A DNA stretch of 64,000 nt from a virus. Taxonomy: Duplodnaviria; Caudoviricetes. The DNA lies in IMG/VR virus record IMGVR_UViG_3300028048_000069, positions 64,001 through 128,000 of that record; one strand, written 5' to 3'. Below are positions 1-64,000 of this stretch, one piece after another. Made by a program: the position numbers and the translations under genes. Each line of letters opens with the position of its first letter. The first letter of the stretch is position 1. The notes under the pieces were generated by a model. The model had not been told where the DNA came from. It made no database searches and was given only the letters and a program-made list of their open reading frames with translations.

Positions 1-747
1 ACTTTTTCTGTGTTGGGAAGGGATAATATAACAGATATCATCGAACCTTCTGCTGGGAATGGTTCTTTTTCTTCTCAAATTAACTGCAAAGCATACGATA
101 TAGAACCTTATGGCGAAGGTATTATTAAACAAGATTTTCTAACATTAAACTTGTTTTATAAGAAGGGTAGATTAATAATTGGAAATCCGCCTTTTGGAAC
201 TAATAATTGGATGTCGGTGAAGTTTTTTAAAAAGGCTTGTACATTAGGAGATTTTATAGCATTTATACAGCCTATATCTCAATTAGATAATAATATACAG
301 ATGTATTATTTTGATTTGGTGTATTCGGAAGATTTAGGTATTGTAACATATACAGATAGAAAATTACACTGCTGTTTTAATATATATAAAAGACCTAAAT
401 GTGGTATAAATACTAAACCAAGTTATGTTCTAAAAGATATAACTATAATTGAGCATAGAAGAAAGAAGGGAAATTATCAAACAGCAGAAAATAAGGAAAT
501 ACTTCCCAATTATGATTATGCTATGTGTAATTGGGGAAATGGTAGTTTAGGTAAGGTACCTGAATTTGTTGGGCAGTATGCACAGGAAGTTTATTTTTAT
601 TGCCACAATAAGGAATTTTTGCCAAAAATGTTAGAATTATTAGAGTTCAATGCCATTAGAAAATATGTGAACTCAATAAGTATGAAGCGCATATCTGTGA
701 TGCGACTATACAAGTACCTTAAAGATAATATAGTAGGCATTAAATAG
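1..747 (+). CDS. DNA amino-methyltransferase (N6-adenine type), probably 5'-truncated by the window edge
   Basis: SAM-binding IEPSAGNGSF followed by catalytic GNPPF; the frame is open back to base 1. Confidence 0.8.
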   Translation, partial: TFSVLGRDNITDIIEPSAGNGSFSSQINCKAYDIEPYGEGIIKQDFLTLNLFYKKGRLIIGNPPFGTNNWMSVKFFKKACTLGDFIAFIQPISQLDNNIQMYYFDLVYSEDLGIVTYTDRKLHCCFNIYKRPKCGINTKPSYVLKDITIIEHRRKKGNYQTAENKEILPNYDYAMCNWGNGSLGKVPEFVGQYAQEVYFYCHNKEFLPKMLELLEFNAIRKYVNSISMKRISVMRLYKYLKDNIVGIK

Positions 748-776
748 TATAAAATTTATTTTAGTAAAATATAAAT

Positions 777-1460
777 ATGAACGATAAATGTATTTTCTTT
801 GATGTTTGCCAAACAAAAGAGCATTGTTCAGTAGATTGTATAAGGTATGCCGAAATGACATACCTTATCAATCATAGTGGTTTGCCCGCTACATTGATTA
901 AGCGCAATACATTGACACCAGATAAAGTAGATTATGATGCTTTTATGTACTTGGCTGATATTAAGGATGAAATAGTAGATTTTGTCAATAATGGAAGAAA
1001 TTTGTATATTTATTCCACTACTACTGGTAATGGTAAAACTACTTGGCTTTCAAAACTACTAAAATCTTATTTCAATCAAATTTGGGCAGGAAATGGTTTT
1101 AGAACCAGAGGCTATTATATTGACCTACCTGCATTTTTTATGGATCTAAAAGATGCTATCAATCATCCAAGCGACGATTTAGAAGAACGAAAGGAATTTC
1201 TAAAGAATGTAGATTTATTATGTGTTGATAGCATTTCTCCAATAACTGTAAGTGAATTTGAAATAAATCATTTGTCAAATATAGTTGACCATCGTATAAA
1301 CAATGGTCTGGCCACAATATATGGGTCTAATTTAGATGAAAATGGCTTATTAAGGTTCTTCGGAACGAGGTTAAAAAGTCGTATATTCAATAGTTCAGAA
1401 ATAATACGATTTCAGGGTGTTGATAGAAGGAGTCAGAAGTGGTCGACGCACAAATTTTAA
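777..1460 (+). CDS. DnaC/IstB-like AAA+ helicase loader
   Basis: N-terminal Cys cluster, Walker A TGNGKT, ending GVDRR; directly upstream of the helicase. Confidence 0.8.
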   Translation: MNDKCIFFDVCQTKEHCSVDCIRYAEMTYLINHSGLPATLIKRNTLTPDKVDYDAFMYLADIKDEIVDFVNNGRNLYIYSTTTGNGKTTWLSKLLKSYFNQIWAGNGFRTRGYYIDLPAFFMDLKDAINHPSDDLEERKEFLKNVDLLCVDSISPITVSEFEINHLSNIVDHRINNGLATIYGSNLDENGLLRFFGTRLKSRIFNSSEIIRFQGVDRRSQKWSTHKF

Positions 1461-2716
1461 GTAAAGTTTTAGATACAGGTAACATAGAAATTGTTACTCA
1501 TAATGGTCTAAATTCCGAATATTTTCCAAACTATGAGAGTGAGTTTAAATTCATATTAGACCACTATCGTCAGTATGGTGTTGTACCAGATAAAGAAACT
1601 TTTCTTTCAAAGTTTCCAGATTTTACTATTGTAAAAGTAAACGAGTCAGATACTTACCTATTAGACCAACTAAACGAAAACTTCTTGTACAATAGGATGG
1701 TTCCTATTCTAACTAAAGTACAAGACTACCTAACTAAAGAAGAAGATAGCAGAAAGGCAGTAGAATATCTTCAGCAAGAACTTCCATTTTTAACAAGTAA
1801 ATTAAGATTAGAAGCACAAGATATTGTTAAGAATGCTGATGTTCGTATTGAAGAACTTGAGAAAAGAAAAGATGGCAAGTATTTTATAACCACAGGATTT
1901 CGTGAGTTAGATAATGCTCTAATGGGTTGGCAACGCGGAGAAGATTTAGTAACAGTAATGGGTCGTACAAATGAGGGTAAGTCGTGGTGTTTATTAAAAT
2001 TTTTAGAAGCAGCATGGTTGGCTGGATACAGAGTAGGTTTATATTCAGGTGAAATGAGTGGAATACAAGTTGGGTTTAGGTTTGATACTATTTACAATAA
2101 TTTTTCAAATACTGTTTTAACTAAAGGTTCTCAAGACATTGAAGCATATAAAGAGTATGTTAAAGGGTTGAAAGAAAAAAATTCATTCTTTGTTATAACC
2201 CCAGAAGATATGGGTGGAAACTGTACAGTTACTAAACTAGAAGCATTTATCCAAAAGTATAAATTGGATATTTTAGGTGTCGACCAGTACAGTTTAATGG
2301 ATGACGAAACCTTTAAACCAGGTCAACCACTTCGTGTAAAATATGATAACATCAGCAAAGGTTTATTTCAGTTAAGTTGTAAATATCATATTCCTGTATT
2401 AGCAGCAGTACAAGCAAACAGAGCATCAGTATCAAAAGATAAAAAGAATAAGGCTGAAGGTCCAAAATTAGAGCATATTTCAGAAGCAGATGCTATTGCT
2501 CATAATAGTTCTCGTGTTATTGCTATGCGCCAAAACGAAGGTAATCTTGAATTTGAAGTGGTTAAAAACAGAATAGGTGGTCGTAATGGAAGATATATTT
2601 ATAGATGGCTGATTGATACAGGTAAGTTTGAATATGTTCCTACTTTAGCAAATAATGACAGTCAACAAGTAGAGCAAATTAAAAAACAGTTTAGAGATAA
2701 AGAGGACATATTTTAA
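1439..2716 (+). CDS. dnaB: Replicative DnaB-like SF4 helicase
   Basis: TGFRELD, Walker A GRTNEGKS, YSGEM, VDQYSLM, AVQANR, KNR motifs. Confidence 0.92.
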   Translation: MVDAQILSKVLDTGNIEIVTHNGLNSEYFPNYESEFKFILDHYRQYGVVPDKETFLSKFPDFTIVKVNESDTYLLDQLNENFLYNRMVPILTKVQDYLTKEEDSRKAVEYLQQELPFLTSKLRLEAQDIVKNADVRIEELEKRKDGKYFITTGFRELDNALMGWQRGEDLVTVMGRTNEGKSWCLLKFLEAAWLAGYRVGLYSGEMSGIQVGFRFDTIYNNFSNTVLTKGSQDIEAYKEYVKGLKEKNSFFVITPEDMGGNCTVTKLEAFIQKYKLDILGVDQYSLMDDETFKPGQPLRVKYDNISKGLFQLSCKYHIPVLAAVQANRASVSKDKKNKAEGPKLEHISEADAIAHNSSRVIAMRQNEGNLEFEVVKNRIGGRNGRYIYRWLIDTGKFEYVPTLANNDSQQVEQIKKQFRDKEDIF

Positions 2717-2723
2717 TGATAAA
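2709..2723 (+). repeat. 15-bp direct repeat TATTTTAATGATAAA, copy 1 (helicase/MTase junction)
   Basis: Identical to 3395..3409. Confidence 0.8.
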
Positions 2724-3402
2724 TTCTATTGTTAAGGGCGATTGTTTAGAAGTTCTAAACAGTATAGAAGATAATAGTATTGATTGTATTTTTACTGATG
2801 TTCCTTACAAGCAAGATTTTCATAATAGGGGAATGAGTAAAGATAGACCTAACCATATGAAAATCAAAGAATATGGTAGCGATAGCGAACTCGATTATAC
2901 AGCATTTTTTAATTTATGTATTTCTAAATTAAAGCATATAAATTTCTTTACTTTTTGTGATAAAGAAACTAAATTTGAATTTATAAAATTGGCTAAAGAA
3001 AGGGATTTTGGGTATAAGGAGTTATGCTTTTGTAAAACAAGTCCCGCGCCATTCTGTAATAATCAATGGCTACCAGATGTAGAGTATGGGATACACATAT
3101 TTAAAGATTTAGAAGTAATGGGTTCATATGAAACAAAGAGGTCATTTTTTGTAATGGTTAATTTTAAAGAGCCAAACATTGACCATCCAACCGCTAAAAA
3201 GGTTTCAGTATGCTGTCAAATTCTTAAAAATATAACGAAGGAAGGTCAGTTAGTGCTCGACCCATTTAGTGGTAGTGGAACAACCGCGATTGCTTGTAGT
3301 AGAATAAAAAGAAATTTTATTTGTATTGAAAAGAATGAAGATTATTATAAAGCAAGTTGTGAAAGATTAAAAACAGAACAATCAAAAAAGAGATTATTTT
3401 AA
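2716..3402 (+). CDS. DNA methyltransferase, N4/N6 beta class
   Basis: GDCLE, catalytic TDVPY, HPTAK, LDPFSGSGTT; ends KKRLF. Confidence 0.9.
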   Translation: MINSIVKGDCLEVLNSIEDNSIDCIFTDVPYKQDFHNRGMSKDRPNHMKIKEYGSDSELDYTAFFNLCISKLKHINFFTFCDKETKFEFIKLAKERDFGYKELCFCKTSPAPFCNNQWLPDVEYGIHIFKDLEVMGSYETKRSFFVMVNFKEPNIDHPTAKKVSVCCQILKNITKEGQLVLDPFSGSGTTAIACSRIKRNFICIEKNEDYYKASCERLKTEQSKKRLF

Positions 3403-3409
3403 TGATAAA
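3395..3409 (+). repeat. 15-bp direct repeat TATTTTAATGATAAA, copy 2 (MTase/primase junction)
   Basis: Identical to 2709..2723. Confidence 0.8.
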
Positions 3410-5309
3410 AGTAAATAATACCTATATAACAGCGAGTGTTGAAGATATAGTGGGTTTATTAAAAACCCATTTATCACTTATGGGCATCAATTTATTAAAT
3501 CAAATTCGGCCTGGAAGAGATAATATACAAGTAACTTGCCCAATACATAATAATGGGCAAGAGAGAAAACCTTCTTGTGGCATAAGAACAACAGAAGAAC
3601 AAGGTAAGGAAGTAGGTTCTGTTCACTGTTTTACTGATGACACAAAGGTAATAACATATGATGGAACAAAAAGGATAAAAGATATAGTTGGAAAAAAAGT
3701 TTTTGTATTAAATGGAAATGGATTTTGGGAACAAACTATTTTTAAGTCTTATGGTATTCAAGAACTTTATAAACTTACTTTAAGAAGAGATGGTCATTAT
3801 AAGATTATATATACAACAAGTGATCATTTATGGAAAGTTAGAAGTAGAAAAAATTTTATACCTACAAAAGAACTAATAAAAAATCAGAGGTTAGAAAAAG
3901 CTGTTCCTAATAATATATCTCTAAATATAATAGATGAAGGTATTATACATGGATTTATATTTGGAGATGGAAGTATAAATAGAGTTTATAAAGACGGTAC
4001 ATTCAAGTATAGGGTTCATTTTTTTACAAATGATAAGATGAATGTTTGTAATAAATTTTTTAAGAATTTTGAAGGAGGCGAAGGATATAAAAATTATCCA
4101 TATCCATACAAATTTGTTTCATCTAGTATTAATTATAAATCTCTTCCTATTACAAATAATTTAGATTATTTATATAGTTTTATTGTTGGGTGGTTTGCTG
4201 CAGATGGTTGTGTTTCACAAAATGGTGTGTGTTCTATTGCAAATATAGATGAAAAAAATATCGATTTTTTGGTAGATACTCTTCCAAAATTAGGTATAGC
4301 ACATTTTGGAAAAAGATTTCAAAAAAGAGAACCTAATGATACTTATATAGATAAGGAATCAATTATATGGAAACTTACATTCGCTGTAAATACATTGCCA
4401 AATAATTTTTTTGTAAGATATTCTGAAAATCCTATTAATAGAGTAAAAAAATATGATAGACTTAAATGGACAGTGCAAAAGGTTGAAAAAACAAATACAA
4501 AACAAGAAGTGTTTTGTTGCGAAACAAAATCACATACATTCACTCTAGAAGATTTTATTTTGACCCATAATTGTTTTACTTGCGGATACACAGCATCATT
4601 ACCTGTATTTATTAGTAATTGTTTTGGTAAAAGAGATGGTGGGAAATATGGTCAAAAATGGCTTTTAAAGCACTTTTCTGGTATAGATGGAGTAAGTGAT
4701 AGAAAACCGATTATAGACCTTTCTAGGGGTAAAATAAGCCAAAATACAGATAAAACCTATATAAGCGAAGAAGAACTAGAATCCTATAGATATATCCATC
4801 CCTATATGTATAAGCGCGGTTTAACAGATGAAATTATTGAAAAATACGATATTGGGTATGATAAGAATACAGATTGTATAACAATGCCTATAAGGGATGA
4901 AAGCGGAAGAACTTTATTCTTTTGTAGACGTTCGGTAAAAAGTAAATTTTTTAGTTATCCAGAAGGGGTTGAAAAACCTATTTATGGCATATATGAGTTG
5001 CCAAAAGATTGTAAGGAATTAGTAGTTTGTGAGAGTGTATTTAATGCTTTAACCTGTGTAAAGTATGGTATTAGTGCCATCGCTTTATTAGGAACTGGAA
5101 ATAAGTATCAGTATGAACAAATAAAGAGATTGCCAGTAAGAAAGATTATTTTAGGATTTGATGGTGATGATGCAGGTGATAGAGCAGCGATTAGATTTGC
5201 TCAAAATGTTACAAACAAGATTATTTGCAAATATGAAATTCCGCGCGGAAAAGATATAAACGATTTAAGTAAAGAAGAATTTTATAATTTAAAAATGGTG
5301 TCCATATGA
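3402..5309 (+). CDS. dnaG: DnaG-type primase interrupted by an intein
   Basis: CHC2 zinc finger CPIH...HCFTC (split), TOPRIM VVCESVFNA and FDGDDAG, GKDIND. Confidence 0.9.
   Translation: MIKVNNTYITASVEDIVGLLKTHLSLMGINLLNQIRPGRDNIQVTCPIHNNGQERKPSCGIRTTEEQGKEVGSVHCFTDDTKVITYDGTKRIKDIVGKKVFVLNGNGFWEQTIFKSYGIQELYKLTLRRDGHYKIIYTTSDHLWKVRSRKNFIPTKELIKNQRLEKAVPNNISLNIIDEGIIHGFIFGDGSINRVYKDGTFKYRVHFFTNDKMNVCNKFFKNFEGGEGYKNYPYPYKFVSSSINYKSLPITNNLDYLYSFIVGWFAADGCVSQNGVCSIANIDEKNIDFLVDTLPKLGIAHFGKRFQKREPNDTYIDKESIIWKLTFAVNTLPNNFFVRYSENPINRVKKYDRLKWTVQKVEKTNTKQEVFCCETKSHTFTLEDFILTHNCFTCGYTASLPVFISNCFGKRDGGKYGQKWLLKHFSGIDGVSDRKPIIDLSRGKISQNTDKTYISEEELESYRYIHPYMYKRGLTDEIIEKYDIGYDKNTDCITMPIRDESGRTLFFCRRSVKSKFFSYPEGVEKPIYGIYELPKDCKELVVCESVFNALTCVKYGISAIALLGTGNKYQYEQIKRLPVRKIILGFDGDDAGDRAAIRFAQNVTNKIICKYEIPRGKDINDLSKEEFYNLKMVSI
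3627..4571 (+). mobile_element. Intein (315 aa) with LAGLIDADG homing endonuclease
   Basis: Starts CFTDDTKV, ends FILTHN before extein Cys; block B TSDHLW; LAGLIDADG-like GFIFGDG and GWFAADG. Confidence 0.92.
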
Positions 5310-6178
5310 TAGATTTATTACAACCAATTATTAAATGGTCTGGGTCTAAAAGAAGTCAAGCATCTAAAATTGTATCTTTATTAAATGATACATATGAAAT
5401 ATATTATGAGCCATTTTGTGGTGGATGCTCAGTATTATTTTATATTTTAAATTATTGTCCAAATAGATTTAGTAAATATATTTGTTCAGATATAAATAGA
5501 GAGTTGATTGATACATTTAATATGATTAAAAATAACCCACAAGAAATTTTTAATAATTATAAAATAATGTGGAAAGAATTGAATAAAGATAATGACTTAG
5601 AACGAAAGAAAAATTATTTTAATAAAATTAGAGAAGAATTTAATAAAACAAAAGATGCCAAATTATTCTTTTTTATTATGCGAACAACAACTAATGGTAT
5701 GCCTAGATATAATTCCAATGGTGAATTTAACAATTCATTTCATGTGACAAGAAAAGGAATAAATCCAAGTAGATTAGAAACAATTTTATATCAATGGAAT
5801 AAATTATTAAATAGATTTAATGTGGAATTTTTACACTGCTCGTATGATTCTATAAAACCATCCAAATATGATTTTATGTATTTAGACCCGCCTTATGTTA
5901 ATACCAGGGGTATGTATTATGGAACCATAGATTATGATAATTTATGGAGATTTTTAAAAAACTGTGATTGCGATTATTTTTTAAGTTTAGATGGAATCGC
6001 AGGTGATGAAATTAATATTGTAGATATTCCTAAAGAATTGTACAATCAACATCTTTTATTGTATAGTGGGAATTCTTCTTTTAGAAGGGTTATAGGAAAA
6101 AATACACATGTTAGTGTTAAAGAGAGTTTATATGTTAAAACTAATAAACCTCATAAAGAACAAATAAAATTATTTTAG
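5306..6178 (+). CDS. Dam-family (D12) DNA adenine methyltransferase
   Basis: KWSGSK, YEPFCGG, SDIN, YLDPPY; ends EQIKLF. Confidence 0.9.
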   Translation: MIDLLQPIIKWSGSKRSQASKIVSLLNDTYEIYYEPFCGGCSVLFYILNYCPNRFSKYICSDINRELIDTFNMIKNNPQEIFNNYKIMWKELNKDNDLERKKNYFNKIREEFNKTKDAKLFFFIMRTTTNGMPRYNSNGEFNNSFHVTRKGINPSRLETILYQWNKLLNRFNVEFLHCSYDSIKPSKYDFMYLDPPYVNTRGMYYGTIDYDNLWRFLKNCDCDYFLSLDGIAGDEINIVDIPKELYNQHLLLYSGNSSFRRVIGKNTHVSVKESLYVKTNKPHKEQIKLF

Positions 6179-6180
6179 TG

Positions 6181-6258
6181 TATGAAATACCGCGTGGTAA
6201 AGATATTAATGATTTAACTAAAGAAGAATTTGATGGGTTAAGAAAGGTTAGAGTATAA
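6181..6258 (+). pseudogene. Orphaned duplicate of the primase 3' end (YEIPRGKDINDLTKEEFDGLRKVRV*)
   Basis: Near-identical to the primase C-terminus encoded from 5232 (YEIPRGKDINDLSKEEF); no start codon; its TAA overlaps the next ATG. Confidence 0.85.
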
Positions 6259-7028
6259 TGTCCGATATAAAATTATACAAAGGTGATTGTTTGGATGTGC
6301 TGAACACACTAGATGCTAATAGTGTTGATTTGGTTGTTACTTCACCACCTTATGATGACCTTCGTGAGTATAATTCTGTTATTGATTGGAAACAATTAGC
6401 AACCGCTTTGTACAGAGTAATAAAAGAAGGCGGAGTTGTGGTGTGGAATGTTAATGATAAAGTTATTGATGGTTCTAAATCATTGACATCTTTTAAGCAA
6501 TGTATTTTATTTAATGAAATTGGTTTTAATGTTAATGATGTTATGATTTGGAAAAAGGCTAATCCAATGCCACAAGTAAAACAGCCTAGGTATAATCAAG
6601 TATTCGAATATATGTTTATATTTTCTAAAGGAAAACCAAAAACATTCAATCCAATTATGGTAGATTGTAAATGTGCAGGTCAAAATTATGCTAGTACTTG
6701 TAAAAAGATTACTACAGGTAAAGAGCGCGAGTATAAAGAGTTTGAAATAAATAGTAAGAAGGTAGCCGATAATATTTGGGAATTTGCTATTTCTCAAAAT
6801 AAAACAGAACACCCTGCTGTTTTTCCATTGGAGTTACCTTTAAAACATATAAAATCTTGGTCGAATAAAAACGAATTAGTATTGGATCCATTTATGGGTA
6901 GCGGTACTACAGGTATTGCTTGTAAGATGCTGTTTAGAAATTTTATAGGAATAGAAATAGATGAAAACTATTTTAAATTAGCGGAGAGAAGAATATCTGA
7001 TACCTATGTTCCTACTCCATTATTTTAA
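6258..7028 (+). CDS. DNA methyltransferase, beta class (SPPY, possibly N4-cytosine)
   Basis: TSPPY, HPAVFP, LDPFMGSGTT; ends PTPLF. Confidence 0.9.
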   Translation: MSDIKLYKGDCLDVLNTLDANSVDLVVTSPPYDDLREYNSVIDWKQLATALYRVIKEGGVVVWNVNDKVIDGSKSLTSFKQCILFNEIGFNVNDVMIWKKANPMPQVKQPRYNQVFEYMFIFSKGKPKTFNPIMVDCKCAGQNYASTCKKITTGKEREYKEFEINSKKVADNIWEFAISQNKTEHPAVFPLELPLKHIKSWSNKNELVLDPFMGSGTTGIACKMLFRNFIGIEIDENYFKLAERRISDTYVPTPLF

Positions 7029-7030
7029 TT

Positions 7031-7411
7031 ATGAAAAAGCAAATAAATAATATTTTTACGGATATACCAAAAACATTACTAAATTTAATTTCTAGTGTAA
7101 TGGTCAATGGTGTAGTATATAAAAATTTAAAAGATTGGTGCGCCAATATAGTAGAAGGGGAAAATATTATTATAATAAATCCACTTAGTAGTACTAACAG
7201 AAAGGTTATTGTAAAAGAAGTAGCACTCCACGATACTCCATATTTTAAGTTTAATGAATTATATAATAACAACAATCCAATACCTATGGTAGAAATGTAT
7301 GGAGTACTTTTGGAAGAAAAAGATAAAACTGTTAAAATGGATTTATGGGATAAAGAACATAAAGTGCATTGGTCTGGATGGCTATTAAGAAGTTGGATTT
7401 TAGAGTGGTAA
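7031..7411 (+). CDS. Hypothetical protein
   Basis: 126-aa ORF tightly packed in the operon. Confidence 0.7.
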   Translation: MKKQINNIFTDIPKTLLNLISSVMVNGVVYKNLKDWCANIVEGENIIIINPLSSTNRKVIVKEVALHDTPYFKFNELYNNNNPIPMVEMYGVLLEEKDKTVKMDLWDKEHKVHWSGWLLRSWILEW

Positions 7412-7412
7412 A

Positions 7413-8132
7413 ATGGATAATATTATTTTATATAATGATGATTGTTTTAATCGGTTATCTGGGTTAAGTAATATAGATTTGATTGTTACTGACCCACCAT
7501 ATTCTTTTAAGGCTAAAAAGATAAAAGAAGGTAGTGGTGGAACAGTTAATAATCTTAAAAAATTTGATGTGAGTTTATTGAAGTTGAACGATAAGGATTT
7601 AATAAATTCATATGATATAGCAAAATTTGGAGATTTAGTTTTTAATTTGCAAAATGAAGTAAATGCTTATTTTTGGTGTAATAAAAATCAAATTCCAGAA
7701 TACCTAGATTTTTATGTAACTAAATATAAGTGTAAATTTGATATTATTTGTTGGCACAAGGTAAATGCATTACCTACATATGCGAATAAATATTTAACCG
7801 ATACCGAGTATTTATTATATTTTCACAATGGTAAGGGTAAATGTTTTCCGCAGAATTATGAAGATGCTAAAACCTATTACATAACTATGATAAACCACAA
7901 GGATAAAAAGAAGTGGGATCACCCTACAATTAAACCTTTAGATATCACAATGAAAGTAATACGAAATAGTAGCAAAGAAGGTGAGTTAGTGTTAGACCCT
8001 TTTATGGGCAGTGGTACTACTGGTTTGGCCTGTAAGATATTGGGAAGAAAGTTTATAGGTATAGAGATAGCAGAAGATTATTTTAAGATGGCTGAAGATA
8101 GAATTTTTGAAAAGAAAGGGGGTTTGTTTTAA
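7413..8132 (+). CDS. DNA methyltransferase, N4/N6 beta class
   Basis: TDPPY, HPTIKP, LDPFMGSGTT; ends KGGLF. Confidence 0.9.
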   Translation: MDNIILYNDDCFNRLSGLSNIDLIVTDPPYSFKAKKIKEGSGGTVNNLKKFDVSLLKLNDKDLINSYDIAKFGDLVFNLQNEVNAYFWCNKNQIPEYLDFYVTKYKCKFDIICWHKVNALPTYANKYLTDTEYLLYFHNGKGKCFPQNYEDAKTYYITMINHKDKKKWDHPTIKPLDITMKVIRNSSKEGELVLDPFMGSGTTGLACKILGRKFIGIEIAEDYFKMAEDRIFEKKGGLF

Positions 8133-8470
8133 TGAAGCCTACACGATACTATAGTTCTAGACAAGAAAAACAGATAGCCAAATCTATTGGTGGAAAGCAA
8201 GTTGCAAATTCAGGTGCTACTTCTTTTCATAAAGGTGATGTTAAAACAGCCGATTGGCTTATAGAGGCCAAAACAGTAACAAAGGTTAAAGATTCCTTTT
8301 CTATTAAGAAGGCTTGGCTTATAAAAAATCAAGAAGAAGCATTCGCTATGAATAGAAGATATGCTGCTCTTGCTTTTAATTTCGGGCCTGATGAAGAAAA
8401 TTATTATGTAATTAGCGAGAAACTGTTTAAAGAATTAGTAAAATATATACAAGAGGACAGGGAGGTTTAA
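8132..8470 (+). CDS. PD-(D/E)XK nuclease, Holliday junction resolvase-like
   Basis: QEK..A, NSGA...KGDV, LIEAKT motif pattern; small size. Confidence 0.7.
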   Translation: MKPTRYYSSRQEKQIAKSIGGKQVANSGATSFHKGDVKTADWLIEAKTVTKVKDSFSIKKAWLIKNQEEAFAMNRRYAALAFNFGPDEENYYVISEKLFKELVKYIQEDREV

Positions 8471-9475
8471 ATGGCAACACTTGCAGTGAAGTATAGACCC
8501 ACCACTTTTGAAGATGTGTGCGGTCAACAGAATATTATTACTATTCTTAATAATCAATTAAGCACAAAATCTTTCAAAAATGCTTACCTATTTTGCGGTC
8601 CATCAGGTTGTGGTAAAACAACAATGGCTCGTATATTTGCTAAAAAATTAAATAATGGTGGCGGTTCAATAATTGAAATAGATGCCGCTAGTAATAATGG
8701 TGTAGATGATGTTAGGCAAATTATAAAAGACGCTCAATTCTTACCATTAGATGGTTCATATAAAATATACATATTAGATGAGTGCCATTTATTTAGTACT
8801 GGTGCTTGGAATGCAATGCTTAAACTTATTGAAGAACCACCTGCTAAAACCATCTTTATTTTTTGTACTACCGACCCACAGAAAATACCTTCAACCATCA
8901 TAGGTCGTGTACAAAGGTATAACTTTACAAAAATTAGTAGTAAGCAAATTATTGATAGATTAACTTATATTTTGAAGTCCGAAAATATAAATACTTTTGA
9001 TGGTTCTTCTTTACAACTTATCGCTAGATTATCAAAGGGCGGTATGAGAGATAGCATAACCACACTTGAGAAATGCCTAGGATTTAGCAAAAACCTTACT
9101 GTAAGCAATATTACACAAGCCTTGGGGGTAGTGGGTTACGATAGTATGTTCTATGTGTTTAAAGCAATTATAGAGCATAAAACAGATGATGTTTTATCGC
9201 AGATAGAAACCCTTTATCTTAATGGGTTGGATATAAAGGTGTTTGTAGTAAGTTTTTTACAATTTGTATTGGACATTTCTAGATACATAGTAACAAAAGA
9301 TTTTTGTGTTAGTTATCTTCCAGATGATTATAAATCAAAGATAGATGGATTATCACTTAATAAAGAGCAACTAGCAAATTTAGTGGATGGGTTGGTTAAA
9401 TTAAATAGTTATATAAAGTATGAATCCAATCCATTTGTATTTGTTCAAGCATTTCTATTAAAGGTATCTATATAA
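8471..9475 (+). CDS. dnaX: Clamp loader ATPase subunit (DnaX gamma-like, no tau extension)
   Basis: KYRP, GQ, GPSGCGKTT, EIDAAS, DECH, LLKLIEEP-like motif, GGMRD. Confidence 0.92.
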   Translation: MATLAVKYRPTTFEDVCGQQNIITILNNQLSTKSFKNAYLFCGPSGCGKTTMARIFAKKLNNGGGSIIEIDAASNNGVDDVRQIIKDAQFLPLDGSYKIYILDECHLFSTGAWNAMLKLIEEPPAKTIFIFCTTDPQKIPSTIIGRVQRYNFTKISSKQIIDRLTYILKSENINTFDGSSLQLIARLSKGGMRDSITTLEKCLGFSKNLTVSNITQALGVVGYDSMFYVFKAIIEHKTDDVLSQIETLYLNGLDIKVFVVSFLQFVLDISRYIVTKDFCVSYLPDDYKSKIDGLSLNKEQLANLVDGLVKLNSYIKYESNPFVFVQAFLLKVSI

Positions 9476-10266
9476 TGATTGGTCAGAAGTTATTTGCTAC
9501 CTATTTAAGCAATTGGACTATACCGCCTCATTTTATTATTTTGAATGGGGAAGTAGGTTCTGGTCGTTCCACAATTATAGAAGAAATTAAGAAGAAATTT
9601 AAGTATAAATCGGTGTTATGCGGAACTTCTACAGAAGAAGTTAGGCAGATAGTAGATATGGCATACACTGTAGAGACACCTGTTTTTTATATATTTTACA
9701 ATGGGGAAAAATTATCATCTAACGCTAAAAATGTGTTGCTTAAAGTAGTTGAAGAACAGCCTAAAAATGCATTTTTTATAATGAGAACAGAGTCTGGTAC
9801 TATAGAAACATTAAAAAATCGTTCATTCTATTATAATATACAGCCATATTCTTCTTCGGAGTTAAAAGAGTATTTTTCTAAACAGAATAAAGAAGATGTT
9901 TATGATAATTATGGCGAAATATGTAAAAATATAGGGCAGATAAAAATATTTTTAGAGATGGATTATGAAGGGTTGATTGATTATTGTGATATGATTGTTA
10001 CAAAGATTAATCGTGCGTCACAAGGTAATGTGTTTAATATAACACGAAAGATTGATTTTGGTGATAATCCTAATGGTTGGGATGTACAACTATTTATAAA
10101 TGCTCTTGAGTGGAAGTTAAAAAATGCTTACAAAACAACCAAAGAAGATAGGTTTTTTCAAGCAATTTTTAGATTAAATTCTTTTAAGTCGCAGATTAAA
10201 ATAAATGGTGTGAATAAATCGGTCGCATTAGATAATTTTTTACTAGGGTTGAGAACATTATTATGA
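9475..10266 (+). CDS. Clamp loader delta' (HolB-like) subunit
   Basis: MIGQ start, degenerate Walker A GEVGSGRS, NVLLKVVEE, TLKNR; adjacent to dnaX. Confidence 0.75.
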   Translation: MIGQKLFATYLSNWTIPPHFIILNGEVGSGRSTIIEEIKKKFKYKSVLCGTSTEEVRQIVDMAYTVETPVFYIFYNGEKLSSNAKNVLLKVVEEQPKNAFFIMRTESGTIETLKNRSFYYNIQPYSSSELKEYFSKQNKEDVYDNYGEICKNIGQIKIFLEMDYEGLIDYCDMIVTKINRASQGNVFNITRKIDFGDNPNGWDVQLFINALEWKLKNAYKTTKEDRFFQAIFRLNSFKSQIKINGVNKSVALDNFLLGLRTLL

Positions 10267-11192
10267 ACTTGGTTGAGTTAAAAACAAGAATGTCTAAAAA
10301 GGATATTCCTAATTTTTTAATTTTTACTGGCCCAGAACTTGGGGTTCTTAACACATATATTGGTAAAATAGGATCCATAATAAATACAGCAATTAAAAGA
10401 AGAGAAACTGTGTCGAGCGCATTGGAATTATGCCGAAGTAAATCTATTTTTAATAAAATAAATTTTGTAGTTGTAACAGATGACAATGATTTTTTAAAAA
10501 ATGAAACTGCTTGGGATAAGGTAATTATGCAGTTAGGAGATAATATTTTATTACTCCACTATCATACATATGATAAACGATTAAAATTTTGGAATAAATT
10601 TGCAGACCAAACTGTCGTTTTTGATTACCTTAAACCAAATGTAATAGCAAAGCATTTGTGCAAAGATTATGGGTTAAGTGAATCTTTCGGAGAATTGATT
10701 GCAGAAGGGTGCGGATGTGATTATACTCGTTGCTTGTTAGAAGTAGATAAGATTAAAAATCTTTCTGATGCTACTCATCAATCTATAGATGAAGTGTGCT
10801 CAAACAATCTAAAAACAGGTATAATTTGTTTTGATAAAGATGTGAATATTAATCCATTTGTTGAAGCATTTTTAAGAAGAGATTTATCATTAGCATATTC
10901 ACTATATGAAGAACTATTATTGCAAGGTGAGCCAGTTTTAAGGATGCTTTCTTTTCTGTATAATGCCTTTAAAAATGTTTTAATAGTGCAGACCGCTACA
11001 AGTACTTATAAACTGCGAGAAACCACAGGCATAACCTATTATGGAGAAATAGAAGGAAAAAAGTTTAAGGGCAATTATAGTGATGTAGAACTTGAAAATA
11101 TACTATACATTTTGATGTGGTTAGAGCAAGGCATAAAGAGTGGCACAATACAGCCAGAATTTGTTGTTGATTTTTTGTTGGTAAATTTGTAA
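10263..11192 (+). CDS. Clamp loader delta (HolA-like) subunit
   Basis: LIFTGPE, SIF clamp-contact-like motif, EVDKI, IKSG near the C-terminus; size and context. Confidence 0.75.
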   Translation: MNLVELKTRMSKKDIPNFLIFTGPELGVLNTYIGKIGSIINTAIKRRETVSSALELCRSKSIFNKINFVVVTDDNDFLKNETAWDKVIMQLGDNILLLHYHTYDKRLKFWNKFADQTVVFDYLKPNVIAKHLCKDYGLSESFGELIAEGCGCDYTRCLLEVDKIKNLSDATHQSIDEVCSNNLKTGIICFDKDVNINPFVEAFLRRDLSLAYSLYEELLLQGEPVLRMLSFLYNAFKNVLIVQTATSTYKLRETTGITYYGEIEGKKFKGNYSDVELENILYILMWLEQGIKSGTIQPEFVVDFLLVNL

Positions 11193-11206
11193 TATAGGAT
11201 TGTGTT

Positions 11207-11374
11207 ATGAAATTCTTAAAACTAATATACAAGAAGTTTTTCGTCGGTAAAGAGAAGAAAACATATACTTGTTGTAGGAGGTGTGGTAAGCAATTAAAAA
11301 GTAAAGAAAGTCGTAAGTTGGGTTTAGGAAAATGTTGTTATAAAAAAGAGTTGTATAAAAATAAATTATTCTAA
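11207..11374 (+). CDS. Small zinc-finger protein (DUF6011-like), 55 aa, absent from the ORF track
   Basis: CRRCGKQLKSKESRKLGLGKCC pattern; ends KNKLF. Confidence 0.7.
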   Translation: MKFLKLIYKKFFVGKEKKTYTCCRRCGKQLKSKESRKLGLGKCCYKKELYKNKLF

Positions 11375-11401
11375 AAACTGTGGTTGTATGGGGAGGGTGA
11401 A

Positions 11402-12253
11402 ATGAAGGTTGACAGTTATTCTTTTAGAGCCTTTTATTCAGGGCACTATGATTCAAAATTGGACTCAAAACCAGGTGAATACTTGGTAATGAACTACCAA
11501 AAAGCAACAAAACTACTAGACGATTCTCTCGTCGATTTATCTCAAAAATTTAAGACACAGGAGAAGTACCTAGCATTTAAGGAAAAATTGGAGAATTTAA
11601 AATCTCAATATTTTTCTGCTTTATGCAATAGGTATATGGGTGTTGTATTTAATTCTGGTCGTCGCATTATAAGTAATTCAATCTCTGACTCGGATATGAT
11701 TAGTTATGGGGAAGAAGTACTGTTACAATGCGCTTTGAAATATAAGTTTGATAAGAAGATTTCTTTTATAACTTATTTTACCAATGCGGTGTTTAATATG
11801 TCTTACACATTAGTAAGAAAGAAACACTTTAGAGATTGGAATATAAATATGGCATCCTTGAACACACTAATGGAAATTGATGACCGAATAAGTGAGTTAT
11901 CTGAAGATAAAAAATTTATTCCAGCCAAAAAGAAAAAGCCATTAGTAATAAAGCCATCAAAAATAAATGAAGAGTTAGATAAGATACTTTTTAACCCAGA
12001 ATTGGCTGAATCTATAAAGGTTAAGTTGGGTATTAAGGATGACTTGTTTTTGCATTATTTAATATTGAAAACAAAGCACAAAAAGTCAACTATTAATTCC
12101 GACGAAACAGAAAAACTATCTTATTTAGAACCCATTTATGAAAATGACTATAACAATTTTAGTAAGATATATATGTATGAGTCAGATATTGACGATTACA
12201 GAGAAAAAATTCAAAAAAATCGTATAAAAGAGGAAATACTATGTCAAGAGTAA
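11402..12253 (+). CDS. Phage sigma70-family-like transcription factor
   Basis: Region-2-like DMISYGEEVLLQCALKYKFDKKISFITY; GGAGG RBS before ATG 11402. Confidence 0.6.
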   Translation: MKVDSYSFRAFYSGHYDSKLDSKPGEYLVMNYQKATKLLDDSLVDLSQKFKTQEKYLAFKEKLENLKSQYFSALCNRYMGVVFNSGRRIISNSISDSDMISYGEEVLLQCALKYKFDKKISFITYFTNAVFNMSYTLVRKKHFRDWNINMASLNTLMEIDDRISELSEDKKFIPAKKKKPLVIKPSKINEELDKILFNPELAESIKVKLGIKDDLFLHYLILKTKHKKSTINSDETEKLSYLEPIYENDYNNFSKIYMYESDIDDYREKIQKNRIKEEILCQE

Positions 12254-12864
12254 CAACAGAACAAGCAAGAAAAATAACAACTTCAAATTCAAATGGCTAT
12301 TTTAGCCTTAAAGATGATGGTGATAAAGCCACTGTTAGATTTATGTACAACAATGTTTCAGAAATTGAAACCTATTCTGTACACGATGTTACCATAAATG
12401 GGTTTAATAAGCATGTAGATTGCTTAAAAGATGCTGAAGGTAATGGAGTATGCCCATTTTGTGAAAAGGGTGTAAAACGAACTGCTAGAACATTTTTTAA
12501 ACTGTACAATGTAGATAATGGCGCGGTTGAAATTTGGGATTGTGGTATTAAACGCGCACCAGGTTTAGAAAATATTTTAAAGATGTCTCGGTCGCCGAAG
12601 TTGGTAAATGATGTTTTTGAAATTGTACGACATGGTAAAGCAAAATCTACCGATACGACCTATGAACTTATTTATAAATCTTCTGATGATGTTACCTTGG
12701 AAGAACTTCCGAACTCACCAGACCTTTATAGTAAATATATTCTAAAGAAATCTCCCGAAGAAATGGAATATTATATTACTCATAATGAGTTCAAACCTAC
12801 AGGTGAACAATCAGCCAAATCTGATGCTACTGTTACCAAAAGAGTAAATAGGAGTGTCTTTTAA
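12241..12864 (+). CDS. Single-stranded DNA-binding protein (phage gp32-like)
   Basis: FSLKDDG..VRF, H...C...CPFC zinc site, R.G....TTY; located just before the polymerase. Confidence 0.7.
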   Translation: MSRVTTEQARKITTSNSNGYFSLKDDGDKATVRFMYNNVSEIETYSVHDVTINGFNKHVDCLKDAEGNGVCPFCEKGVKRTARTFFKLYNVDNGAVEIWDCGIKRAPGLENILKMSRSPKLVNDVFEIVRHGKAKSTDTTYELIYKSSDDVTLEELPNSPDLYSKYILKKSPEEMEYYITHNEFKPTGEQSAKSDATVTKRVNRSVF

Positions 12865-15188
12865 TGGCATTGTTCGCACCTAGGTCTAGTAGGGAACTCG
12901 ATAAGAAGATAATACAGAAAGCACATTCTGTAAAAAGTGTTTTTGTCGGTAGTTCTAAAGGTGCAAAAAGGGGGCTATCTGAAAGGATAGCCTCCGCCGA
13001 AGTTGAAGTAAATAGATATTTTAGTAAGTTTAAAGATGATTTTTTAATTATTCGTACAGAAGAAGAATTAAAAAATTATGTAGATAATATTATAAAAGAT
13101 GGAATTGTAGCCATCGATACAGAAACTGATGGGTTGGATACCTTTAACGGAACATTAGCAGGTATCTGTCTGTATAGTCCTTCAAATAAAGCATCCTATA
13201 TTCCTGTTCACCATGTATCCTATATTACAGGGCAAGAAGTTAATAATCAACTAAAAGAAGATATTATTAAAAAGTACTTTGAAAGGGTAGTTAATGCTAA
13301 TGTAAAAATAATTATGCATAATGCCTCTTTCGATTTAAAAGTATTTGCAAATTTAGTAGGTATTAGATTGCCTTGTTATTGGGATACAATGATTGCTTCT
13401 AATATTTTGAACGAAAATGAACCGCATGGTTTGAAAGCACTTCACGATAAATATTGCGGAGATGGTACAGGTGTATATAGCATTACAAATTTGTTTGAAG
13501 GAATTATATTTACTCACGTTCCGATAAAATTGGGTTATTTATATGCTGCTCGTGATGCTAAAATGACTTATGAGTTATATAAATATCAAAGCCAATTCCT
13601 ATGTGAAAACCCATCAAAAGAACACGAAGATTTGAAGTCTTGTTATGATGTGTTTATGAACATAGAAATGCCATTGGTGCCTGTCATTTTAGATGCAGAA
13701 CTGCGCGGAGTTAGATTAGATTTAGCAACTGCGGATAAATTGAAAGAAGAATATAATGCTAAATTGGCTGTTTGTAAGGAACAATTTACAGCGATAGTTG
13801 AACCGATAAAAGATTTAGTATTACAGTTTATTAGAACACATACTACAATTACATCTAAACCTAAACTTGAATGGCCTATCAATTTTGATTCACCACTGCA
13901 GATAAGTGAATTACTTTTTAATGTGCTAAAGGTAAGTGATAAAAATGGTAAGAGTACAGGTGTTAAAGAACTTAATGCTATTATGGAAAGCACCAAAAAT
14001 GATACAGTTCGAAATTTAATTAAAACCTTACTTGAGTACAGAAAAGTACAAAAACTATTGACCACTTATATTGAGAAATTGCCTAATGAAGTAAATCCTA
14101 AAACAGGTAAAATTCACTGCAACTTCAATCAGTATGGAACAGTAACTGGTCGTATGAGTTCTAGTTCACCGAACTTACAAAATATTCCTTCAAAGAATAA
14201 AGAAATTAGAAAGATGTTTGTAGCAGATGAGGGGTATTGTTTAATCGGTGGAGATTATTCACAGCAAGAACCGCGTATTTTAGCACATATGAGTGGAGAT
14301 GAGCAGTTAATACACGCATACACTACTGGTAAGGATTTATATGCACATGTAGGTTCTTTAGCCTTAAAAGTACCTTATGAAGATTGTTTGGAACATTACC
14401 CAGATGGTAGTGTAAATCAAGAAGGTAAATTAAGAAGAAGTAGAATGAAGGCCATTGTGTTGGCTTTAATGTATGGTAAAGGAACTAAAGCATTGGCAGC
14501 CGATTTGAAAATATCTTTGGAAGATGCCTCATCCCTTATGAAATCCTTTTTTACAGAATTTCCTAAAGTTAATGAGTTTATCAATAAATCACAATCATTC
14601 GCTAAATGTAATGGGTATGTAAAAACATTGTGGGGAAGAAAACGAAGGCTACCAGATATGCTTTTAGACCCTTATGAATTTAGTTATGCTAATGGGGTTA
14701 GTAGAGATTTTGACCCATTAGATGATATTGATAGTGATGAAACCAATGATTTAACTGTCGATCCAGTTTTAGTACAAAAATGGACAGCAAGATTAAATAA
14801 AGCATTTGGTTCTTTTAAGAAACGAGAAGTAATTCAGCAAGCATTAGCAGAAGATAATATTCAAATAAAGGAAAATAGTCTTAAAATTGCTGATGCTGAA
14901 CGACAGACAGTAAATAGTATTATTCAAGGTTCGGCTGGAGATATGGTTAAACGCGCTAGTATTTTGTGTTATAACGATAAACGACTACAAGATATGGATT
15001 GCCATATTTTAATTTGGGTTCACGACGAAATAATTTCTACAGCACCTATCAAATATGCTAGGGAATGTGCAAAAATTATTGATGAAAATATGAAAAAAGC
15101 CGCAGATAAATTAGTAGTTCCTATGAAAACGGACTTTGAAATAACCAAAATTTGGTATGGTGAAGAAATTGATTTTAGTAAGATATAA
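12864..15188 (+). CDS. polA: Family A DNA polymerase (3'-5' exo plus polymerase, no 5'-3' exo)
   Basis: DTET, HNASFD, YAARDA, TGRMSSSSPNLQNIP, DYSQQEPR, motif B RMKAIVLALMYG, VHDE. Confidence 0.95.
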   Translation: MALFAPRSSRELDKKIIQKAHSVKSVFVGSSKGAKRGLSERIASAEVEVNRYFSKFKDDFLIIRTEEELKNYVDNIIKDGIVAIDTETDGLDTFNGTLAGICLYSPSNKASYIPVHHVSYITGQEVNNQLKEDIIKKYFERVVNANVKIIMHNASFDLKVFANLVGIRLPCYWDTMIASNILNENEPHGLKALHDKYCGDGTGVYSITNLFEGIIFTHVPIKLGYLYAARDAKMTYELYKYQSQFLCENPSKEHEDLKSCYDVFMNIEMPLVPVILDAELRGVRLDLATADKLKEEYNAKLAVCKEQFTAIVEPIKDLVLQFIRTHTTITSKPKLEWPINFDSPLQISELLFNVLKVSDKNGKSTGVKELNAIMESTKNDTVRNLIKTLLEYRKVQKLLTTYIEKLPNEVNPKTGKIHCNFNQYGTVTGRMSSSSPNLQNIPSKNKEIRKMFVADEGYCLIGGDYSQQEPRILAHMSGDEQLIHAYTTGKDLYAHVGSLALKVPYEDCLEHYPDGSVNQEGKLRRSRMKAIVLALMYGKGTKALAADLKISLEDASSLMKSFFTEFPKVNEFINKSQSFAKCNGYVKTLWGRKRRLPDMLLDPYEFSYANGVSRDFDPLDDIDSDETNDLTVDPVLVQKWTARLNKAFGSFKKREVIQQALAEDNIQIKENSLKIADAERQTVNSIIQGSAGDMVKRASILCYNDKRLQDMDCHILIWVHDEIISTAPIKYARECAKIIDENMKKAADKLVVPMKTDFEITKIWYGEEIDFSKI

Positions 15189-15205
15189 ATACAGAGGTAC
15201 AAACA

Positions 15206-16279
15206 ATGAACATTAAACTAAAAACTGAAGAACTAAAAGATGCAATTAATAAAATTGTAAAAGGTTTGGGAAATAATAAAATGTTGCCCATTACCGAAAT
15301 GATAGGTATAAATGTAGATAAATCTACCTTGTCATTAGTATCTACTGATGGTACAAATAAAGTACAAGTAGTAATACCTATCGAAGGGGATAACGAACCT
15401 ACATCTTTTGTGGTAAATGGTAAGACATTCTCTCAATTGGTTTTAAAAACAACAACAGAGTTTATCAATTTATCCGTAGAAGATGGAAAATTGGTTGTAA
15501 AGGGTAATGGTAGTTATTCTTTTTCATTTCCCACTGATGAAGATGGTGAATTTATTGTAATTCCAAATGTAGAAGTAGATAAGGATACTAAAGTTGAATT
15601 ATCAGCCGAAGATTTGAAAAATTCTTACAATATCAATAAATCATCCGTATCAGTTACTATGGAAACCCCTGCATATACAGGTTTCTATTATGACGATAAT
15701 GGATCTGTAGCCACAAATTCATTGAAAATTAGTTATGTAAATAAGAAATTATTTAGTAATCCTATCTTATTGAATGCAAAACTTGCAAGTTTGTTTTCTA
15801 TATTACCAGAGGAAAAGGTATATGTTTATCAAGGAAATTCAGAAATTGCTTTTGAATCTGGTAATGTAACAATCCAAGGATTTAAAATGGATGATGTGAG
15901 CGAGTTCCCTATCAATGATATTATTCCATTTTTAACCGCCGATTTACCACATAAGGTTAGATTGAATAAAAAGGCATTATTAAACCTTTTAGAGCGCATC
16001 GCAGTATTTGTAACTCCCTTTGATAAAAACTCAATTAAAATTGATTTTACGAAGAATGGTGTGCGTGTATGGACATTGGATGGTATCAATAATGAAATTA
16101 TTCCATATACAGATTCTGAAAATGTAGAAGAAACTTCAATCAAAGTGGATGTAACGAACTTTAAGGATTTAGTAGGTTCTAACCCAGAAGAAGAATTAGT
16201 AATTATGTATGGGCATCCAGCGGCCATTAAAATGACCTTTGGAAATGTTTCTCAAGTATTAGCACTAGTAGGTGAATAA
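15206..16279 (+). CDS. dnaN: Sliding clamp (DNA Pol III beta-like)
   Basis: 357 aa; LVSTDG, VATNS, FP, LLNLLERI pattern typical of beta-clamp; co-located with the clamp loader. Confidence 0.8.
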   Translation: MNIKLKTEELKDAINKIVKGLGNNKMLPITEMIGINVDKSTLSLVSTDGTNKVQVVIPIEGDNEPTSFVVNGKTFSQLVLKTTTEFINLSVEDGKLVVKGNGSYSFSFPTDEDGEFIVIPNVEVDKDTKVELSAEDLKNSYNINKSSVSVTMETPAYTGFYYDDNGSVATNSLKISYVNKKLFSNPILLNAKLASLFSILPEEKVYVYQGNSEIAFESGNVTIQGFKMDDVSEFPINDIIPFLTADLPHKVRLNKKALLNLLERIAVFVTPFDKNSIKIDFTKNGVRVWTLDGINNEIIPYTDSENVEETSIKVDVTNFKDLVGSNPEEELVIMYGHPAAIKMTFGNVSQVLALVGE

Positions 16280-17031
16280 TGCGCTTATTTAGTGAACCAG
16301 ACCAAAGTATTGCTACTAATTTTTTGAACGATTTAGAGAAATCTATTTATATAGATTCTAAACCTTCAAAAGATACGAAGAGCACATATTATAAACCTTC
16401 TTCACTAAATTGTTTGCGTATGATGTACTACTATCGAACAAATACAAAGATAGATGGGGCAGTTAGACCTGCCTCATCTATCGGTATACTTCATAGTGGG
16501 GAAGATAGACATTTAAGAATACAAAAAGCCATTACAAATATGAAAAATAATGGCTTTGATTGTGAATGGGTTGATGTAGAAACATACATAAAAGAAAATA
16601 AATTAACAAATTTAGAAGTAATCTCCAAAAAAGAGTACGAAACTACAGTACATAATAAAGAACTTGATTTGTTATTTTTATGTGATGGCATAGTTAAAAT
16701 AAATGGAAAATATTTTATTATAGAAATTAAAACTGAAAACTCAAGTTCTTTTTATAATCGACTTGCAGTAGCGGAAGAACATAAACATCAAGCGGCCTGT
16801 TACTCAATATCTTTTAACATAAACTATGTTATTTTTATTTATGAAAATAGGGATTTATGTTTAAAGAAATCGTTTTTATTTTATGTTCCTGTTTCGTTGA
16901 AAAACGAAGTGGTAGGTATGATAGAAAGATGCAATGAGTTTGTTGAGAAGAAAGAATTGCCTACTAAAATTGTGTGTAAGTTTTGTACTTACTGCGACTA
17001 TAAGAAAAAATGTTCAAAAAATGAGGCTTAA
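16279..17031 (+). CDS. Cas4/RecB-like PD-(D/E)XK exonuclease
   Basis: PSS..C, G...H, CDG, IEIKT, HQAACY, C-terminal CxxCxYxxxC. Confidence 0.8.
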   Translation: MRLFSEPDQSIATNFLNDLEKSIYIDSKPSKDTKSTYYKPSSLNCLRMMYYYRTNTKIDGAVRPASSIGILHSGEDRHLRIQKAITNMKNNGFDCEWVDVETYIKENKLTNLEVISKKEYETTVHNKELDLLFLCDGIVKINGKYFIIEIKTENSSSFYNRLAVAEEHKHQAACYSISFNINYVIFIYENRDLCLKKSFLFYVPVSLKNEVVGMIERCNEFVEKKELPTKIVCKFCTYCDYKKKCSKNEA

Positions 17032-17033
17032 AT

Positions 17034-17582
17034 ATGTCAAAAATAGAACTTGGATCCAATATAAAAGAAGAATTAATAGAGGTTGAGCGCGTAAATTTAG
17101 AAAATAAAAGTGCCGATATAGAGAAGATAGTAAACAAGGTAATAAATACCTATGCATCAGAACTAGATGCATTAGTTCGTAATATAGATATGAAAGTTAG
17201 AAATCAAGAACTAGATGGATTTTCTGACCAAGAACTAGAAAGTTATTGTTTGAAATTATCTTCTTTTATGTATTTTGCTGCCGCTGGCCAAGAATTAATA
17301 GGGTTAAGAGAAGATATAGCAACAGCATTAAACAAAGAAGATTATAACAATAAATATGCTGAAGCAACAGGTACTATCAATGATAAAAAAGCAACTGCAG
17401 AATTGGAATCACAAAGTTCTATGTTGGTAGAGTTAATTTATGATAGAGCCGAAAAGATGATGAACTCAAAATTAACCTATGCGACACACTTATTAGGGTC
17501 TATAAAAAGAGTACTTAATAGAAGAATTGAACAGATGAAAATGAACCCAACAACTGTAACATATACAGATTCAACTAAATAA
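17034..17582 (+). CDS. Helical protein, possible UvsY-like recombination mediator
   Basis: Coiled-coil with GT..DK.A.AE motif, directly upstream of recA. Confidence 0.45.
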   Translation: MSKIELGSNIKEELIEVERVNLENKSADIEKIVNKVINTYASELDALVRNIDMKVRNQELDGFSDQELESYCLKLSSFMYFAAAGQELIGLREDIATALNKEDYNNKYAEATGTINDKKATAELESQSSMLVELIYDRAEKMMNSKLTYATHLLGSIKRVLNRRIEQMKMNPTTVTYTDSTK

Positions 17583-17591
17583 GGAGTAAGT

Positions 17592-18683
17592 ATGAATAAA
17601 TTAGATGAACTGATGAAAGAGGTAAATAAAAAATTTAAGGACGAGATTTTTGTAAAGGGTGTAAAGTGGGAAGACACTAATGATAAAATACCATTTTCAA
17701 GTCCACGCGCAAACTATATGACTTATGGTGGAATCCCATTAGGTCGTGCAGTACAATTTTTTGGGGTAAATTCTGGCGGTAAAACAACTACATCATTAGA
17801 TATTGTAGCCAATGCTCAAAAGTTATTTGAAAGAATGGCGATTAAAAATGATGAGCCAGAAAAAGAAATTTTATTTATTGACGCAGAAAATACCCTAGAT
17901 GAACTGTGGGCAACTAAATTAGGTGTAAATTTAGATAAATTGCGAATATTAAGACCACAAGCACAATCAGCCGAAGATATATTCCAAATCATTTTAGATG
18001 CTGTAAATACAGGTGAATTAGGGTTGGTAGTCCTTGATAGTGTAGGTGTTCTTTTAAGTAATGCTGCTTGGGAAGCAAATATGGATGAAAGAACCTATTG
18101 TGGTATTGCTGGGCCTTTAACAACTTTTGTTGGAAAGATAACTCCATTATTGCATAGATATCACACTACTCTTATTTATATTAACCAAATTCGTGATGTA
18201 TTAAATGCTCGTATTCCTATGCAGAGCACACCAGGTGGTCGTGCCTTATCACATAGTTTATCATTAAACATTAAATTTTGGAAAGGTTCGTTTATCGATG
18301 AATTGGGTGCTGAAATGAAATCCTCTTCAGAAAACCCTGCAGGCAATTTAGTTATGATGTCGATTGAAAAAACAAAGGTGTGTAGACCAGATAGAAGAAC
18401 AGGTTTTTATACATTAAATTATAAAGATGGCATTGATAAAATAAATGACTTAGTTGATTTGTGTATGAAAGAAGGTATTGTTGAACAATCTGGCGCGTGG
18501 TTCACTGTAAATAATTGGACAAAACTAATTGAAACAGGTGAAATTGAACCCGCAAAAGTTGACGGAAAAAATATTCTTAAATTTCAGGGCAGACCTAAAT
18601 TAGTACAATATTTAAAGGACAATGAACATATCACCAATTCTATTAGTGAATGTGTATTAAAATTATTAAATAAGGAAAATTAA
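17592..18683 (+). CDS. recA: RecA/UvsX recombinase
   Basis: GGIPLGR, GVNSGGKTT, IDAEN, LDSV, INQIR, TPGGRAL, QSGAWF. Confidence 0.93.
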   Translation: MNKLDELMKEVNKKFKDEIFVKGVKWEDTNDKIPFSSPRANYMTYGGIPLGRAVQFFGVNSGGKTTTSLDIVANAQKLFERMAIKNDEPEKEILFIDAENTLDELWATKLGVNLDKLRILRPQAQSAEDIFQIILDAVNTGELGLVVLDSVGVLLSNAAWEANMDERTYCGIAGPLTTFVGKITPLLHRYHTTLIYINQIRDVLNARIPMQSTPGGRALSHSLSLNIKFWKGSFIDELGAEMKSSSENPAGNLVMMSIEKTKVCRPDRRTGFYTLNYKDGIDKINDLVDLCMKEGIVEQSGAWFTVNNWTKLIETGEIEPAKVDGKNILKFQGRPKLVQYLKDNEHITNSISECVLKLLNKEN

Positions 18684-18684
18684 T

Positions 18685-19452
18685 ATGGATAATATAACAG
18701 AAAAATTAAATGGCGCAACAAAAGAAGAGTTGGATATTCTTAACTCAAAGGTAGATACAGCCACAGAAGAAATGGGTAAAATCAATGGTAAAAAGGATAT
18801 GATTAAAATTCTAAAGAAGGATTTTACTGATAACTTACTTACTGCTGTAAAAGAAGAATTTCCTAAGGCTAATTTAAAGCGCGAGGAAAAAGTACTAAAA
18901 GGGTTATTTGGTAAATTATTAAAAAGCCAAGTAGATGTGGATGCAGAAGATAAGGATGGGTTAGTAGTTGCTGGATATCTACGAAAAAAAGTAGAAGAAA
19001 TGGTTATGCTAATCTATGCTTATAGATATTTAAAAGACCAATCTATTAATAGAATGTTTGAAAGTTATGGTATTAAATTAGATTATGAACCTATTGAAAC
19101 TAAATTAAAATATTTAGCAGGTACTACTTTTAAAGAATCTGTTACCACTTATGTAAATCAAGCAGTTGAATTACAAGTAGATAGTGATAATATTAAAACT
19201 AACATTGAAGAAAATATTTATAATGAAATTCCAGCCACTTTGAAATATAATAAAGATGTGAACCCATCTGGAATTAAAAAAAGTATTTTTAAGAAGTTTT
19301 CATTATTAAAACTGTTAAAGAAAATTAATTTGATTAAAGCAAAACACAGTTATGAAAAAATGGCAGTCGCCGCTGAAGTCAGTAGTCGTGCAAATACTTT
19401 AGCAGTTGCTATCGCCGATAACTTAGTTTCTGATGGGAAGGAAGCAATTTAA
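18685..19452 (+). CDS. Hypothetical protein
   Basis: 255-aa ORF in the operon. Confidence 0.7.
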   Translation: MDNITEKLNGATKEELDILNSKVDTATEEMGKINGKKDMIKILKKDFTDNLLTAVKEEFPKANLKREEKVLKGLFGKLLKSQVDVDAEDKDGLVVAGYLRKKVEEMVMLIYAYRYLKDQSINRMFESYGIKLDYEPIETKLKYLAGTTFKESVTTYVNQAVELQVDSDNIKTNIEENIYNEIPATLKYNKDVNPSGIKKSIFKKFSLLKLLKKINLIKAKHSYEKMAVAAEVSSRANTLAVAIADNLVSDGKEAI

Positions 19453-20158
19453 TATGAGAGCACAGGTATTAAGTATAGATAATCATTATGCATATAGAAT
19501 AATGTACACAGCAGCAAGAACTTGTTATTCTAAAGACTCACCTATTGATATTTTTTATAATAGTGCGAGTAAGGATGTTTCCGATATGGAAAAGGTTATT
19601 TGCAAAGCATTGGATGCAGGTCATTTATCTATAGCAGAGCATTATCAATTTAATATCTTAATTGAAGGTGTAAGCAGAGCATTAACTCATCAATTAGTTA
19701 GACATAGACATTGTACTTTTAGCCAACAAAGCCAAAGATATTGTAAATTGGATAAAGGTTTTGACTATCTTATTCCAGAAAGTATAAAACAAAATGCAGA
19801 GTTGGAAGAAGGATTTAAAATTGCAATGAATAGTTTATCTGATTTTTATGATATTTTAATTGCTGAAGGCATTAAACCAGAAGATGCTAGATTTATTTTG
19901 CCTAATGCCTGTGCCTCTAATATTGTTTTAACCTGTAATTTGCGCGAACTTATGCATATTTGTAATGAAAGATTATGCACTTGTGCACAAACAGAAATAA
20001 GAGTATTATTTGGCGAGATAACAAAACAAGTCGTTGATGGATTACCTTTAGCAAAAAAATATTTGGTTCCTAAATGCGAACTATTAGGGTACTGTAATGA
20101 AATTCCCAATAGAAGTTGCGGAAGAAAAATACTTAAAGAAAAATTATTTACTAAATAA
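19433..20158 (+). CDS. thyX: FAD-dependent thymidylate synthase
   Basis: GHLSIAEH, SRALTHQLVRHRHCTFSQQSQRY, EDARFILP, AQTEIR. Confidence 0.95.
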   Translation: MGRKQFNMRAQVLSIDNHYAYRIMYTAARTCYSKDSPIDIFYNSASKDVSDMEKVICKALDAGHLSIAEHYQFNILIEGVSRALTHQLVRHRHCTFSQQSQRYCKLDKGFDYLIPESIKQNAELEEGFKIAMNSLSDFYDILIAEGIKPEDARFILPNACASNIVLTCNLRELMHICNERLCTCAQTEIRVLFGEITKQVVDGLPLAKKYLVPKCELLGYCNEIPNRSCGRKILKEKLFTK

Positions 20159-20175
20159 ATTAAAATTAGTATAAT
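20147..20175 (+). promoter_or_regulatory. Sigma70-like promoter TTTACT-N17-TATAAT
   Basis: Consensus boxes with 17-bp spacing, upstream of 20182. Confidence 0.6.
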
Positions 20176-20181
20176 ATAAGT

Positions 20182-20379
20182 ATGATTACATTTTTAATAG
20201 TATATAAACACAATGCCTCTATATCTGAATACAAAAATATGAAATTTGTATCGGATGGCGCGCCTAGTTTATCAGAAATTCAACTAAAAATCATTGACCT
20301 TCATAAATGGAAAGTCAATGATTTTGCTATTATTAACATATTACCTATTAAAACAGAACTATTCGAACATGGAAAATAA
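20182..20379 (+). CDS. Hypothetical protein
   Basis: ORF directly after the promoter. Confidence 0.55.
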   Translation: MITFLIVYKHNASISEYKNMKFVSDGAPSLSEIQLKIIDLHKWKVNDFAIINILPIKTELFEHGK

Positions 20380-20382
20380 TTA

Positions 20383-20411
20383 TTTACAAAATTGAAAAAA
20401 TTTAGTATGAT
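20383..20411 (+). promoter_or_regulatory. Sigma70-like promoter TTTACA-N17-TATGAT
   Basis: 17-bp spacing; AGGAG RBS downstream. Confidence 0.6.
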
Positions 20412-20451
20412 ATAAGTGTAAGAACAAAAACTAAAAAAACAGGAGTGTAAA

Positions 20452-21063
20452 ATGTTAGTAAAAAATGTAAAAGTATGTACCCACTGTAAAAAACAATTGC
20501 CAGTAACGGAGTTCTATGTCGATAGACATTCAAAGGATGGACTTCAAAATTGGTGTAAATCTTGTAAAAATGAATCAAACCGAAAAAATCAACTCAAGAT
20601 TAAAAATCAAAAAAGAAACACAGAACTAAAACGATTATCACATTATCACTTAAAGCATGGTCTTGAGTATGAATTAAGGGGCGATAAATTACACAAAGGT
20701 TTAAGAAAATATGTTGTTTATAAATGTTTAGATTGCGGTAAAGAAGTTGAATCTAAAGTAACGACCGCTTGGGAACATAAATTTAAATGTGATGATTGTT
20801 TAGAAAAAAGTCTTGCTAATAAACCACAAAAACGAGCCTACAGAAAAAAGAATGTAATTAAAACAAGGCAAGAGCCTTATGAAATTCCGCATTTCAATGT
20901 GGATAAATTAAATGATGTAGAACAAAAACAAATTCGTAGAAGATATTATAGGGAAAATGACCCTATTATTAAAGTAATTGTAGTTCCTGTTCCACAACCT
21001 CAAACAGAAAATAGATTTACCAAATGGCTTAAAGGGTTATTTGGTAAAAAAGACTTACAGTAG
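20452..21063 (+). CDS. Zinc-finger DNA-binding protein
   Basis: CTHCKKQLPVTEFY...DGLQNWCKSC plus a second CxxC pair; no nuclease motif seen. Confidence 0.65.
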   Translation: MLVKNVKVCTHCKKQLPVTEFYVDRHSKDGLQNWCKSCKNESNRKNQLKIKNQKRNTELKRLSHYHLKHGLEYELRGDKLHKGLRKYVVYKCLDCGKEVESKVTTAWEHKFKCDDCLEKSLANKPQKRAYRKKNVIKTRQEPYEIPHFNVDKLNDVEQKQIRRRYYRENDPIIKVIVVPVPQPQTENRFTKWLKGLFGKKDLQ

Positions 21064-21092
21064 TATCAAGTACCTAAGAAAATAACACTAGT

Positions 21093-21130
21093 TTGCCAGT
21101 TCTAGTACCTCAATAAAAACTGGCAATTTT
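21093..21130 (+). terminator. Stem-loop TTGCCAGTT/AACTGGCAA plus T-tract
   Basis: 9-bp inverted repeat in an intergenic gap. Confidence 0.55.
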
Positions 21131-21150
21131 ATAAAAGGGTGGGGATTTAT

Positions 21151-21648
21151 ATGAGTACAGGAGAAAAGTTGTTTGTAGGTATAATTACAGCATTTATTTT
21201 AGGTTTTAGCACTGCTATTTATGTATGGTCACATTGGATAGATGACACACCGAAAGAAGTGATGGTAGAAGTTCCACAATCACTAGTAATAGAAATTCCG
21301 CAGAAGTACAATCTAACTGGTACAGAATATACCAAAAGGGTGTTAAACGACATCACTATAACATCCTACAATAATCATGCAAATCAAACAGATGATAGTC
21401 CGAACATTACTGCTACGAGCCGACCTGTAAGAGAAAATATGGTGGCAGCATCACCTGATTTATTAACTAAAGGGATAATCAGATATGGGGATTTAGTTTA
21501 TATTGATTGTATGAAACAGTGGTATGTGGTTGAAGATACAATGAATAAACGCTTTGAACGAAGGATAGATATATTTTTATTTAGTAAAGATGAAAGTTTA
21601 AAAATAAATAAGAAATGCAATATCGAAGTTTTGCACATTAATAAATAG
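21151..21648 (+). CDS. Membrane-anchored 3D-domain (lytic transglycosylase-like) protein
   Basis: N-terminal TM; TSYN..QTDDSP.ITA, VAAS.D, YGD.VYI, VEDTMN, IDIF. Confidence 0.75.
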   Translation: MSTGEKLFVGIITAFILGFSTAIYVWSHWIDDTPKEVMVEVPQSLVIEIPQKYNLTGTEYTKRVLNDITITSYNNHANQTDDSPNITATSRPVRENMVAASPDLLTKGIIRYGDLVYIDCMKQWYVVEDTMNKRFERRIDIFLFSKDESLKINKKCNIEVLHINK

Positions 21649-21649
21649 T

Positions 21650-21868
21650 ATGAATGATAATGAATTGGAAATTTTAGTAAGATCTTGCATAAGAAAGCAT
21701 CGGTATCCCACTGCTCAAACTGCTCAAGAGGCAATAAATAGAGTGCATAAGAAAAGGGATACACCATTGCGCTATTATTACTGTAAGAGATGTTGTGGTT
21801 ATCATTTAACAAAGAGAGTTGGGGAGAATATTGTGGATGGAAGAAAAAAGGTATATAAACCAATTTGA
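21650..21868 (+). CDS. Small phage zinc-binding protein
   Basis: C..K.RY ... YYCKRCCGYHLT. Confidence 0.6.
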   Translation: MNDNELEILVRSCIRKHRYPTAQTAQEAINRVHKKRDTPLRYYYCKRCCGYHLTKRVGENIVDGRKKVYKPI

Positions 21869-22397
21869 TACAACCGAAAAGTGTAGTGAGTTTGGTAAAC
21901 TAGCAGAAGATTTATTTCAAAAATTTCTAATAAATAATCGTATATTTTTTAGAAAAGCAACGCAAGAAGAACAGTTTAATCACATAGATTTTATTTATCT
22001 ACACGATAAGACCTTAAATCCTTGTTCAGTTGAAATAAAGTATTCTAAAAAGATAAACAGAACAGATATTGATGTTTCCCCAGATTATATGTGGGTTGAG
22101 TTCAAAAATGTCTGCGGTGGGAAAGGTTGGCTATTTGGTAATAGTGATTATACAGCCTTTTATGACAAGTTTAAGAACAAATTTATTATGGTAGAAACTG
22201 CTAGATTAAGGGAAAGATGCATAGAGTTATGTAATCAAGGAACTACTGATAATAAAAGTGATGCTTTATATAAGCATTATACAAGGGAAGGCAGACAAGA
22301 TGATATTTCTTTGGTAAAAATAAAAGATTTAGAGGATATAGCAAGGGCAATTTTTGACCCTAACAAGGAGTTAGATTATGCTGATGTTAAATATTGA
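21837..22397 (+). CDS. PD-(D/E)XK nuclease-like protein
   Basis: G..AE, HIDF, VEIK, WVEF...G..GW pattern. Confidence 0.55.
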   Translation: MEEKRYINQFDTTEKCSEFGKLAEDLFQKFLINNRIFFRKATQEEQFNHIDFIYLHDKTLNPCSVEIKYSKKINRTDIDVSPDYMWVEFKNVCGGKGWLFGNSDYTAFYDKFKNKFIMVETARLRERCIELCNQGTTDNKSDALYKHYTREGRQDDISLVKIKDLEDIARAIFDPNKELDYADVKY

Positions 22398-22896
22398 AAG
22401 ATTAACTGCTGTAACATTGCCTAAAAAGGCACATAAGACAGATGCTGGAATTGATTTTTATATTCCTAATGATTTAAATTATGTTCTAAAAAATGGTAAA
22501 AATATTAAGATAGGGTTATATACTCGTAATATGGATCCCACTAATGATAAAATCACTTCGGCTGCCATTGAGATTAAACCGAATGAATCTTGTTTAATTC
22601 CTATGGGTATTAAAACATCCTTTAATAAAGATTATGCATTGGTATTCTTTAATAGGTCTGGTATCGCCACGAAAAAGCATTTATTAAGAGGTGCTTGCAT
22701 AGTAGATAGTGAATATAGGGGAGAGATTTTTGTTAATTTAAATAATGTATCAAACGAAACTCAATATCTACTTCCTGGTGAAAAATTGATACAAGCAATG
22801 TTACTTCCTGTTCCAGAAGTAGATATTCAAGAAGGAAAAGTAGATATTGATACAGAAAGGGGAGAAGGTGGATTTGGTTCTACCGATAAAAAATAG
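22378..22896 (+). CDS. dut: Trimeric dUTPase
   Basis: DAGIDF, NRSG, IVDSEYRGE, LIQ, RGEGGFGST. Confidence 0.93.
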   Translation: MLMLNIERLTAVTLPKKAHKTDAGIDFYIPNDLNYVLKNGKNIKIGLYTRNMDPTNDKITSAAIEIKPNESCLIPMGIKTSFNKDYALVFFNRSGIATKKHLLRGACIVDSEYRGEIFVNLNNVSNETQYLLPGEKLIQAMLLPVPEVDIQEGKVDIDTERGEGGFGSTDKK

Positions 22897-22904
22897 GGTG
22901 AAAT

Positions 22905-23171
22905 ATGACATTAGATGAAGCAAAAAAGTTAAAAGTCGGCCAGGAGATATGGTATAGTTCATTTGGGGATTTACCAGAAAAAGTAGTTATTTCTAAAATA
23001 ATAACAGATGGGTATGGTAAATTAGAAATACATTTGGTAGATAATTGTTATATACCAGAAAGAGATTTAGATTATGTATTTTTAACATTTGATGAATGCG
23101 CTGATGCTTGTCAAAAATATTTTGAAAAGAAATTACAGAAATTAAGAGAATTAATTTTAATGGAAAAGTAA
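22905..23171 (+). CDS. Hypothetical protein
   Basis: ORF with RBS. Confidence 0.6.
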   Translation: MTLDEAKKLKVGQEIWYSSFGDLPEKVVISKIITDGYGKLEIHLVDNCYIPERDLDYVFLTFDECADACQKYFEKKLQKLRELILMEK

Positions 23172-23204
23172 TTAGTATAATATAAAATAAGGGTGGGTTA
23201 AAAG

Positions 23205-23390
23205 ATGAAATTATTACTAGTATTCTATATTGGATTTACAATGGGTATGTGTATAATGGATTATTTAGATGTAAAAAATACAATAGATGTTCATCTATAC
23301 AAGAGGTCAATATTTAATGTAATATTAGCCACATTATTTTCACCTATTACCTTCCCTATATATTTATTATTAAATATAAAGGGGCGATAG
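23205..23390 (+). CDS. Small membrane protein
   Basis: Two hydrophobic segments. Confidence 0.55.
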   Translation: MKLLLVFYIGFTMGMCIMDYLDVKNTIDVHLYKRSIFNVILATLFSPITFPIYLLLNIKGR

Positions 23391-23541
23391 TAATGATAAC
23401 TAAATATATGTGTAAGAATTTTCAAAAAGATAATATTATTTGTGAGTTATGTGTTGCAAATAAAACTTATATTGATATTCAAAATGTTGAATGTCAAAGT
23501 TGTTTCGAACCAGAAATCAATAATTTAAAATAAGACATTAT

Positions 23542-24033
23542 ATGGAATATAGAAATTTATATGTATTTGATTTAGATGGCACATTGTGTGATATTACACA
23601 TCGTCTAAAGTATATTAGAAATAGTAATGGTACTAGATTAACACATCCTAATTGGGAAAAGTTTTTTAAAGAATGTGTAAATGATGAACCATTATCTGGA
23701 ACCATTGAAATATTGAAATCATTACAAAGATGCGGAAAGCAAATATGTATATGTTCTGGACGTTCTGATGAAGTTAAAGCAGAAACAATTCATTGGCTTC
23801 AACTTCAAGGCATAGATATAATTCGTTTAATTTTAGTAATGAGAAAAGATGGAGATTATAGATCTGATATTACTGTAAAAGATGAATTATTAACTGGAGT
23901 ATTAAGCATTTTAAATAACGAATTTGAAGGAGTTACTTGGAATCCTATTATTTTTGAAGATAGAAAACAAGTAGTTGATATGTGGAGAAGTAAAGGATTT
24001 ACTTGTTATCAAGTAGCACCTGGAGAATTTTAA
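23542..24033 (+). CDS. HAD phosphatase (T4 PNK 3'-phosphatase-domain-like)
   Basis: FDLDGTL, SGR, MR..GD.R.D..VK, FEDR.QVV.MWR. Confidence 0.85.
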   Translation: MEYRNLYVFDLDGTLCDITHRLKYIRNSNGTRLTHPNWEKFFKECVNDEPLSGTIEILKSLQRCGKQICICSGRSDEVKAETIHWLQLQGIDIIRLILVMRKDGDYRSDITVKDELLTGVLSILNNEFEGVTWNPIIFEDRKQVVDMWRSKGFTCYQVAPGEF

Positions 24034-24047
24034 AAAGGAGAATAATT

Positions 24048-24602
24048 ATGTGGCCGTTTAAAAAGAAAGAACAACTTAAATATAAATTAACTAGAGATTC
24101 AAAAGGACATTATCATCTTAATTATAAGGATGTATATACAAATGAATATGAAACATTAATTGCTGAATCCACTGATGAATGTTTAATAAGATGTTTATTT
24201 GTTTCTTTGTCTCAACAAGTTGATTTAGCAGAAGAAATTAAAAAGCATATTGATGATTCTATGCCAAAAGGATATGTTGATAGAATTACAATTGGAAATC
24301 ATACTTTTATTAGCGATAATATTGTGAGTAGTACTATTCCAACAACAGAAGATATTAAAAATATAATTGAAGACCCTAATATTTTTTATGCAGTACAAGG
24401 AAATTATCCTAATATTGTAATTAGTAAATATGAAAAAGTAGCAGAAGATTCCTTTAATTATTGTTTAAGACAAGAAGAAGGTAATTTATCTTTATTGCCT
24501 AAAACTATTTGTTTTAATTCAAAGGCGGATGCTATAATTTATCAAAACAATTTAATACAAAAATCATTAGAAGAACAATCAAAAGGTAAAAAGAAAAATT
24601 AA
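24048..24602 (+). CDS. Hypothetical protein
   Basis: AGGAG RBS before ATG 24048 (MWPFKK). Confidence 0.65.
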   Translation: MWPFKKKEQLKYKLTRDSKGHYHLNYKDVYTNEYETLIAESTDECLIRCLFVSLSQQVDLAEEIKKHIDDSMPKGYVDRITIGNHTFISDNIVSSTIPTTEDIKNIIEDPNIFYAVQGNYPNIVISKYEKVAEDSFNYCLRQEEGNLSLLPKTICFNSKADAIIYQNNLIQKSLEEQSKGKKKN

Positions 24603-24610
24603 GGTATAGT

Positions 24611-24955
24611 ATGAAAGTTAAAAAATATAAAACAGAACAAGAAAAACGACAAGCATATAATGAATATGCCAAAAACTATTATTACTTACATAAGAATGAC
24701 CCAGAGTTTAAGGCGAAAAGAAAAAGTTATTATAAAGGCTATTATGATAGTTTATCAGATGTAAAGAAAGAAGCCTATAGAACCTATAATTCTGAATATT
24801 CTTTTTATGTAAGAAGTGTTATTACAGGTAAATTAGAAAAGAAAATAGTAAAGAATAAAGAAAAAGTAAAAGAATTAGAAAATAAAATACACGAAATGCA
24901 AGGAAAACTCAACTATATGAGAAATAAATTTGAACATCTCGGAAAGAAAAAATGA
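24611..24955 (+). CDS. Basic Tyr/Lys-rich helical protein
   Basis: ORF composition. Confidence 0.6.
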   Translation: MKVKKYKTEQEKRQAYNEYAKNYYYLHKNDPEFKAKRKSYYKGYYDSLSDVKKEAYRTYNSEYSFYVRSVITGKLEKKIVKNKEKVKELENKIHEMQGKLNYMRNKFEHLGKKK

Positions 24956-25034
24956 ACATATATAATATCAATGACTTTTTAGACGAAGAGTTTTATAATA
25001 AAATAGTATCTAAATGTAGTTTTCAATTTCAAAG

Positions 25035-25382
25035 ATGGTGGAAAAAATGATTGATAAGAAATTCTTTAAAAAAGTAATGAATGCAATAATAGAGATCGAT
25101 ACAAAATTAGATAAGTTAAACTCTGTTAATGCAGAAGCAGTATCCTTTGTTATAGATTACTCATTACAAGATGAACTAATAGATACTCTCGGAGCCGCTA
25201 TGAATTTAGATAATAACGAGTACTATGGGAATACTATTAGTTGGTGGGTATATGAAACTAACTTCGGCAAAAAGAATAATGTAGTAGTTTTTAATAATAA
25301 AACTATGAAAGTAGATACTATTGATAAACTATATGATTTATGTGTAAAAGAAGGTCAGCAAAATATATCCATATCGGAGTAA
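25035..25382 (+). CDS. Hypothetical protein
   Basis: ISWWVYETNFG...LYD, typical of small phage proteins. Confidence 0.6.
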   Translation: MVEKMIDKKFFKKVMNAIIEIDTKLDKLNSVNAEAVSFVIDYSLQDELIDTLGAAMNLDNNEYYGNTISWWVYETNFGKKNNVVVFNNKTMKVDTIDKLYDLCVKEGQQNISISE

Positions 25383-25384
25383 AA

Positions 25385-26023
25385 ATGAAGATAGCAGCAT
25401 TTAGTGATTGTCATTGGTTATATAAAGATATAAAAGATTTCCCAGAAGCAGATTTATGTATATTTGCAGGTGATTGGTGCGGTAGTGGATATTATATCAA
25501 TGAAACAACAGATTTTTTAAGTTGGTTTAAGGATTTACCTTATAAGCATAAAGTGGCTGTTCCAGGTAATCACGACCGATTATGTGAATTAAACGAAAAG
25601 ATGGTGAAAGACCTTTTCCTGCAGGCTGGCTCTCATCTATTAATTGATGAGCAAGTTGTAATAGAAGGGATTTCAATATATGGCTCACCTTGGAGTCCCT
25701 TCTTTAATAATTGGGCTTATATGCTAAATGAAGAACAGTTAAAATGGAAATTTAAGCACATACCCAAGGATGTAGATGTATTAGTAACACATACACCGCC
25801 GAAAGGTATTTTAGACCCAGATGAATATGGTAGTGAGTCATTAAGAAAAATATTAAATGATGTAAATCCTAAAATACATATATTCGGTCATAATCATGGT
25901 GGGTATGGTTATAAAGAAACTATTAACACAAAGTTCTATAATGTAAGTGTATGTAGTGATGCTGATACAGAACATCATAATACATATGAATTGGTAAATC
26001 CAATTTCCTTAATTAATATATAA
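25385..26023 (+). CDS. Calcineurin-like metallophosphoesterase
   Basis: SDCH, AGD, GNHD, THTPP, FGHNH. Confidence 0.9.
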   Translation: MKIAAFSDCHWLYKDIKDFPEADLCIFAGDWCGSGYYINETTDFLSWFKDLPYKHKVAVPGNHDRLCELNEKMVKDLFLQAGSHLLIDEQVVIEGISIYGSPWSPFFNNWAYMLNEEQLKWKFKHIPKDVDVLVTHTPPKGILDPDEYGSESLRKILNDVNPKIHIFGHNHGGYGYKETINTKFYNVSVCSDADTEHHNTYELVNPISLINI

Positions 26024-26044
26024 TTAAGGGTATTGAGTTAAAAT

Positions 26045-26081
26045 ATTGCCCCCAGTTTAATTAAATTCTGGGGGTAATTTT
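26045..26081 (+). terminator. Stem-loop ATTGCCCCCAG/CTGGGGGTAAT
   Basis: 11-bp GC-rich inverted repeat followed by Ts. Confidence 0.65.
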
Positions 26082-26095
26082 ATAGAGGCAGTAAT

Positions 26096-26662
26096 ATGAA
26101 GAAATGTAAACAGTGTGGATGCGAATTTGAACCTTTAACTCATAATCAGCAATTTTGTAAAAAAGAGTGCGGAAGGGAATATAATTTAAAAATTCGTAGG
26201 GATAGATATAAACAGCCATTAAAGCGCATAGAGTATTGTGTATATTGTGGTAAGCCATTAAATCCTTATGGATCTCAAAAATACTGTAATGCCGAATGTA
26301 GAAGATTGCATAGAAATCAAAAGAGAAACAAAAGCGGTAGGATATGTAATAGGGTTGTAGTTCCAGAAACACTAAAGAAGTGTGAATATTGCGGAAAGGA
26401 TATCCCCTTTAATAAGAATTATGCTAGTACCTATAGCCGAAAAAAGTACTGTTCTAGAGAATGCTGCTCAAATAGTTTTAAGGAACATAGAGAAAGATTT
26501 AGTGGAAATCAATTAGTTATTGATGGTTTTAAAATTATAATCAAGCATATAGGAAATAATTTTATGTGGGATGCCTATAAAGGTAATAAATTGGTTTTGA
26601 AAGGAAGTAATCCATTTGGTACTTTTATAGAATGTAAAAAGGATGCTCTGTCGGCATTTTAA
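26096..26662 (+). CDS. Multi zinc-finger protein
   Basis: Three CxxCG...(Y/F)CxxxC units. Confidence 0.7.
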   Translation: MKKCKQCGCEFEPLTHNQQFCKKECGREYNLKIRRDRYKQPLKRIEYCVYCGKPLNPYGSQKYCNAECRRLHRNQKRNKSGRICNRVVVPETLKKCEYCGKDIPFNKNYASTYSRKKYCSRECCSNSFKEHRERFSGNQLVIDGFKIIIKHIGNNFMWDAYKGNKLVLKGSNPFGTFIECKKDALSAF

Positions 26663-26669
26663 AATATTG

Positions 26670-26698
26670 TTGACTTTTTTAAAAAGATTTATTATAAT
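26670..26698 (+). promoter_or_regulatory. Strong sigma70-like promoter TTGACT-N17-TATAAT
   Basis: Near-consensus boxes; AAGGAGGT RBS downstream. Confidence 0.75.
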
Positions 26699-26726
26699 AT
26701 AAGTATAAAGTAAAGGAGGTAGTAAA

Positions 26727-27116
26727 ATGAAAAAATTAAATGTGTCGGAATTTAAGAAATTAAGTGAAAAACTTATTAATGATAGAGAAAAATTATATAA
26801 GGTATGGGAAAAAGAACTTACCAAAGAATTGACCCCCTATGTTAAATCAATTTCAGAACGGGAATGTCACAACTGTTTGGGTGAGTTTTATTTCGTATAC
26901 ACATTAGTAACAAAGAAAACTGGTATGATGCTAGACTTTTCTGTTGAAGATGATAATAATGGCGCGGAAAAGGATTGGATGGTGCATATACATGTTTATG
27001 ATTTACCAAAAGGATTTGAAGATAAATATAAGATGGTAGATGATTGTTGTATCTTCAAAAACAAAGATGTATATAAGGCCATAGAATTTCTTAAAAAACT
27101 AACCAAGGAGTTTTAA
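26727..27116 (+). CDS. Hypothetical early protein
   Basis: Strong RBS and promoter. Confidence 0.7.
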   Translation: MKKLNVSEFKKLSEKLINDREKLYKVWEKELTKELTPYVKSISERECHNCLGEFYFVYTLVTKKTGMMLDFSVEDDNNGAEKDWMVHIHVYDLPKGFEDKYKMVDDCCIFKNKDVYKAIEFLKKLTKEF

Positions 27117-27117
27117 T

Positions 27118-27255
27118 ATGAGAGTATGTCCTAAATGCCATAAAAAGTATAATGGATACCCAGCAATTAGTAGGCGCGACAATAAAACTGAAATATGTTC
27201 TATGTGTGGCCAGTTAGAGGCATTAGAAGATTTTTGGAAATGGAGAGTTAAATGA
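27118..27255 (+). CDS. Small zinc-ribbon protein (45 aa), absent from the ORF track
   Basis: CPKC...PAISRRDNKTEICSMCG..EAL; AGGAG RBS. Confidence 0.7.
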   Translation: MRVCPKCHKKYNGYPAISRRDNKTEICSMCGQLEALEDFWKWRVK

Positions 27256-27461
27256 AGAAAGTGTATTTAATTTTAGCATTATTATTTGTAGCCATATTAG
27301 GTTATTCATTTGCCAATGTAATGAAGATAAATCCTACCGATATTACTTCTCGTAAAGATTATGTGGGTAGTGGTATTACCAGATACGACCTTGGTGATGT
27401 AGAATGCTTTAAGGTTGATGTTGGTAATGGTGGAGTGGCATTATCTTGTTTGAGGAAATGA
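27252..27461 (+). CDS. Small secreted or membrane-anchored protein
   Basis: Signal-peptide-like N-terminus. Confidence 0.6.
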   Translation: MKKVYLILALLFVAILGYSFANVMKINPTDITSRKDYVGSGITRYDLGDVECFKVDVGNGGVALSCLRK

Positions 27462-27661
27462 ATATGAGCGAAAAAGAAGTTACTAAAAAGTATAGATGGT
27501 ACAAAGAGTTTTCCCTTCCACTAAACGACCATTTGTATAGAATTAATCTATTGCACGATATGGCAGAATTTGAAGTAAGGTTTGGTGATAAGGTAGTTGG
27601 TATTACAAGTGAACAAGAACATAATCATTTTGTAGTAATATATTATATAGAGGAGAAATAA
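27446..27661 (+). CDS. Hypothetical protein
   Basis: Packed ORF; true start may be a few codons downstream. Confidence 0.5.
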   Translation: MFEEMNMSEKEVTKKYRWYKEFSLPLNDHLYRINLLHDMAEFEVRFGDKVVGITSEQEHNHFVVIYYIEEK

Positions 27662-27663
27662 CA

Positions 27664-27954
27664 ATGAAAAATACATCAAAAAAAGAATCAAATAAGGAAC
27701 AAGAACTAATAAATGAATTGGTTGAAACAGTAGAAAAATATCCTATATGTAATACTATTGTATTTAATACATATAAGGAAGATAAAAAACTCACAGCGGC
27801 CATTAAAGAGTTATTATCATCTAAAATGAACAAGGATTACAAAATTATAGTGGATGAACCAAACGAAGATCATCCAGAAGGAACTTGTCATTTGGCTTTT
27901 ATACCTGAAAACCCGATGACATTAAAAGAATTGTTCAATAATCTACATAAGTAA
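27664..27954 (+). CDS. Hypothetical protein
   Basis: GAGGAG RBS. Confidence 0.6.
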   Translation: MKNTSKKESNKEQELINELVETVEKYPICNTIVFNTYKEDKKLTAAIKELLSSKMNKDYKIIVDEPNEDHPEGTCHLAFIPENPMTLKELFNNLHK

Positions 27955-27963
27955 GGAGTTAAT

Positions 27964-28170
27964 ATGTTCGATAGCGATAAGTTTGAATATACTGAATATT
28001 GGCGCGATAAACATAATTATGAACAACTCTTTGTAAAGGTTCAAAGGAACTGGAATAAAGGTGTTATTTATCGTAAGCAAGTAAAAGAACTGCAAAGGTT
28101 ACAACATAAGTTGGTATATCATCATTATCCGACCTATCTAACATTACAAACAATAGGTGAATACAGATGA
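27964..28170 (+). CDS. Hypothetical protein
   Basis: AGGAG RBS. Confidence 0.55.
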   Translation: MFDSDKFEYTEYWRDKHNYEQLFVKVQRNWNKGVIYRKQVKELQRLQHKLVYHHYPTYLTLQTIGEYR

Positions 28171-28275
28171 ACATATTACAAACAATCTATTTAATTTTAA
28201 TGGGTCTAGGAATATGGTATCTTATTCACCTATTAATAGAGTTCTATCAGATGTACACTTTATAGGGAGAGAATT

Positions 28276-28437
28276 ATGGCAGTTAAAATAGAAGATATGG
28301 ATATGCCGAAAACTTGTGCTGCTTGCGATTTGTCGTATGTAGATGCTGATACGAGCGAATTGATATGTTCTTATAATGATTGCCCTGCCTCATATACAGA
28401 CAGATTAAAATGTTGTCCATTACAGCCTATAGAGTAA
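28276..28437 (+). CDS. MPKxCxxC...CPL family small Cys protein (53 aa), absent from the ORF track
   Basis: MDMPKTCAAC...C...CPLQ; paralogous to 36187, 37541, 38488. Confidence 0.7.
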   Translation: MAVKIEDMDMPKTCAACDLSYVDADTSELICSYNDCPASYTDRLKCCPLQPIE

Positions 28438-28452
28438 ATAAAAGGAGATTAT

Positions 28453-28722
28453 ATGAAAGAAGTAAAGTTTTATTATTTATGTTCTGAACGTGCACATGAA
28501 GAACATATTTGTATAAATAATCCGAAGTTTGATTATAGATATTTTAGACCTTTAGAAGGAATAGAAATATATACAAATATGGAAGAATTAAATAGAAATT
28601 TCCATAATTGGTGTATTAGAAATCATAAAGATACCGCTTATATTGGCGAAATAGTATTTAAACCAGGAAAGCATGTAGAATTAGTAACTAGCTATAAAGA
28701 TTATAAGGAGAAAGAAAAATGA
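28453..28722 (+). CDS. Hypothetical protein
   Basis: AGGAG RBS. Confidence 0.6.
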   Translation: MKEVKFYYLCSERAHEEHICINNPKFDYRYFRPLEGIEIYTNMEELNRNFHNWCIRNHKDTAYIGEIVFKPGKHVELVTSYKDYKEKEK

Positions 28723-29075
28723 CATTAGGAGAACTAATTGATGCTTTAAAATCATTTCCAAAAGATTACTTAGTTGTTATTAAACCATATGATTTAATTC
28801 CTCATAGTTTTACTTCTTATCGTGGATATTATGAACAATTAGCATTAGAGTATGATGTCGAAGGACATTGTACAGTTGAAGATTTATTAAAGATTGCTAA
28901 AAAAGTCGTTGGAAAAGAACTTATGGGATATAAGGGCGGAAATTTTTTAATGACTAAAAATACACCAGTATGGATCTCAAACTATGGAAATACATCTAAT
29001 ATGTTATTAACCAAAGTAGAAAGTCCTTTTACAGGTTATGTATATCTTTATGGAGAATATAGGGAGATTGCTTAA
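28719..29075 (+). CDS. Conserved-type phage hypothetical protein
   Basis: MTLGELI, SYRGYYEQLA, GYKGG.F.M...TPVW. Confidence 0.65.
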   Translation: MTLGELIDALKSFPKDYLVVIKPYDLIPHSFTSYRGYYEQLALEYDVEGHCTVEDLLKIAKKVVGKELMGYKGGNFLMTKNTPVWISNYGNTSNMLLTKVESPFTGYVYLYGEYREIA

Positions 29076-29076
29076 T

Positions 29077-30441
29077 ATGGAACATTATTTAGATTATTTA
29101 TTAAGATTTGTAACTGAATTAAGAAGTACTAATTCTCGTATTTTAAAAGAAGAGATATTAGCTAAATGGTGGAAAGAGTATTTAGATATGTATGCTAAAA
29201 ATAATGATAATGAACCTTTAGCTTCATTGTTAAATTTATTCAGATATGTATATAATTATGATACTCAATACTATATTACTTCTGCTAATATTTTAAAGAA
29301 AGATTTAACTGAAAAAGGTTTATTTGCGGGTAAAAATTATCCTTTATTATGGGACTTATTAGATGATTTATCTAATAGAGTTATTACTGGTCATCAAGCA
29401 ATAATGGCGGTACAACAATTCTTAAAGGAATTACATAACGAAAAATGGGAACAACTTGTATTGGATATTATTGATAAAGATCTTAAATGTGGTTTATCTG
29501 AAGTAACTATTAACAAAGTATGCGGTAATGTTATTAAAACCTATGATTGCTGCTTGGCTCAAAAATTTGATGCTAAAAAGCATATTTTAACATCAGATTG
29601 GGTTATTGAAAGAAAATTGGATGGTGCTAGAGTTCAAATAATCAATAAAAATGGGCAAATTAGAGCATTTTCAAGGCAGGGTAAGGAATTTACTACCCTA
29701 GGCAAGGTAATTGATGAATTAAGCGGTAAAATGCCTAATAATACAGTATTTGATGGGGAAGTGTGCCTTGTAGATGAAAAAGGATTAGAAAGTTTTCAAG
29801 GCATTATGAAAGAAATAAAGCGCAAAGACCATACCATTGAAAACCCATTAGTATTATGCTTTGATATGCTTACATTAGAAGAATTTGAAAATAAAAAGGG
29901 AACTACCCACTATACTGCTCGTATGGAAAGGTTAAAAGAATGGTATAATTTACAGAAATGGAATACCCAAAACAAAGTAGCCAAACATTTATCTATTGTA
30001 AATTACGAATATTACAGTCCTAAAGTATTGGAAGAATGGAGTAAGAGAGTACAAAAATATGGTTGGGAAGGTTTAATGTTTCGTAAAGATGTAGGCTATG
30101 AAGGTAAAAGAACTAATAACCTTTTAAAGTTCAAATCCTTTTTAGATGCTGAATTTAGAGTGGAAGCAATAGAAGAAGGTGATGCTCAAGAACTTATTGA
30201 TGGTAAAATGGTTAAGATTAAATGTGTAGGTTCTTTAATTATTAACTATAAAGGCAGTAAGGTCGGAGTTGGTACTGGTTTATCATTGGCGCAAAGAAAG
30301 AGATGGTATGAGCATCCAGAAGAAATTATTGGAAAGCAAATTTGCGTAAAATTCTTTGAAGAAACTATAGACCAAAATGGTAATCCTTCATTAAGGTTTC
30401 CAGTATTAAAGTTTATATTTGACGAGGATAGAGATGTATGA
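29077..30441 (+). CDS. ATP-dependent DNA ligase
   Basis: RKLDGAR, FDGE, FDML, EGLM, LLKFK, LRFP. Confidence 0.93.
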   Translation: MEHYLDYLLRFVTELRSTNSRILKEEILAKWWKEYLDMYAKNNDNEPLASLLNLFRYVYNYDTQYYITSANILKKDLTEKGLFAGKNYPLLWDLLDDLSNRVITGHQAIMAVQQFLKELHNEKWEQLVLDIIDKDLKCGLSEVTINKVCGNVIKTYDCCLAQKFDAKKHILTSDWVIERKLDGARVQIINKNGQIRAFSRQGKEFTTLGKVIDELSGKMPNNTVFDGEVCLVDEKGLESFQGIMKEIKRKDHTIENPLVLCFDMLTLEEFENKKGTTHYTARMERLKEWYNLQKWNTQNKVAKHLSIVNYEYYSPKVLEEWSKRVQKYGWEGLMFRKDVGYEGKRTNNLLKFKSFLDAEFRVEAIEEGDAQELIDGKMVKIKCVGSLIINYKGSKVGVGTGLSLAQRKRWYEHPEEIIGKQICVKFFEETIDQNGNPSLRFPVLKFIFDEDRDV

Positions 30442-30630
30442 TAGTGGAGTTTATTGAATCATTGGGTCCTAATAATGATGAAGTTAAAATAAAAGAAACA
30501 ATAGAAAATTATACTAAAAATGGTTATAAACTAAAGGAGTTCAAGTATATAGATTATTCAAGGGATAATGAATATTATACAAATAGGTTCATTTTAATCT
30601 TTGATAAATAAGTTTTAGTATAATATAAAT

Positions 30631-30828
30631 ATGCCAAATCTATCCGCCAATATTAGCATATTTATAAACAAATTAGTGTATAGGGAAGAAGGTAATCCGA
30701 TATGCTATACTGTATATAGGGAAAAGAGTATATGGTATAAAATATTTGATACCTTCTTTTTTTGGCAAAATCAGCATTGTAGAAAAGTATATTTGATGAA
30801 GAGGATTCATAATGCTAATAAACAATAA
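30631..30828 (+). CDS. Hypothetical protein
   Basis: Follows a TAGTATAAT -10-like box. Confidence 0.5.
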   Translation: MPNLSANISIFINKLVYREEGNPICYTVYREKSIWYKIFDTFFFWQNQHCRKVYLMKRIHNANKQ

Positions 30829-31414
30829 AAATGTTTTCTTTTATGCAGACCCTCATTTCGGTCATAAAAATGTTATTAGATATTGCAACAGACCATTTAC
30901 TAGCGTAAGTGAGATGAATACCCAACTTATTAAAAATTTTAATAAGGTTGTAACAAATAGTGATGTTGTATATATTTTGGGTGATGTATCATTTTTGAAT
31001 ACCACTAGCACAACTGAGATAGTTAAATCTCTAAAGGGTTATAAGATTTTGGTTAAAGGAAACCATGATAACAAATCCAATACAGCATACCGCAAGATGG
31101 GGTTTATGGAAGTGTATGATAGACCTGTTATTTTCAATATACAATACATTCTTTCCCACGAGCCGATTATTGATGAACTGTACGAGAACTCTGGGTTTAT
31201 AAATATCTACGGACACATTCACAATAACGCGGTTAATAACAGCAATAATAAATTCTGCGTATCGGTTGAATCGATAGATTACAAACCTATTAGTTTTGAA
31301 GATATTAAAACAGAACTTAGAAAGCCGAAAGGGTTGGGTAGTCCGTACTATGTACCTAGATGTGATTTGTTTAGTTATACGGGGGAAATGGATGAAAATA
31401 GCAATTGTAGGTAG
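30812..31414 (+). CDS. Calcineurin-like metallophosphoesterase
   Basis: ADPHFGH, LGD, GNHD, LSHEP, GHIH. Confidence 0.9.
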   Translation: MLINNKNVFFYADPHFGHKNVIRYCNRPFTSVSEMNTQLIKNFNKVVTNSDVVYILGDVSFLNTTSTTEIVKSLKGYKILVKGNHDNKSNTAYRKMGFMEVYDRPVIFNIQYILSHEPIIDELYENSGFINIYGHIHNNAVNNSNNKFCVSVESIDYKPISFEDIKTELRKPKGLGSPYYVPRCDLFSYTGEMDENSNCR

Positions 31415-31952
31415 CCATGGAGTAGGTAAAACATCTTTAATGAATAAAATGGAAAGTGATATATATTTCTGCGATTATACATTTTATCCAGAGGCAGTAA
31501 GAGAAGTGAGTAGAGTTGGATTTCCTTATAATGAAGCAAGTACCGATTGTTCTCAACTCGCTATGTTAGCATTACATCTACTTCATGTGGAAAGAGATAC
31601 TGATATGGTAACAGATAGATTTATTGTAGATGGTTTAATTTACTCACAAATTTTACGATCAAAAGGCTCTGAAATAAGTAAAGATTGTATAGATATATTA
31701 AGAACTTATTGGGATAAATATAAAGATAAAATAGACCTATATGTATATTGTCCAGCAGAATGGGAAATTAAAAATGATAACTTTAGAATGACCGATACCT
31801 ATATGAGAGATATGATTTCTACATTGATGCTCGCGCAGTTATATATGGATATTCCAAAAGAAAAATTCTTAATTGTACATGGCGAAACAGACCAAAGGAA
31901 AGAGCAAGTTAAACAATATGTTAAATCGTTAAGAGGTGAACTAAATGTGTAA
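31392..31952 (+). CDS. P-loop nucleotide kinase-like (AAA_28/NadR-type)
   Basis: IAIVGSHGVGKT, E..R, TDR...D...Y. Confidence 0.75.
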   Translation: MKIAIVGSHGVGKTSLMNKMESDIYFCDYTFYPEAVREVSRVGFPYNEASTDCSQLAMLALHLLHVERDTDMVTDRFIVDGLIYSQILRSKGSEISKDCIDILRTYWDKYKDKIDLYVYCPAEWEIKNDNFRMTDTYMRDMISTLMLAQLYMDIPKEKFLIVHGETDQRKEQVKQYVKSLRGELNV

Positions 31953-32148
31953 ACAATTACATCCCTCATTAGTTATAGATGATGTTATAGAGTTTTTACA
32001 GAGAACAATTGAATTTAATGAAAATTATTTAAAACGTATGCCTGATGGATGTCATAATTCATATGGGGCAGGAGAAGCAATAGGCTGTAAGAATACAGCA
32101 AAAGAAATTTTACATTTAATTGAAACAGGAGAATATCCAGATGATTGA
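31945..32148 (+). CDS. Hypothetical protein
   Basis: Packed ORF. Confidence 0.55.
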   Translation: MCKQLHPSLVIDDVIEFLQRTIEFNENYLKRMPDGCHNSYGAGEAIGCKNTAKEILHLIETGEYPDD

Positions 32149-32425
32149 ACTTACAGAATCAAATTTTAATAAAGAAGTAGTAGAATATAAGGGTAAGGTA
32201 ATAATTGATGTATGGGCAAATTGGTGTGGTAGATGTAAAATGATTAAACCAACCTATGCTCAAAAAGCGACAGAAAATAAAGATTATAAATTTTGTACAT
32301 TAGATGCTGATGCTAATCAAGCCTTATGTGGAGTATTAACTATTACCAATTTACCCACCTTTATCATTTATGAAGATGGTAAAGAAATTAAACGTGGTGG
32401 CGCAGAAGTATTGGAGACTTTATGA
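32141..32425 (+). CDS. Thioredoxin
   Basis: WANWCGRC, LPTF. Confidence 0.88.
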   Translation: MIELTESNFNKEVVEYKGKVIIDVWANWCGRCKMIKPTYAQKATENKDYKFCTLDADANQALCGVLTITNLPTFIIYEDGKEIKRGGAEVLETL

Positions 32426-32643
32426 AATTATTATATTGTTATATAGCATTTGCTTATGGATATGGGTTATATATGATGGGGGAAATCCATGATGAGATAA
32501 GTTATGAATATAGATATGATGTAAATAATTATAGAAAAGCCTTATTTCATAATATATTGATATTTATGATATTTCCTATTATTTGGCCTTTTGTAATTAT
32601 ATGTGGATGGATTAATGATTTAAAAGACATAATTAAGAGGTAA
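32422..32643 (+). CDS. Small membrane protein
   Basis: Two hydrophobic segments; layout similar to 23205. Confidence 0.55.
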   Translation: MKLLYCYIAFAYGYGLYMMGEIHDEISYEYRYDVNNYRKALFHNILIFMIFPIIWPFVIICGWINDLKDIIKR

Positions 32644-32647
32644 TCCT

Positions 32648-33013
32648 ATGGAAATTAATACTTATACTTTAAGAAAAAATAATGATGAGTTTTCAAATTT
32701 AACTGAAAATCAGTTAATGGCTATTGCAAATCTCTGTATGGATTATTATAAAAAAGGCGAAAGTGATGCTATCGATGATGCCTATGAAGATAAGCAAGAC
32801 GAGATAGATGAGTTAGAAGATAAAGTATCGGAATTAGAAGACCAAGTTGAAGAATATAGTAGATTAACAGATAAATATGAAGATTTAGTAAAAGATATTT
32901 ATAGTGCAAATGATATAGAAGAAGCGCAAGGATTGATTAGAGATTTCGCTGACTTTGAAAGATATAATTATAGATGGGAAGATTGGTTAAAAAATGATAA
33001 TAACTCAAAGTGA
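32648..33013 (+). CDS. Acidic coiled-coil protein
   Basis: D/E-rich heptads. Confidence 0.6.
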   Translation: MEINTYTLRKNNDEFSNLTENQLMAIANLCMDYYKKGESDAIDDAYEDKQDEIDELEDKVSELEDQVEEYSRLTDKYEDLVKDIYSANDIEEAQGLIRDFADFERYNYRWEDWLKNDNNSK

Positions 33014-33536
33014 TAGAAATTTCTATAATGCCCAAAAGGATAATTATACCCACATTATTTCTATTGTATGCCCAGATGAAAAAGAAATTGTGGAGCCGCT
33101 TCACGACAAACATTATATAGTAAAAATGTGGGATATAGATAAGCCACTTAAAAATAAGTTTAGAACTTATAACCCACCATCATTTTTAGAAGTTAATTCT
33201 GCTATTGTATGGGCTTGTAAAAGATGGGAAGAAGCGGTAAGAAACAATGAGTTCTATAAATTATTGATACATTGTGATGCTGGTATTAGTAGAAGTCCAG
33301 CCATTCTATTAGGTATATTATGGAAAATGAGCGAACTTGTTTTTAATGAATGTCCTAAAGACTGGATTATGAAATCCTATTTGGATGCGAGAAAACAATG
33401 GTGTATTTCATATTTAGATTGGAATAATTCTATTGCATTGAAACGATTTATTGAAGGTCGATTAAATCCAGGCATAAAACCTAATCAAGCAATATTACAG
33501 ATTTTTAGAAAAGAATTATCCTATTTCCCTTGGTAA
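32994..33536 (+). CDS. Protein-tyrosine/dual-specificity phosphatase-like
   Basis: HCDAGISRS (HCX5R) motif; C-terminal PN. Confidence 0.8.
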   Translation: MIITQSDRNFYNAQKDNYTHIISIVCPDEKEIVEPLHDKHYIVKMWDIDKPLKNKFRTYNPPSFLEVNSAIVWACKRWEEAVRNNEFYKLLIHCDAGISRSPAILLGILWKMSELVFNECPKDWIMKSYLDARKQWCISYLDWNNSIALKRFIEGRLNPGIKPNQAILQIFRKELSYFPW

Positions 33537-33715
33537 CTATGAAAATTAAAAAGGCGCGTAAAATATGGAATATGACTTTAAGAAGTAAATCGTTACATTG
33601 GAATAGAAATACTTTTAGAAAAGCGATGGATATTGCTCATACTCATTTTCTTATAATGAAAATACGCAGACCAAATGAATTTGAAAATATGAAAGATTGG
33701 GTATTTAGGAAATAA
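33530..33715 (+). CDS. Small basic hypothetical protein
   Basis: Packed ORF. Confidence 0.45.
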   Translation: MVTMKIKKARKIWNMTLRSKSLHWNRNTFRKAMDIAHTHFLIMKIRRPNEFENMKDWVFRK

Positions 33716-33717
33716 TT

Positions 33718-34455
33718 ATGTTTGAACTTTATAATGGCGATTGTATTGAAGTAATGAATAGTCTAATACAAAAAGGGACTAAAGTTGATGCCATCATTAC
33801 AGATATTCCCTATGGAACCACTTCGTGCTCGTGGGATATTATCATACCTTTTGACAAGATGTGGAATTGTATTAGAAAAATTAGAAAGGAAAACACTCCT
33901 ACTTTGTTGTTTGGCAATGAGCCCTTTAATAGTTACTTGCGAATATCAAATATCAAAGAATATAAATATGACATTTATTGGCAAAAAGAAAGAGTTACAA
34001 ACATATTTCAGTTAAAGAAACGCCCTGGAAAAATTATTGAGATTATAAATGTTTTTTATGACAAACAATGTACCTATAATCCACAAATGACAAAACATGA
34101 AGGACCATTGAGAAGCAATAAAATCAAAAATGGGAAATTAGGTCTTTTGGTAGATTCGCAGAATAGAAAACCTTTTGAATATAAAGATACTGGGAAACGA
34201 TATCCTTTGCAAATAGTACATTTTAAGAGAGATATTTTATCCTCAAATCTGCATCCCACCCAAAAGCCATTAGAACTGATGAAATATTTAGTAAAAACCT
34301 ATTCCAATGAAAACGATACCATTTTAGATTTTACAATGGGTAGTGGTACTACTGGAGTTGCTTGTAAACAATTAAATAGAAATTTTATCGGAATAGAATT
34401 AGATACTAATTATTTTAATATTGCTAAAAATAGGATAGAAAAATGTTCGAATTAG
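33718..34455 (+). CDS. DNA methyltransferase, N4/N6 beta class
   Basis: TDIPYG, HPTQKP, LDFTMGSGTT. Confidence 0.9.
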   Translation: MFELYNGDCIEVMNSLIQKGTKVDAIITDIPYGTTSCSWDIIIPFDKMWNCIRKIRKENTPTLLFGNEPFNSYLRISNIKEYKYDIYWQKERVTNIFQLKKRPGKIIEIINVFYDKQCTYNPQMTKHEGPLRSNKIKNGKLGLLVDSQNRKPFEYKDTGKRYPLQIVHFKRDILSSNLHPTQKPLELMKYLVKTYSNENDTILDFTMGSGTTGVACKQLNRNFIGIELDTNYFNIAKNRIEKCSN

Positions 34456-34715
34456 ATAGACAAGGTATATGGGAATGTTGGCAATTAGAAGATGATAGTA
34501 TTGTATTAGTAGATTTAATACAAGAGCCACAACCAGATGTTACCCATTATTACGAAAAGAAAATTAAGAAACGATTAGGATTTGCTACAGATAGAAGAAG
34601 TGCAGATAATATGTACCAGCAATTTAAAAATGGTTTTGTTGATAATGAAGTAGAACTTGAACAACATATTGATGATGGAATAAATATTGGCTATTGGAAA
34701 TATAGGAGTAAATAA
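34443..34715 (+). CDS. Hypothetical protein
   Basis: Packed ORF. Confidence 0.55.
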   Translation: MFELDRQGIWECWQLEDDSIVLVDLIQEPQPDVTHYYEKKIKKRLGFATDRRSADNMYQQFKNGFVDNEVELEQHIDDGINIGYWKYRSK

Positions 34716-35099
34716 ATGAGTCCAGATATGTGCCCAGATTTAATTTGCGATTTAGATGCCGAAGATTATTCGTTCACATCTTTAAAATATAAGCAATCAG
34801 ATATAGATAAAACTTTGGCTTATTGTACTAATATGGAATTAGATATTTTAAGAGTAAATAAAGATGGTATTTATGGTTTTTGTTATGGAAAAATAAACTA
34901 CAAACAATCCATTAAATATTGGAGTAGGGAACGAGCCAAATACAAAAAGTTAATGAAGAAACTAAAAGACCATCATTTAAAGGGTTGTAATCAATATAAC
35001 GATTATGAACATTTATATTTTAATGCAGAAGATATGATGAACCAAGTAAGGTTTATGCGTAAGAATAAGTATCAAGAATATAAGTTAATGGTAAATTAA
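34716..35099 (+). CDS. Hypothetical protein
   Basis: Packed ORF. Confidence 0.55.
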   Translation: MSPDMCPDLICDLDAEDYSFTSLKYKQSDIDKTLAYCTNMELDILRVNKDGIYGFCYGKINYKQSIKYWSRERAKYKKLMKKLKDHHLKGCNQYNDYEHLYFNAEDMMNQVRFMRKNKYQEYKLMVN

Positions 35100-35236
35100 A
35101 TATGATTTATTATATACCTTATAATTGCTGTACTTTTGATAGTGCTTTAGAAGGATTTATAGCAACATTATTAGTAATAGGTTTTTTAGTTTGGGTTCAT
35201 TATAATAGATAATCAAATTTAAGTGAATAACTTAAA

Positions 35237-35266
35237 CCCACTTCGGTGGGAATTTTCCCGAAAGGG
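35237..35266 (+). other. Twin tetraloop hairpins CCCAC-TTCG-GTGGG and CCC-GAAA-GGG in an intergenic leader
   Basis: C(UUCG)G and GNRA loops in a GC island within AT-rich DNA. Confidence 0.6.
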
Positions 35267-35290
35267 CTAGAAAGAAGAGAGAAGTAAAGT

Positions 35291-35851
35291 ATGTTAAATA
35301 AAAATGCAATAACAATAGTAACACCAGCGTATCTTCCCGCAGAGGAATATACATTAGATGAAGCAATAAACTTTTTTATTCGAGAATTAGATAGAAGAGT
35401 TTATTGTGTTTATAATGTAGTTCAAGAAGTAGAAGAGGCTCATCTAAATGGGATGGAAGTAACATTAGATTCAGCAAAACATGCTGAATTTATTAAAAAG
35501 AATATGTATTCAGTAGGATTTTATAAAGCCATAGATTCTGCTGCTTACTTATGTAAAACATCCGATAATAGACCTGTATTTAATAATTATAGGTTTAGTA
35601 TCAATCCTAAAAGCATCAACTTTGAAAGTTGTATCAGTGATATAAAAGAAAGATATTTATACCACGATAAACCATCATTAGAAGAATGTGAACATGGACC
35701 AATTCCAGAAAATAAATCAAAAAAAGTTTGGACTATGAAATATATACCAAATTGGGAAGATTTATTTGGTAAAGGAGAATTTCCATTTATTCATATTGTC
35801 TTATTTAGATTAGGCAATAACGAATATTATGGCGCAGAGTTCACAAGATAA
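35291..35851 (+). CDS. Hypothetical protein
   Basis: 186-aa ORF flanked by structured intergenic elements. Confidence 0.65.
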   Translation: MLNKNAITIVTPAYLPAEEYTLDEAINFFIRELDRRVYCVYNVVQEVEEAHLNGMEVTLDSAKHAEFIKKNMYSVGFYKAIDSAAYLCKTSDNRPVFNNYRFSINPKSINFESCISDIKERYLYHDKPSLEECEHGPIPENKSKKVWTMKYIPNWEDLFGKGEFPFIHIVLFRLGNNEYYGAEFTR

Positions 35852-35880
35852 TATTTTCCAGCTTCGGAAACATTGAACTA

Positions 35881-35912
35881 TTATTGGGTGGTTAATAGCG
35901 ACCACCCAATAA
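35881..35912 (+). terminator. Stem-loop TTATTGGGTGGT/ACCACCCAATAA
   Basis: 12-bp perfect inverted repeat. Confidence 0.7.
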
Positions 35913-35916
35913 ATTA

Positions 35917-35946
35917 TTGACTTTTTGTACAAAAATTTAGTATAGT
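35917..35946 (+). promoter_or_regulatory. Sigma70-like promoter TTGACT-N18-TATAGT
   Basis: Directly after the hairpin; AAGGAGGT RBS downstream. Confidence 0.6.
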
Positions 35947-35979
35947 ATATTTGATGGGATTATAAAAGGAGGTAGTACA

Positions 35980-36186
35980 ATGATTATTTCAAATACCTGT
36001 GTAGTAACATTAAGTCAATTATTAGAATGGCAAACAAAGTTATTGCAAACACAAAAAGAAGCTTTAAATATTGCTGTTAAAGAAAATAATGAAACAGTAA
36101 AGGCATTTTATATTAATAACTCTGAAGTTATTCAGAATCAATTAGATTTACTTAATAGACTAATTGAACAAGCGAAGGTAGCATAA
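35980..36186 (+). CDS. Hypothetical helical protein
   Basis: Strong RBS. Confidence 0.65.
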   Translation: MIISNTCVVTLSQLLEWQTKLLQTQKEALNIAVKENNETVKAFYINNSEVIQNQLDLLNRLIEQAKVA

Positions 36187-36390
36187 ATGACAGTAAAGTT
36201 ACCTATTGATATGCCTAAAGATTGTTGGCATTGTAAATTCGCGCAGAAAAATTTAGTTACCGAAACTAGTACTTGTTGGCTAATATTCTTATTTAGAAAA
36301 TATGTATGGGATCCTCCCTGTTTTATTCAAATAGGCGAGAAGGATGCAGAATGCCCTTTAATAGAGGTAGAAGATGATACTAATAAATAG
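36187..36390 (+). CDS. MPKxCxxC...CPL family small Cys protein
   Basis: DMPKDCWHC...C...CPLIEV. Confidence 0.7.
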   Translation: MTVKLPIDMPKDCWHCKFAQKNLVTETSTCWLIFLFRKYVWDPPCFIQIGEKDAECPLIEVEDDTNK

Positions 36391-36803
36391 TTTGATATGT
36401 ATATTAAGTCTTTTGGCAATGATGGTAGTTACAGTATTAATTGCTTGGCCTATGCTACTTCTTATAGGAAAGTATTGTAAATGGTGTTACGAGAAAATAA
36501 TTGGTACAGATCCATACGAGGAATACGATGATAGAAGATATTAAAAGCAGATGCAGTGAAAGTTGGGGTTTCAGATGGATTTGACTTATTTTGACCTATT
36601 GGCATTACTAATTTTATTATTATTTATTATTATGATGCCTATTGTGATGTTGTTATTTAAGGAGGAATAATGATAAGTATTTATGGGGAAAATGAAGAAG
36701 TATTTATTAGAACGACCTATAATGGTAAGTACTATCAAATAGATGATGGTTCTGACTATTTATTAAATCAAATACATATTATATTACAAAATGGCGGTAA
36801 AAT

Positions 36804-37544
36804 ATGGAAATAAATAACTTTTATCAACTTGAAAATTTATTAGAATTTAAAGAAGGTTCTTATTATAAATTTATTGCCTTGATTAGAGCCAAAGATAATT
36901 CTGGTGTTATTGATACAAAAGAACGCGGAGAAATCTTTGTAAGACAATGGTTCGTAGATAGTAATCAATCTTTATTAAAGTATAGAGAAGATATGATTAA
37001 TCTCTGTAAAGCCACAGGCGCTAGATTATATGTTACTACAGATAGAAAATCTGTAAAGAAAACAGTATTTAAAATGTTAGAGCAATTGAATGATATAATT
37101 AAACAATTTGTTTTCAGTTCATATGCTTGCGTATCTTTAAGAAAATTATCTAAATTTAGTTCATCTGCATCTTCTTTAGCCGAATGTAGTGATGGAAATA
37201 AATATTGGTTAATTGATATAGACGATAAAGATGGAATAGGCGACGATAAAGTAAACCAACTCTCACAAGATTTTGAATATATATTTCCTGATAAAAAGAT
37301 TATTAGATTCAAAACAGTTAATGGTTGGCATCTTTTAATTAAAAGAGATTTTGATTATAGAGCAGAATTTGCTAAACGATGGCAAAAAGCTAAAGATGGT
37401 CTAGAAGATCAAGATGGAATGAAACGTTTATTTTATATTCAACAAGAGGAAGTATTTAGACGATTATGGAGATATAGAAGTAATTATGAAGATAAAGAAA
37501 ATGCTTTAACACTTGTATATTTTAATAACGAGGCAACAAAATGA
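36804..37544 (+). CDS. Hypothetical protein with AEP/prim-pol-like motifs
   Basis: WLIDID and KTVNGWHL resemble AEP motifs I and II. Confidence 0.45.
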   Translation: MEINNFYQLENLLEFKEGSYYKFIALIRAKDNSGVIDTKERGEIFVRQWFVDSNQSLLKYREDMINLCKATGARLYVTTDRKSVKKTVFKMLEQLNDIIKQFVFSSYACVSLRKLSKFSSSASSLAECSDGNKYWLIDIDDKDGIGDDKVNQLSQDFEYIFPDKKIIRFKTVNGWHLLIKRDFDYRAEFAKRWQKAKDGLEDQDGMKRLFYIQQEEVFRRLWRYRSNYEDKENALTLVYFNNEATK

Positions 37545-37723
37545 TACAGATAAATATGGAAATGCCGAAAAGTTGCTATGCCTGTAAGTTTCTTAGTGGT
37601 ACTTATGGTGAACATTTTTATTGTATGCTAAATGAAGAAATCAAATTAGAGATACAAGAACGAATTTATCAATACTCAGATAAAAGGCATCCGCATTGTC
37701 CCCTTCAGGAAGTAAAGGAGTGA
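37541..37723 (+). CDS. MPKxCxxC...CPL family small Cys protein
   Basis: EMPKSCYAC...C...CPLQEV. Confidence 0.7.
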   Translation: MIQINMEMPKSCYACKFLSGTYGEHFYCMLNEEIKLEIQERIYQYSDKRHPHCPLQEVKE

Positions 37724-37726
37724 TTT

Positions 37727-37912
37727 ATGAGTGTAGAAAAGTTTATTAAAATGTTTATTCTTTGTATTGTATTGTTTGGCTTATTTTTAATTGGCATTGG
37801 CGAGTGTTTGGACTATATATCTTGTAAACAAAAAGCAGAATTTTACAAAAATACTTGGATATATGTTTATAAATTTCCTGCTGGATGTTTAATGACACCT
37901 ATAAAGGAGTGA
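37727..37912 (+). CDS. Small membrane protein
   Basis: N-terminal TM. Confidence 0.55.
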   Translation: MSVEKFIKMFILCIVLFGLFLIGIGECLDYISCKQKAEFYKNTWIYVYKFPAGCLMTPIKE

Positions 37913-38095
37913 GAGTATGAAATCATATTATGTTGTAATGGAAAGTGAACAGAGGTTTGGTCAGACTATTCGTAAATCGTTTTTTCATAAGGCGCTGAAT
38001 GATGTGCGTCTTGTAACAGAACTACAAAGGGATAATCCTGGTTATATGATTTTATTCTTTAAGGAGTTAGACGTTGTGTATGATGGAGAGAAATA

Positions 38096-38404
38096 ATGAT
38101 TAAATTAACGGTATGTTTTCCTTATGAAACTGAAGAAATAAAAGATCCATTTCTTAATACACATTGGTATAAATGGAGAGAAAGAGAGGAATATTTCAAT
38201 CCAGATTATATTATTAATTTTAAAGCGTGTAATCATACCACAAAAGATTTGCAGAAAATGTGTTTAAATGATGAAAATTTTAATACTGTAATGTTTGTAA
38301 ATGGTTTTAAAGATATTATTAGAATTAAAGAAACGCCAAAACAAATTGTAAAATTGATTAGAGGAAAACAAATATGGAAGAAAGATGCCCTAGATGTAAA
38401 ATAG
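38096..38404 (+). CDS. Hypothetical protein, FlbD-like pattern
   Basis: MIKLT...FNPDYI...IKETPKQI. Confidence 0.45.
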   Translation: MIKLTVCFPYETEEIKDPFLNTHWYKWREREEYFNPDYIINFKACNHTTKDLQKMCLNDENFNTVMFVNGFKDIIRIKETPKQIVKLIRGKQIWKKDALDVK

Positions 38405-38487
38405 TTATGCATGAAAATGAAGTAGGTCAATATGTTTGCCCATTATGTAAATTGGCCAGGTGGAATTAAAATTATAGGGGGATAATT

Positions 38488-38931
38488 ATGCCAAAAATAA
38501 TGATAAAAGGAATGAAAATGCCGAAAAGCTGTAGAAAATGCCCTTTTACAGCATATATACAACCAGAAGATTATAGATGTGTTATAACAGATCAAAATGT
38601 ATTCTTTGTTAAAAAGGATGAAAGGGATTTAATATGTCCATTATGTGAAGTAAATGAGAGTGAGGATATGAAATTAGCTTGGCTACCTGAAGGCGAAGAT
38701 AAAAGATACTGCTTATTTTTAATAAAAGATGATGGGGTAAAGATAAAAATTAAAGACCCAAAATACATGGAAAATAATAAAACTTGTACTAATTGTATTC
38801 ACTATAAAGTAGACGAAATAAATACAGTTGATAAAAGTAATCCGCGTGGTATTTGTTATGCTTTACCAGTAACAACTGTCGTTCGCCACAGAGAAATGCC
38901 CTGTATTTATTATAAAGAGAAAGAGGACTAG
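38488..38931 (+). CDS. MPKxCxxC...CPL family protein with an extra C-terminal Cys domain
   Basis: KMPKSCRKC...C...CPLCEV, then CTNC...C...C. Confidence 0.7.
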   Translation: MPKIMIKGMKMPKSCRKCPFTAYIQPEDYRCVITDQNVFFVKKDERDLICPLCEVNESEDMKLAWLPEGEDKRYCLFLIKDDGVKIKIKDPKYMENNKTCTNCIHYKVDEINTVDKSNPRGICYALPVTTVVRHREMPCIYYKEKED

Positions 38932-38935
38932 GACT

Positions 38936-39100
38936 ATGGCAGAGTTAAAACCGTGTAAAAAATGTAAAGAAAAAAATGATTTATGTGTAATACGAGAAGA
39001 TTACCATTATGCGTATGTTAAATGTCTTACTTGTGGCTATATTGGGCCAGATGCTTCAAACGAGAAAGAAGCCATAGACGCTTGGAATAAGAGGAGTTGA
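38936..39100 (+). CDS. Lar-family restriction alleviation-like protein (54 aa), absent from the ORF track
   Basis: ELKPCKKC...VKCLTCG...EAIDAWNKR. Confidence 0.7.
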   Translation: MAELKPCKKCKEKNDLCVIREDYHYAYVKCLTCGYIGPDASNEKEAIDAWNKRS

Positions 39101-39103
39101 GGT

Positions 39104-39322
39104 ATGTATTGGACCACTAGAGAAGGCAAAAAGTTAAAAATAAGCGAAATGGAAACTAACCATATTTATAACTGCATCCGTCTTATGGATAGACAAATGG
39201 TAGCGGCTATGAATAAGGCTATGAACAGGAATGACGAGTGCTATGCCGAACCACCAGAAAGTTGGGTGCAGACCTATCAAGCATTAGCAGATGAATATAA
39301 CAAACGGAACAAAGGGAGTTGA
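39104..39322 (+). CDS. Hypothetical phage protein
   Basis: WTTREG...ISEMETNHIYNCI. Confidence 0.6.
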   Translation: MYWTTREGKKLKISEMETNHIYNCIRLMDRQMVAAMNKAMNRNDECYAEPPESWVQTYQALADEYNKRNKGS

Positions 39323-39442
39323 TTATGCTATGGCCTAAATTTGGAGAGCCGATACGAAAAACACCAAAAGAGTTAGGTGAAGAAGCAGGTAAAAAACTAG
39401 CAAAAAAACTGATAAAATTGATATGGAACAAAAGGAGTTAGT

Positions 39443-39676
39443 ATGACAATATATATACCAGAACATGCTATTATTTTTACTTTGCTTTGCGTTTTCTTTG
39501 TTGGCGGCCTTTTTGCAGGGGTTGTTTTGTGCCATCAAAGAGATGAGTTTTTGAAAGAGCCAACAAAACCTACATACAAACAACTTAACGAGATAGCACG
39601 TATGCTGGGTTTTAAGGTCAGCATACACAGAATTAAAGAAATTATTGCTCGTTGGGAGGAAACAAAGTATTTATGA
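39443..39676 (+). CDS. Small membrane protein
   Basis: TM segment, AGGAG RBS. Confidence 0.55.
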   Translation: MTIYIPEHAIIFTLLCVFFVGGLFAGVVLCHQRDEFLKEPTKPTYKQLNEIARMLGFKVSIHRIKEIIARWEETKYL

Positions 39677-39822
39677 CAATACCTACAAAAGAGCAGATTG
39701 AGCATATTAGAAAAAATATACCCACTTTTGTATGTGAATTTGATGTGGAGTGTATTCCTACTTCAGAAGTTATAGAAAAAATTATTACCGAGTGGGAAAA
39801 GATAAGGAGAAAACAAAAATGA
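39673..39822 (+). CDS. Small hypothetical protein (49 aa), absent from the ORF track
   Basis: ATGA overlaps on both sides; PTKEQ...IITEWE resembles the C-terminus of 39443. Confidence 0.55.
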   Translation: MTIPTKEQIEHIRKNIPTFVCEFDVECIPTSEVIEKIITEWEKIRRKQK

Positions 39823-40403
39823 AATTGCTATGGTTAGATACAGAAACAACTGGGTTAAATAAAGAAAAATGCGATATAGTTCAAATTGCAGGGATAGTAG
39901 TAATTGATGGGGAAGAGAAAGAAAGATTTAACTTATTTTCACAGCCAGTTAATTGGGAAAATATAGAACAAGGCGCATTAGAAACCACTGGTATGACCAT
40001 AGAAAAATTAAAGACATTTCCTATGCCACAAGAAACTTATGCTAATTTTAAGAAGATTTTAGATAAATATATTAACAAATATGATAAAGATGATAAGTTT
40101 TATATTGCTGGCCACAATGTGCAGTTCGATTTAGACTTTTGCAAACTCCTATTTCAAAAGCAAGGCGATAAGTATTTCTTTAGTTATTTTAAGCATCAGA
40201 CAGTTGATTTAATGAGTTTGGCTACCATTCTGCATACTGCTAACCTAATCTATACAAAATCGTTTAAATTGGAAGATATAGCCAAATGCTTAAACATTGA
40301 GTGTAACAAAGAATTACACGATGCTTCCGTAGATATAGATATAACTAGAAAGTGTTTTTGTAAGTTGGTTTCTAGGTTTGTTAGATTTGACGAATCCGAA
40401 TAG
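39819..40403 (+). CDS. DEDDh 3'-5' exonuclease (DnaQ/epsilon-like)
   Basis: WLDTETTG, GHNVQFD, HDA..D; AAGGAG RBS. Confidence 0.9.
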   Translation: MKLLWLDTETTGLNKEKCDIVQIAGIVVIDGEEKERFNLFSQPVNWENIEQGALETTGMTIEKLKTFPMPQETYANFKKILDKYINKYDKDDKFYIAGHNVQFDLDFCKLLFQKQGDKYFFSYFKHQTVDLMSLATILHTANLIYTKSFKLEDIAKCLNIECNKELHDASVDIDITRKCFCKLVSRFVRFDESE

Positions 40404-40408
40404 TATAA

Positions 40409-40420
40409 TCATTTATATTT
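40409..40420 (+). promoter_or_regulatory. Conserved motif TCATTTATATTT (putative late promoter)
   Basis: Exact copy at the start of the late region. Confidence 0.5.
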
Positions 40421-40618
40421 GTGATGATTTTGAAATTAACATTGTTTGACATTTTTCACGAAGAACTTGTTAATCCTGTTAATGTCAATTTTGACAATGT
40501 GACTTATTTTTGTAGAAATTATGCTACAGGGAAGGGCACAGATATTTTCTTCCCTGATGGCTCAAAAATAATAGCAAAGCAGGAAATAGAAGAAATAAAT
40601 AGAATGCTTGGTTTATAA
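40421..40618 (+). CDS. Hypothetical protein, FlbD-like pattern
   Basis: LKLT...VNFDNV...FPDG..I..KQ.IEEI. Confidence 0.45.
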   Translation: MMILKLTLFDIFHEELVNPVNVNFDNVTYFCRNYATGKGTDIFFPDGSKIIAKQEIEEINRMLGL

Positions 40619-40783
40619 TACAGATTTATTTAAGTAGGAGATAAATCAAGCATGAAAAATAAAGTAGTTAATACTTTACTACGCGCTTTCGAAATTTATG
40701 GAAATAATGAGGCCGATAGTAAAGGTTTAATCAAAGGGTTGTTAGAGAAGTAATTCTCTAATTAACCCCTAGAAGGAGATATA

Positions 40784-41083
40784 ATGAAATTTGTAAAGTT
40801 GATTAAATCCGAAAAAGGAATACCAGCTGTAGAATATAGAAGAATGAACGATGGCATTCATCATTTAGCAATATTTAATAGTGTACAAGATGCTAAAGAA
40901 TGTTTTGATGCTTTAAGACATATGGAAGAAATTGATTTTGTGGATGATGAATCGGTAAATGATTATTTATATCAAGATGCATTTAAAAATTGTGTAGACG
41001 ATATAGAAGTAGATTATAGAACAATTCAAAAAGACCCTAAATATAACATTATAAATAAATCTTTCGTTTTTGATATATATTAA
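40784..41083 (+). CDS. Putative internal head protein (leader MKFVKLIKS)
   Basis: Shared N-terminal leader; acidic body. Confidence 0.6.
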   Translation: MKFVKLIKSEKGIPAVEYRRMNDGIHHLAIFNSVQDAKECFDALRHMEEIDFVDDESVNDYLYQDAFKNCVDDIEVDYRTIQKDPKYNIINKSFVFDIY

Positions 41084-41092
41084 AGGTACTAT

Positions 41093-41380
41093 ATGAAATT
41101 TACAAAAGTTATTAAAGCCGAAGGCATTTACGATAAATATAAACGAGAAATGGATACAGCCAATTCTAATTATGATGTTATAGGCAAAGAATTAAAAGCA
41201 CTACAAGATAAATTGTATGAGATTAAATCTAAAGCCTCTAACTTATATTATATGGCTAGTTCTGGTGATAATAAAGAATTAACAAACCAAGCAAAAGAAT
41301 TATCTAATTTAGTTGATGATGCTGCTTGGGATGGTATACACGAATTACAGCAAGCAATTCTTAAAGTAATTTATAAATAA
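41093..41380 (+). CDS. Putative internal head protein (leader MKFTKVIKA)
   Basis: Shared leader; helical body. Confidence 0.6.
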   Translation: MKFTKVIKAEGIYDKYKREMDTANSNYDVIGKELKALQDKLYEIKSKASNLYYMASSGDNKELTNQAKELSNLVDDAAWDGIHELQQAILKVIYK

Positions 41381-41982
41381 TGAAATTCTTTAAACTAATA
41401 CCTTATTTAATTATCGCATTTCTGCTTATTCGTATTGTATATTTGAATAAGCAGAATACTATTTTAATTGATAAAACTGCTACTCTTGAAGAAAATCTTA
41501 AAAATAAAACAGTTATCTATAAAGATAAAATAATCTATAAAGAACGAGTAGATACAGTTAGTGGTAAGGAAGTAAAGCAAGAAACTGTATATATTCCAAT
41601 TGATGGTAAGATAGAAATACTTACTCCTTCCGAACAAGAAAAATTAAATCTAAATATATTAGATAAAGCATTTAACCATATAATTAAACAAGAAGATGGC
41701 TCGGTTATTTTAATTAAAAATAAAGGATTTACACTTGCCCCAGAAGTCGCTGCTTTATATAGTGATAAATTAGAACTAGGGTTACAAGTTAAAGTATTTT
41801 ATTGGGATAGATATAATCTAGGCGCAGGTATTACTAATAATTCTGTTTTATATGGTTATGCATCAAGAAATATTTCTGATATATTAAACTTTACAAAAAA
41901 TACTGCTGCTCAAGTATCATTAGGTAAAGATTTAGAAAATGGTGATACTAAATTCTTGTTTGGTGTTAGTGTAAGATTATAA
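41380..41982 (+). CDS. Membrane-anchored protein with coiled coil and C-terminal amphipathic beta-strands (spanin-like candidate)
   Basis: N-terminal TM; C-terminal alternating strands ending FGVSVRL. Confidence 0.5.
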   Translation: MKFFKLIPYLIIAFLLIRIVYLNKQNTILIDKTATLEENLKNKTVIYKDKIIYKERVDTVSGKEVKQETVYIPIDGKIEILTPSEQEKLNLNILDKAFNHIIKQEDGSVILIKNKGFTLAPEVAALYSDKLELGLQVKVFYWDRYNLGAGITNNSVLYGYASRNISDILNFTKNTAAQVSLGKDLENGDTKFLFGVSVRL

Positions 41983-41986
41983 ATTA

Positions 41987-42015
41987 TTTACTTATTTTGT
42001 AAAATATTGTATTAT
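41987..42015 (+). promoter_or_regulatory. Sigma70-like promoter TTTACT-N17-TATTAT
   Basis: Same AAATTATTTACT context as 20147 and 57311. Confidence 0.45.
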
Positions 42016-42030
42016 ATAATTATAATAAAT

Positions 42031-42042
42031 ACATTTATATTT
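42031..42042 (+). promoter_or_regulatory. Late motif variant ACATTTATATTT
   Basis: One mismatch; intergenic; about 20 nt before ATG 42062. Confidence 0.5.
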
Positions 42043-42061
42043 AATGTGGGAGAATAAATTT

Positions 42062-42292
42062 ATGAAATTTAAAAAATTAGTTAAATCCGAAGAAGAAATT
42101 AAAGATACTAATAAAAGAAAAACTAAAATCGAAGAGTGGTTAGAGTCAATAGATGATGAATTGTATTATATTAAAGGTATGATTAAATCTAATGTAGAAG
42201 CGCATCCTAATCGTGGAGATATTAAAAGTGCAATAACTAAAAAATTGCAAGATGCTTATTCTTCACTGCTTGATATAGAGGACCTTTTTTAA
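42062..42292 (+). CDS. Putative internal head protein (leader MKFKKLVKS)
   Basis: Shared leader; GGAG RBS. Confidence 0.6.
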   Translation: MKFKKLVKSEEEIKDTNKRKTKIEEWLESIDDELYYIKGMIKSNVEAHPNRGDIKSAITKKLQDAYSSLLDIEDLF

Positions 42293-42302
42293 ACAGTTAA
42301 TT

Positions 42303-42830
42303 ATGAAACTAATTAGAGTAATTAAATCTAAAATTGTTAAAAAAGATAATAAGTACCAAGTTCAATCCGAAAAGGGAAAGAATTTAGGTACTTATGATAC
42401 AAAAGAACAGGCCGAAAAAAGACTTAAACAGGTAGAAATGTTTAAGCATATGAAATCTAGTATGTCTGCATCTGATGTAGAAAAAATGTGGCAGAATAGA
42501 TATGATGTAATAATTGATAAAATAGATTATGAAGATGTTTATATGACAATTATTACAGATGACCAAAAAGAGCATAAACTTACTCTTTCTTTAGATTATG
42601 AATTAGGCAGTTTTGTACCAGAAACAAAAGGAACTTCAAGTCCATATTTAGCCGATACCCCAGAAGATTATTATGGAAATAAGGCTTATTATGAAGATTT
42701 TGATATTAAAAAGATTACTATTACAAATATAGATGGAGAGAAAACAAATATTGATATCCCATTAAATAGCGATTTAGCGCAGTCTTTGTATAGTATGGTA
42801 GAAGAACATTATAGATTTACTCAAGATTAA
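42303..42830 (+). CDS. Putative head-associated protein (leader MKLIRVIKS)
   Basis: Leader, then the KY.V.SE.GKNLGTY.T..A.KRL.QVE.FKH module seen in phage head proteins, then an acidic domain. Confidence 0.6.
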   Translation: MKLIRVIKSKIVKKDNKYQVQSEKGKNLGTYDTKEQAEKRLKQVEMFKHMKSSMSASDVEKMWQNRYDVIIDKIDYEDVYMTIITDDQKEHKLTLSLDYELGSFVPETKGTSSPYLADTPEDYYGNKAYYEDFDIKKITITNIDGEKTNIDIPLNSDLAQSLYSMVEEHYRFTQD

Positions 42831-42854
42831 TATTTTATCGAACATAGAGTAAAG

Positions 42855-42883
42855 AAACCACCTAGAAATAGGTGGTTTTATTT
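42855..42883 (+). terminator. Rho-independent terminator AAACCACCTA-GAAA-TAGGTGGTTT
   Basis: 10-bp stem, GAAA loop, T-rich tail. Confidence 0.8.
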
Positions 42884-42891
42884 ATGCTTCT

Positions 42892-42903
42892 TCATTTATA
42901 TTT
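42892..42903 (+). promoter_or_regulatory. Late motif TCATTTATATTT
   Basis: Exact copy between terminator and tail gene. Confidence 0.65.
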
Positions 42904-42930
42904 TATATATAACTTTTTAAAGGTGTCCAA

Positions 42931-44724
42931 ATGACTAAACAATACAATAAAATTGGTGTTACTACTGGTGGGTATCGCGGTAATAGAGCGATACTAGAAC
43001 AGAGAGTAATAGAAGGTTTTAAAGTACCTAGTTTTCAAGAAGGAGTATTACAATTAGATCCAGAAACTCCTCAAACTTTATATCTAACTAGTACAAATAT
43101 GGCTGATGGTAATATTATTATATTGCCAAATGCTCAAGATTTATGGAATAACTGGCGTACTACAATTATTAATGAAAGTGCTTTTCCAGTTAATATTTAC
43201 TACTATACAAACGATTTAAGCCAATTAAACTTATTTAAAGAGATTTCTTCTGGCAATATGGCTACACTTATATTGTTAGAAAACTCTTCTACAACTGGTG
43301 TTTGGACAACTTTAAGAACAACAGAAATAACATCAGCCGAGCAAGTAGAAAAATATACATCAAATGTATTAGATACTATTGAAATTAACTGGAACCAAAT
43401 ACAAGGTAATACATCACCGATTGTATTTACATTGTCGCCTATTATGGCTGGAACTGCAGTTAAAAGTATTTATTTAAAAACTATTGAACAGTTTGTAAGT
43501 GACGGTTCGGATGAAGACCCATTATCCTTGTCAATTTCTGTAGGTATAGGTACTGATGAATCAGACGAAGAATATAGTGCAGACCACTTTATTTCTAATT
43601 ATGATTTAACACAACCCGTATCTGATACAAACTTTACTAAAGATTTATTTGATGAAATATTATCAACTACTGATAGCAAATATGTTTGCGCCACTATTAC
43701 AGGAAATAATCTTTCATCTTTGGTCAGTGGCAAATTGCAAATAACTGTAGAAAGAGCAAAATTAATTGATCCAACTGTATTAAAAAATCCTATTATTCAA
43801 ACAAATTTGCCTATCGGTACAGTAATGAATTATATATTTGCTGATGTACCAGAAGGATTTTTAAGATTAGATGGTGCTATATATCCAAATGCAAATGCTG
43901 CCATACCTAATTTTATTGAAAAATTGAACGCAATTAATAATCAATTAGTAGGAGAAAAGTTAATTGTAGGAATAGACGAATGGAATCAAACATTCACTAC
44001 ATATGGTTCCTGTGGTAAATTTGCTTGGCAAGGTTCTAATTTAAGATTTCCTGCTATTAATTGTTTTATACAAGGTTTAAGCGATTTAACACAATTATCT
44101 AAATTAACAGAGGCTGGATTACCTAATATTACTGGTACGCATGGAAGTGGTGAAAAATACAATGATGTTGGAACTTCTGGTGCATTTTATAAATTGCCTT
44201 ATACAAATAGAACAGCTGGCGATGGTACAAATCATCCGCAACAATATGGATTTGACGCATCTCGTTGCAGCCCTATATATGGACGTTCAAATACTGTTAC
44301 GCCATTAAATATTAAATATCCTTATATTATAAGTGTTTATAATAAAATACAAAATTCATCTGTAATAGATTTAAATGCTATTATGGAGGCAAGTGTTTAT
44401 AAAGCAAATACAGATTTGGATAATTTAAGCCAAATAGGTGTTGATAATGCTTTAAGAATAACTGAATCAAATTGTGCCGCAGATATGACTACTGGTGTAG
44501 GATTTTCTAGTGGTACAGAAATGCCATATAATGCTTTAGTAGTTGTTAGTGGTTCTTATGGTGGTTATGGAACAGCCTATCTATATGTAGATGGTGTTTG
44601 TGTATGGGCTGACCCAAACAATGAAGGTTCTGGTAAATTTCACTGTGGAAACTGTGTAGCGAAAAAGGGTTCTATAGTAACTTTTTCAAATATAAGTTCT
44701 GCTACATACTATAAATTAGGATAA
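42931..44724 (+). CDS. Tail fibre protein with collar-like domain
   Basis: PIGTV..PEGFL.LDG, AGLPNITG, GAF, FDASRCSPIYG..TV.P. Confidence 0.8.
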   Translation: MTKQYNKIGVTTGGYRGNRAILEQRVIEGFKVPSFQEGVLQLDPETPQTLYLTSTNMADGNIIILPNAQDLWNNWRTTIINESAFPVNIYYYTNDLSQLNLFKEISSGNMATLILLENSSTTGVWTTLRTTEITSAEQVEKYTSNVLDTIEINWNQIQGNTSPIVFTLSPIMAGTAVKSIYLKTIEQFVSDGSDEDPLSLSISVGIGTDESDEEYSADHFISNYDLTQPVSDTNFTKDLFDEILSTTDSKYVCATITGNNLSSLVSGKLQITVERAKLIDPTVLKNPIIQTNLPIGTVMNYIFADVPEGFLRLDGAIYPNANAAIPNFIEKLNAINNQLVGEKLIVGIDEWNQTFTTYGSCGKFAWQGSNLRFPAINCFIQGLSDLTQLSKLTEAGLPNITGTHGSGEKYNDVGTSGAFYKLPYTNRTAGDGTNHPQQYGFDASRCSPIYGRSNTVTPLNIKYPYIISVYNKIQNSSVIDLNAIMEASVYKANTDLDNLSQIGVDNALRITESNCAADMTTGVGFSSGTEMPYNALVVVSGSYGGYGTAYLYVDGVCVWADPNNEGSGKFHCGNCVAKKGSIVTFSNISSATYYKLG

Positions 44725-44726
44725 TT

Positions 44727-45059
44727 ATGAAAAAATTAGCAAAGATTGTTGATGAAAAATTACATACAGTAAATGTTGCCCTTGGTGACGACATGTCTTT
44801 TTATAAATCAATGGGATTTGTAAGTCTTAATGTTGAACAAGGATACGATGGAAATTGGTATATAGAAGGATATGCCCCAGTAAAACCAGAGCCTACATTA
44901 CAAGAAACATTAGAAGCATTGGAAGAAAAATATCATATGCCTCGTGTAGTAAGAGAAGGTATATTAGGAAATCCTTCAATGTACAGTGAATTTAATGTAA
45001 ATAAAGCGAAAGATTTAGAAGATATTGCAGAAGCAATAAGGAAGGCAAATAATGGCTAA
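44727..45059 (+). CDS. Tail fibre assembly/chaperone-like protein
   Basis: VEQGYDGNWYIEGYAP; directly after the fibre gene. Confidence 0.6.
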   Translation: MKKLAKIVDEKLHTVNVALGDDMSFYKSMGFVSLNVEQGYDGNWYIEGYAPVKPEPTLQETLEALEEKYHMPRVVREGILGNPSMYSEFNVNKAKDLEDIAEAIRKANNG

Positions 45060-45990
45060 TCATAACCAATTTAAAAGAATTTCTACAACACCACAAGCAA
45101 ATACAATTCCATATGCTGATGAAAATGGTAATTTATCTAATTGGTTAGATAATGACCCTGTTATTCAAGCATTAAAGCAGCAAAACGAATTTATTGGAAG
45201 TATAGCAACTGCTCCAGAACCTGATAGACAATCAATTTTAACGCAATTTGTAGTAGATACTACAGGTAGACAACCTAGAAATGGTGATGAAGTATCTATT
45301 GAAGATGTTGGCGAATTGTGGGAATATAACGGAACTGAATGGGTTTTCTTTACAACCACTACTTTAGCTGATGCTTCTACAACAACCAAAGGTGTAATGC
45401 AAGTAGGAAGCGGTTTATTAGTTACTAATGGTTTAGTTAGTGTAGATGATACTAGACTTACGATGGCCAGAACAAAAGTAACAAATACAAGCGCAACTCC
45501 TTCTTTAGGATTACAAGCAAATACCGATTATATATTTAGTAATGCCTTAACAAGTTTAACATTAAGTACTATACCTAATAGCCAATACTTTATTTCATTA
45601 AATTTTAAAACAGGTAGTACATTTACATTTTCAGCACCGAACTTAACAGATTGGTATTTTGTTGATAATCCGCCTACATTTTTACCAAATAAAAAATATG
45701 AAATTATCATTGTAAATGGTAAAGCACATATCTATTATGTAGGTCAGAGAATTTATCCTATTAATAAAATAGTAGTTACAAATCCTCAAATATCGCCCGT
45801 AGGTACAAATGCTACTTGGACAATTTCTAATACATTAGGAACAAAAGAATTATTTATTAGAGTTTATGAAACAGCAACTGGAGATACAGTAGATGTAAAT
45901 AGTAATACCACTAACAGTAATATTACAGTTACATTTTATGCTGAATCCACAGTTTCAGCAGGTACATATACAGCAGTAATATTGGGGTAA
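45052..45990 (+). CDS. Tail/baseplate-associated structural protein
   Basis: ASTTTKGVMQVG repeat, beta-rich domains; one domain is paralogous to 52218. Confidence 0.65.
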   Translation: MANHNQFKRISTTPQANTIPYADENGNLSNWLDNDPVIQALKQQNEFIGSIATAPEPDRQSILTQFVVDTTGRQPRNGDEVSIEDVGELWEYNGTEWVFFTTTTLADASTTTKGVMQVGSGLLVTNGLVSVDDTRLTMARTKVTNTSATPSLGLQANTDYIFSNALTSLTLSTIPNSQYFISLNFKTGSTFTFSAPNLTDWYFVDNPPTFLPNKKYEIIIVNGKAHIYYVGQRIYPINKIVVTNPQISPVGTNATWTISNTLGTKELFIRVYETATGDTVDVNSNTTNSNITVTFYAESTVSAGTYTAVILG

Positions 45991-45997
45991 TTAGGTA

Positions 45998-47647
45998 ATG
46001 AAAAGACTAAATCTTGATATAGATAAAAATTTAACCGCAAATAGTAATATTTTAGCACCTTCACAACAGGCGCTAAAATATTATATTGACCAAAAAAGAG
46101 TTTTATTAAATTATTTACAAGCAACCGAGCCAACATCATTTTCTGTTGGTGAAAAGTGGTTAAATACGAGTTCTAACAAGATTTTTACTGCTTTAAGTAG
46201 TAGTACCTGGGATAGTGGTATAGATTTAGAATCGGGGCAAATTTACTCATTTAACAACCTTTTATATCATTGGAATGGGGAAAACCTATTAATCTATAGT
46301 TCTGGCAGCATTACAGAAACAAATAATAATACAGAAGTTAAAACTTGGGTAGGAACTCAATCAGAATATGATGCTATAGCTACAAAAGATCCAACTACAG
46401 AATATGTAATTACAGATGCTTATTCAAATTTGGATATAATATTAGCAACCCAAACAGAGTTTAATAATTCATCTACTACCAAAGCAGCCACTCCCTATCA
46501 AGTCAATCAAAAGATAGGAAATTACTTACCTTTAGCAGGTGGAAACCTAAATGCAGGTGCTATTTTAAGATTAACTAATACAAATAATGAAGTAACCCCA
46601 TTAGCATTTGATACAAGTGGTTATTTAACAGTTGGTAGCAAATTATATGTAAATACAGAAACTAACACTAACAGTTTAATAGTTAGAAGTGGAAATATTT
46701 ATAAAACTGATATATCTGGCGATACAGTAGCTTGGAGTAATGATTTAGATGCTTATCTTCCATTAGCTGGCGGTACAATGACAGGAGATATAACCTGGAC
46801 AGGCGATAGCAATAAAGTTCTGGGGCTGCAGTTAAATAACAATGGCACTAACTTTGATGGCGGATGGAATTATAATTCTGGTGCTGGTGCTGGGTTTGCT
46901 TTGCGTTCTACTTCTTATCCTACAGTAGCGGAAAGAGGAGCATTTGTTTTCTTCGCTAGAAACGGAACAAGTTCTGCTAACACAAAGCGCCTGATGGGGT
47001 TTTCAAACGGTAGTTTGACTTGGGTTGGGAAAGAAGTTCTAACTACTGCTCATAAAGATGTCGCAAATGGTATAGCTTCGTTGGATGCAAATGTAAAAAT
47101 TCCATCTGCTCAATTACCATTAGCTACTGTATCTGCTCCTGGTGCAGTAAAACCTGATGGAACCACCATTACAATAAATGATGGAGTGATTAGTGCAAGC
47201 GGAACTGGTGCTTTAGCAAATACAGCGACAGCAACAAATTCTTTAACTATTTTAGGTACTCCATCAACAAGTTCATTTGGTCTTAATATAGGTCAAAATA
47301 CTAGTGTAGGAACAAATGGAAGTACTGCAATAGGTATTAATGCTAAAGCAGGTGAATATGGAACTGCTGTAGGTGGCGGTAATGCATCTAATACTTCGGC
47401 GAATGCCACAGGATATGGTAGTGTTGCAGTCGGATCTGGTGCAAAAGCAACTGCTACTAGAGCAATTCAGATAGGTAGTGGTACAAATAATACAGCCGAT
47501 ACGACACAATTGGGAAATACTACAATTTTAGATGCTAATGGAAAAGTACCTAGTACAGTATTACCAGCCGCAACAAGTTCTACTTTAGGTGGAATTATGA
47601 TTGAATATGATTCTACTACAAATACTTTAAATATTAAAACTTCGTAA
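45998..47647 (+). CDS. Tail fibre protein with YadA-head-like repeats
   Basis: WVGTQSEYDAI, two YLPLAGG motifs, GIASLD, STAIG/SVAVG/AIQIG repeats. Confidence 0.75.
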   Translation: MKRLNLDIDKNLTANSNILAPSQQALKYYIDQKRVLLNYLQATEPTSFSVGEKWLNTSSNKIFTALSSSTWDSGIDLESGQIYSFNNLLYHWNGENLLIYSSGSITETNNNTEVKTWVGTQSEYDAIATKDPTTEYVITDAYSNLDIILATQTEFNNSSTTKAATPYQVNQKIGNYLPLAGGNLNAGAILRLTNTNNEVTPLAFDTSGYLTVGSKLYVNTETNTNSLIVRSGNIYKTDISGDTVAWSNDLDAYLPLAGGTMTGDITWTGDSNKVLGLQLNNNGTNFDGGWNYNSGAGAGFALRSTSYPTVAERGAFVFFARNGTSSANTKRLMGFSNGSLTWVGKEVLTTAHKDVANGIASLDANVKIPSAQLPLATVSAPGAVKPDGTTITINDGVISASGTGALANTATATNSLTILGTPSTSSFGLNIGQNTSVGTNGSTAIGINAKAGEYGTAVGGGNASNTSANATGYGSVAVGSGAKATATRAIQIGSGTNNTADTTQLGNTTILDANGKVPSTVLPAATSSTLGGIMIEYDSTTNTLNIKTS

Positions 47648-47662
47648 ATTAGGAGTTATATC

Positions 47663-48151
47663 ATGCCTATACAAATAAATGGTACAACAATAATAGATGA
47701 AACCCTATTAGCAGATAAAAATTTAAGTAATTTATCAGAAGATGGTAAAAATGTTATAAAAAGTTTAGCATCGGGAGCAGGTGGAATGAAAAGACCAGAT
47801 TATGCAAATGGGTCGGAACAAAATATAGCATGTAGTTGTAGAATTAGTTCAGGCGGTGTAACAAATATTTCTTATACATCTATTACAATTCCTTCGAATG
47901 GTTATATATTATTATATAATATATTAGAAAAATATCCTAATACACAGACACATTGTGCACTAATATCAAATGCGATAGTAAACATTAATAATAAATTTAT
48001 AACATTAGATGCTCTATATAAGAATTTAATTCCAGTAACTTTAAATGATATAATAAGTTTTACAAATACATTCTCTATAACAGGTGTTCCTTCAACACAA
48101 AATTATACATTTAATATTTGCCAATTTATGTTCTATCCTGAATTACAATAA
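47663..48151 (+). CDS. Fibre-tip-like structural protein
   Basis: ADKNLSNLS, PDY, PSNGY pattern shared with the end of 42931. Confidence 0.55.
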   Translation: MPIQINGTTIIDETLLADKNLSNLSEDGKNVIKSLASGAGGMKRPDYANGSEQNIACSCRISSGGVTNISYTSITIPSNGYILLYNILEKYPNTQTHCALISNAIVNINNKFITLDALYKNLIPVTLNDIISFTNTFSITGVPSTQNYTFNICQFMFYPELQ

Positions 48152-48164
48152 AGAGGTAATAATA

Positions 48165-48896
48165 GTGAAACAATTTATAGTATTAATTACATTATTATTT
48201 TCGACCACTTTATATTGTCAAAATTTAATAAGGATACATAGAACAATTAGACCTAGAAATTATACTAGATTAAGTAGAACTATAACAACTTCTATTCCAA
48301 GAGGCTTTTTAGCAATTGATATAGCAAAGGCTCAATCATTAAATAGATATACAAGTTGGAAATTTATTAATACACAATCTAAATTAAAATTAACAATAGA
48401 TAGAAAATTAAAAGAACATTCACTAAAATCCCCTAAAACAATATATGGTCCTTACAATTATGTAAGGACTTTTTCTAAAATTTCCAGACAAGAGTCTTTA
48501 ATATCTACGCAGAATTTAACTGAATGGAGACAGTTACATCACCCACAAGGGTTTAATGGCGCGCACCATTTAGTAAATAAATATACAATAAAATTAATTC
48601 ACGAACAAATGAAAGAAAATGGAATAAAATTTAATTTATCGGATTGTCAAAATAATGCTCCTGCTATATTTCATCCTCTTCATGGAAATCCTAAATTTAA
48701 ATATATATTTCATAATCCAGAACAACAATTAGCAGAATATAATCAATTTGGAATGAAAGTTGTTGTATCTAATATTTTAAATAATATAGAAAAAATAAGT
48801 ATAGAAAATGGATTAGGAACATTACCAGAATTATATAAAAAATCTATATTATTAGAAACAGAATTTTGGTGCAAAGAATACGGATTAAAATTCTAA
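48165..48896 (+). CDS. Secreted protein with AHH/HNH-like motif
   Basis: GTG start after GAGG; signal peptide; GAHHLV...NAPAI.HPLH...FHN. Confidence 0.5.
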   Translation: MKQFIVLITLLFSTTLYCQNLIRIHRTIRPRNYTRLSRTITTSIPRGFLAIDIAKAQSLNRYTSWKFINTQSKLKLTIDRKLKEHSLKSPKTIYGPYNYVRTFSKISRQESLISTQNLTEWRQLHHPQGFNGAHHLVNKYTIKLIHEQMKENGIKFNLSDCQNNAPAIFHPLHGNPKFKYIFHNPEQQLAEYNQFGMKVVVSNILNNIEKISIENGLGTLPELYKKSILLETEFWCKEYGLKF

Positions 48897-48948
48897 TTAG
48901 TATTGTTTTAATAATTCCTAATAAAAATAGACTTTAAAGGATAGAAAT

Positions 48949-49641
48949 ATGGACATCGTATATCCAGTTAAATCTACAAATGAAAATATAGAATTAAGAT
49001 ATAGTTTAAGGTCGTTACAAAATATACAGCACGACCGAGTTTTTATTATTGGTGATTTACCTAATTTTGTGCAAAATGTTATACATATTCCTATAAAAAG
49101 TGTAAATTCTCGTTATGTTTCTACTACAAATAGTTTAAAAACAATATGTTTAAATAAAGAAATTTCAGATAATTTTATATGGATGAATGATGATTTCTTT
49201 ATATTAAAACTTATACAGCCTAGTGATTTATTATTAAATCGTGGTAAAATGAAAGATATTGTTAGTTACTATCACAAAATACACAATTCATTAACTCCAT
49301 ATGATAGAAATGTAGAAAATGCTTATAAAGAATTAAAATCTATGGGTTTTGAAGAGCCTATTAGTTTTGAACTACATTGTCCTATAATCATCAATAAATA
49401 TAAGTTCCTAACCATTTCAGATAAGATTAAAACAGATGCTTTACATTGTTGTAAACGCTCTCTATATGGAAATTATTATATCGGTAATAGTAATACTATA
49501 GAAGATATGAAAGTCCTTTCTAGCACTATTTTTGATGAAAAGAATTATGATAGATTTATGAGTTGTTCTGAAAATACATTTAAAAAAGTAGAAGATTTTT
49601 TAAAAAAGAAGTTTCCTAATAAATGTATTTATGAAAAATAA
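48949..49641 (+). CDS. Stealth-family sugar-phosphate transferase-like protein
   Basis: MDIVYP, ELRYSLRSL, FIWMNDDFF, H.P, RSLYGN. Confidence 0.75.
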   Translation: MDIVYPVKSTNENIELRYSLRSLQNIQHDRVFIIGDLPNFVQNVIHIPIKSVNSRYVSTTNSLKTICLNKEISDNFIWMNDDFFILKLIQPSDLLLNRGKMKDIVSYYHKIHNSLTPYDRNVENAYKELKSMGFEEPISFELHCPIIINKYKFLTISDKIKTDALHCCKRSLYGNYYIGNSNTIEDMKVLSSTIFDEKNYDRFMSCSENTFKKVEDFLKKKFPNKCIYEK

Positions 49642-49646
49642 CTGTA

Positions 49647-49658
49647 TCATTTATATTT
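49647..49658 (+). promoter_or_regulatory. Late motif TCATTTATATTT
   Basis: Exact copy, intergenic. Confidence 0.65.
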
Positions 49659-49682
49659 TTATACTATAATATTGGAGTTTTT

Positions 49683-49955
49683 ATGCTATTAGAATCAGGA
49701 AAAATTTATAAAAGAAAATATTTCGCAGATAGTTATATGCTTCCTACATTGGAAATAACTGGTTCTGCTCAAGTTTATGTAAGTAATAAAGGCGAAAAAC
49801 CTACTTCTACTTCAGATATGAAATTAGAAGAGGGATTTGAAAACGATAAAATCAATACAGTAATTGCTATGACAAGATGGATTTGTGCTGTATATTCAGA
49901 TGGTAGTGAAGTATATGAAATGGGATTAGTAGAAAATCCTTATAAAAATAGTTAA
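49683..49955 (+). CDS. Small structural or hypothetical protein
   Basis: GGAG RBS after the late motif. Confidence 0.6.
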   Translation: MLLESGKIYKRKYFADSYMLPTLEITGSAQVYVSNKGEKPTSTSDMKLEEGFENDKINTVIAMTRWICAVYSDGSEVYEMGLVENPYKNS

Positions 49956-49971
49956 GTAGGAGAACGATTTT

Positions 49972-51945
49972 ATGAGTAAATTAGTAATACCTGGTGTAAT
50001 AGCACAATCTGGAAATGGTGGCGGTGGTGGAAGTGTAACTGTAGATAGTGCGCTTTCCACAACGAGCGAAAACCCAGTACAAAACAAAGTTATTACAAAT
50101 GCTTTAGAAAATGTTTACACGCAAGATAATTTGGTTGCTGGTACAAATATCAGTATTACTGAAAATTCAACGGCTTACTATAATGTGAGCAATTTTAGTG
50201 GCTCAAATTATATAACATTAGCCGCTAATAAATTCGCAAAAAGAAGTTATGAGTGGTCTTTTACATTAAGAGTACAAACGCCCCCTGCTAGTGTTGGAAA
50301 TATAAGTGGTAACTTTTTGGGTAGTCCTAGTCCTAACGGGTGGATGAGAATAGGTCTAGGAAGTTCTTGCGACACTAACAACGGGAAATGCAGATTTGCT
50401 TTAGGTCTTTCTACAAACGGAACGGGGTGGGACATAGGTTATGAAGTTCCTAGCACTTATGATTTGAGCTTGGAAACCTGGTATTGGCTAAAATTTAGCT
50501 ACAATGGCTCAAATACTTATAAGCTACAAGTTTCCACAGACGGAGTTAATTTTACTGACTATATAACAAAAACTTACAGCGGTGCATTATATACAGGGTA
50601 TAATAACTACCTTGTACAAATTGGGACAAACAGCTCGGCCGCTGATGCATACAAAGGCATTGTAGATATGCGTGGCGTAAAAATAGTTGTAAACAATGTG
50701 ATTACTTTTGACGGTAGCACAGCCGTAGCTGGTACTGATTTCACAGTAAACGGAAGTCCAACTATAAGTCAATCTAGCGGACAAACCTACTACCAAATCA
50801 ATAATACACAACCTTCGCCTGATTTGTCTGCTTATTTACAGAACACAGCCACTGGCTCTAATTCGCTTACTATTTTGGGAACGCCAACAACGCACCCAAA
50901 TGTCATAAACATAGGTTACTCAAATAATACATCCACGTCGGAGAACACGGTTGCAATTGGAAATTCTGTAACAACTAATAATCATCAGTCTGTCGTTGTT
51001 GGACATTCTGCTAAATCTAATGGTGGAAGTGTTACAGTCGGATATTCAGCACAAAGTGATGCAATTAGTAGTGTAACAATCGGTAGTTACGCTGAAAGTA
51101 GTGGCTATTCATCAAGATATAAAATCGCTATAGGGGCGTATGCTTACGCAACTCAGTCTAAAAGCATAGCCATAGGCGGTGGGGAAAGTAAGGCAGAAGC
51201 CGCGCAAGCAAAAGCTAATGAAGCTATCCAACTAGGTACTGGCTCAAATTCTACTGCCAAAACGCTACAAGTATATTCGTACCCTTTATTAGATGGTAAT
51301 ACGGGGAAGATACCTGCCGAGAGGTTGCCTGTCAAACATAGATTTTGTACAGAAGGGAAATGTAGTATAGATAAATCTGTAATCCCATGGCTTGAAACGA
51401 ACCAGGCATTTGTGTTTACATTTAGTTTTAGGACACCCCCATTGAAAAACTTTGCAAATGGTCAGGCAATAGTTATAACTGGCAACACGCATTATGATAT
51501 TGGGTTTGAACTTGTAATGGATTGGGAAGATGCTAGTGAAACTAAAGCAAGAATAGGAGTTGGCTTAACAACCGCAAACAGTTCCTGGAACTTGGGTTGG
51601 ACCTGGTCGGAGTATTCATTAGAACCCTTAACGTGGTACAAAGTTAGATTAACGTATGATTTGACTAAATACACCGTTGAATATGCGCCTGACAATAGCG
51701 ACAGTTGGACAACTATAAAAGAAGTAACATCTTCAGACAAACTGTATTGCAACTCTGACATTTTCCTGACGCAACAAAGTAACAGTTCTACAAATGCAAT
51801 ATGGAAATATGGGGAAGTTGATATAAACAGTTTTAAGGCAACAAGTGGTAATACTACTTACATTGATGGAGTATATAGTTTACGGAACTTGATAACCTTG
51901 CCTACAAATTCTTCTCAAGTGAAAGAATATTACGAAATAGGGTAG
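49972..51945 (+). CDS. Fibre/adhesin with two lectin-like (ConA/LamG-like) domains and YadA-head-like repeats
   Basis: VDSALSTTSENPVQNK, AGTNISI linker, Trp-rich beta-sandwich domains, xVAIG repeats. Confidence 0.75.
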   Translation: MSKLVIPGVIAQSGNGGGGGSVTVDSALSTTSENPVQNKVITNALENVYTQDNLVAGTNISITENSTAYYNVSNFSGSNYITLAANKFAKRSYEWSFTLRVQTPPASVGNISGNFLGSPSPNGWMRIGLGSSCDTNNGKCRFALGLSTNGTGWDIGYEVPSTYDLSLETWYWLKFSYNGSNTYKLQVSTDGVNFTDYITKTYSGALYTGYNNYLVQIGTNSSAADAYKGIVDMRGVKIVVNNVITFDGSTAVAGTDFTVNGSPTISQSSGQTYYQINNTQPSPDLSAYLQNTATGSNSLTILGTPTTHPNVINIGYSNNTSTSENTVAIGNSVTTNNHQSVVVGHSAKSNGGSVTVGYSAQSDAISSVTIGSYAESSGYSSRYKIAIGAYAYATQSKSIAIGGGESKAEAAQAKANEAIQLGTGSNSTAKTLQVYSYPLLDGNTGKIPAERLPVKHRFCTEGKCSIDKSVIPWLETNQAFVFTFSFRTPPLKNFANGQAIVITGNTHYDIGFELVMDWEDASETKARIGVGLTTANSSWNLGWTWSEYSLEPLTWYKVRLTYDLTKYTVEYAPDNSDSWTTIKEVTSSDKLYCNSDIFLTQQSNSSTNAIWKYGEVDINSFKATSGNTTYIDGVYSLRNLITLPTNSSQVKEYYEIG

Positions 51946-51952
51946 GTAGAAA

Positions 51953-52096
51953 ATGAACCTTGATATTGACACTATTTGGAAGATACTTGGGTTGGTCTTT
52001 GCCTGTGGGGATCTCGCTGGAGCGTGGGCAGATGTAACTGCAGGTTTTGGTGGAACTAATACAACTGTATTGTTCGATTTACCTGCTACAGAGTAG
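51953..52096 (+). pseudogene. 47-codon ORF, possible deletion remnant
   Basis: MNLDIDTIWKILGLVFACG...TVLFDLPATE, in the GC-richer block. Confidence 0.35.
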
Positions 52097-52121
52097 AAAA
52101 TAAAAGAATTAAATGCAAGAT

Positions 52122-52156
52122 TACCTCTTCTGTATAATTATAGAAGAGGTATTTTT
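52122..52156 (+). terminator. Terminator TACCTCTTCT...AGAAGAGGTA plus T-tract
   Basis: 10+ bp stem followed by TTTTT. Confidence 0.75.
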
Positions 52157-52170
52157 ATTCATTATCATTA

Positions 52171-52182
52171 TCATTTATATTT
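52171..52182 (+). promoter_or_regulatory. Late motif TCATTTATATTT
   Basis: Exact copy after the terminator. Confidence 0.65.
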
Positions 52183-52217
52183 TTATAATAAATTTACAAT
52201 AAAAATTAGGTGTTATA

Positions 52218-53168
52218 ATGGCATTAAGTGGTAAGAAAATTACAGAATTAAATCCTATTTCTGATGTAACTAATAAAACAGTATTACCTACAGTTTATAT
52301 TGATGATACATATACAGAGGCAACTGCTACAAAAGTTACTGTTCAACAATTAAAAAATAATATATTAAATGGCGCAGTATTACAACCTAATATTATTACA
52401 GATACCGAATCTACATCTATTGAATTAAATAAGATTTTGGCAAATACTATTTATCAGTATGGAACATTAAGTTCTTTAAGTATAACTACATTTGATACTT
52501 CTTATCAAGATTCATACATATACTTTAAAACAAGCGAAAATGGCTTTAATTTTAGTTTTTCTAATGCTAATTGGATAAATTTATATGAACCTAGTTTTAA
52601 ACTAAATACAGACTATATTATCCATTTAAAAAATGGTGTATGTGTATTAGAACAACCAGAAAATCCTATATTAAATATCGCTGCCACAGGCGGTAGTATA
52701 GCATTAACTACAAATACAGTAAATTCTATAACAATTACTGCTAATACTACATTCGTACTGCCACAAACAGTAAATAACAATATTTTAAATAAAATAATTC
52801 TTCAAATTAAAATAACTGGAACCCAAACAATCGATTGGGGAACAACTCATTATTTAGTAGATAGTTTTACTCTTACTCCAGGTACTTATGATATTGTTTA
52901 TGAATATGATTCATTGAATAGTTATTGGAAAGTAGGGCTATTATATAGTATGGGCGGCGGGGGCGGTGTAGCCCCTAACCTTACTTGGTACACAAACGTA
53001 ACTGGTACGACCGTAACAATATCTGATACGAGTTCAGTCACTTTAGTAAAGATTTACAAGAATGGTCTTTTGTTACAACCGACAGAAGATTATACAATTA
53101 GCGGTACTATGCTCACGCTTGTTACTGCCTTAGTGAGCACAGACAAAATTACTGTGGAGGTTTTCTAG
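52218..53168 (+). CDS. Tail-associated structural protein
   Basis: KKITEL start, beta-rich domains, GGGGG linker, YKNGLLLQP.EDYTISG module. Confidence 0.65.
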   Translation: MALSGKKITELNPISDVTNKTVLPTVYIDDTYTEATATKVTVQQLKNNILNGAVLQPNIITDTESTSIELNKILANTIYQYGTLSSLSITTFDTSYQDSYIYFKTSENGFNFSFSNANWINLYEPSFKLNTDYIIHLKNGVCVLEQPENPILNIAATGGSIALTTNTVNSITITANTTFVLPQTVNNNILNKIILQIKITGTQTIDWGTTHYLVDSFTLTPGTYDIVYEYDSLNSYWKVGLLYSMGGGGGVAPNLTWYTNVTGTTVTISDTSSVTLVKIYKNGLLLQPTEDYTISGTMLTLVTALVSTDKITVEVF

Positions 53169-53169
53169 T

Positions 53170-55524
53170 ATGGCAGAAACAGTTATCAACAAAAATCAAG
53201 CAGGTAGTGGAATTTGGACTAATGATACTCTTACGGCTGGGAACAATATAGAAATTAGCAATGCGGTTGATTCTACGAATTACTATCTATTTGGGAATGC
53301 CACTGTTAGTTCGCAAGGAATCCTTAGTGGTTGCAGTAGTTATAGTGGTTTAAGATTGCCTTTTTATTTTTCTCCTGCTTCTTATGATACCTGGGAATGG
53401 CAGTGGAAGGTAACATATTCTACTTCTAGCACTACACAACGTATTTGTGGAACAGGCAATAATACTTCCGTAGCACAAATGACTATTGGTATCGATAGCC
53501 ACAAACTAATTGCGTGGCTTAGTTCCACTGGCTCGTCTTGGGACGTCGCAAGTGGAACGGCTGGTACGACTACTCTAGCAGATGACACTGTATATTATGT
53601 AAGAGCAAAATTTACTGGCACACAATACGTCATTTCTCTAAAGACAGAAGGGGGAGAGTACGTAGATGAAATAACAGTAGATAGTACCACAAAACTTTTC
53701 AACAGTAATTCTGGGTTTATGATTGGTACTGCAGAATATAGCCATGGGTTTGCGGGCACTATAGACCTTAATGGCTGCCAATTAAAATCGAATGATACTA
53801 TTATATGGAAAGGGGTTCCTGACTCTCAAGATTCTGACGAATACCACATAAACGCAAGTGGTGTTTATAGCAGAACAAATTTGCTCGGTGGCGCGAATGT
53901 AACGATAAGCCAAGTGCAAAAACCTGCTATAACAAGCAATGTGGAAAGATTGTACCACTTTGACAACAATGCAAAAGAGGTAATACAAGACACTCCTCTC
54001 ACGTTCGTTAATTATTTCAAGACCTCTTATGTAAGTGGAAAATTCGGACAAGGAATAAATGTAAAATCTACTACTACAAGTAGTTCTTCTATAAATATAG
54101 GGAGTTTTCACGATACAACCAGTACAGATTTTACTTATGACGTTTGGTTGAAGCCAACTAGCAGTGATAGCACGAATGCTGCTTTATGGACTCGTTATAA
54201 TAATAATTATGGCGCTGAATCCATAGAATTTAATAACCCCTCCAACTCTGGTCTTATTAAAATATCTACTTATTTGGACGGCGTGGGCGGAAGCAGCAAA
54301 ACTCAAGTAGAATGGCCTGTTAGCATAACCTGGGGGGATTGGTTCCACGTGGCCTATGTGAACGACGCAACCCATAGCAAAGTATATTTATTCGTAAATG
54401 GGAAGAAAGCATACGAGGCAACAAGAACCACATCTTATAGTTTGGCCCCTTCTCTTTGTGCTTATGGGAGTGGTGCAAATGCAGGAACAAGTTATGATGA
54501 ATTTAGGGTAACACTCGCTGCTGTTTGGACTTCCGACTTCACTCCTTTCACTGAGCCATATAGCGCAAGCGATTCCGAAACGCAATATGCCATTAATGGT
54601 CCTGTAGCTGGAGATAATATCGATATAACTGACGGAGTGATTAGTGTCACTGGAGGTTATACTTCTACTAACTTGATTGCTGGTAAAAACATTCAGATAC
54701 AGAATAAAAACTTATCAGAATATATTGTAAGCAATTTCTCTACTAACAATTACGCAAGTATAAGTGGAACAAAATTTACTGGCAAATCTAATCCCTGGAA
54801 TATCATTCTAAAAGTCAAAACTCCATTATCGACTGACGCTAATGCTGGGAATATATTTCTAGGGTCAACTAGAACAGGGTCCTACTCGTACTATTCTGTG
54901 GGTATATCCGCCCAAATGACATTGTCAGGAACAAAATGGGGCGTCGGGTTTGGATTGAGTAGCAACGGAACTTCCTGGAACATTTCCTGGGTAGCAGAGC
55001 CGTCTTATCCGCTTAATTCAGATTCTTGGTACTATCTAAAGTTTAGTTATAACGGCTCTAATCTTTATAAGTTACAAATATCCGACGACGGAGAAACTTA
55101 TACAGATTATAGTTCTTATGAATCCTCTACTGCTCTGTATTACAGCAGTTCTTATTCTATTGCTTTAGGAAAAACTGGCAACGATAATAGAGTGTTTAAT
55201 GGCTCCATAGATATAAGAGGTTGCTCTATTGCTGCCAATGGCTCTAATACATTCAACGGTGCTACTGCAGTAAGGCCTACTGATTTTGACTTGCATGGCG
55301 CTGTAACAGTACAAAAAACAAACGGCTATGTTTCGCTAATAAATAACACGATTGACCCGTTGCCTTCACAAACTGGTAACACTGGAAAGTTCTTAACGAC
55401 TGACGGGACAAGTACAAGTTGGGCGCAAGCAGGGCAAGATTTAACCTCTGTCAGTGGATACAGTTCTTATGGTACGCAAGTATTAAAGAACATAAACGGT
55501 GTATTGACTTGGGTTAATGAATAA
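53170..55524 (+). CDS. Fibre/adhesin with three lectin-like (LamG-like) domains
   Basis: AG.NI.I linkers; LYHFD...GKFG...WFHVA...LFVNG...DEFRV LamG pattern; GKFLTTDG. Confidence 0.75.
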   Translation: MAETVINKNQAGSGIWTNDTLTAGNNIEISNAVDSTNYYLFGNATVSSQGILSGCSSYSGLRLPFYFSPASYDTWEWQWKVTYSTSSTTQRICGTGNNTSVAQMTIGIDSHKLIAWLSSTGSSWDVASGTAGTTTLADDTVYYVRAKFTGTQYVISLKTEGGEYVDEITVDSTTKLFNSNSGFMIGTAEYSHGFAGTIDLNGCQLKSNDTIIWKGVPDSQDSDEYHINASGVYSRTNLLGGANVTISQVQKPAITSNVERLYHFDNNAKEVIQDTPLTFVNYFKTSYVSGKFGQGINVKSTTTSSSSINIGSFHDTTSTDFTYDVWLKPTSSDSTNAALWTRYNNNYGAESIEFNNPSNSGLIKISTYLDGVGGSSKTQVEWPVSITWGDWFHVAYVNDATHSKVYLFVNGKKAYEATRTTSYSLAPSLCAYGSGANAGTSYDEFRVTLAAVWTSDFTPFTEPYSASDSETQYAINGPVAGDNIDITDGVISVTGGYTSTNLIAGKNIQIQNKNLSEYIVSNFSTNNYASISGTKFTGKSNPWNIILKVKTPLSTDANAGNIFLGSTRTGSYSYYSVGISAQMTLSGTKWGVGFGLSSNGTSWNISWVAEPSYPLNSDSWYYLKFSYNGSNLYKLQISDDGETYTDYSSYESSTALYYSSSYSIALGKTGNDNRVFNGSIDIRGCSIAANGSNTFNGATAVRPTDFDLHGAVTVQKTNGYVSLINNTIDPLPSQTGNTGKFLTTDGTSTSWAQAGQDLTSVSGYSSYGTQVLKNINGVLTWVNE

Positions 55525-55534
55525 TAAGTAATAA

Positions 55535-55624
55535 ATGAGCATTTATTTAGGCGATAAAAAAGAAGAAAGAATAATTTACTTTTCTGATAACTTTGTAAAT
55601 GATATGATAGTAATATGTCAATAA
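55535..55624 (+). pseudogene. 29-codon ORF MSIYLGD..., possible truncated fibre-gene start
   Basis: Start resembles fibre accessory genes, then degenerates. Confidence 0.3.
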
Positions 55625-55635
55625 ATATAAAATAA

Positions 55636-56919
55636 ATGATTACTTACAATAACAAAAATATATTAAAATCCTTTATAGGAAATAAAAGAGTAATTAAAAA
55701 ATACTTAAACAATAAAATTGTTTATGGTATTCCTGATTTTGCTCAATATTATAATATACAAGGTTATGATAATTATAAAGTTGTAGGTAATCCTACTATT
55801 GTAGATGGAGTGGCTAGTGATTTCACCCTGCAAGATAGAATAATTACATCTCAAAATGCTCCTACGGATGATATTACAAAATATAGTTTCCATATAAAAT
55901 TCAAAATTGGAACAATAGGAACTTCTCAAAGCGTTTTAACATACACAAGTTCAAACAGAGAAGGAGTGACAATATCTAATAAAGGAGTGCTTCGTTGGCT
56001 AATTGGGAGAGTAAGCGGTACAACAGGAGATGCTACAATAAATTCGCCCGTTTCCATATCACAAGGAGATGAGATTTTAGCAGAAGGGTTTTATAAGGGA
56101 AACAATACTTTTGCATTTAGAGTATCAAAAGACGGAGGACAAACTTGGGCAGAAAGTACCCATACAAGAGATACATCAACCCTAACGCCAGTTAGCACAA
56201 ATTTGCCTTTTTATATTGGTACTTGGTCTAATAACGCAAGTTATGGATATCCATTTAATGGTTCAATAGACCTAAAAGAAACATACATCAAAGCCAATGG
56301 CAAGTATTGGTTTAATGGAAATTCAAATTATAAAGAATTGTTAGATTGTAATCCTAATGTTTATTTACAAAGTAGTGGAACTCAATATATTGATAGTGGT
56401 ATCTATGCTAATAGTAATCTTTCTAATGAATTGGTTATAAATTTTAATGGAAATAATGGACAACGTTTGTTCGGCGCACGTAAAGCATATCTACAAGATG
56501 CTTTCGCTTTATTCTATTCAAATATGTTAGCATTTACCTATGGAACTTCAGATTTTGGTTATACTATTCCATTTACAAAAAATATCAAAAATACTATTTA
56601 TAGAAATAAAAATAAAGTATTTTTAAACGGTGAGTTAGTACAAACTGATACAGAACAAAGTTTTACAACAAATTATCCATTGTATTTATTTACAGTAAAT
56701 CAAAATGGTTCTGTATTAACACCGAATGCCTCTTCTACAAAAATTTATTTAAGTAAAATTTGGAATAATGAAGAACTTGTTCAATATTTAGTACCTGTAC
56801 CAGAAGGACTACAAATAGGAAGTTATAAAGTTCCTTCAAATGGTATGTTTGATATAGTAGAACAAAAATTTTATGCCAATTCTGGAAGTGGAGAATTTAT
56901 TTGGGGAGTAGATTTATGA
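55636..56919 (+). CDS. Fibre/receptor-binding protein with lectin-like domains
   Basis: FNGSIDL module; YLQSSGTQYIDSG...LVPV...GMFD.V..KFY.NSGSG.F module. Confidence 0.7.
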   Translation: MITYNNKNILKSFIGNKRVIKKYLNNKIVYGIPDFAQYYNIQGYDNYKVVGNPTIVDGVASDFTLQDRIITSQNAPTDDITKYSFHIKFKIGTIGTSQSVLTYTSSNREGVTISNKGVLRWLIGRVSGTTGDATINSPVSISQGDEILAEGFYKGNNTFAFRVSKDGGQTWAESTHTRDTSTLTPVSTNLPFYIGTWSNNASYGYPFNGSIDLKETYIKANGKYWFNGNSNYKELLDCNPNVYLQSSGTQYIDSGIYANSNLSNELVINFNGNNGQRLFGARKAYLQDAFALFYSNMLAFTYGTSDFGYTIPFTKNIKNTIYRNKNKVFLNGELVQTDTEQSFTTNYPLYLFTVNQNGSVLTPNASSTKIYLSKIWNNEELVQYLVPVPEGLQIGSYKVPSNGMFDIVEQKFYANSGSGEFIWGVDL

Positions 56920-57248
56920 TTAAGTTTATAAAAGATGTTATAAATTTATTACAGAAAATAGTAATAGCAATCCTTGAAGCAAATTTAAGTTTATTTGAGG
57001 ACTTAAAAAGTTTTAGAAATAAACTAGTGTTCTTTACTTGTTTATTAGTAGTGTTAATTATATTACTTGATAGAGATTATAGAGTAATGTTAGCAGCACT
57101 CGGTTTATTTGAGTTCTTTATATGTTATTATTTCAATAATAGAAAAATTAAAGAGCCAACAATCGTCGAGAAAATAACTAAAAATTTAAATACTACAGAA
57201 ACTCCTTATAGTAACTATAATAACGATAGCGAGCAATACCACGACTAA
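56916..57248 (+). CDS. Holin-like membrane protein
   Basis: Two TM segments, charged C-terminus. Confidence 0.45.
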   Translation: MIKFIKDVINLLQKIVIAILEANLSLFEDLKSFRNKLVFFTCLLVVLIILLDRDYRVMLAALGLFEFFICYYFNNRKIKEPTIVEKITKNLNTTETPYSNYNNDSEQYHD

Positions 57249-57268
57249 TAATTATTAAAATCTTATAT

Positions 57269-57297
57269 AATAACCGCCTAAAATGGCGGTTATTTTT
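57269..57297 (+). terminator. Terminator AATAACCGCC/GGCGGTTATT plus T-tract
   Basis: 10-bp stem. Confidence 0.8.
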
Positions 57298-57310
57298 ATG
57301 AATAAAATTA

Positions 57311-57339
57311 TTTACTTTTTTACAAAAATGTTATATAAT
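57311..57339 (+). promoter_or_regulatory. Sigma70-like promoter TTTACT-N17-TATAAT
   Basis: 17-bp spacing; AAGGAGGT RBS downstream. Confidence 0.7.
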
Positions 57340-57370
57340 ATAATTGTAAGGTAAATACAAGGAGGTAGTT

Positions 57371-57592
57371 ATGATTAGATGTATGCTTTGTAAAAAAGAT
57401 TTATGTTATGGTCGTTCAATCAACTTTTGTAGCAGGAAATGTGTTAAAAGATTTAAAAGAAATAGATTATGGAGAAAGATCAAATCTTTTATTAAATCAA
57501 TTGGAGAGTTCTTACTTTCAATGCTAGTTTTGGGTAGCATTTATTTGTTTTTTAATTTTTTAATCTGGGCAATTGAAACATATGTAAATTAG
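57371..57592 (+). CDS. Zinc finger plus C-terminal TM protein
   Basis: CxxC...FCSxxC, then a hydrophobic helix. Confidence 0.6.
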   Translation: MIRCMLCKKDLCYGRSINFCSRKCVKRFKRNRLWRKIKSFIKSIGEFLLSMLVLGSIYLFFNFLIWAIETYVN

Positions 57593-57598
57593 TATAAT

Positions 57599-57925
57599 AT
57601 GAATAAAGGAGAATACAATATGTGCATGCGTGAACCTACAAATAGAGAATTATTATATGATATTAGACAGTTACTTTATAAGTTAGTATATGGTAATGAG
57701 GCCGAAGGAATAGAACCGATAAGTAAGAAATCGGATATAGATAAATATGCTTCATTAGTACTCAAAATCAATTTATTGGAAACTGAAATTAATATGATAA
57801 AACAAAGAATTTCAGTACCGACACCATATTATAAACCAACTATATTTGATGAAAATTATGTTGGTAAACTACCTAGCATTTCTAAAGAATTTGTGAGCGA
57901 AAATAAATCCAAGAAAGATAAATAA
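57599..57925 (+). CDS. Hypothetical protein
   Basis: ORF; start may be 57620. Confidence 0.55.
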   Translation: MNKGEYNMCMREPTNRELLYDIRQLLYKLVYGNEAEGIEPISKKSDIDKYASLVLKINLLETEINMIKQRISVPTPYYKPTIFDENYVGKLPSISKEFVSENKSKKDK

Positions 57926-57928
57926 ATT

Positions 57929-57940
57929 TCATTTATATTT
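57929..57940 (+). promoter_or_regulatory. Late motif TCATTTATATTT
   Basis: Exact copy, intergenic. Confidence 0.65.
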
Positions 57941-57979
57941 TTATAGAAAGATTTTATCATTTAAGGAATTAAAATTAAA

Positions 57980-58249
57980 ATGGCTTCTCAAATTAAAGAA
58001 AATACATCTTTTGTATTGAATGTAGTAAAACTAGCATCCATTGTAATCGCTTGTATAGCAGCGGTTACATTTTTTATTTACGAAACACAAGGGTTACCGC
58101 CTAGAGTAAGTAAATTAGAAACAGACTTATCGAAAACTAATCAAAAGATTAGTGAAATGCAAACGGAGATGAGTAAATCGTCGGTAAAGCAAGATATTAT
58201 GCTAGAAGATTTGAAGATTATTAAAATGCATTTATTACATAATAACTAG
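57980..58249 (+). CDS. TM plus coiled-coil protein (holin-like candidate)
   Basis: One TM followed by heptad repeats. Confidence 0.5.
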   Translation: MASQIKENTSFVLNVVKLASIVIACIAAVTFFIYETQGLPPRVSKLETDLSKTNQKISEMQTEMSKSSVKQDIMLEDLKIIKMHLLHNN

Positions 58250-58259
58250 GAGATTAATT

Positions 58260-58493
58260 ATGAAAAAAGTATGGGATAAAATTGTAGAAGTTTTGAAAGT
58301 TATTTGGAATGGAATTAAAACAATTTGTTCTTGGTTCTTCAAAATTTTTAATACGAAAGAAAAATTGGCAGCCATTTTATTAACAGTTTATATTTGGCAT
58401 AGTTTACCAGTAAATGTTGGTTTGAAAATTCAAGTATTTTCGCTCTTCTTTATTTTGGGTGTATTACTTTTAGATATTAAGGAAGATAAGTAA
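58260..58493 (+). CDS. Small membrane protein (holin-like candidate)
   Basis: Amphipathic N-terminal helix and two TMs. Confidence 0.5.
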   Translation: MKKVWDKIVEVLKVIWNGIKTICSWFFKIFNTKEKLAAILLTVYIWHSLPVNVGLKIQVFSLFFILGVLLLDIKEDK

Positions 58494-58996
58494 TGAAGTT
58501 TATTAGAGTATTAAAAGCAGGTCGTGGCGCAGGATTAACACTTACCAATTTTGAATTAAAATTTACAGAGCCAATCAAACTCACAAATGGTTATAGAGGT
58601 GAGGTAAATCCTAATTCCATAAAGATTGTTTCATTCGATGTTTATGATTCTGATGAAAATCTTATAGGAAATTTTGGTGAAGATATGGCTTCAGTTGTAG
58701 ATGCCGAACTTAATTTTGGATATACAATTAAAGAACCAATAGAAAATGGAGATAACCCAATAAAAGTGGACACTCTTATTCAAAATGAACCTATAGAAGA
58801 ATATATTGGTAAAGGCCAATGGACTTATGAATATTTAAAGAAAGATAATATATATGAAGTTCATTCAGATGGGTGTGTTATGTGCTTTGATTATGGCTAT
58901 ACCGCTGACTTGTCGATTTGGCTTAAAATAAAATTAGATGGTGCTAATTTACTGAATATTTTGAACGAACAGGACGGATATGTAGATGAAATTTAA
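58493..58996 (+). CDS. Putative internal head protein (leader MKFIRVLKA)
   Basis: Shared leader; acidic body. Confidence 0.6.
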   Translation: MKFIRVLKAGRGAGLTLTNFELKFTEPIKLTNGYRGEVNPNSIKIVSFDVYDSDENLIGNFGEDMASVVDAELNFGYTIKEPIENGDNPIKVDTLIQNEPIEEYIGKGQWTYEYLKKDNIYEVHSDGCVMCFDYGYTADLSIWLKIKLDGANLLNILNEQDGYVDEI

Positions 58997-59843
58997 ATTA
59001 TTAAAAGCAAATGAATGGAAAGTAGAAAGAAGACATCACGATACAGAAAATGGTGAAGATTATTACTATATATGGGGACCAGAAGGTGAATATTGTGATG
59101 CCGATGGCGAACCCTATCGTTTTGATAGTAGAGAAGATGCTTTAGAAGAAGTAGAATATTTAAAGTCTGAACATAAGTTTGATAAAAAATCTAGAAATTT
59201 GACCCGTTCAGAAAGACATAATAAAATGATGAATGGTATTTTTGAATACAAAAATAAAATTGATAATGCCAAAGCAGAATTTTTAAAATCAAAAGGGTTG
59301 TCTGAAGAAGAATTAGAATACTTAAAAAAGAATACGGGTTTAGGAAGAGATGCTCTTGATGAAAAACTTATTGAACTTGGATTACATAAAGAATTTTGGA
59401 ATACTCAAAAGAATGCTTCAAAAAAAGTAACTTCAAAATTAGAATCTGGAAAATGGTATAAAATAAATGGTAACCCATTATCTTTACAATTTACTGGTGA
59501 AACTACTCGTTCTGGTAATCTTATTTTTGTAAAAGCAGATGGAACACAAGTGGTATTAGACCCAAGTGTAGAAAAACTTGCTGAAGAATTTGATTATGAA
59601 AAACATAACAAAATAGCATCCAAGAAAGTTAAATCAGGCGAAAGTTATGGTTGGTATGTAGATGCAGGCGAAGCCTGGGATAAACTTCAACTGTGGATTG
59701 ATACTGTTGGTGCGGAAGCAGCATTAGATGATATTGCACATGCTATGGGCACAGACGAACTTTCTGAATGTTTAGCCTTTATCTTTAGAAATAATGACTT
59801 CAAAGAAGGTTGCTCTGATTATGAAGAAGAGGAAGATGAATAA
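58986..59843 (+). CDS. Putative internal head polyprotein (leader MKFKLLKA)
   Basis: Shared leader; internal ASKKVTS and ASKKVKS linkers. Confidence 0.6.
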   Translation: MKFKLLKANEWKVERRHHDTENGEDYYYIWGPEGEYCDADGEPYRFDSREDALEEVEYLKSEHKFDKKSRNLTRSERHNKMMNGIFEYKNKIDNAKAEFLKSKGLSEEELEYLKKNTGLGRDALDEKLIELGLHKEFWNTQKNASKKVTSKLESGKWYKINGNPLSLQFTGETTRSGNLIFVKADGTQVVLDPSVEKLAEEFDYEKHNKIASKKVKSGESYGWYVDAGEAWDKLQLWIDTVGAEAALDDIAHAMGTDELSECLAFIFRNNDFKEGCSDYEEEEDE

Positions 59844-60502
59844 TGAAATTTAAATTATTAAAAGCATCGACGAGTGTAAAAACAGTAGTTCCTTTATTTG
59901 ATGGTTTTTATAATACCATTTTTGAAAATTATTGGAACAGCCAAGAAGAAATAGGAAGAGTATTTACCGATAAAGTAAATGAAAAAATAGGTAGCATATT
60001 ACCTTCTTTCAGTTATACTTTTGAAAAAATTTATTCTCCTGCTCAATACAATTATAGCACAGATGAAATTTATGCAACCGCTACATTTGATATGAACGAG
60101 TTGATGAATTATTTATCTGCTAATAAAAGTGCCTTTGATTCTTTTGCTCAAAGTAATTTTTCGAGTTATGATGGGTTTATTTCATTCGTTCCTAATAACT
60201 ATGATGAATTTGTACAAGAATTAACATCCAAAGGTAGCAGTGATTTATCAAGTTTTGTAGTTGGTGCTGTTGAATTTATTTTGTATAACGAATATGGAGA
60301 TAATATTAAGAACGATTTAAATGAAGACACCTACTATGATATGGATGTCCCAGAAGATGAAAGATGGGAAGTAGATGGTTTTACTTATGATACGGAAGAA
60401 GATGCTCGTTTAGAGTTTAAAAATGTATGTGAAAGTGAACCTTCTGAAGACCATGTTTTAATGTTAAACGACGAAGAAGTAGAATTTTATAAGGGTAAAT
60501 AG
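59843..60502 (+). CDS. Putative internal head protein (leader MKFKLLKA), very acidic
   Basis: Shared leader; FDGFYNT...SPAQYNYSTD...SYDGFISF. Confidence 0.6.
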   Translation: MKFKLLKASTSVKTVVPLFDGFYNTIFENYWNSQEEIGRVFTDKVNEKIGSILPSFSYTFEKIYSPAQYNYSTDEIYATATFDMNELMNYLSANKSAFDSFAQSNFSSYDGFISFVPNNYDEFVQELTSKGSSDLSSFVVGAVEFILYNEYGDNIKNDLNEDTYYDMDVPEDERWEVDGFTYDTEEDARLEFKNVCESEPSEDHVLMLNDEEVEFYKGK

Positions 60503-60504
60503 TT

Positions 60505-60861
60505 ATGAAATTTATAAGAGTTTTAAAAGGTGGTTTAAGCCAAAGAGAGTTAGACCAAATAGGTGCTTTACCAAGCGATAAAGTAGGAAAGTATAATCTT
60601 TATCAAGGTCAAGGTGAATTTTATATAACTAAACATAAATTGGATGATACTCTTGCTTTAATGGAAACTGCCGATACTTTTGAAGAAATCTATGATGCAT
60701 ATCGGTTAGATTTTGAAGAAAATCCTTTGGTAATAGATAAGAATTTACAATCAGAATATGAAAACTATTGGGGTACAGAAATAGAATTAGACCCAGACAT
60801 TGAAGATGACAATTTTGAAAATTATGGTTTTTATGATTTGAGTAGCCATTATGCAGATTAG
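60505..60861 (+). CDS. Putative internal head protein (leader MKFIRVLKG), very acidic
   Basis: Shared leader. Confidence 0.6.
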   Translation: MKFIRVLKGGLSQRELDQIGALPSDKVGKYNLYQGQGEFYITKHKLDDTLALMETADTFEEIYDAYRLDFEENPLVIDKNLQSEYENYWGTEIELDPDIEDDNFENYGFYDLSSHYAD

Positions 60862-60871
60862 GGAGTAAATA

Positions 60872-61219
60872 ATGAAATTTAAAGTTAAATCAGAACAAAC
60901 AGTAGAAGTATCAATGAGTTGGTATTTGAGTTTATTGGAAAAGGAACTTCAAAAAGCCAATGAAAGATGGGGCGGAGAAGCATCAGTTGCTTTAGCACCT
61001 AGATTATTGGAATTAATAGAAGATGTTGGACCTGGCCAGAATAGTGACCCCGACTATATAGCCGATAACTTCGTTATAAATGGCGAATTTGTAGAAAAAG
61101 AAGAATTTAAAGAAGGCGGAGAACACGATTATTTTTATAAAAAATATAATGGTGATTGGCAAGCACTATGTGATGATGCCCTAATTTATGACGAAAACTA
61201 TGCTTGTATGCAATTTTAA
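60872..61219 (+). CDS. Putative internal head protein (leader MKFKVKS), acidic
   Basis: Shortened shared leader. Confidence 0.55.
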   Translation: MKFKVKSEQTVEVSMSWYLSLLEKELQKANERWGGEASVALAPRLLELIEDVGPGQNSDPDYIADNFVINGEFVEKEEFKEGGEHDYFYKKYNGDWQALCDDALIYDENYACMQF

Positions 61220-61270
61220 AGAGGCAAAATAAAAAACATAAAATAAACTCTTAAAAAATTAAAACACACG

Positions 61271-61307
61271 AATTAAAGCCTCTATACTATTTAGAGGCTT
61301 TAATTTT
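61271..61307 (+). terminator. Stem-loop AATTAAAGCCTCTA/TAGAGGCTTTAATT
   Basis: 14-bp perfect inverted repeat. Confidence 0.7.
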
Positions 61308-61331
61308 ATGTATAAGGAGAATAAAGTAGAA

Positions 61332-61685
61332 ATGAAGAAAGTATTAGTAACAGCAGTATTAGTAACACCCTTACTCACATTCGGTCAAAGCAGAGTAGAT
61401 ACAACCATAGGCTCTTATGGGTTTAAACTAGCATTACAGCCAAAATCTGTTACTCAAATGGATTTGCAAAATAATATACAAAGGCAAATTGTAAAGCAGC
61501 AGACTAAAGCGAAGGTAGAAAAGGCAAAGAAATTAACCAAAGAGCATTGTACAGAAAATAAATGTACATTCAAACAAGTATTAAAGGCAGTATTTTTAGG
61601 CGGTAAATTTCCTTGGGAAACAGAAGAACAATACAAGGATAGGTTACAGAGAAGTACACATCCTTCAAACTTGCCTTTTAAATAA
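61332..61685 (+). CDS. Secreted protein (moron-like)
   Basis: Signal peptide MKKVLVTAVLVTPLLTFG-Q; flanked by hairpins. Confidence 0.65.
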   Translation: MKKVLVTAVLVTPLLTFGQSRVDTTIGSYGFKLALQPKSVTQMDLQNNIQRQIVKQQTKAKVEKAKKLTKEHCTENKCTFKQVLKAVFLGGKFPWETEEQYKDRLQRSTHPSNLPFK

Positions 61686-61688
61686 CTT

Positions 61689-61718
61689 AAACCTAGACAA
61701 TAAAATGTCTAGGTTTTT
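61689..61718 (+). terminator. Terminator AAACCTAGACA/TGTCTAGGTTT plus T-tract
   Basis: 11-bp stem. Confidence 0.8.
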
Positions 61719-61725
61719 ATTATCT

Positions 61726-61737
61726 TCATTTATATTT
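61726..61737 (+). promoter_or_regulatory. Late motif TCATTTATATTT
   Basis: Exact copy before the protease gene. Confidence 0.65.
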
Positions 61738-61781
61738 ATAGAATAATTATTTTATACCAAATTTGGAGATTTTAATTTAAT

Positions 61782-63446
61782 ATGCCTTTCAAAAGAATTG
61801 CAACTCTTGATATTAAACAAGTGTATGCTACTGATGAAAATGGAAAATTTCAGTGGCGTAGTTTCGTAAAACAAGCGAATGATAACCCATCTCAAGATAG
61901 AACAGATTTCCTACCTAAAGATGCTTACAAATATGATACAAACCATTTCTTATTTTTAACTGCTAGAGCCATTTCTGGTGGCGAAAAATGGGGACATAAT
62001 GGTAACTATGATTACTTTCCTTGGGAAGAAATTAAGAAAGCATTACCGACCTATCCTGGATGTGGTTTCTATATTGAACATAAAGAAGATAGTGAAGAAG
62101 ATGCTAAAGGTATCGTATTAGATGCTTTTGCTAATGATGAAGAAGAGTATGCAGTTTGTTTATGCGCTATTGATAAAGATGAATACCCAGAGTTTTGCCA
62201 ACAAATTTTAGATGGTACTTATAATCAAGTATCAATGTCTTGTTTGGCTAATGAATGTGAATGCTCTGAATGTGGTAATGTGGCTCATAGTTTTGATGAA
62301 TTATGTCAACATATGAACCCTAATATGCCAGTTACTTATATGAAAGGTAAAACAAATGACAAAGGCGAAGATATATACGAAATTAACAGAGATTTATGTT
62401 TTAGTGGATTGTCGGCTGTGGCAGTTCCTGCTGATAAAGACGCCTTCGTATTTGACATTAAGGCTTCGAAGAAAAAAGAAAATAAATTACAAGCAGAATT
62501 GGTTAAATATCAAAATATCAAACAAGCCGCTAAAATGAAAGAATTTAGAACGGCCTGTGAAGAAGAATTTAAAGCATTAGATACAGTTGCTTTATTAAAT
62601 AAACTTCAAACTTGTGCGAATGCTATTACAAATCAAGTAATGGATAACAGTACAGGTGGCAGAGATATTATAAATGCCCCATTACAAGGTATTTTGAAAG
62701 AGTTAATGGAACTTCAAATCGGATTAACAGTATTAGATTTAAATAAACTAGCAACTCCTTCTGTTGATAATACAGTAGCGGTTGAAGGTGAACCTGAAAC
62801 AGAAATGCCAGAAATTACTACTAATGTTGAAGAAGAATCTAAATTAGGAGAAGGTCATATTCTTACTTATAAAGATTTAAAGAACCAATATAACGAAGAA
62901 GAAGAAGTTAATTTTGATAAGGAGATAAATTCAATGTTAAAACAAGCATCCTTCTATGAGGATTTCCAAAAAGACAAGTCAGGTACTGGAGTTATAAAAA
63001 TAATTGATCAATTAAATGTTATGGCTAATGATCTTCGCGATTCTTTTACAAATAAAGATAATAGAATGGGACAAAGATCTACGAAAAGTATTGCCGAATA
63101 TATAATAAAAAAAGCAGATAAATTGAAAGACGCTGCTATCAAATTAAAAGAAAGATATCCCGAAAAAAATAAAGTAGAACCTATATTTAATTTTGATAAA
63201 GAAATAGAATCATATGATAATTGGTCATATACTCCATTTAGTTCCACTGCAAGCAAAGGAAGAAATATTAAGTATTTTGATAATACAATGGATATGTTGA
63301 AATGGATAAAACAAAATAAAGATTCCATTCAAAACGTAACCATAGAGATGAATTGTTTTGGAGATTCGTGCGCTAAAGTAACATATGAAACCTCTAAGGA
63401 AATAGACTCATCTTTAGATAAAATTATTGAAAAAACTTATAAATAA
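61782..63446 (+). CDS. Capsid maturation (prohead) protease with zinc insertion and long C-terminal extension
   Basis: N.N.D.F, IEH, KGIVLDA, VSMSC, CSECG..C.H, EIN..L.F..LSAVAVPAD. Confidence 0.7.
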   Translation: MPFKRIATLDIKQVYATDENGKFQWRSFVKQANDNPSQDRTDFLPKDAYKYDTNHFLFLTARAISGGEKWGHNGNYDYFPWEEIKKALPTYPGCGFYIEHKEDSEEDAKGIVLDAFANDEEEYAVCLCAIDKDEYPEFCQQILDGTYNQVSMSCLANECECSECGNVAHSFDELCQHMNPNMPVTYMKGKTNDKGEDIYEINRDLCFSGLSAVAVPADKDAFVFDIKASKKKENKLQAELVKYQNIKQAAKMKEFRTACEEEFKALDTVALLNKLQTCANAITNQVMDNSTGGRDIINAPLQGILKELMELQIGLTVLDLNKLATPSVDNTVAVEGEPETEMPEITTNVEEESKLGEGHILTYKDLKNQYNEEEEVNFDKEINSMLKQASFYEDFQKDKSGTGVIKIIDQLNVMANDLRDSFTNKDNRMGQRSTKSIAEYIIKKADKLKDAAIKLKERYPEKNKVEPIFNFDKEIESYDNWSYTPFSSTASKGRNIKYFDNTMDMLKWIKQNKDSIQNVTIEMNCFGDSCAKVTYETSKEIDSSLDKIIEKTYK

Positions 63447-63452
63447 GTTATT

Positions 63453-63464
63453 TCATTTATATTT
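63453..63464 (+). promoter_or_regulatory. Late motif TCATTTATATTT
   Basis: Exact copy before the scaffold gene. Confidence 0.65.
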
Positions 63465-63518
63465 TTAACTAGGAATGTCCTAGGATTGATTTATTTTAAT
63501 AACGGAGAATAACTCTAA

Positions 63519-64000
63519 ATGGCTAAAAGAAAAATCAAAGCTGAAGAAGAGGTCAAAGAAACAGCAGACCTCGAAAAAGACGACAAAGATTTAGAAGTTA
63601 AAGAAGAAGTGACAGAAGAAACTCCTAAAGCCGACGAAAAGGCCGAAGAAGAAAAACCTGCCACCGAAGAAAAAGAAGATCTTATCGTTTTATCAGATGG
63701 TGCCACAGTTGAAGAAAATGTTAAATTGACGGAAGAAGAAGCCGACGATTTAGCAAAAATTACAAAGGCTGATGGTACTGAAATCTTCATTCAAACCCCA
63801 GAAGGTTCTGAAGAAGAAAAGAAAGAAGTTTATGAAGCTATCGTAGATGCCGAAAAACCTGAAGAAGAAGTCGCTGAAGATTTAGAATCTGAAGTGAATG
63901 ATGAATTAGGTGCTGAACCTTTACCTGAAACAATGGAAGAAATTGATGGAGTGGCTTATGTTCCTGCTGCTTGTCATACTGCCCATGCTTCATTAAATAA
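63519..64000 (+). CDS. Very acidic protein, probable capsid scaffold (3'-truncated)
   Basis: MAKRKIKAEEEVKE..., Glu-rich; open to the window end; GGAG RBS; follows the protease. Confidence 0.65.
   Translation, partial: MAKRKIKAEEEVKETADLEKDDKDLEVKEEVTEETPKADEKAEEEKPATEEKEDLIVLSDGATVEENVKLTEEEADDLAKITKADGTEIFIQTPEGSEEEKKEVYEAIVDAEKPEEEVAEDLESEVNDELGAEPLPETMEEIDGVAYVPAACHTAHASLN

Follow-up and report, generated by a model that had tools for sequence, protein, structure and literature searches.

Clients of the bacterial beta sliding clamp include Pol II, which ends in QLGLF, Pol IV, the delta subunit, with SLF, and Hda, with QLSLPL at its N-terminus. In phages T4 and RB69, the clients of the clamp gp45, namely the gp43 polymerase, gp33 and gp55, have hydrophobic C-terminal tails, and the RB69 polymerase ends in SLFDMFDF. 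The gp4 helicase-primase and gp2.5 SSB of phage T7 have acidic C-terminal tails ending in Phe that bind the polymerase, and the bacterial SSB C-terminus (SSB-Ct) ends in DDDIPF. A C-terminal QL(S/D)LF is a beta-clamp motif, and in eukaryotes a PCNA-binding motif of DNMT1 targets this maintenance methylase to replicated DNA (PMC9690074). Phage Mu MuC has a functional beta-clamp-binding motif, mutation of which abolishes function (bioRxiv 10.1101/2025.01.04.631326). In the literature searched, we found no DNA-modifying enzyme described as a client of a bacterial or phage clamp.

Here, we analyze a 136-kb uncultured phage in which several DNA methyltransferases (MTases) ending in Leu-Phe (LF) are encoded in a replisome operon together with a phage DnaN. 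The window is the 64,000-nucleotide stretch from position 64,001 to 128,000 of the virus record IMGVR_UViG_3300028048_000069; coordinates refer to it unless marked as genome coordinates. We consider it fairly probable that the LF tails of six MTases, four in the window and two upstream of it, are docking motifs of the beta-clamp-binding type. If this reading is true, the phage probably methylates its DNA while copying it.

Like the bacterial clamp clients, proteins of this phage and its relatives combine a terminal L-F peptide predicted to be disordered, enrichment of Gln at position -5, an S-[LI]-F motif in delta and a terminal motif on the polymerase. Unlike those clients, the carriers here are DNA-modifying enzymes (MTases, DpdA, glycosyltransferases and Mom), most tails of this phage have basic residues in place of Gln, the clamp is phage-encoded (phrog_947), and docking is read from sequence. 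The proposed tethering of an MTase to a sliding clamp, with methylation of new DNA, is like that of DNMT1 by PCNA, but PCNA is a trimer, the Qxx[IL]xxFF motif is internal and the function is epigenetic maintenance, whereas here the purpose is likely anti-restriction and many MTases would share one hub. With the T4/RB69 system this phage would share a phage-encoded clamp read by hydrophobic peptides at the extreme termini of several proteins; gp45, however, is a trimeric PCNA-like clamp that serves a polymerase and transcription factors rather than modification enzymes, whereas here the clamp is of the DnaN type, presumably a dimer, and the polymerase bears its motif at the N-terminus. As is proposed for the tails here, MuC, a phage protein outside replication, uses a clamp-binding motif, but it is a transcription activator acting on the host clamp, and no DNA modification enzyme is involved.

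Leu-Phe termini on DNA methyltransferases

Membership in the N6_N4 and D12 families was judged by a match to PF01555 or PF02086 above cut-off, together with a (D/N/S)PP(Y/F) catalytic motif and an FxGxG SAM-binding motif, and the tagged set has these features, 2716 with a variant catalytic motif. The phage carries 11 MTase-like genes, six with an LF tail and five without; the preliminary description had counted six in total and did not include the two LF-tailed ones upstream of the window. The genes discussed individually are as follows.

Genome 30670-31419, upstream of the window: LF-tailed MTase ending in RKLF; PF01555 or PF02086 above cut-off, SPPY or DPPY and FMGSG
Genome 56897-57703, upstream of the window: LF-tailed MTase ending in KRLF; PF01555 or PF02086 above cut-off, SPPY or DPPY and FMGSG
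1-747 (genome 63935-64747), plus strand: 3' part of an MTase-like gene; NPPF motif, ends in NIVGIK with no LF tail
2716-3402, plus strand: N6_N4-type DNA MTase; PF01555 on residues 151-214 of 228, 14-residue tail ending in EQSKKRLF
5306-6178, plus strand: D12-class Dam MTase; PF02086, DPPY
6258-7028, plus strand: N6_N4 DNA MTase; PF01555 on residues 23-243 of 256, SPPY and FMGSG, 13-residue tail ending in YVPTPLF
7413-8132, plus strand: N6_N4 DNA MTase; PF01555 on residues 21-228 of 239, DPPY and FMGSG, 11-residue tail ending in EKKGGLF
33718-34455, plus strand: untagged N6_N4 MTase; PF01555, DIPY and TMGSG, ends in RIEKCSN

LF forms the C-terminus of eight of the 180 plus-strand ORFs in the entire phage, compared to 0.68 expected from composition (Poisson 6e-7) and 2.1 expected under a conservative null built from end-position frequencies (permutation P=2e-4). 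These termini are concentrated on the DNA MTases, with 6 of 11 ending in LF versus 2 of 169 other ORFs (Fisher p=2.8e-7). The excess of LF tails in this phage is real and beyond chance. Because five of the 11 MTases lack the tail, it is not needed for methylation as such.

The termini quoted in the preliminary description (KKRLF, EQIKLF, PTPLF, KGGLF, NKLF, EDIF, RSVF, MALF, MRLF and KSIF) are all present where it placed them, and its gene identities hold. It was also right that the MTases at 33718 and 1-747 are tail-less, but its suggestion that the tail tracks operon membership does not survive. The replisome operon is directly preceded by four MTases without the tail (genome 60398-64747; the gene at window 1-747 is the last of them), so operon membership fails to separate tagged from untagged genes. 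The gene at 1-747 is MTase-like by PHROG only (phrog_799/phrog_5172), and the profile search gave no Pfam match for it.

Three of the four tailed MTases in the window are of the N6_N4 type and one is the D12 Dam. The activity of MTase 2716 is less certain than that of the other tagged MTases: it has a variant motif IV (DVPY), its motif I is FSGSG, and Pfam matches its C-terminal part only.

Origin and register of the tails

The MTase tails are add-ons of 11-14 residues past the Pfam domain and are predicted to be disordered. In Dam, the added tail comprises residues 279-290 (nt 6140-6175), TNKPHKEQIKLF, and contains a complete Q-I-K-L-F pentapeptide; in the AF2 model the final strand spans residues 271-278 and the tail is coil, with pLDDT <50 at 284-290. 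Among the 120 closest Dam homologues, 112 stop at ESLYIK plus 0-5 residues, and only eight bear an L[FW] tail. Some Dam homologue tails read QNESLFDM. For MTase 6258, the alignment of phage homologues reaches only to about residue 246-250; 45 of its 120 closest homologues bear one of several tails, nine of them of the Q-x-x-[IL]-[FW]-D type (e.g., QLNIFD, QLDIFD). LF is the commonest C-terminus among the 150 best cluster representatives for MTase 7413 (20 of 150), many of them ending in QxxLF or QLKLF.

Within this phage, Gln stands at -5 in Dam only, and the other five tagged MTases retain just x-L-F behind basic or variant residues (KKRLF, KRLF, RKLF, GGLF, TPLF), a putative variant of the clamp motif. 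Across 161 tails, Gln shows a 6.9-fold excess at precisely -5 (34 tails, compared to 9 at -4 and 6 at -6), which is the register of QxxLF, and close MTase homologues carry the canonical variants QLNIF, QLDIF and QLKLF.

One reading of the tails is that they are functionless, either a by-product of gene-junction constraint (a TTT-TAA-TG overlap or an AT-rich spacer after the Shine-Dalgarno sequence) or inherited from a single ancestral MTase. In four F-ending genes of the operon the end is indeed TTTTAATG, closely preceded by a Shine-Dalgarno-like stretch, and one Pfam family covers five of the six tagged MTases. Yet Dam is tailed despite a TAG stop and a distance of 80 nt to the next gene, and MTase 6258 is tailed with neither a Shine-Dalgarno sequence nor an overlap. 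The 159 distinct LF-ending ORFs of related loci (locus GC 23-49%) use all six Leu codons, both Phe codons (TTT 117, TTC 42) and all three stops, variation that implies selection at the protein level. The preliminary description had named the TTT-TAA-TG junction as a possible sole source of the tails; that origin fails, since the stop overlaps a following TG in only 15 of the 159, with no overlap in 144. The tail also occurs on unrelated folds (D12, N6_N4, DpdA, glycosyltransferase, Mom) and is missing from most close homologues of the MTases. We regard a functionless origin as extremely improbable.

Tails on other enzymes and in other phages

Around related DnaN genes (19 loci), LF is the commonest C-terminal dipeptide (24 of 547) and is found on DpdA (9/9), glycosyltransferases (4/4) and MTases. 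A further 80 loci gave 85 DpdA proteins, 74 of which end in LF, and for 63 of these 74 DnaN lies in the fetched locus. By Pfam, 66 LF-ending ORFs comprise 17 N6_N4 and 7 D12 MTases, as well as ligase, Mom, GyrB and DnaB. These comparisons indicate that the tail recurs convergently on unrelated DNA-modifying enzymes, namely D12 and N6_N4 MTases, DpdA, glycosyltransferase and Mom.

Cultured phages show the same pattern. Their DpdA proteins end in MELF (CAjan), QDLFDE (9g), QELF (JG012), EQRLF (RHph_Y55), QGKLF (Flasso) and QVSLF (R5C), and the clamp gene is just downstream of dpdA in all of these phages except R5C (5/6). In 12 phylogenetically non-independent genomes, the DpdA tail is present in 9 of 10 phages with a phrog_947 clamp versus 0 of 2 without a clamp; Cellulophaga phage phi3ST:2 has a clamp and a DpdA without the tail.

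The preliminary description held that the MTases rely on the phage's own DnaN, and the comparisons do not bear out this part of it. In 49 large Dam-bearing viral contigs, the L[FW] tail of Dam is not associated with a phage clamp (phrog_947 in 1 of 15 tailed versus 5 of 34 untailed), and near-complete phages of 363-673 kb have arrays of LF/LW-tailed MTases or Dam with no match to phrog_947, PF00712, PF02767, PCNA_N or TIGR00663. Since large phages that lack a detectable clamp have tailed MTases too, the host clamp may also be a partner.

The sliding clamp, replication genes and docking

The replication genes beside the MTases are as follows.

777-1460, plus strand: AAA+ helicase-loader-like protein; weak Bac_DnaA ATPase match below cut-off, ends in THKF
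1439-2716, plus strand: DnaB-type replicative helicase; PF03796, acidic C-terminal tail ending in KEDIF
3402-5309, plus strand: DnaG-type primase and intein with LAGLIDADG domain; Toprim_2, DNAG_N, LAGLIDADG_3, Intein_splicing, no LF tail
8471-9475, 9475-10266 and 10263-11192, plus strand: clamp loader gamma/tau-like, delta' and delta subunits; Pfam DNA_pol3_delta2, gamma3, delta_C
11207-11374, plus strand: 55-aa DUF6011 zinc-ribbon-like protein; PF19474, ends in KNKLF
12241-12864, plus strand: phage SSB; phrog_14578, ends in NRSVF
12864-15188, plus strand: family-A replicative DNA polymerase (PolA); PF00476, PF01612
15206-16279, plus strand: beta sliding clamp DnaN; PF00712 (54 bits), PF02767 (26 bits, just under the cut-off of 27)
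16279-17031, plus strand: Cas4-like PD-(D/E)xK exonuclease; phrog_1706/1990

The homology of DnaN to a three-domain beta clamp spans its full length: it matches phrog_947 over residues 1-354 (3e-34) and the PDB beta clamps 3t0p (residues 8-341, E 4e-13), 4tr6 (E 2.5e-11) and 7evp (residues 1-336). Its phage family (A1) has 41 members, in which T170-N-S-L-K-I-S176 is nearly invariant and aligns with T-D-S-H-R-L-A of B. subtilis beta; in E. coli beta, this strand lines the cleft that binds peptides.

This clamp is accompanied by its three clamp-loader genes, and both PolA and delta bear motifs of the LF type, as the preliminary description had noted. The N-terminal MALFAPRS of PolA tips a 35-residue extension (nt 12864-12968) predicted to be disordered (pLDDT <50 for residues 1-35); L3 is conserved at >=90% in 27 orthologues, and of 54 distinct orthologue N-termini, 27 start with M..LF and 13 with MALSF. 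In delta, residues 60-63 (nt 10440-10451) read K-S-I-F, and five orthologues keep S-[LIM]-[FL] there. The other candidates are less constant. The N-terminal MRLF of the exonuclease, listed earlier as a clamp motif, is present but not conserved among the orthologue N-termini compared; LF is absent from the sole orthologue found of the DUF6011 protein, and the terminal F of the helicase-loader-like protein is not kept in relatives' orthologues.

Given the convergence of the tails, their QxxLF register and the retention of LF in PolA and of S-[LI]-F in delta, clamp docking is the best reading of the MTase tails; physical binding, the identity of the clamp and the effect on methylation timing are what we infer. 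The [K/R/Q]-x-x-L-F end of the flexible 11-14-residue extension behind the catalytic domain would place its Leu-Phe in the hydrophobic cleft of a clamp left on the new duplex. That clamp would be the phage DnaN, possibly also the host beta clamp. As the clamp would be a dimer, PolA, through its MALF, could share it with one modifying enzyme; alternatively, MTases could bind clamps that stay behind. Methylation of phage DNA would then accompany or closely follow its synthesis and cover many kinds of site, before host restriction enzymes encounter them unmodified. The original proposal that clamp-binding tails couple methylation to replication therefore gains good comparative support from the added, convergent and predicted-disordered nature of the tails, the Gln at -5, the motifs kept in PolA and delta, and the dpdA-clamp adjacency; this support does not reach to a dependence on the phage's own DnaN or to the helicase, SSB and exonuclease.

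Non-polar C-terminal residues are typical degrons, and exposed, disordered tails with two hydrophobic end residues could be turnover tags of the ClpXP or Tsp type that limit the lifetime of the enzymes rather than localize them. We think this very unlikely, as it leaves unexplained the Gln at exactly -5, the internal QLxIFD variants with acidic residues after them, the N-terminal LF of PolA, and both the restriction of the tail to DNA-acting enzymes and its linkage to clamp genes.

Docking could instead be to another replisome hub, such as PolA, SSB, the helicase or another phage protein, as in T7. The terminal-Phe tails of the helicase (EDIF) and SSB (RSVF) in the same operon, conserved in relatives, fit this, as do the tailed MTases of large phages with no detectable clamp. 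We consider such a hub unlikely for the MTases. Canonical QLxIF variants and a Gln at -5 are seen in the tails of MTases, DpdA and glycosyltransferases, and in five cultured phages dpdA immediately precedes the clamp gene. The N-terminal LF of PolA itself is also easier to reconcile with a third protein as the common hub than with PolA as the receptor. For the helicase and SSB themselves, T7 gp4/gp2.5 and SSB-Ct are the best analogue, sharing a terminal aromatic residue and, in T7, a PolA-based replisome, and such tails are not clamp motifs. The two termini, which had been grouped with the clamp motifs, belong to a separate class that resembles these tails. The helicase has the T7-like acidic run before a terminal aromatic residue: DnaB orthologues end in EDIF, TDVF, EDVF, KDVF, TELF, VVF or EEEEY, and SSB orthologues have Arg-rich or acidic ends closed by F or Y (RDKF, RRAF, GERF, EDVF, ADVF, DDIY, GDIY), some being non-aromatic.

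Results

The uncultured phage has a genome of 136,046 bp with direct terminal repeats and a GC content of about 30%, of which the window represents bases 64001-128000. A single plus-strand replication module occupies window positions 777-17031 and includes genes for DNA methyltransferases (MTases).

Genes of the replication module, in order (window coordinates, strand, product)
start of module, +, AAA+ loader-like protein, followed by the DnaB helicase (1439-2716)
2716-3402, +, N6_N4 MTase
3402-5309, +, DnaG primase with intein
5306-6178, +, Dam MTase (D12)
6258-7028 and 7413-8132, +, two N6_N4 MTases
between MTase 7413 and the clamp-loader genes, +, Holliday-junction resolvase
after the resolvase, +, three clamp-loader subunits
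11207-11374, +, DUF6011 mini-protein
12241-12864, +, SSB
12864-15188, +, family-A polymerase (PolA)
15206-16279, +, DnaN-type sliding clamp
16279-17031, +, Cas4-like nuclease, last gene of the module

DnaN matched phrog_947 (3e-34) and beta clamps in the PDB (down to E 4e-13). Close relatives of the phage, with DnaN of 46-73% identity, are ENA/Logan contigs of up to 167 kb. A search for related loci in IMG/VR with DnaN as a single protein gave no match, and the same search with an alignment of the 41-member DnaN family found relatives of 26-36% identity only. Inteins with LAGLIDADG domains interrupt the primase and a SNF2-family helicase (genome 57703-60387; fetched locus L178:3704-6388), which is upstream of the window and flanked by MTase genes.

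The preliminary description had noted MTases ending in Leu-Phe (LF) and had proposed that DnaN recruits them to the replication fork; all termini that it quoted are present in the sequence. Six of the 11 MTase-like genes in the genome end in LF, namely the four in the replication module and two upstream, at genome 30670-31419 (..RKLF) and 56897-57703 (..KRLF). The tail is missing from the MTase at window 33718 and from a run of four genes that immediately precedes the operon; of these four, one encodes a C5 MTase and one ends ..SPLFKHKFN. Genome-wide, LF is the end of only two further ORFs, which are DUF6011 and one of 82 aa at 42044. The eight LF ends among 180 ORFs compare with 0.68 expected from composition (Poisson 6e-7) and with 2.1 under a conservative null based on end-position frequencies (permutation P=2e-4), and LF ends are associated with MTases (Fisher p=2.8e-7). 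An MT-A70 search was uninformative. The 82-aa ORF (window 42044-42292) belongs to no known family and ends ..IEDLF; every other ORF ending in LF encodes an MTase or lies in the replication module. Two of the N6_N4 MTases have variant catalytic motifs, D-V-P-Y (2716-3402) and D-I-P-Y (33718-34455), compared to the usual (D/N/S)PPY, and the Pfam match of the former is limited to the C-terminal SAM-binding part.

One explanation for these ends is that they are dictated by the nucleotides at gene junctions, where TTT-TAA-TG would join the end of one gene to the start of the next. Such an end, TTTTAATG preceded by a Shine-Dalgarno-like stretch, is indeed present in four F-ending operon genes. The Dam tail lies outside this context, with a TAG stop and the next gene 80 nt away, as does that of MTase 6258, which has neither a Shine-Dalgarno sequence nor an overlap. 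Across all fetched loci, the 159 distinct LF-ending ORFs (locus GC 23-49%) use six Leu codons, both Phe codons (TTT in 117, TTC in 42), and three stops, and an overlap of the stop with TG occurs in only 15, leaving 144 tails without one. Because all of these codons and stops are in use and overlaps are rare, we reject the junction explanation in favor of selection on the amino acids.

Alignments indicate that the tails are add-ons. In every tagged MTase, 11-14 residues separate the end of the Pfam domain from the C-terminus. Among the 120 closest homologues of Dam (53-86% identical), 112 extend no more than a few residues past the conserved ESLYIK strand, and the eight with an L[FW] tail have unrelated linkers (TNKPHKEQIKLF, SDNIKIIRTLF, RKHNADKLAINKLF, GFDGGEKGQSRLF). 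In the AF2 model of Dam, which has an overall pLDDT of 83, the tail is coil with pLDDT <50. The alignment of MTase 6258 to homologues from cultured phages stops at about residue 246-250. Among the 120 homologues closest to this MTase, a tail is missing from 75. Another 21 end in L[FW], four have 1-3 further residues after L[FW], and motifs of the form Q-x-x-[IL]-[FW]-D (QLNIFD, QLDIFD, QATIFD) are present in nine. For MTase 7413, LF is the most frequent end among the 150 best representatives of 50%-identity clusters (20/150), many of them ending QQSLF, QQKLF, QLTLF, or QLKLF.

When 161 distinct LF tails were pooled, Gln was 6.9-fold enriched at position -5 (34 tails, compared to nine at -4 and six at -6), and Lys and Arg were enriched at -3 to -5. 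With Gln at -5 the tail reads Q-x-x-L-F, in register with QL(S/D)LF, the pentapeptide that binds bacterial beta clamps and is typically C-terminal (review PMC9690074). The motif of this type suggested earlier for the MTases holds for Dam, which has the full Q-I-K-L-F; the other tagged MTases of the phage have a basic variant instead, and this variant is dominant in the DnaN-linked lineage. A third class of tail, ..[LF]SDLD or ..W[ED]DLD-COOH, ends 11 of the 120 homologues of MTase 6258 (P0163-P0282).

Similar motifs recur in proteins expected to bind a clamp. PolA begins MALF, within residues 1-35 that are predicted to be disordered, and the orthologues encoded near related DnaN genes (19 IMG/VR loci) start with MALF, MAGLF, MGRLF, MPLF, MGLF, MAQSTLF, or MALSF. 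Among 54 further distinct orthologues, 27 have an M..LF start and 13 MALSF, with LL or LI in most others; L3 is conserved in at least 90% of a 27-sequence alignment. Orthologues of the delta subunit (10263-11192) keep S-[LIM]-[FL] where the phage protein has KSIF, presumably the place corresponding to the SLF through which E. coli delta reaches its clamp. Within the phage clamp family, conservation is highest in the strand T170-N-S-L-K-I-S176; it aligns with TDSHRLA in the beta clamp of B. subtilis, a strand that we take to line the peptide cleft.

Other termini that had been grouped with these proved to be different. The C-terminus of the helicase is acidic and closes with [VI]F (orthologues TDVF, EDVF, TELF, EEEEY), and in the SSB and several of its orthologues an Arg-rich or acidic stretch leads to a terminal F or Y. 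We therefore rejected the EDIF and RSVF ends as clamp motifs and assign them to a second class of conserved terminal aromatic tails that appears to resemble those of T7 gp4/gp2.5 and SSB-Ct. The exonuclease start MRLF, also proposed as a clamp-type motif, is not conserved among orthologues. We likewise rejected MIGQKLF at the N-terminus of delta', of which orthologues retain only the GQ that is conserved in clamp-loader subunits. Primase orthologues (L002-L020) end ..LEEIF, ..LPIIF, or ..EEFYF, compared to ..KMVSI in the intein-bearing primase of the window.

Enzymes with other DNA-modifying activities have the same tail. LF is the top C-terminal dipeptide (24/547, about two expected) of the 19 loci linked to DnaN. 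Its carriers include all nine DpdA-type 7-deazaguanine transglycosylases (phrog_887), all four glycosyltransferases (phrog_2456), a SAM MTase, and N6_N4 MTases. In 80 more DpdA loci, the C-terminus is LF in 74 of 85 DpdA proteins and LW in two; for 63 of the 74, the locus as fetched also contains a DnaN gene. Around Dam homologues (70 loci, mostly from large phages), LF is again the top end (43/1454) and LW the third (29/1454). The Pfam domains tallied over 66 LF-ending ORFs were 17 N6_N4 and seven D12, as well as a ligase N-terminal domain, Mom, GyrB, DnaB, and PAPS reductase; nearly all of these proteins act on DNA. The parallel ..x-L-W-COOH tail (NLW, SLW, GLW, RLW) occurs on Dam and neighboring MTases of large phages (large viral contigs L053, L059, L061, L065, L066, L070, and L085). 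MTase-sized genes that all end ..KLF, ..SLF, or ..VLF are arranged in tandem, five at L022:9992-14185 and three at L048:16801-19351; these viral contigs of 100-390 kb had no match to any clamp model.

Among cultured phages, DpdA ends ..MELF in CAjan, ..QDLFDE in 9g, ..QELF in Pseudomonas JG012, ..EQRLF in Rhizobium RHph_Y55, ..QGKLF in Bacillus Flasso, ..QVSLF in Dinoroseobacter R5C, ..TQGLF in Vibrio CHI, ..QQGLFV in BcepGomr, and ..KQSLW in Edwardsiella ZHS. An annotated clamp gene lies 3' of dpdA, directly or within two short ORFs, in CAjan, 9g, JG012, RHph_Y55, and Flasso, and a phrog_947 clamp gene is just downstream in Vibrio CHI and BcepGomr. In Queuovirinae and other 7-deazaguanine phages (L171-L176, L183-L185), dpdA is at most two genes upstream of the phrog_947 clamp and polymerase, and DpdA has a tail of Q-x-L-F type. 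Since hhalign gave no significant match between the DnaN family alignment and the CAjan clamp as a single sequence, kinship of the clamps was established through phrog_947, the one PHROG that holds both the window DnaN and the cultured-phage clamps.

The proposed association between tail and clamp appears as a trend in these phages, with the tail in 9/10 clamp-positive phages and 0/2 clamp-negative actinophages, a set that is too small and is phylogenetically non-independent. Cellulophaga phage phi3ST:2 (L179, KC821610.1) is a counter-example, with a phrog_947 clamp (2e-81) near its 7-deazaguanine cluster and a DpdA lacking LF. This DpdA is short (240 aa) and is followed by a gene for a ParB-like nuclease; the clamp-less actinophages also have a ParB-like gene, just downstream of dpdA in Mufasa8 and two genes upstream in Hilltopfarm.

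The association was absent from 49 Dam-bearing viral contigs scored by phrog_947, which was found in 1/15 tailed and 5/34 untailed contigs. Near-complete phages of 363-673 kb with LF/LW-tailed MTases or Dam had no match to any clamp model tried. The five tail-less MTases of the phage also fit poorly with clamp docking. PF00712 and PF02767 are insensitive here, missing annotated Queuovirinae clamps, and early Pfam clamp negatives on Dam contigs are therefore weak; a PF02916 (T4 gp45) search was uninformative, with no match anywhere, controls included. The tailed large phages may use the host clamp, as the universal QxxLF signature allows, or have clamps of their own that escaped detection, or bind a different partner. 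In view of these phages and the null result for Dam contigs, the phage-encoded DnaN proposed at first counts as a putative receptor of the tails.

Discussion

The best explanation of the LF tails, and one that we consider probable from the sequence comparisons, is that they would dock DNA-modifying enzymes on a phage or host clamp and so couple modification to replication. There is perhaps an even chance that this reflects a general rule among phages, in which unrelated enzymes (N6/N4 and Dam methylases, DpdA, glycosyltransferases, and Mom) would dock on the phage or host clamp via a terminal Q/K/R-x-x-L-[F/W]. Under such a rule, a "tool-belt" of modifiers would lay down anti-restriction modification at the replication fork. 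CAjan and 9g, in both of which the clamp gene comes just after dpdA, would also fall under the rule; both are cultured, tractable coliphages, and the activities and target motifs of their DpdA proteins have been characterized.

Both the motif and the role of the clamp as a hub were already known; undescribed in the literature that we searched is the proposed class of clients, namely phage MTases, DpdA, and glycosyltransferases. Our search, incomplete in coverage, found no earlier account of phage MTases or DpdA with clamp-binding motifs, and the DpdA literature that we checked does not mention the clamp. The logic parallels that of DNMT1 and PCNA in eukaryotes, of which the phage tag would be a functional counterpart. 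Rapid modification of phage DNA in the face of restriction is usually attributed to enzyme abundance or to pre-replicative nucleotide pools. A clamp tag, if real, would be a physical means by which prokaryotic viruses couple modification to replication. It would also account for MTase arrays and dpdA inside replication modules and would add a whole functional class to the known clamp clients. Orphan phage enzymes that act on DNA could then be predicted simply from a terminal xLF extension, and inhibitors of the clamp cleft or clamp-binding decoys could make such phages sensitive to restriction.

Directly upstream of the tagged MTase at genome 56897 are genes resembling F420-0:gamma-glutamyl ligase and IMPDH/GMP reductase (genome 54314-56452; L178:315-2453), a pair that may represent nucleotide or cofactor metabolism tied to DNA modification.

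Follow-up and report, generated by a model that had tools for sequence, protein, structure and literature searches.

To our knowledge, a short capsid-targeting tag that is clipped off by a protease has been documented experimentally mainly for phage T4, and P1 loads its capsid without a shared tag. In T4, the capsid-targeting sequence (CTS) is carried by IPI, IPII, IPIII and Alt and is removed by the prohead protease gp21 (PMC9026906, PMC3012670). One of these proteins, Alt, is a head-packaged, gp21-processed ADP-ribosyltransferase (PMC9026906). The sites of the herpesvirus assemblin pUL26 have been described as a release (R) site, YLQA|T226 in PrV, and a maturation (M) site, VQA|S (PMC4498786). 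Furthermore, protein families such as ART-PolyVal and Polbeta-type nucleotidyltransferases (NTases) are typical of proteins that are predicted to be packaged into virions and injected (PMC5512222).

Here, we analysed a window of 64,000 nucleotides from the complete genome of an uncultured phage (136,046 bp, 30% GC, hereafter G000). Coordinates refer to this window, unless genome coordinates are stated (window coordinate = genome coordinate minus 64000). For the region from 40784 to 64000, nine unrelated cargo proteins with a common N-terminal leader had been predicted. We find that this leader is likely to be a modular N-terminal propeptide which, like the CTS of T4, would serve as a targeting and cleavage tag, with predicted packaging, cleavage and injection of its cargo.

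Results

A shared leader on 22 genes

All nine leader starts were found on the + strand at the positions that the original prediction had given, and all nine leaders are real. Their number was an undercount, since genome-wide 22 genes, about 12% of the total, carry a leader with the nine-residue consensus M-K-[FL]-x-[KR]-x-[ILV]-K-[AS]. Nine of them lie between 40784 and 61219 of the window, while the 13 others start at genome coordinates 184, 462, 866, 1360, 3732, 4214, 7411, 11622, 44459, 133601, 133952, 134924 and 135445.

Within the window, the gene at 40784..41083 (99 aa, M-K-F-V-K-L-I-K-S) encodes an acidic cargo with no Pfam or PHROG match, and the gene at 41093..41380 (95 aa, M-K-F-T-K-V-I-K-A) a helical, coiled-coil-like one. 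The 76-aa protein encoded at 42062..42292 starts with M-K-F-K-K-L-V-K-S; an in-frame ATG is also present 18 nt upstream, and the better Shine-Dalgarno sequence is found at the leader ATG. The gene at 42303..42830 encodes 175 aa with the leader M-K-L-I-R-V-I-K-S. Upstream of the protease gene, five leader genes stand in a row, the first of which is 58493..58996 (167 aa, M-K-F-I-R-V-L-K-A). The row continues with a three-module protein of 285 aa (58986..59843) and a protein of 219 aa (59843..60502), both starting with M-K-F-K-L-L-K-A, followed by a very acidic protein of 118 aa (60505..60861, M-K-F-I-R-V-L-K-G) and one of 115 aa with a short, seven-residue leader (60872..61219, M-K-F-K-V-K-S). 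All nine genes are encoded on the + strand.

Directly after the initial Met, 15 genes have K-[FL]-x-[KR]-x-[ILV]-K-[AS] in its strict form, where composition predicts 0.0006 (binomial P about 3e-61), and this word occurs at only 2 of the 41,351 internal positions. A chance origin of the shared leader is excluded. As had been noted before, the copies differ by synonymous codons, which we observed for Arg (AGA/CGT/CGA), Ser (TCA/TCT/TCC/AGT) and Ile (ATT/ATA/ATC). The DNA upstream of the leader genes is not conserved and has only Shine-Dalgarno-like purine runs in common. Thus, selection on the leader acts at the peptide level.

Leader genes are confined to late operons on the + strand. The virion gene module holds 21 of the 22 (Fisher P=3.7e-10), and the remaining one is located directly behind the portal gene. 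Many are found among tail genes as well as among head genes.

The cargo is diverse and mostly acidic

Past the leader, the proteins are mutually unrelated (no blastp match at E<0.01, no phmmer score above 9 bits) and mostly acidic, with a median pI of 4.9 versus 6.9 for other genes (Mann-Whitney P=1.6e-4); both properties had been part of the original prediction. The cargo set turns over rapidly between close relatives. The original prediction had put forward DNA mimics or anti-defence proteins as possible cargo; enzymes are the sole cargoes with a recognisable domain: an ART-PolyVal protein in G000 (genome coordinate 44459; PF18760, E=1.5e-19, 71.6 bits versus a cut-off of 31.2) and an NTP_transf_2/Polbeta nucleotidyltransferase among the tagged proteins of the relative G002.

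Several proteins illustrate the modularity of leader and cargo. In Klebsiella siphophages, a 'prohead core protein' has an N-terminus that matches residues 8-54 of the 42303 protein, whose C-terminal domain stands, in G002, directly behind a leader of its own. Module 1 of the 58986 protein corresponds to a stand-alone leader gene in G002/L005. The domain of the 59843 protein is homologous to gp141 of Cellulophaga phage phi4:1. Since this homologue begins at the domain without a leader, the leader is an add-on.

A predicted prohead protease of the assemblin fold

Fold comparison and conserved residues identify the 554-aa protein encoded at 61782..63446 (+ strand) as the putative prohead protease. 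Its assemblin/gp21-fold domain comprises residues 55-229 approximately, contains a Cys/His zinc-ribbon-like insert and is followed by a long scaffold-like C-terminal extension. In VIA comparisons, where unrelated rows score about 6, the AF2 model of the domain (pLDDT 84.5) matched the VZV protease (Z 11.1, rmsd 2.3 A, 114 aligned), the PrV pUL26N protease (Z 10.5, 2.7 A, 120 aligned) and T4 gp21 (Z 10.3, 3.4 A, 132 aligned). Judged by this model, the protein is of the assemblin/T4 gp21 fold. Across 30 family members, His100 and Ser151 do not vary, and hhalign puts them on His85 and Ser140 of gp21 with a weak score and the alignment in register; we take these two gp21 residues to be the catalytic ones. 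Neither PF03420 (Peptidase_S77) nor PF04586 matched anywhere in the genome, which places the protease outside the gp21 sequence family, and a search of the genome for a second maturation protease found none. The protease gene (genome coordinate 125782) is followed by the genes for the scaffold-like protein (127519) and the major capsid protein (129581).

Family-wide, the end of the protease domain is conserved as [IV]-F-[DEQ]-[IV]-x-A-[SAQ], with I-K-A-S in G000, G002 and G003. In G000, the motif reads F-D-I-K-A-S (residues 224-229, 62451..62468, + strand), and by analogy to the R-site of PrV we predict it to be the site at which the protease releases itself. The leader end [ILV]-K-[AS] equals this motif. 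With the herpesvirus assemblin sites as a model (PMC4498786), the scissile bond would be located after the final Ala/Ser of the leader. The leader of the 60505 protein ends in Gly instead of Ala/Ser, and leaders of the relative G001 can end in Lys/Asn; cleavage may thus not be universal.

The motif recurs in other virion proteins and in relatives

Downstream of the protease gene, the 5' part of the gene for a 527-aa acidic scaffold-like protein occupies 63519..64000 (+ strand) and runs past the window. Its start, M-A-K-R-K-I-K-A, and the F-D-I-K-A-S behind the protease domain were both as originally claimed. We found K-[IL]-K-A at the scaffold N-terminus and [MI]-K-K-x-A-S at about residues 17-23 of the capsid protein in G000, G002 and G003. 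The portal protein starts with M-A-K-K-V-K-A-S in G000 and with M-S-I-K-K-T-A-S in G003.

Furthermore, A-S-K-K-V-K-S linkers delimit modules inside proteins of 1039, 916 and 285 aa. In the 285-aa protein (58986), they read A-S-K-K-V-T-S (residues 144-150, 59415..59435, + strand) and A-S-K-K-V-K-S (residues 211-217, 59616..59636, + strand). Between relatives, the middle modules change and the linkers and end domains stay. In G003, the homologue of module 1 of this protein lies inside the C-terminal extension of the protease, that is, in a polyprotein, where it is flanked by two copies of ...F-F-K-I-K-K-[AV]-S, and in the blastp alignment of the two homologues (5e-13), the G000 leader falls on the G003 linker. 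Clearly, the tag and the joints within virion polyproteins are equivalent elements. This shared motif suggests that stand-alone leader genes and polyprotein modules are two interchangeable ways of cargo delivery.

A leader version of its own was found in G001 (32% protease identity), on 7 genes adjoining the protease gene and in three internal copies. Since the internal copies retain Met, recent gene fusion or internal initiation could account for them.

Discussion

A likely targeting and cleavage tag

Most likely, the leader directs a set of otherwise unrelated proteins into the prohead during assembly. There, the acidic scaffold or core would be a plausible binding partner for the short, basic, amphipathic peptide. 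The assemblin/gp21-fold serine protease encoded at 61782 would then cleave behind the last Ala/Ser, releasing the mature, mostly acidic cargo within the capsid. The same motif appears to mark the release site of the protease and the start regions of the scaffold, portal and capsid proteins, as well as the joints of multi-module virion proteins. At least some cargo, namely the ART-PolyVal ADP-ribosyltransferase, probably leaves the head together with the DNA, as is the case for T4 Alt and IPI. The modular tag of the original prediction stood as far as its tie to the prohead protease and head assembly is concerned, which was backed by all computational tests that we ran; from this reading we infer binding to the prohead core, head loading, cleavage at the proposed bond and co-injection of the tagged proteins. 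Some observations weigh against it: the leader is shorter than the DarB signal of P1, not all leaders end in Ala/Ser, T4-type proteases cut after Glu, the cargo is acidic where T4 internal proteins are basic, tail genes are interspersed with many of the leader genes, and G004 and G005 have no leader set.

The system may even, although we put this forward only tentatively, represent an open, evolvable 'address code', in which any protein that is tagged or flanked by linkers would be loaded, released by an assemblin-type protease and injected. The roughly 22 tagged genes and the modules could then form a first-strike arsenal for host takeover and anti-defence, and the interconversion of leader and linker could allow capture and exchange of cargo.

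Alternative explanations

Alternatively, the tag might bring auxiliary core or scaffold parts into the prohead, whose fate at DNA packaging would be degradation or expulsion, as for the fragments of T4 gp22, gp67 and gp68, and which would not act as host effectors. The cargo is acidic, as the scaffold is, and packaged DNA would repel acidic proteins. The motif of roughly 45 residues that the 42303 protein shares with the start of a 'prohead core protein' points in the same direction, as does one small cargo with a weak likeness to Phage_scaffold (E=0.036, below threshold). However, 22 mutually unrelated proteins with fast turnover are unlike an essential structural core, and two of the cargoes, the ART-PolyVal protein and the NTase, are effector-type enzymes. 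We therefore regard this explanation as unlikely.

Less probable still is that the leader is recognised by a machine unrelated to the capsid, such as a modifying enzyme (RiPP-like), a chaperone or a host protease like Prp, which processes ribosomal protein L27 as well as certain head proteins of Firmicute phages. Common leaders on unrelated proteins also mark systems in which one enzyme serves many substrates, and the genome has one radical-SAM gene. This gene, however, directly precedes an NrdD-like gene, for which it is best interpreted as the activase. A Peptidase_Prp gene is absent from the phage genome, so that a protease of the host might act instead, and the leader presumably does not offer the Phe-Ala cleavage context of L27. 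The confinement of leader genes to the virion module argues against this explanation, and the occurrence of the motif where the protease domain ends, at the start of the scaffold, portal and capsid proteins and in the polyprotein linkers of G003 ties it to head maturation.

The shared start could also be a feature of the nucleic acid or of translation, such as an A/T-rich initiation region that enhances translation of late genes or a recombination 'cassette boundary', with a functionless peptide. In general, A/T-rich starts are favourable, as is AAA in the second position, the genome has a GC content of 30% and every leader gene is part of a late + strand operon. We nevertheless consider this very improbable: the residues are kept despite synonymous codons, including GC-containing codons for Ala, Ser and Arg, upstream DNA is not conserved, and the peptide is also internal, as a linker between modules in G000, G001 and G003. 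Moreover, G003 has only four N-terminal copies among 411 genes despite a GC content of 26%, and no leader set was found in G004 and G005, which belong to the same protease family. It is equally hard to believe that the leader proteins are highly diverged paralogues of one gene with the N-terminus as the last conserved piece, since, although the genes are clustered and alike in size and acidity, neither blastp nor phmmer finds similarity past the leader, the identifiable cargoes belong to different families (ART-PolyVal, phi4:1 gp141-like, prohead-core-like motif) and one of these, the gp141 family, is known elsewhere without a leader.

Comparison with known systems

If the leader is indeed a capsid-targeting tag, injected phage proteins could be listed from sequence alone, also for uncultured phages, and would be prime candidates for anti-defence and host-takeover functions. 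Such arsenals would evolve through capture of tags or linkers and exchange of modules, and foreign proteins could be loaded into capsids by means of a very short, portable tag.

Among known systems, the giant phages encode gp21-fold proteases, gp175 in phiKZ and gp245 in SPN3US, that remove propeptides from many head-internal proteins and also trim their own C-terminus (PMC10052503). However, their propeptides are mostly long (111-254 residues) and have no short tag in common, and nine substrates are known in SPN3US versus the 22 tagged genes predicted here (PMC10052503). In P1, the N-terminal signal of DarB is enough for capsid loading, be it of an anti-restriction protein or of a reporter (PMC9024508). 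With more than 9 and fewer than 30 residues required, this signal is longer than the nine-residue leader (PMC9024508), and it is not common to many unrelated proteins. Polyvalent proteins resemble our system in the ART-PolyVal and Polbeta-type NTase families, in their setting among virion genes, in the concept that effectors travel with the DNA and in multi-module proteins, here with predicted processing into pieces (PMC5512222). In contrast, most cargo proteins here have a single domain and are separately encoded and individually tagged, and we attribute processing to the prohead protease rather than to an embedded metallopeptidase. A domain search recognised no polyvalent domains in the 916-aa and 1039-aa multi-module proteins.

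The herpesvirus assemblins share the fold (Z 10.5-11.1), the fusion of an N-terminal protease domain to a scaffold-like C-terminal part and a [hydrophobic]-x-A-[ST] motif exactly where the catalytic domain ends, but the site is not known to serve herpesviruses as a portable tag on a large set of cargo proteins. Like the probable propeptide described here, the CTS of T4 is short, N-terminal and common to otherwise unrelated proteins, and it ends in a motif of the prohead protease, as the leader is predicted to do; the two systems are also alike in protease fold, in cargo that varies between relatives and in an ADP-ribosyltransferase among the cargo. They differ in the number of tagged genes (22 predicted here versus a handful in T4) and in the end of the motif, K-[AS] versus [LI]-x-E, T4-type proteases cutting after Glu. 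Furthermore, the protease described here falls outside the gp21 sequence family and is distinguished by its zinc-ribbon-like insert and its long C-terminal extension, the cargo is acidic whereas T4 internal proteins are basic, and the tag, in a system known from its sequence alone, doubles as an inter-module linker. Thus, what is new here is most likely a T4-like logic in an unrelated, uncultured lineage, with a different protease subfamily, a herpesvirus-like cut motif and about 22 cargo genes.

Leader genes of the virion module

The complete IMG/VR viral record (G000), of which the window covers genome positions 64001-128000, comprises 136,046 bp with 127-bp direct terminal repeats, has about 30% GC and carries nearly all of its roughly 190 genes on the + strand. 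Signal peptides ending in F-G-Q-S or S-Q, found here and in G001, another genome encoding the same protease family, hint at a Bacteroidota host. The methyltransferase content is unusually high: at least five DNA methyltransferases have the motif D-P-F-M-G-[ST]-G-T-T in common (window 6258 and 7413; genome 30670, 56897 and 62798).

A genome-wide scan identified 22 genes that open with the leader M-K-[FL]-x-[KR]-x-[ILV]-K-[AS], either in this form or slightly varied. The nine leader starts of the original prediction are all present in the window sequence, but its count was too low. Variants include M-K-F-F-K-V-K-K-A on a 916-aa virion protein, M-L-F-V-K-L-I-K-S at genome 3732 and M-K-F-I-R-V-F-K-A at genome 134924, and some copies have Gly or, in G001, Lys or Asn as last residue. 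Eighteen genes start with M-K-F; 16 of them have the leader, counting its K-K-A variant, the exceptions being 75207 and a TM protein at 105380. The strict 8-residue leader word stands at the head of 15 genes, where composition alone predicts 0.0006 (P ~3e-61), and occurs inside proteins at only 2 of 41,351 positions. When all N-termini were clustered de novo, the leader formed the largest cluster of G000 (20 genes). The same clustering of three other phages of the protease family, one of them with 26% GC and 411 genes, gave hydrophobic signal-peptide-like clusters only. Of the 22 leader genes, 21 fall in the virion module, taken as genome 104.7-136 kb together with 0-27 kb (Fisher P = 3.7e-10), and the remaining one lies immediately 3' of the portal gene. 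Many tagged genes have tail genes as neighbours.

Two large tail-fibre-like proteins (window 49972-51945 and 53170-55524, + strand) have repeated similar modules in common, for example near N-G-W-M-R-I-G-L-G and Y-Y-S-V-G-I-S; GC reaches 34-39% in this region versus about 30% elsewhere. A third N-terminal cluster groups small Cys-rich proteins with the motif M-P-K-[ST]-C-x-x-C (window 28276, 36187, 37541 and 38488, + strand), which are probably paralogous zinc-binding early proteins.

The leader as a linker between protein modules

Motifs related to the leader were also found on head proteins. K-[IL]-K-A stands at the scaffold start and [MI]-K-K-x-A-S at residues ~17-23 of the capsid protein in G000 and in G002 and G003, two further genomes with the protease family, while the portal protein starts with M-A-K-K-V-K-A-S in G000 and M-S-I-K-K-T-A-S in G003. 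Internal copies of [KR]-x-[ILV]-K-[AS] are 2.5-fold over-represented (26 versus 10.6 expected). The linker A-S-K-K-V-K-S is repeated in a 1039-aa virion protein (five or six copies), in the 916-aa protein and in the 285-aa, three-module leader protein 58986. Throughout the phage group, the 1039-aa protein keeps its N- and C-terminal domains, and in two related loci (L017 and L019) its homologue has a terminase-like gene on one side and a portal gene on the other. The intervening modules, bounded by linkers, are unique to G000, or different in L008 and G002. The conserved core of the protein, taken from G003, gave a model of only moderate confidence (pLDDT 67) and had no meaningful match in the PDB.

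In G003, whose protease is 57% identical, a homologue of module 1 of 58986 was found inside the C-terminal extension of the protease gene, with a copy of a repeated linker on either side that ends in F-F-K-I-K-K-[AV]-S. A blastp alignment (5e-13) pairs the N-terminal leader of 58986 with this internal linker. At the level of sequence, the leader is thus the linker, and we regard this as the strongest single result. G003 also encodes four stand-alone genes with the same start words, one immediately after the protease gene. G001 is a 157-kb genome whose protease is 32% identical. At most 19 kb from this protease, seven genes start with M-x-N-I-[KR]-x-I-K-x-x-L-[IM], and the tag peptide recurs internally in 3 copies between modules. 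Hence the tag exists in two diverged forms, both of which serve also as an inter-module joint. Neither G004 nor G005 contained a tag set.

Cargo proteins and their turnover

The protein parts behind the leader, here termed cargo, are mostly acidic, in line with the original prediction (median pI 4.9 versus 6.9 for other genes, P = 1.6e-4). Pfam and PHROGs left 20 of the 22 G000 cargoes without annotation, and the ESM Atlas offered nothing usable for the 59843 cargo or the core of the 1039-aa protein. Module 5 of that protein matched the cargo at genome 135445 with 12 bits, too weak for use. The tagged gene after the portal encodes an ART-PolyVal ADP-ribosyltransferase (E 1.5e-19, 71.6 bits versus a cut-off of 31.2), and one tagged protein of G002 is an NTP_transf_2/Polbeta nucleotidyltransferase. 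Both types of family are typical among proteins predicted to be packaged in virions and injected (PMC5512222), the prototype being T4 Alt, an ART packaged in the head and processed by gp21 (PMC9026906).

Amid the leader genes, and outside the window, lies a ferritin/Dps-like protein (genome 134424-134921, or 6424-6921 of L001, the stretch following the window; Pfam Ferritin E 1.6e-26), which is kept in the relatives L006 and L010. Its N-terminus, M-A-K-N-V-I-K-N, is half leader-like. The presence of such a protein among the candidates for capsid cargo is reminiscent of encapsulin cargo.

The tagged set turns over quickly: homologues exist in G002 for only about 5 of the 22 G000 cargoes, and close relatives (L005, L006/L009, L008, L074 and G002) carry different tagged genes in different slots between structural genes. 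An IMG/VR scan with one exact leader-coding pattern retrieved only two further contigs, which makes this a small clade within that collection. From residue 12 onward, the 59843 cargo aligns with gp141 of Cellulophaga phage phi4:1 from its residue 3 (2e-13); this domain therefore occurs untagged in an unrelated phage. Residues 8-54 of 42303 correspond to the N-terminus of the Klebsiella phage DP01 'prohead core protein', whose gene lies shortly before those for decoration and capsid proteins. G002 has this motif embedded in another protein and the C-terminal domain of 42303 behind a leader of its own.

The motif itself (~45 residues, K-Y-x-V-x-S-x-x-G-K-x-L-G-x-Y-D-T-K-E-Q-A-E-K-R-L; window 42327-42464, and residues 118-158 of the G002 gene at 65205) is shared at 95% identity by these two different proteins, one from G000 and one from G002. 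Klebsiella, Vibrio and Aeromonas siphophages have a matching stretch at the N-terminus of their 'prohead core' proteins, and the motif resembles a small, mobile unit associated with heads.

The prohead protease

The 554-aa protein at window 61782-63446 matched the PHROG 'head maturation protease' and belongs to a family with some 2,000 representatives. A profile search of this family against PDB sequences returned spurious zinc-finger matches only, and the E-values from Foldseek on its own were weak for the model (pLDDT 84.5 for residues 1-260). VIA-align placed the model with herpesvirus assemblins and T4 gp21 (Z 11.1, 10.5 and 10.3, versus ~6 for unrelated rows). His100 and Ser151 are invariant in the family and fall on gp21 His85/Ser140 in a profile alignment that is weak but in register. 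Searches of the rest of the genome for an S77, S78 or Prp protease detected none.

The match to assemblins in the structural alignments stops at residue 229, precisely with F-D-I-K-A-S (224-229). Family-wide, the segment ending the protease domain reads [IV]-F-[DEQ]-[IV]-x-A-[SAQ], with I-K-A-S in G000, G002 and G003, V-F-A-S in G004 and I-I-A-A in G005. This matches the herpesvirus release site in place and pattern; in PrV, the release site is YLQA↓T226 and the maturation site in the scaffold VQA↓S (PMC4498786).

Cys161, Cys164, Cys175 and His177 form an invariant insert of the family, C-x-x-C ... C-x-H (window 62262-62312, residues 161-177), which looks like a zinc ribbon. Neither gp21 nor the herpesvirus assemblins are known to have such an insert. 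The 300-kb G003 encodes two proteases of the family (C1:113087-113848 and 248445-250664; 57% and 33% identity to that of the window) with unlike post-domain motifs, I-K-A-S and V-Y-A-Q. On its 5' side, the window's protease adjoins a 125-aa protein (61308-61685, + strand) with a signal-peptide- or lipoprotein-like N-terminus, which is kept in L005.

Proposed role of the leader

Most likely, the tag would bind the assembling core and the protease would remove it after the final Ala/Ser. Mature cargo would be retained in the head and later ejected. Points that fit this reading less well are the acidity of the cargo, the leader copies ending in Gly, Lys or Asn, the missing tag set in G004 and G005 and the placement of many tagged genes beside tail genes. 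It is unlikely, though worth weighing, that the tagged proteins are instead auxiliary scaffold proteins that are expelled. We give little credence to the idea that the leader is recognised by another enzyme or by a host protease: the only radical-SAM gene of the genome is best read as an NrdD activase, which argues against a radical-SAM recognition tag, and the lack of a Prp gene in the phage genome speaks against Prp/L27-type processing.

That the shared start is a translational or recombinational feature is hardly credible. Common DNA upstream of leader genes is limited to Shine-Dalgarno-like runs, and the synonymous codon differences claimed by the original prediction were borne out (Arg AGA/CGT/CGA, Ser TCA/TCT/TCC/AGT, Ile ATT/ATA/ATC, Leu TTA/TTG/CTT). 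Both observations argue against a DNA-level repeat, and the use of two diverged tag versions as inter-module joints rules out any explanation at the level of translation or DNA alone. Codon differences within the leader are synonymous or conservative; judged by these, the leader is under selection as a peptide. Diverged paralogy is scarcely plausible, since the cargoes, as predicted, are unrelated beyond the leader (no blastp match at E<0.01, no phmmer score >9 bits). A Sec or lipoprotein signal was ruled out, the leader being charged and without a hydrophobic core.

Comparison with known systems

With the tag as a putative marker of head cargo, the system would work like an enlarged and altered functional counterpart of the T4 capsid targeting sequence. 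The protease lies outside the gp21 sequence family, and the tagged set is several-fold larger. T4 internal proteins are basic, whereas the cargo here is acidic. The end of the leader, [hydrophobic]-x-[small], resembles both [VLI]-x-A↓S of the assemblins and [LI]-x-E↓ of gp21. Unlike in T4, the putative cleavage site is herpesvirus-like and the tag is interchangeable with a polyprotein joint.
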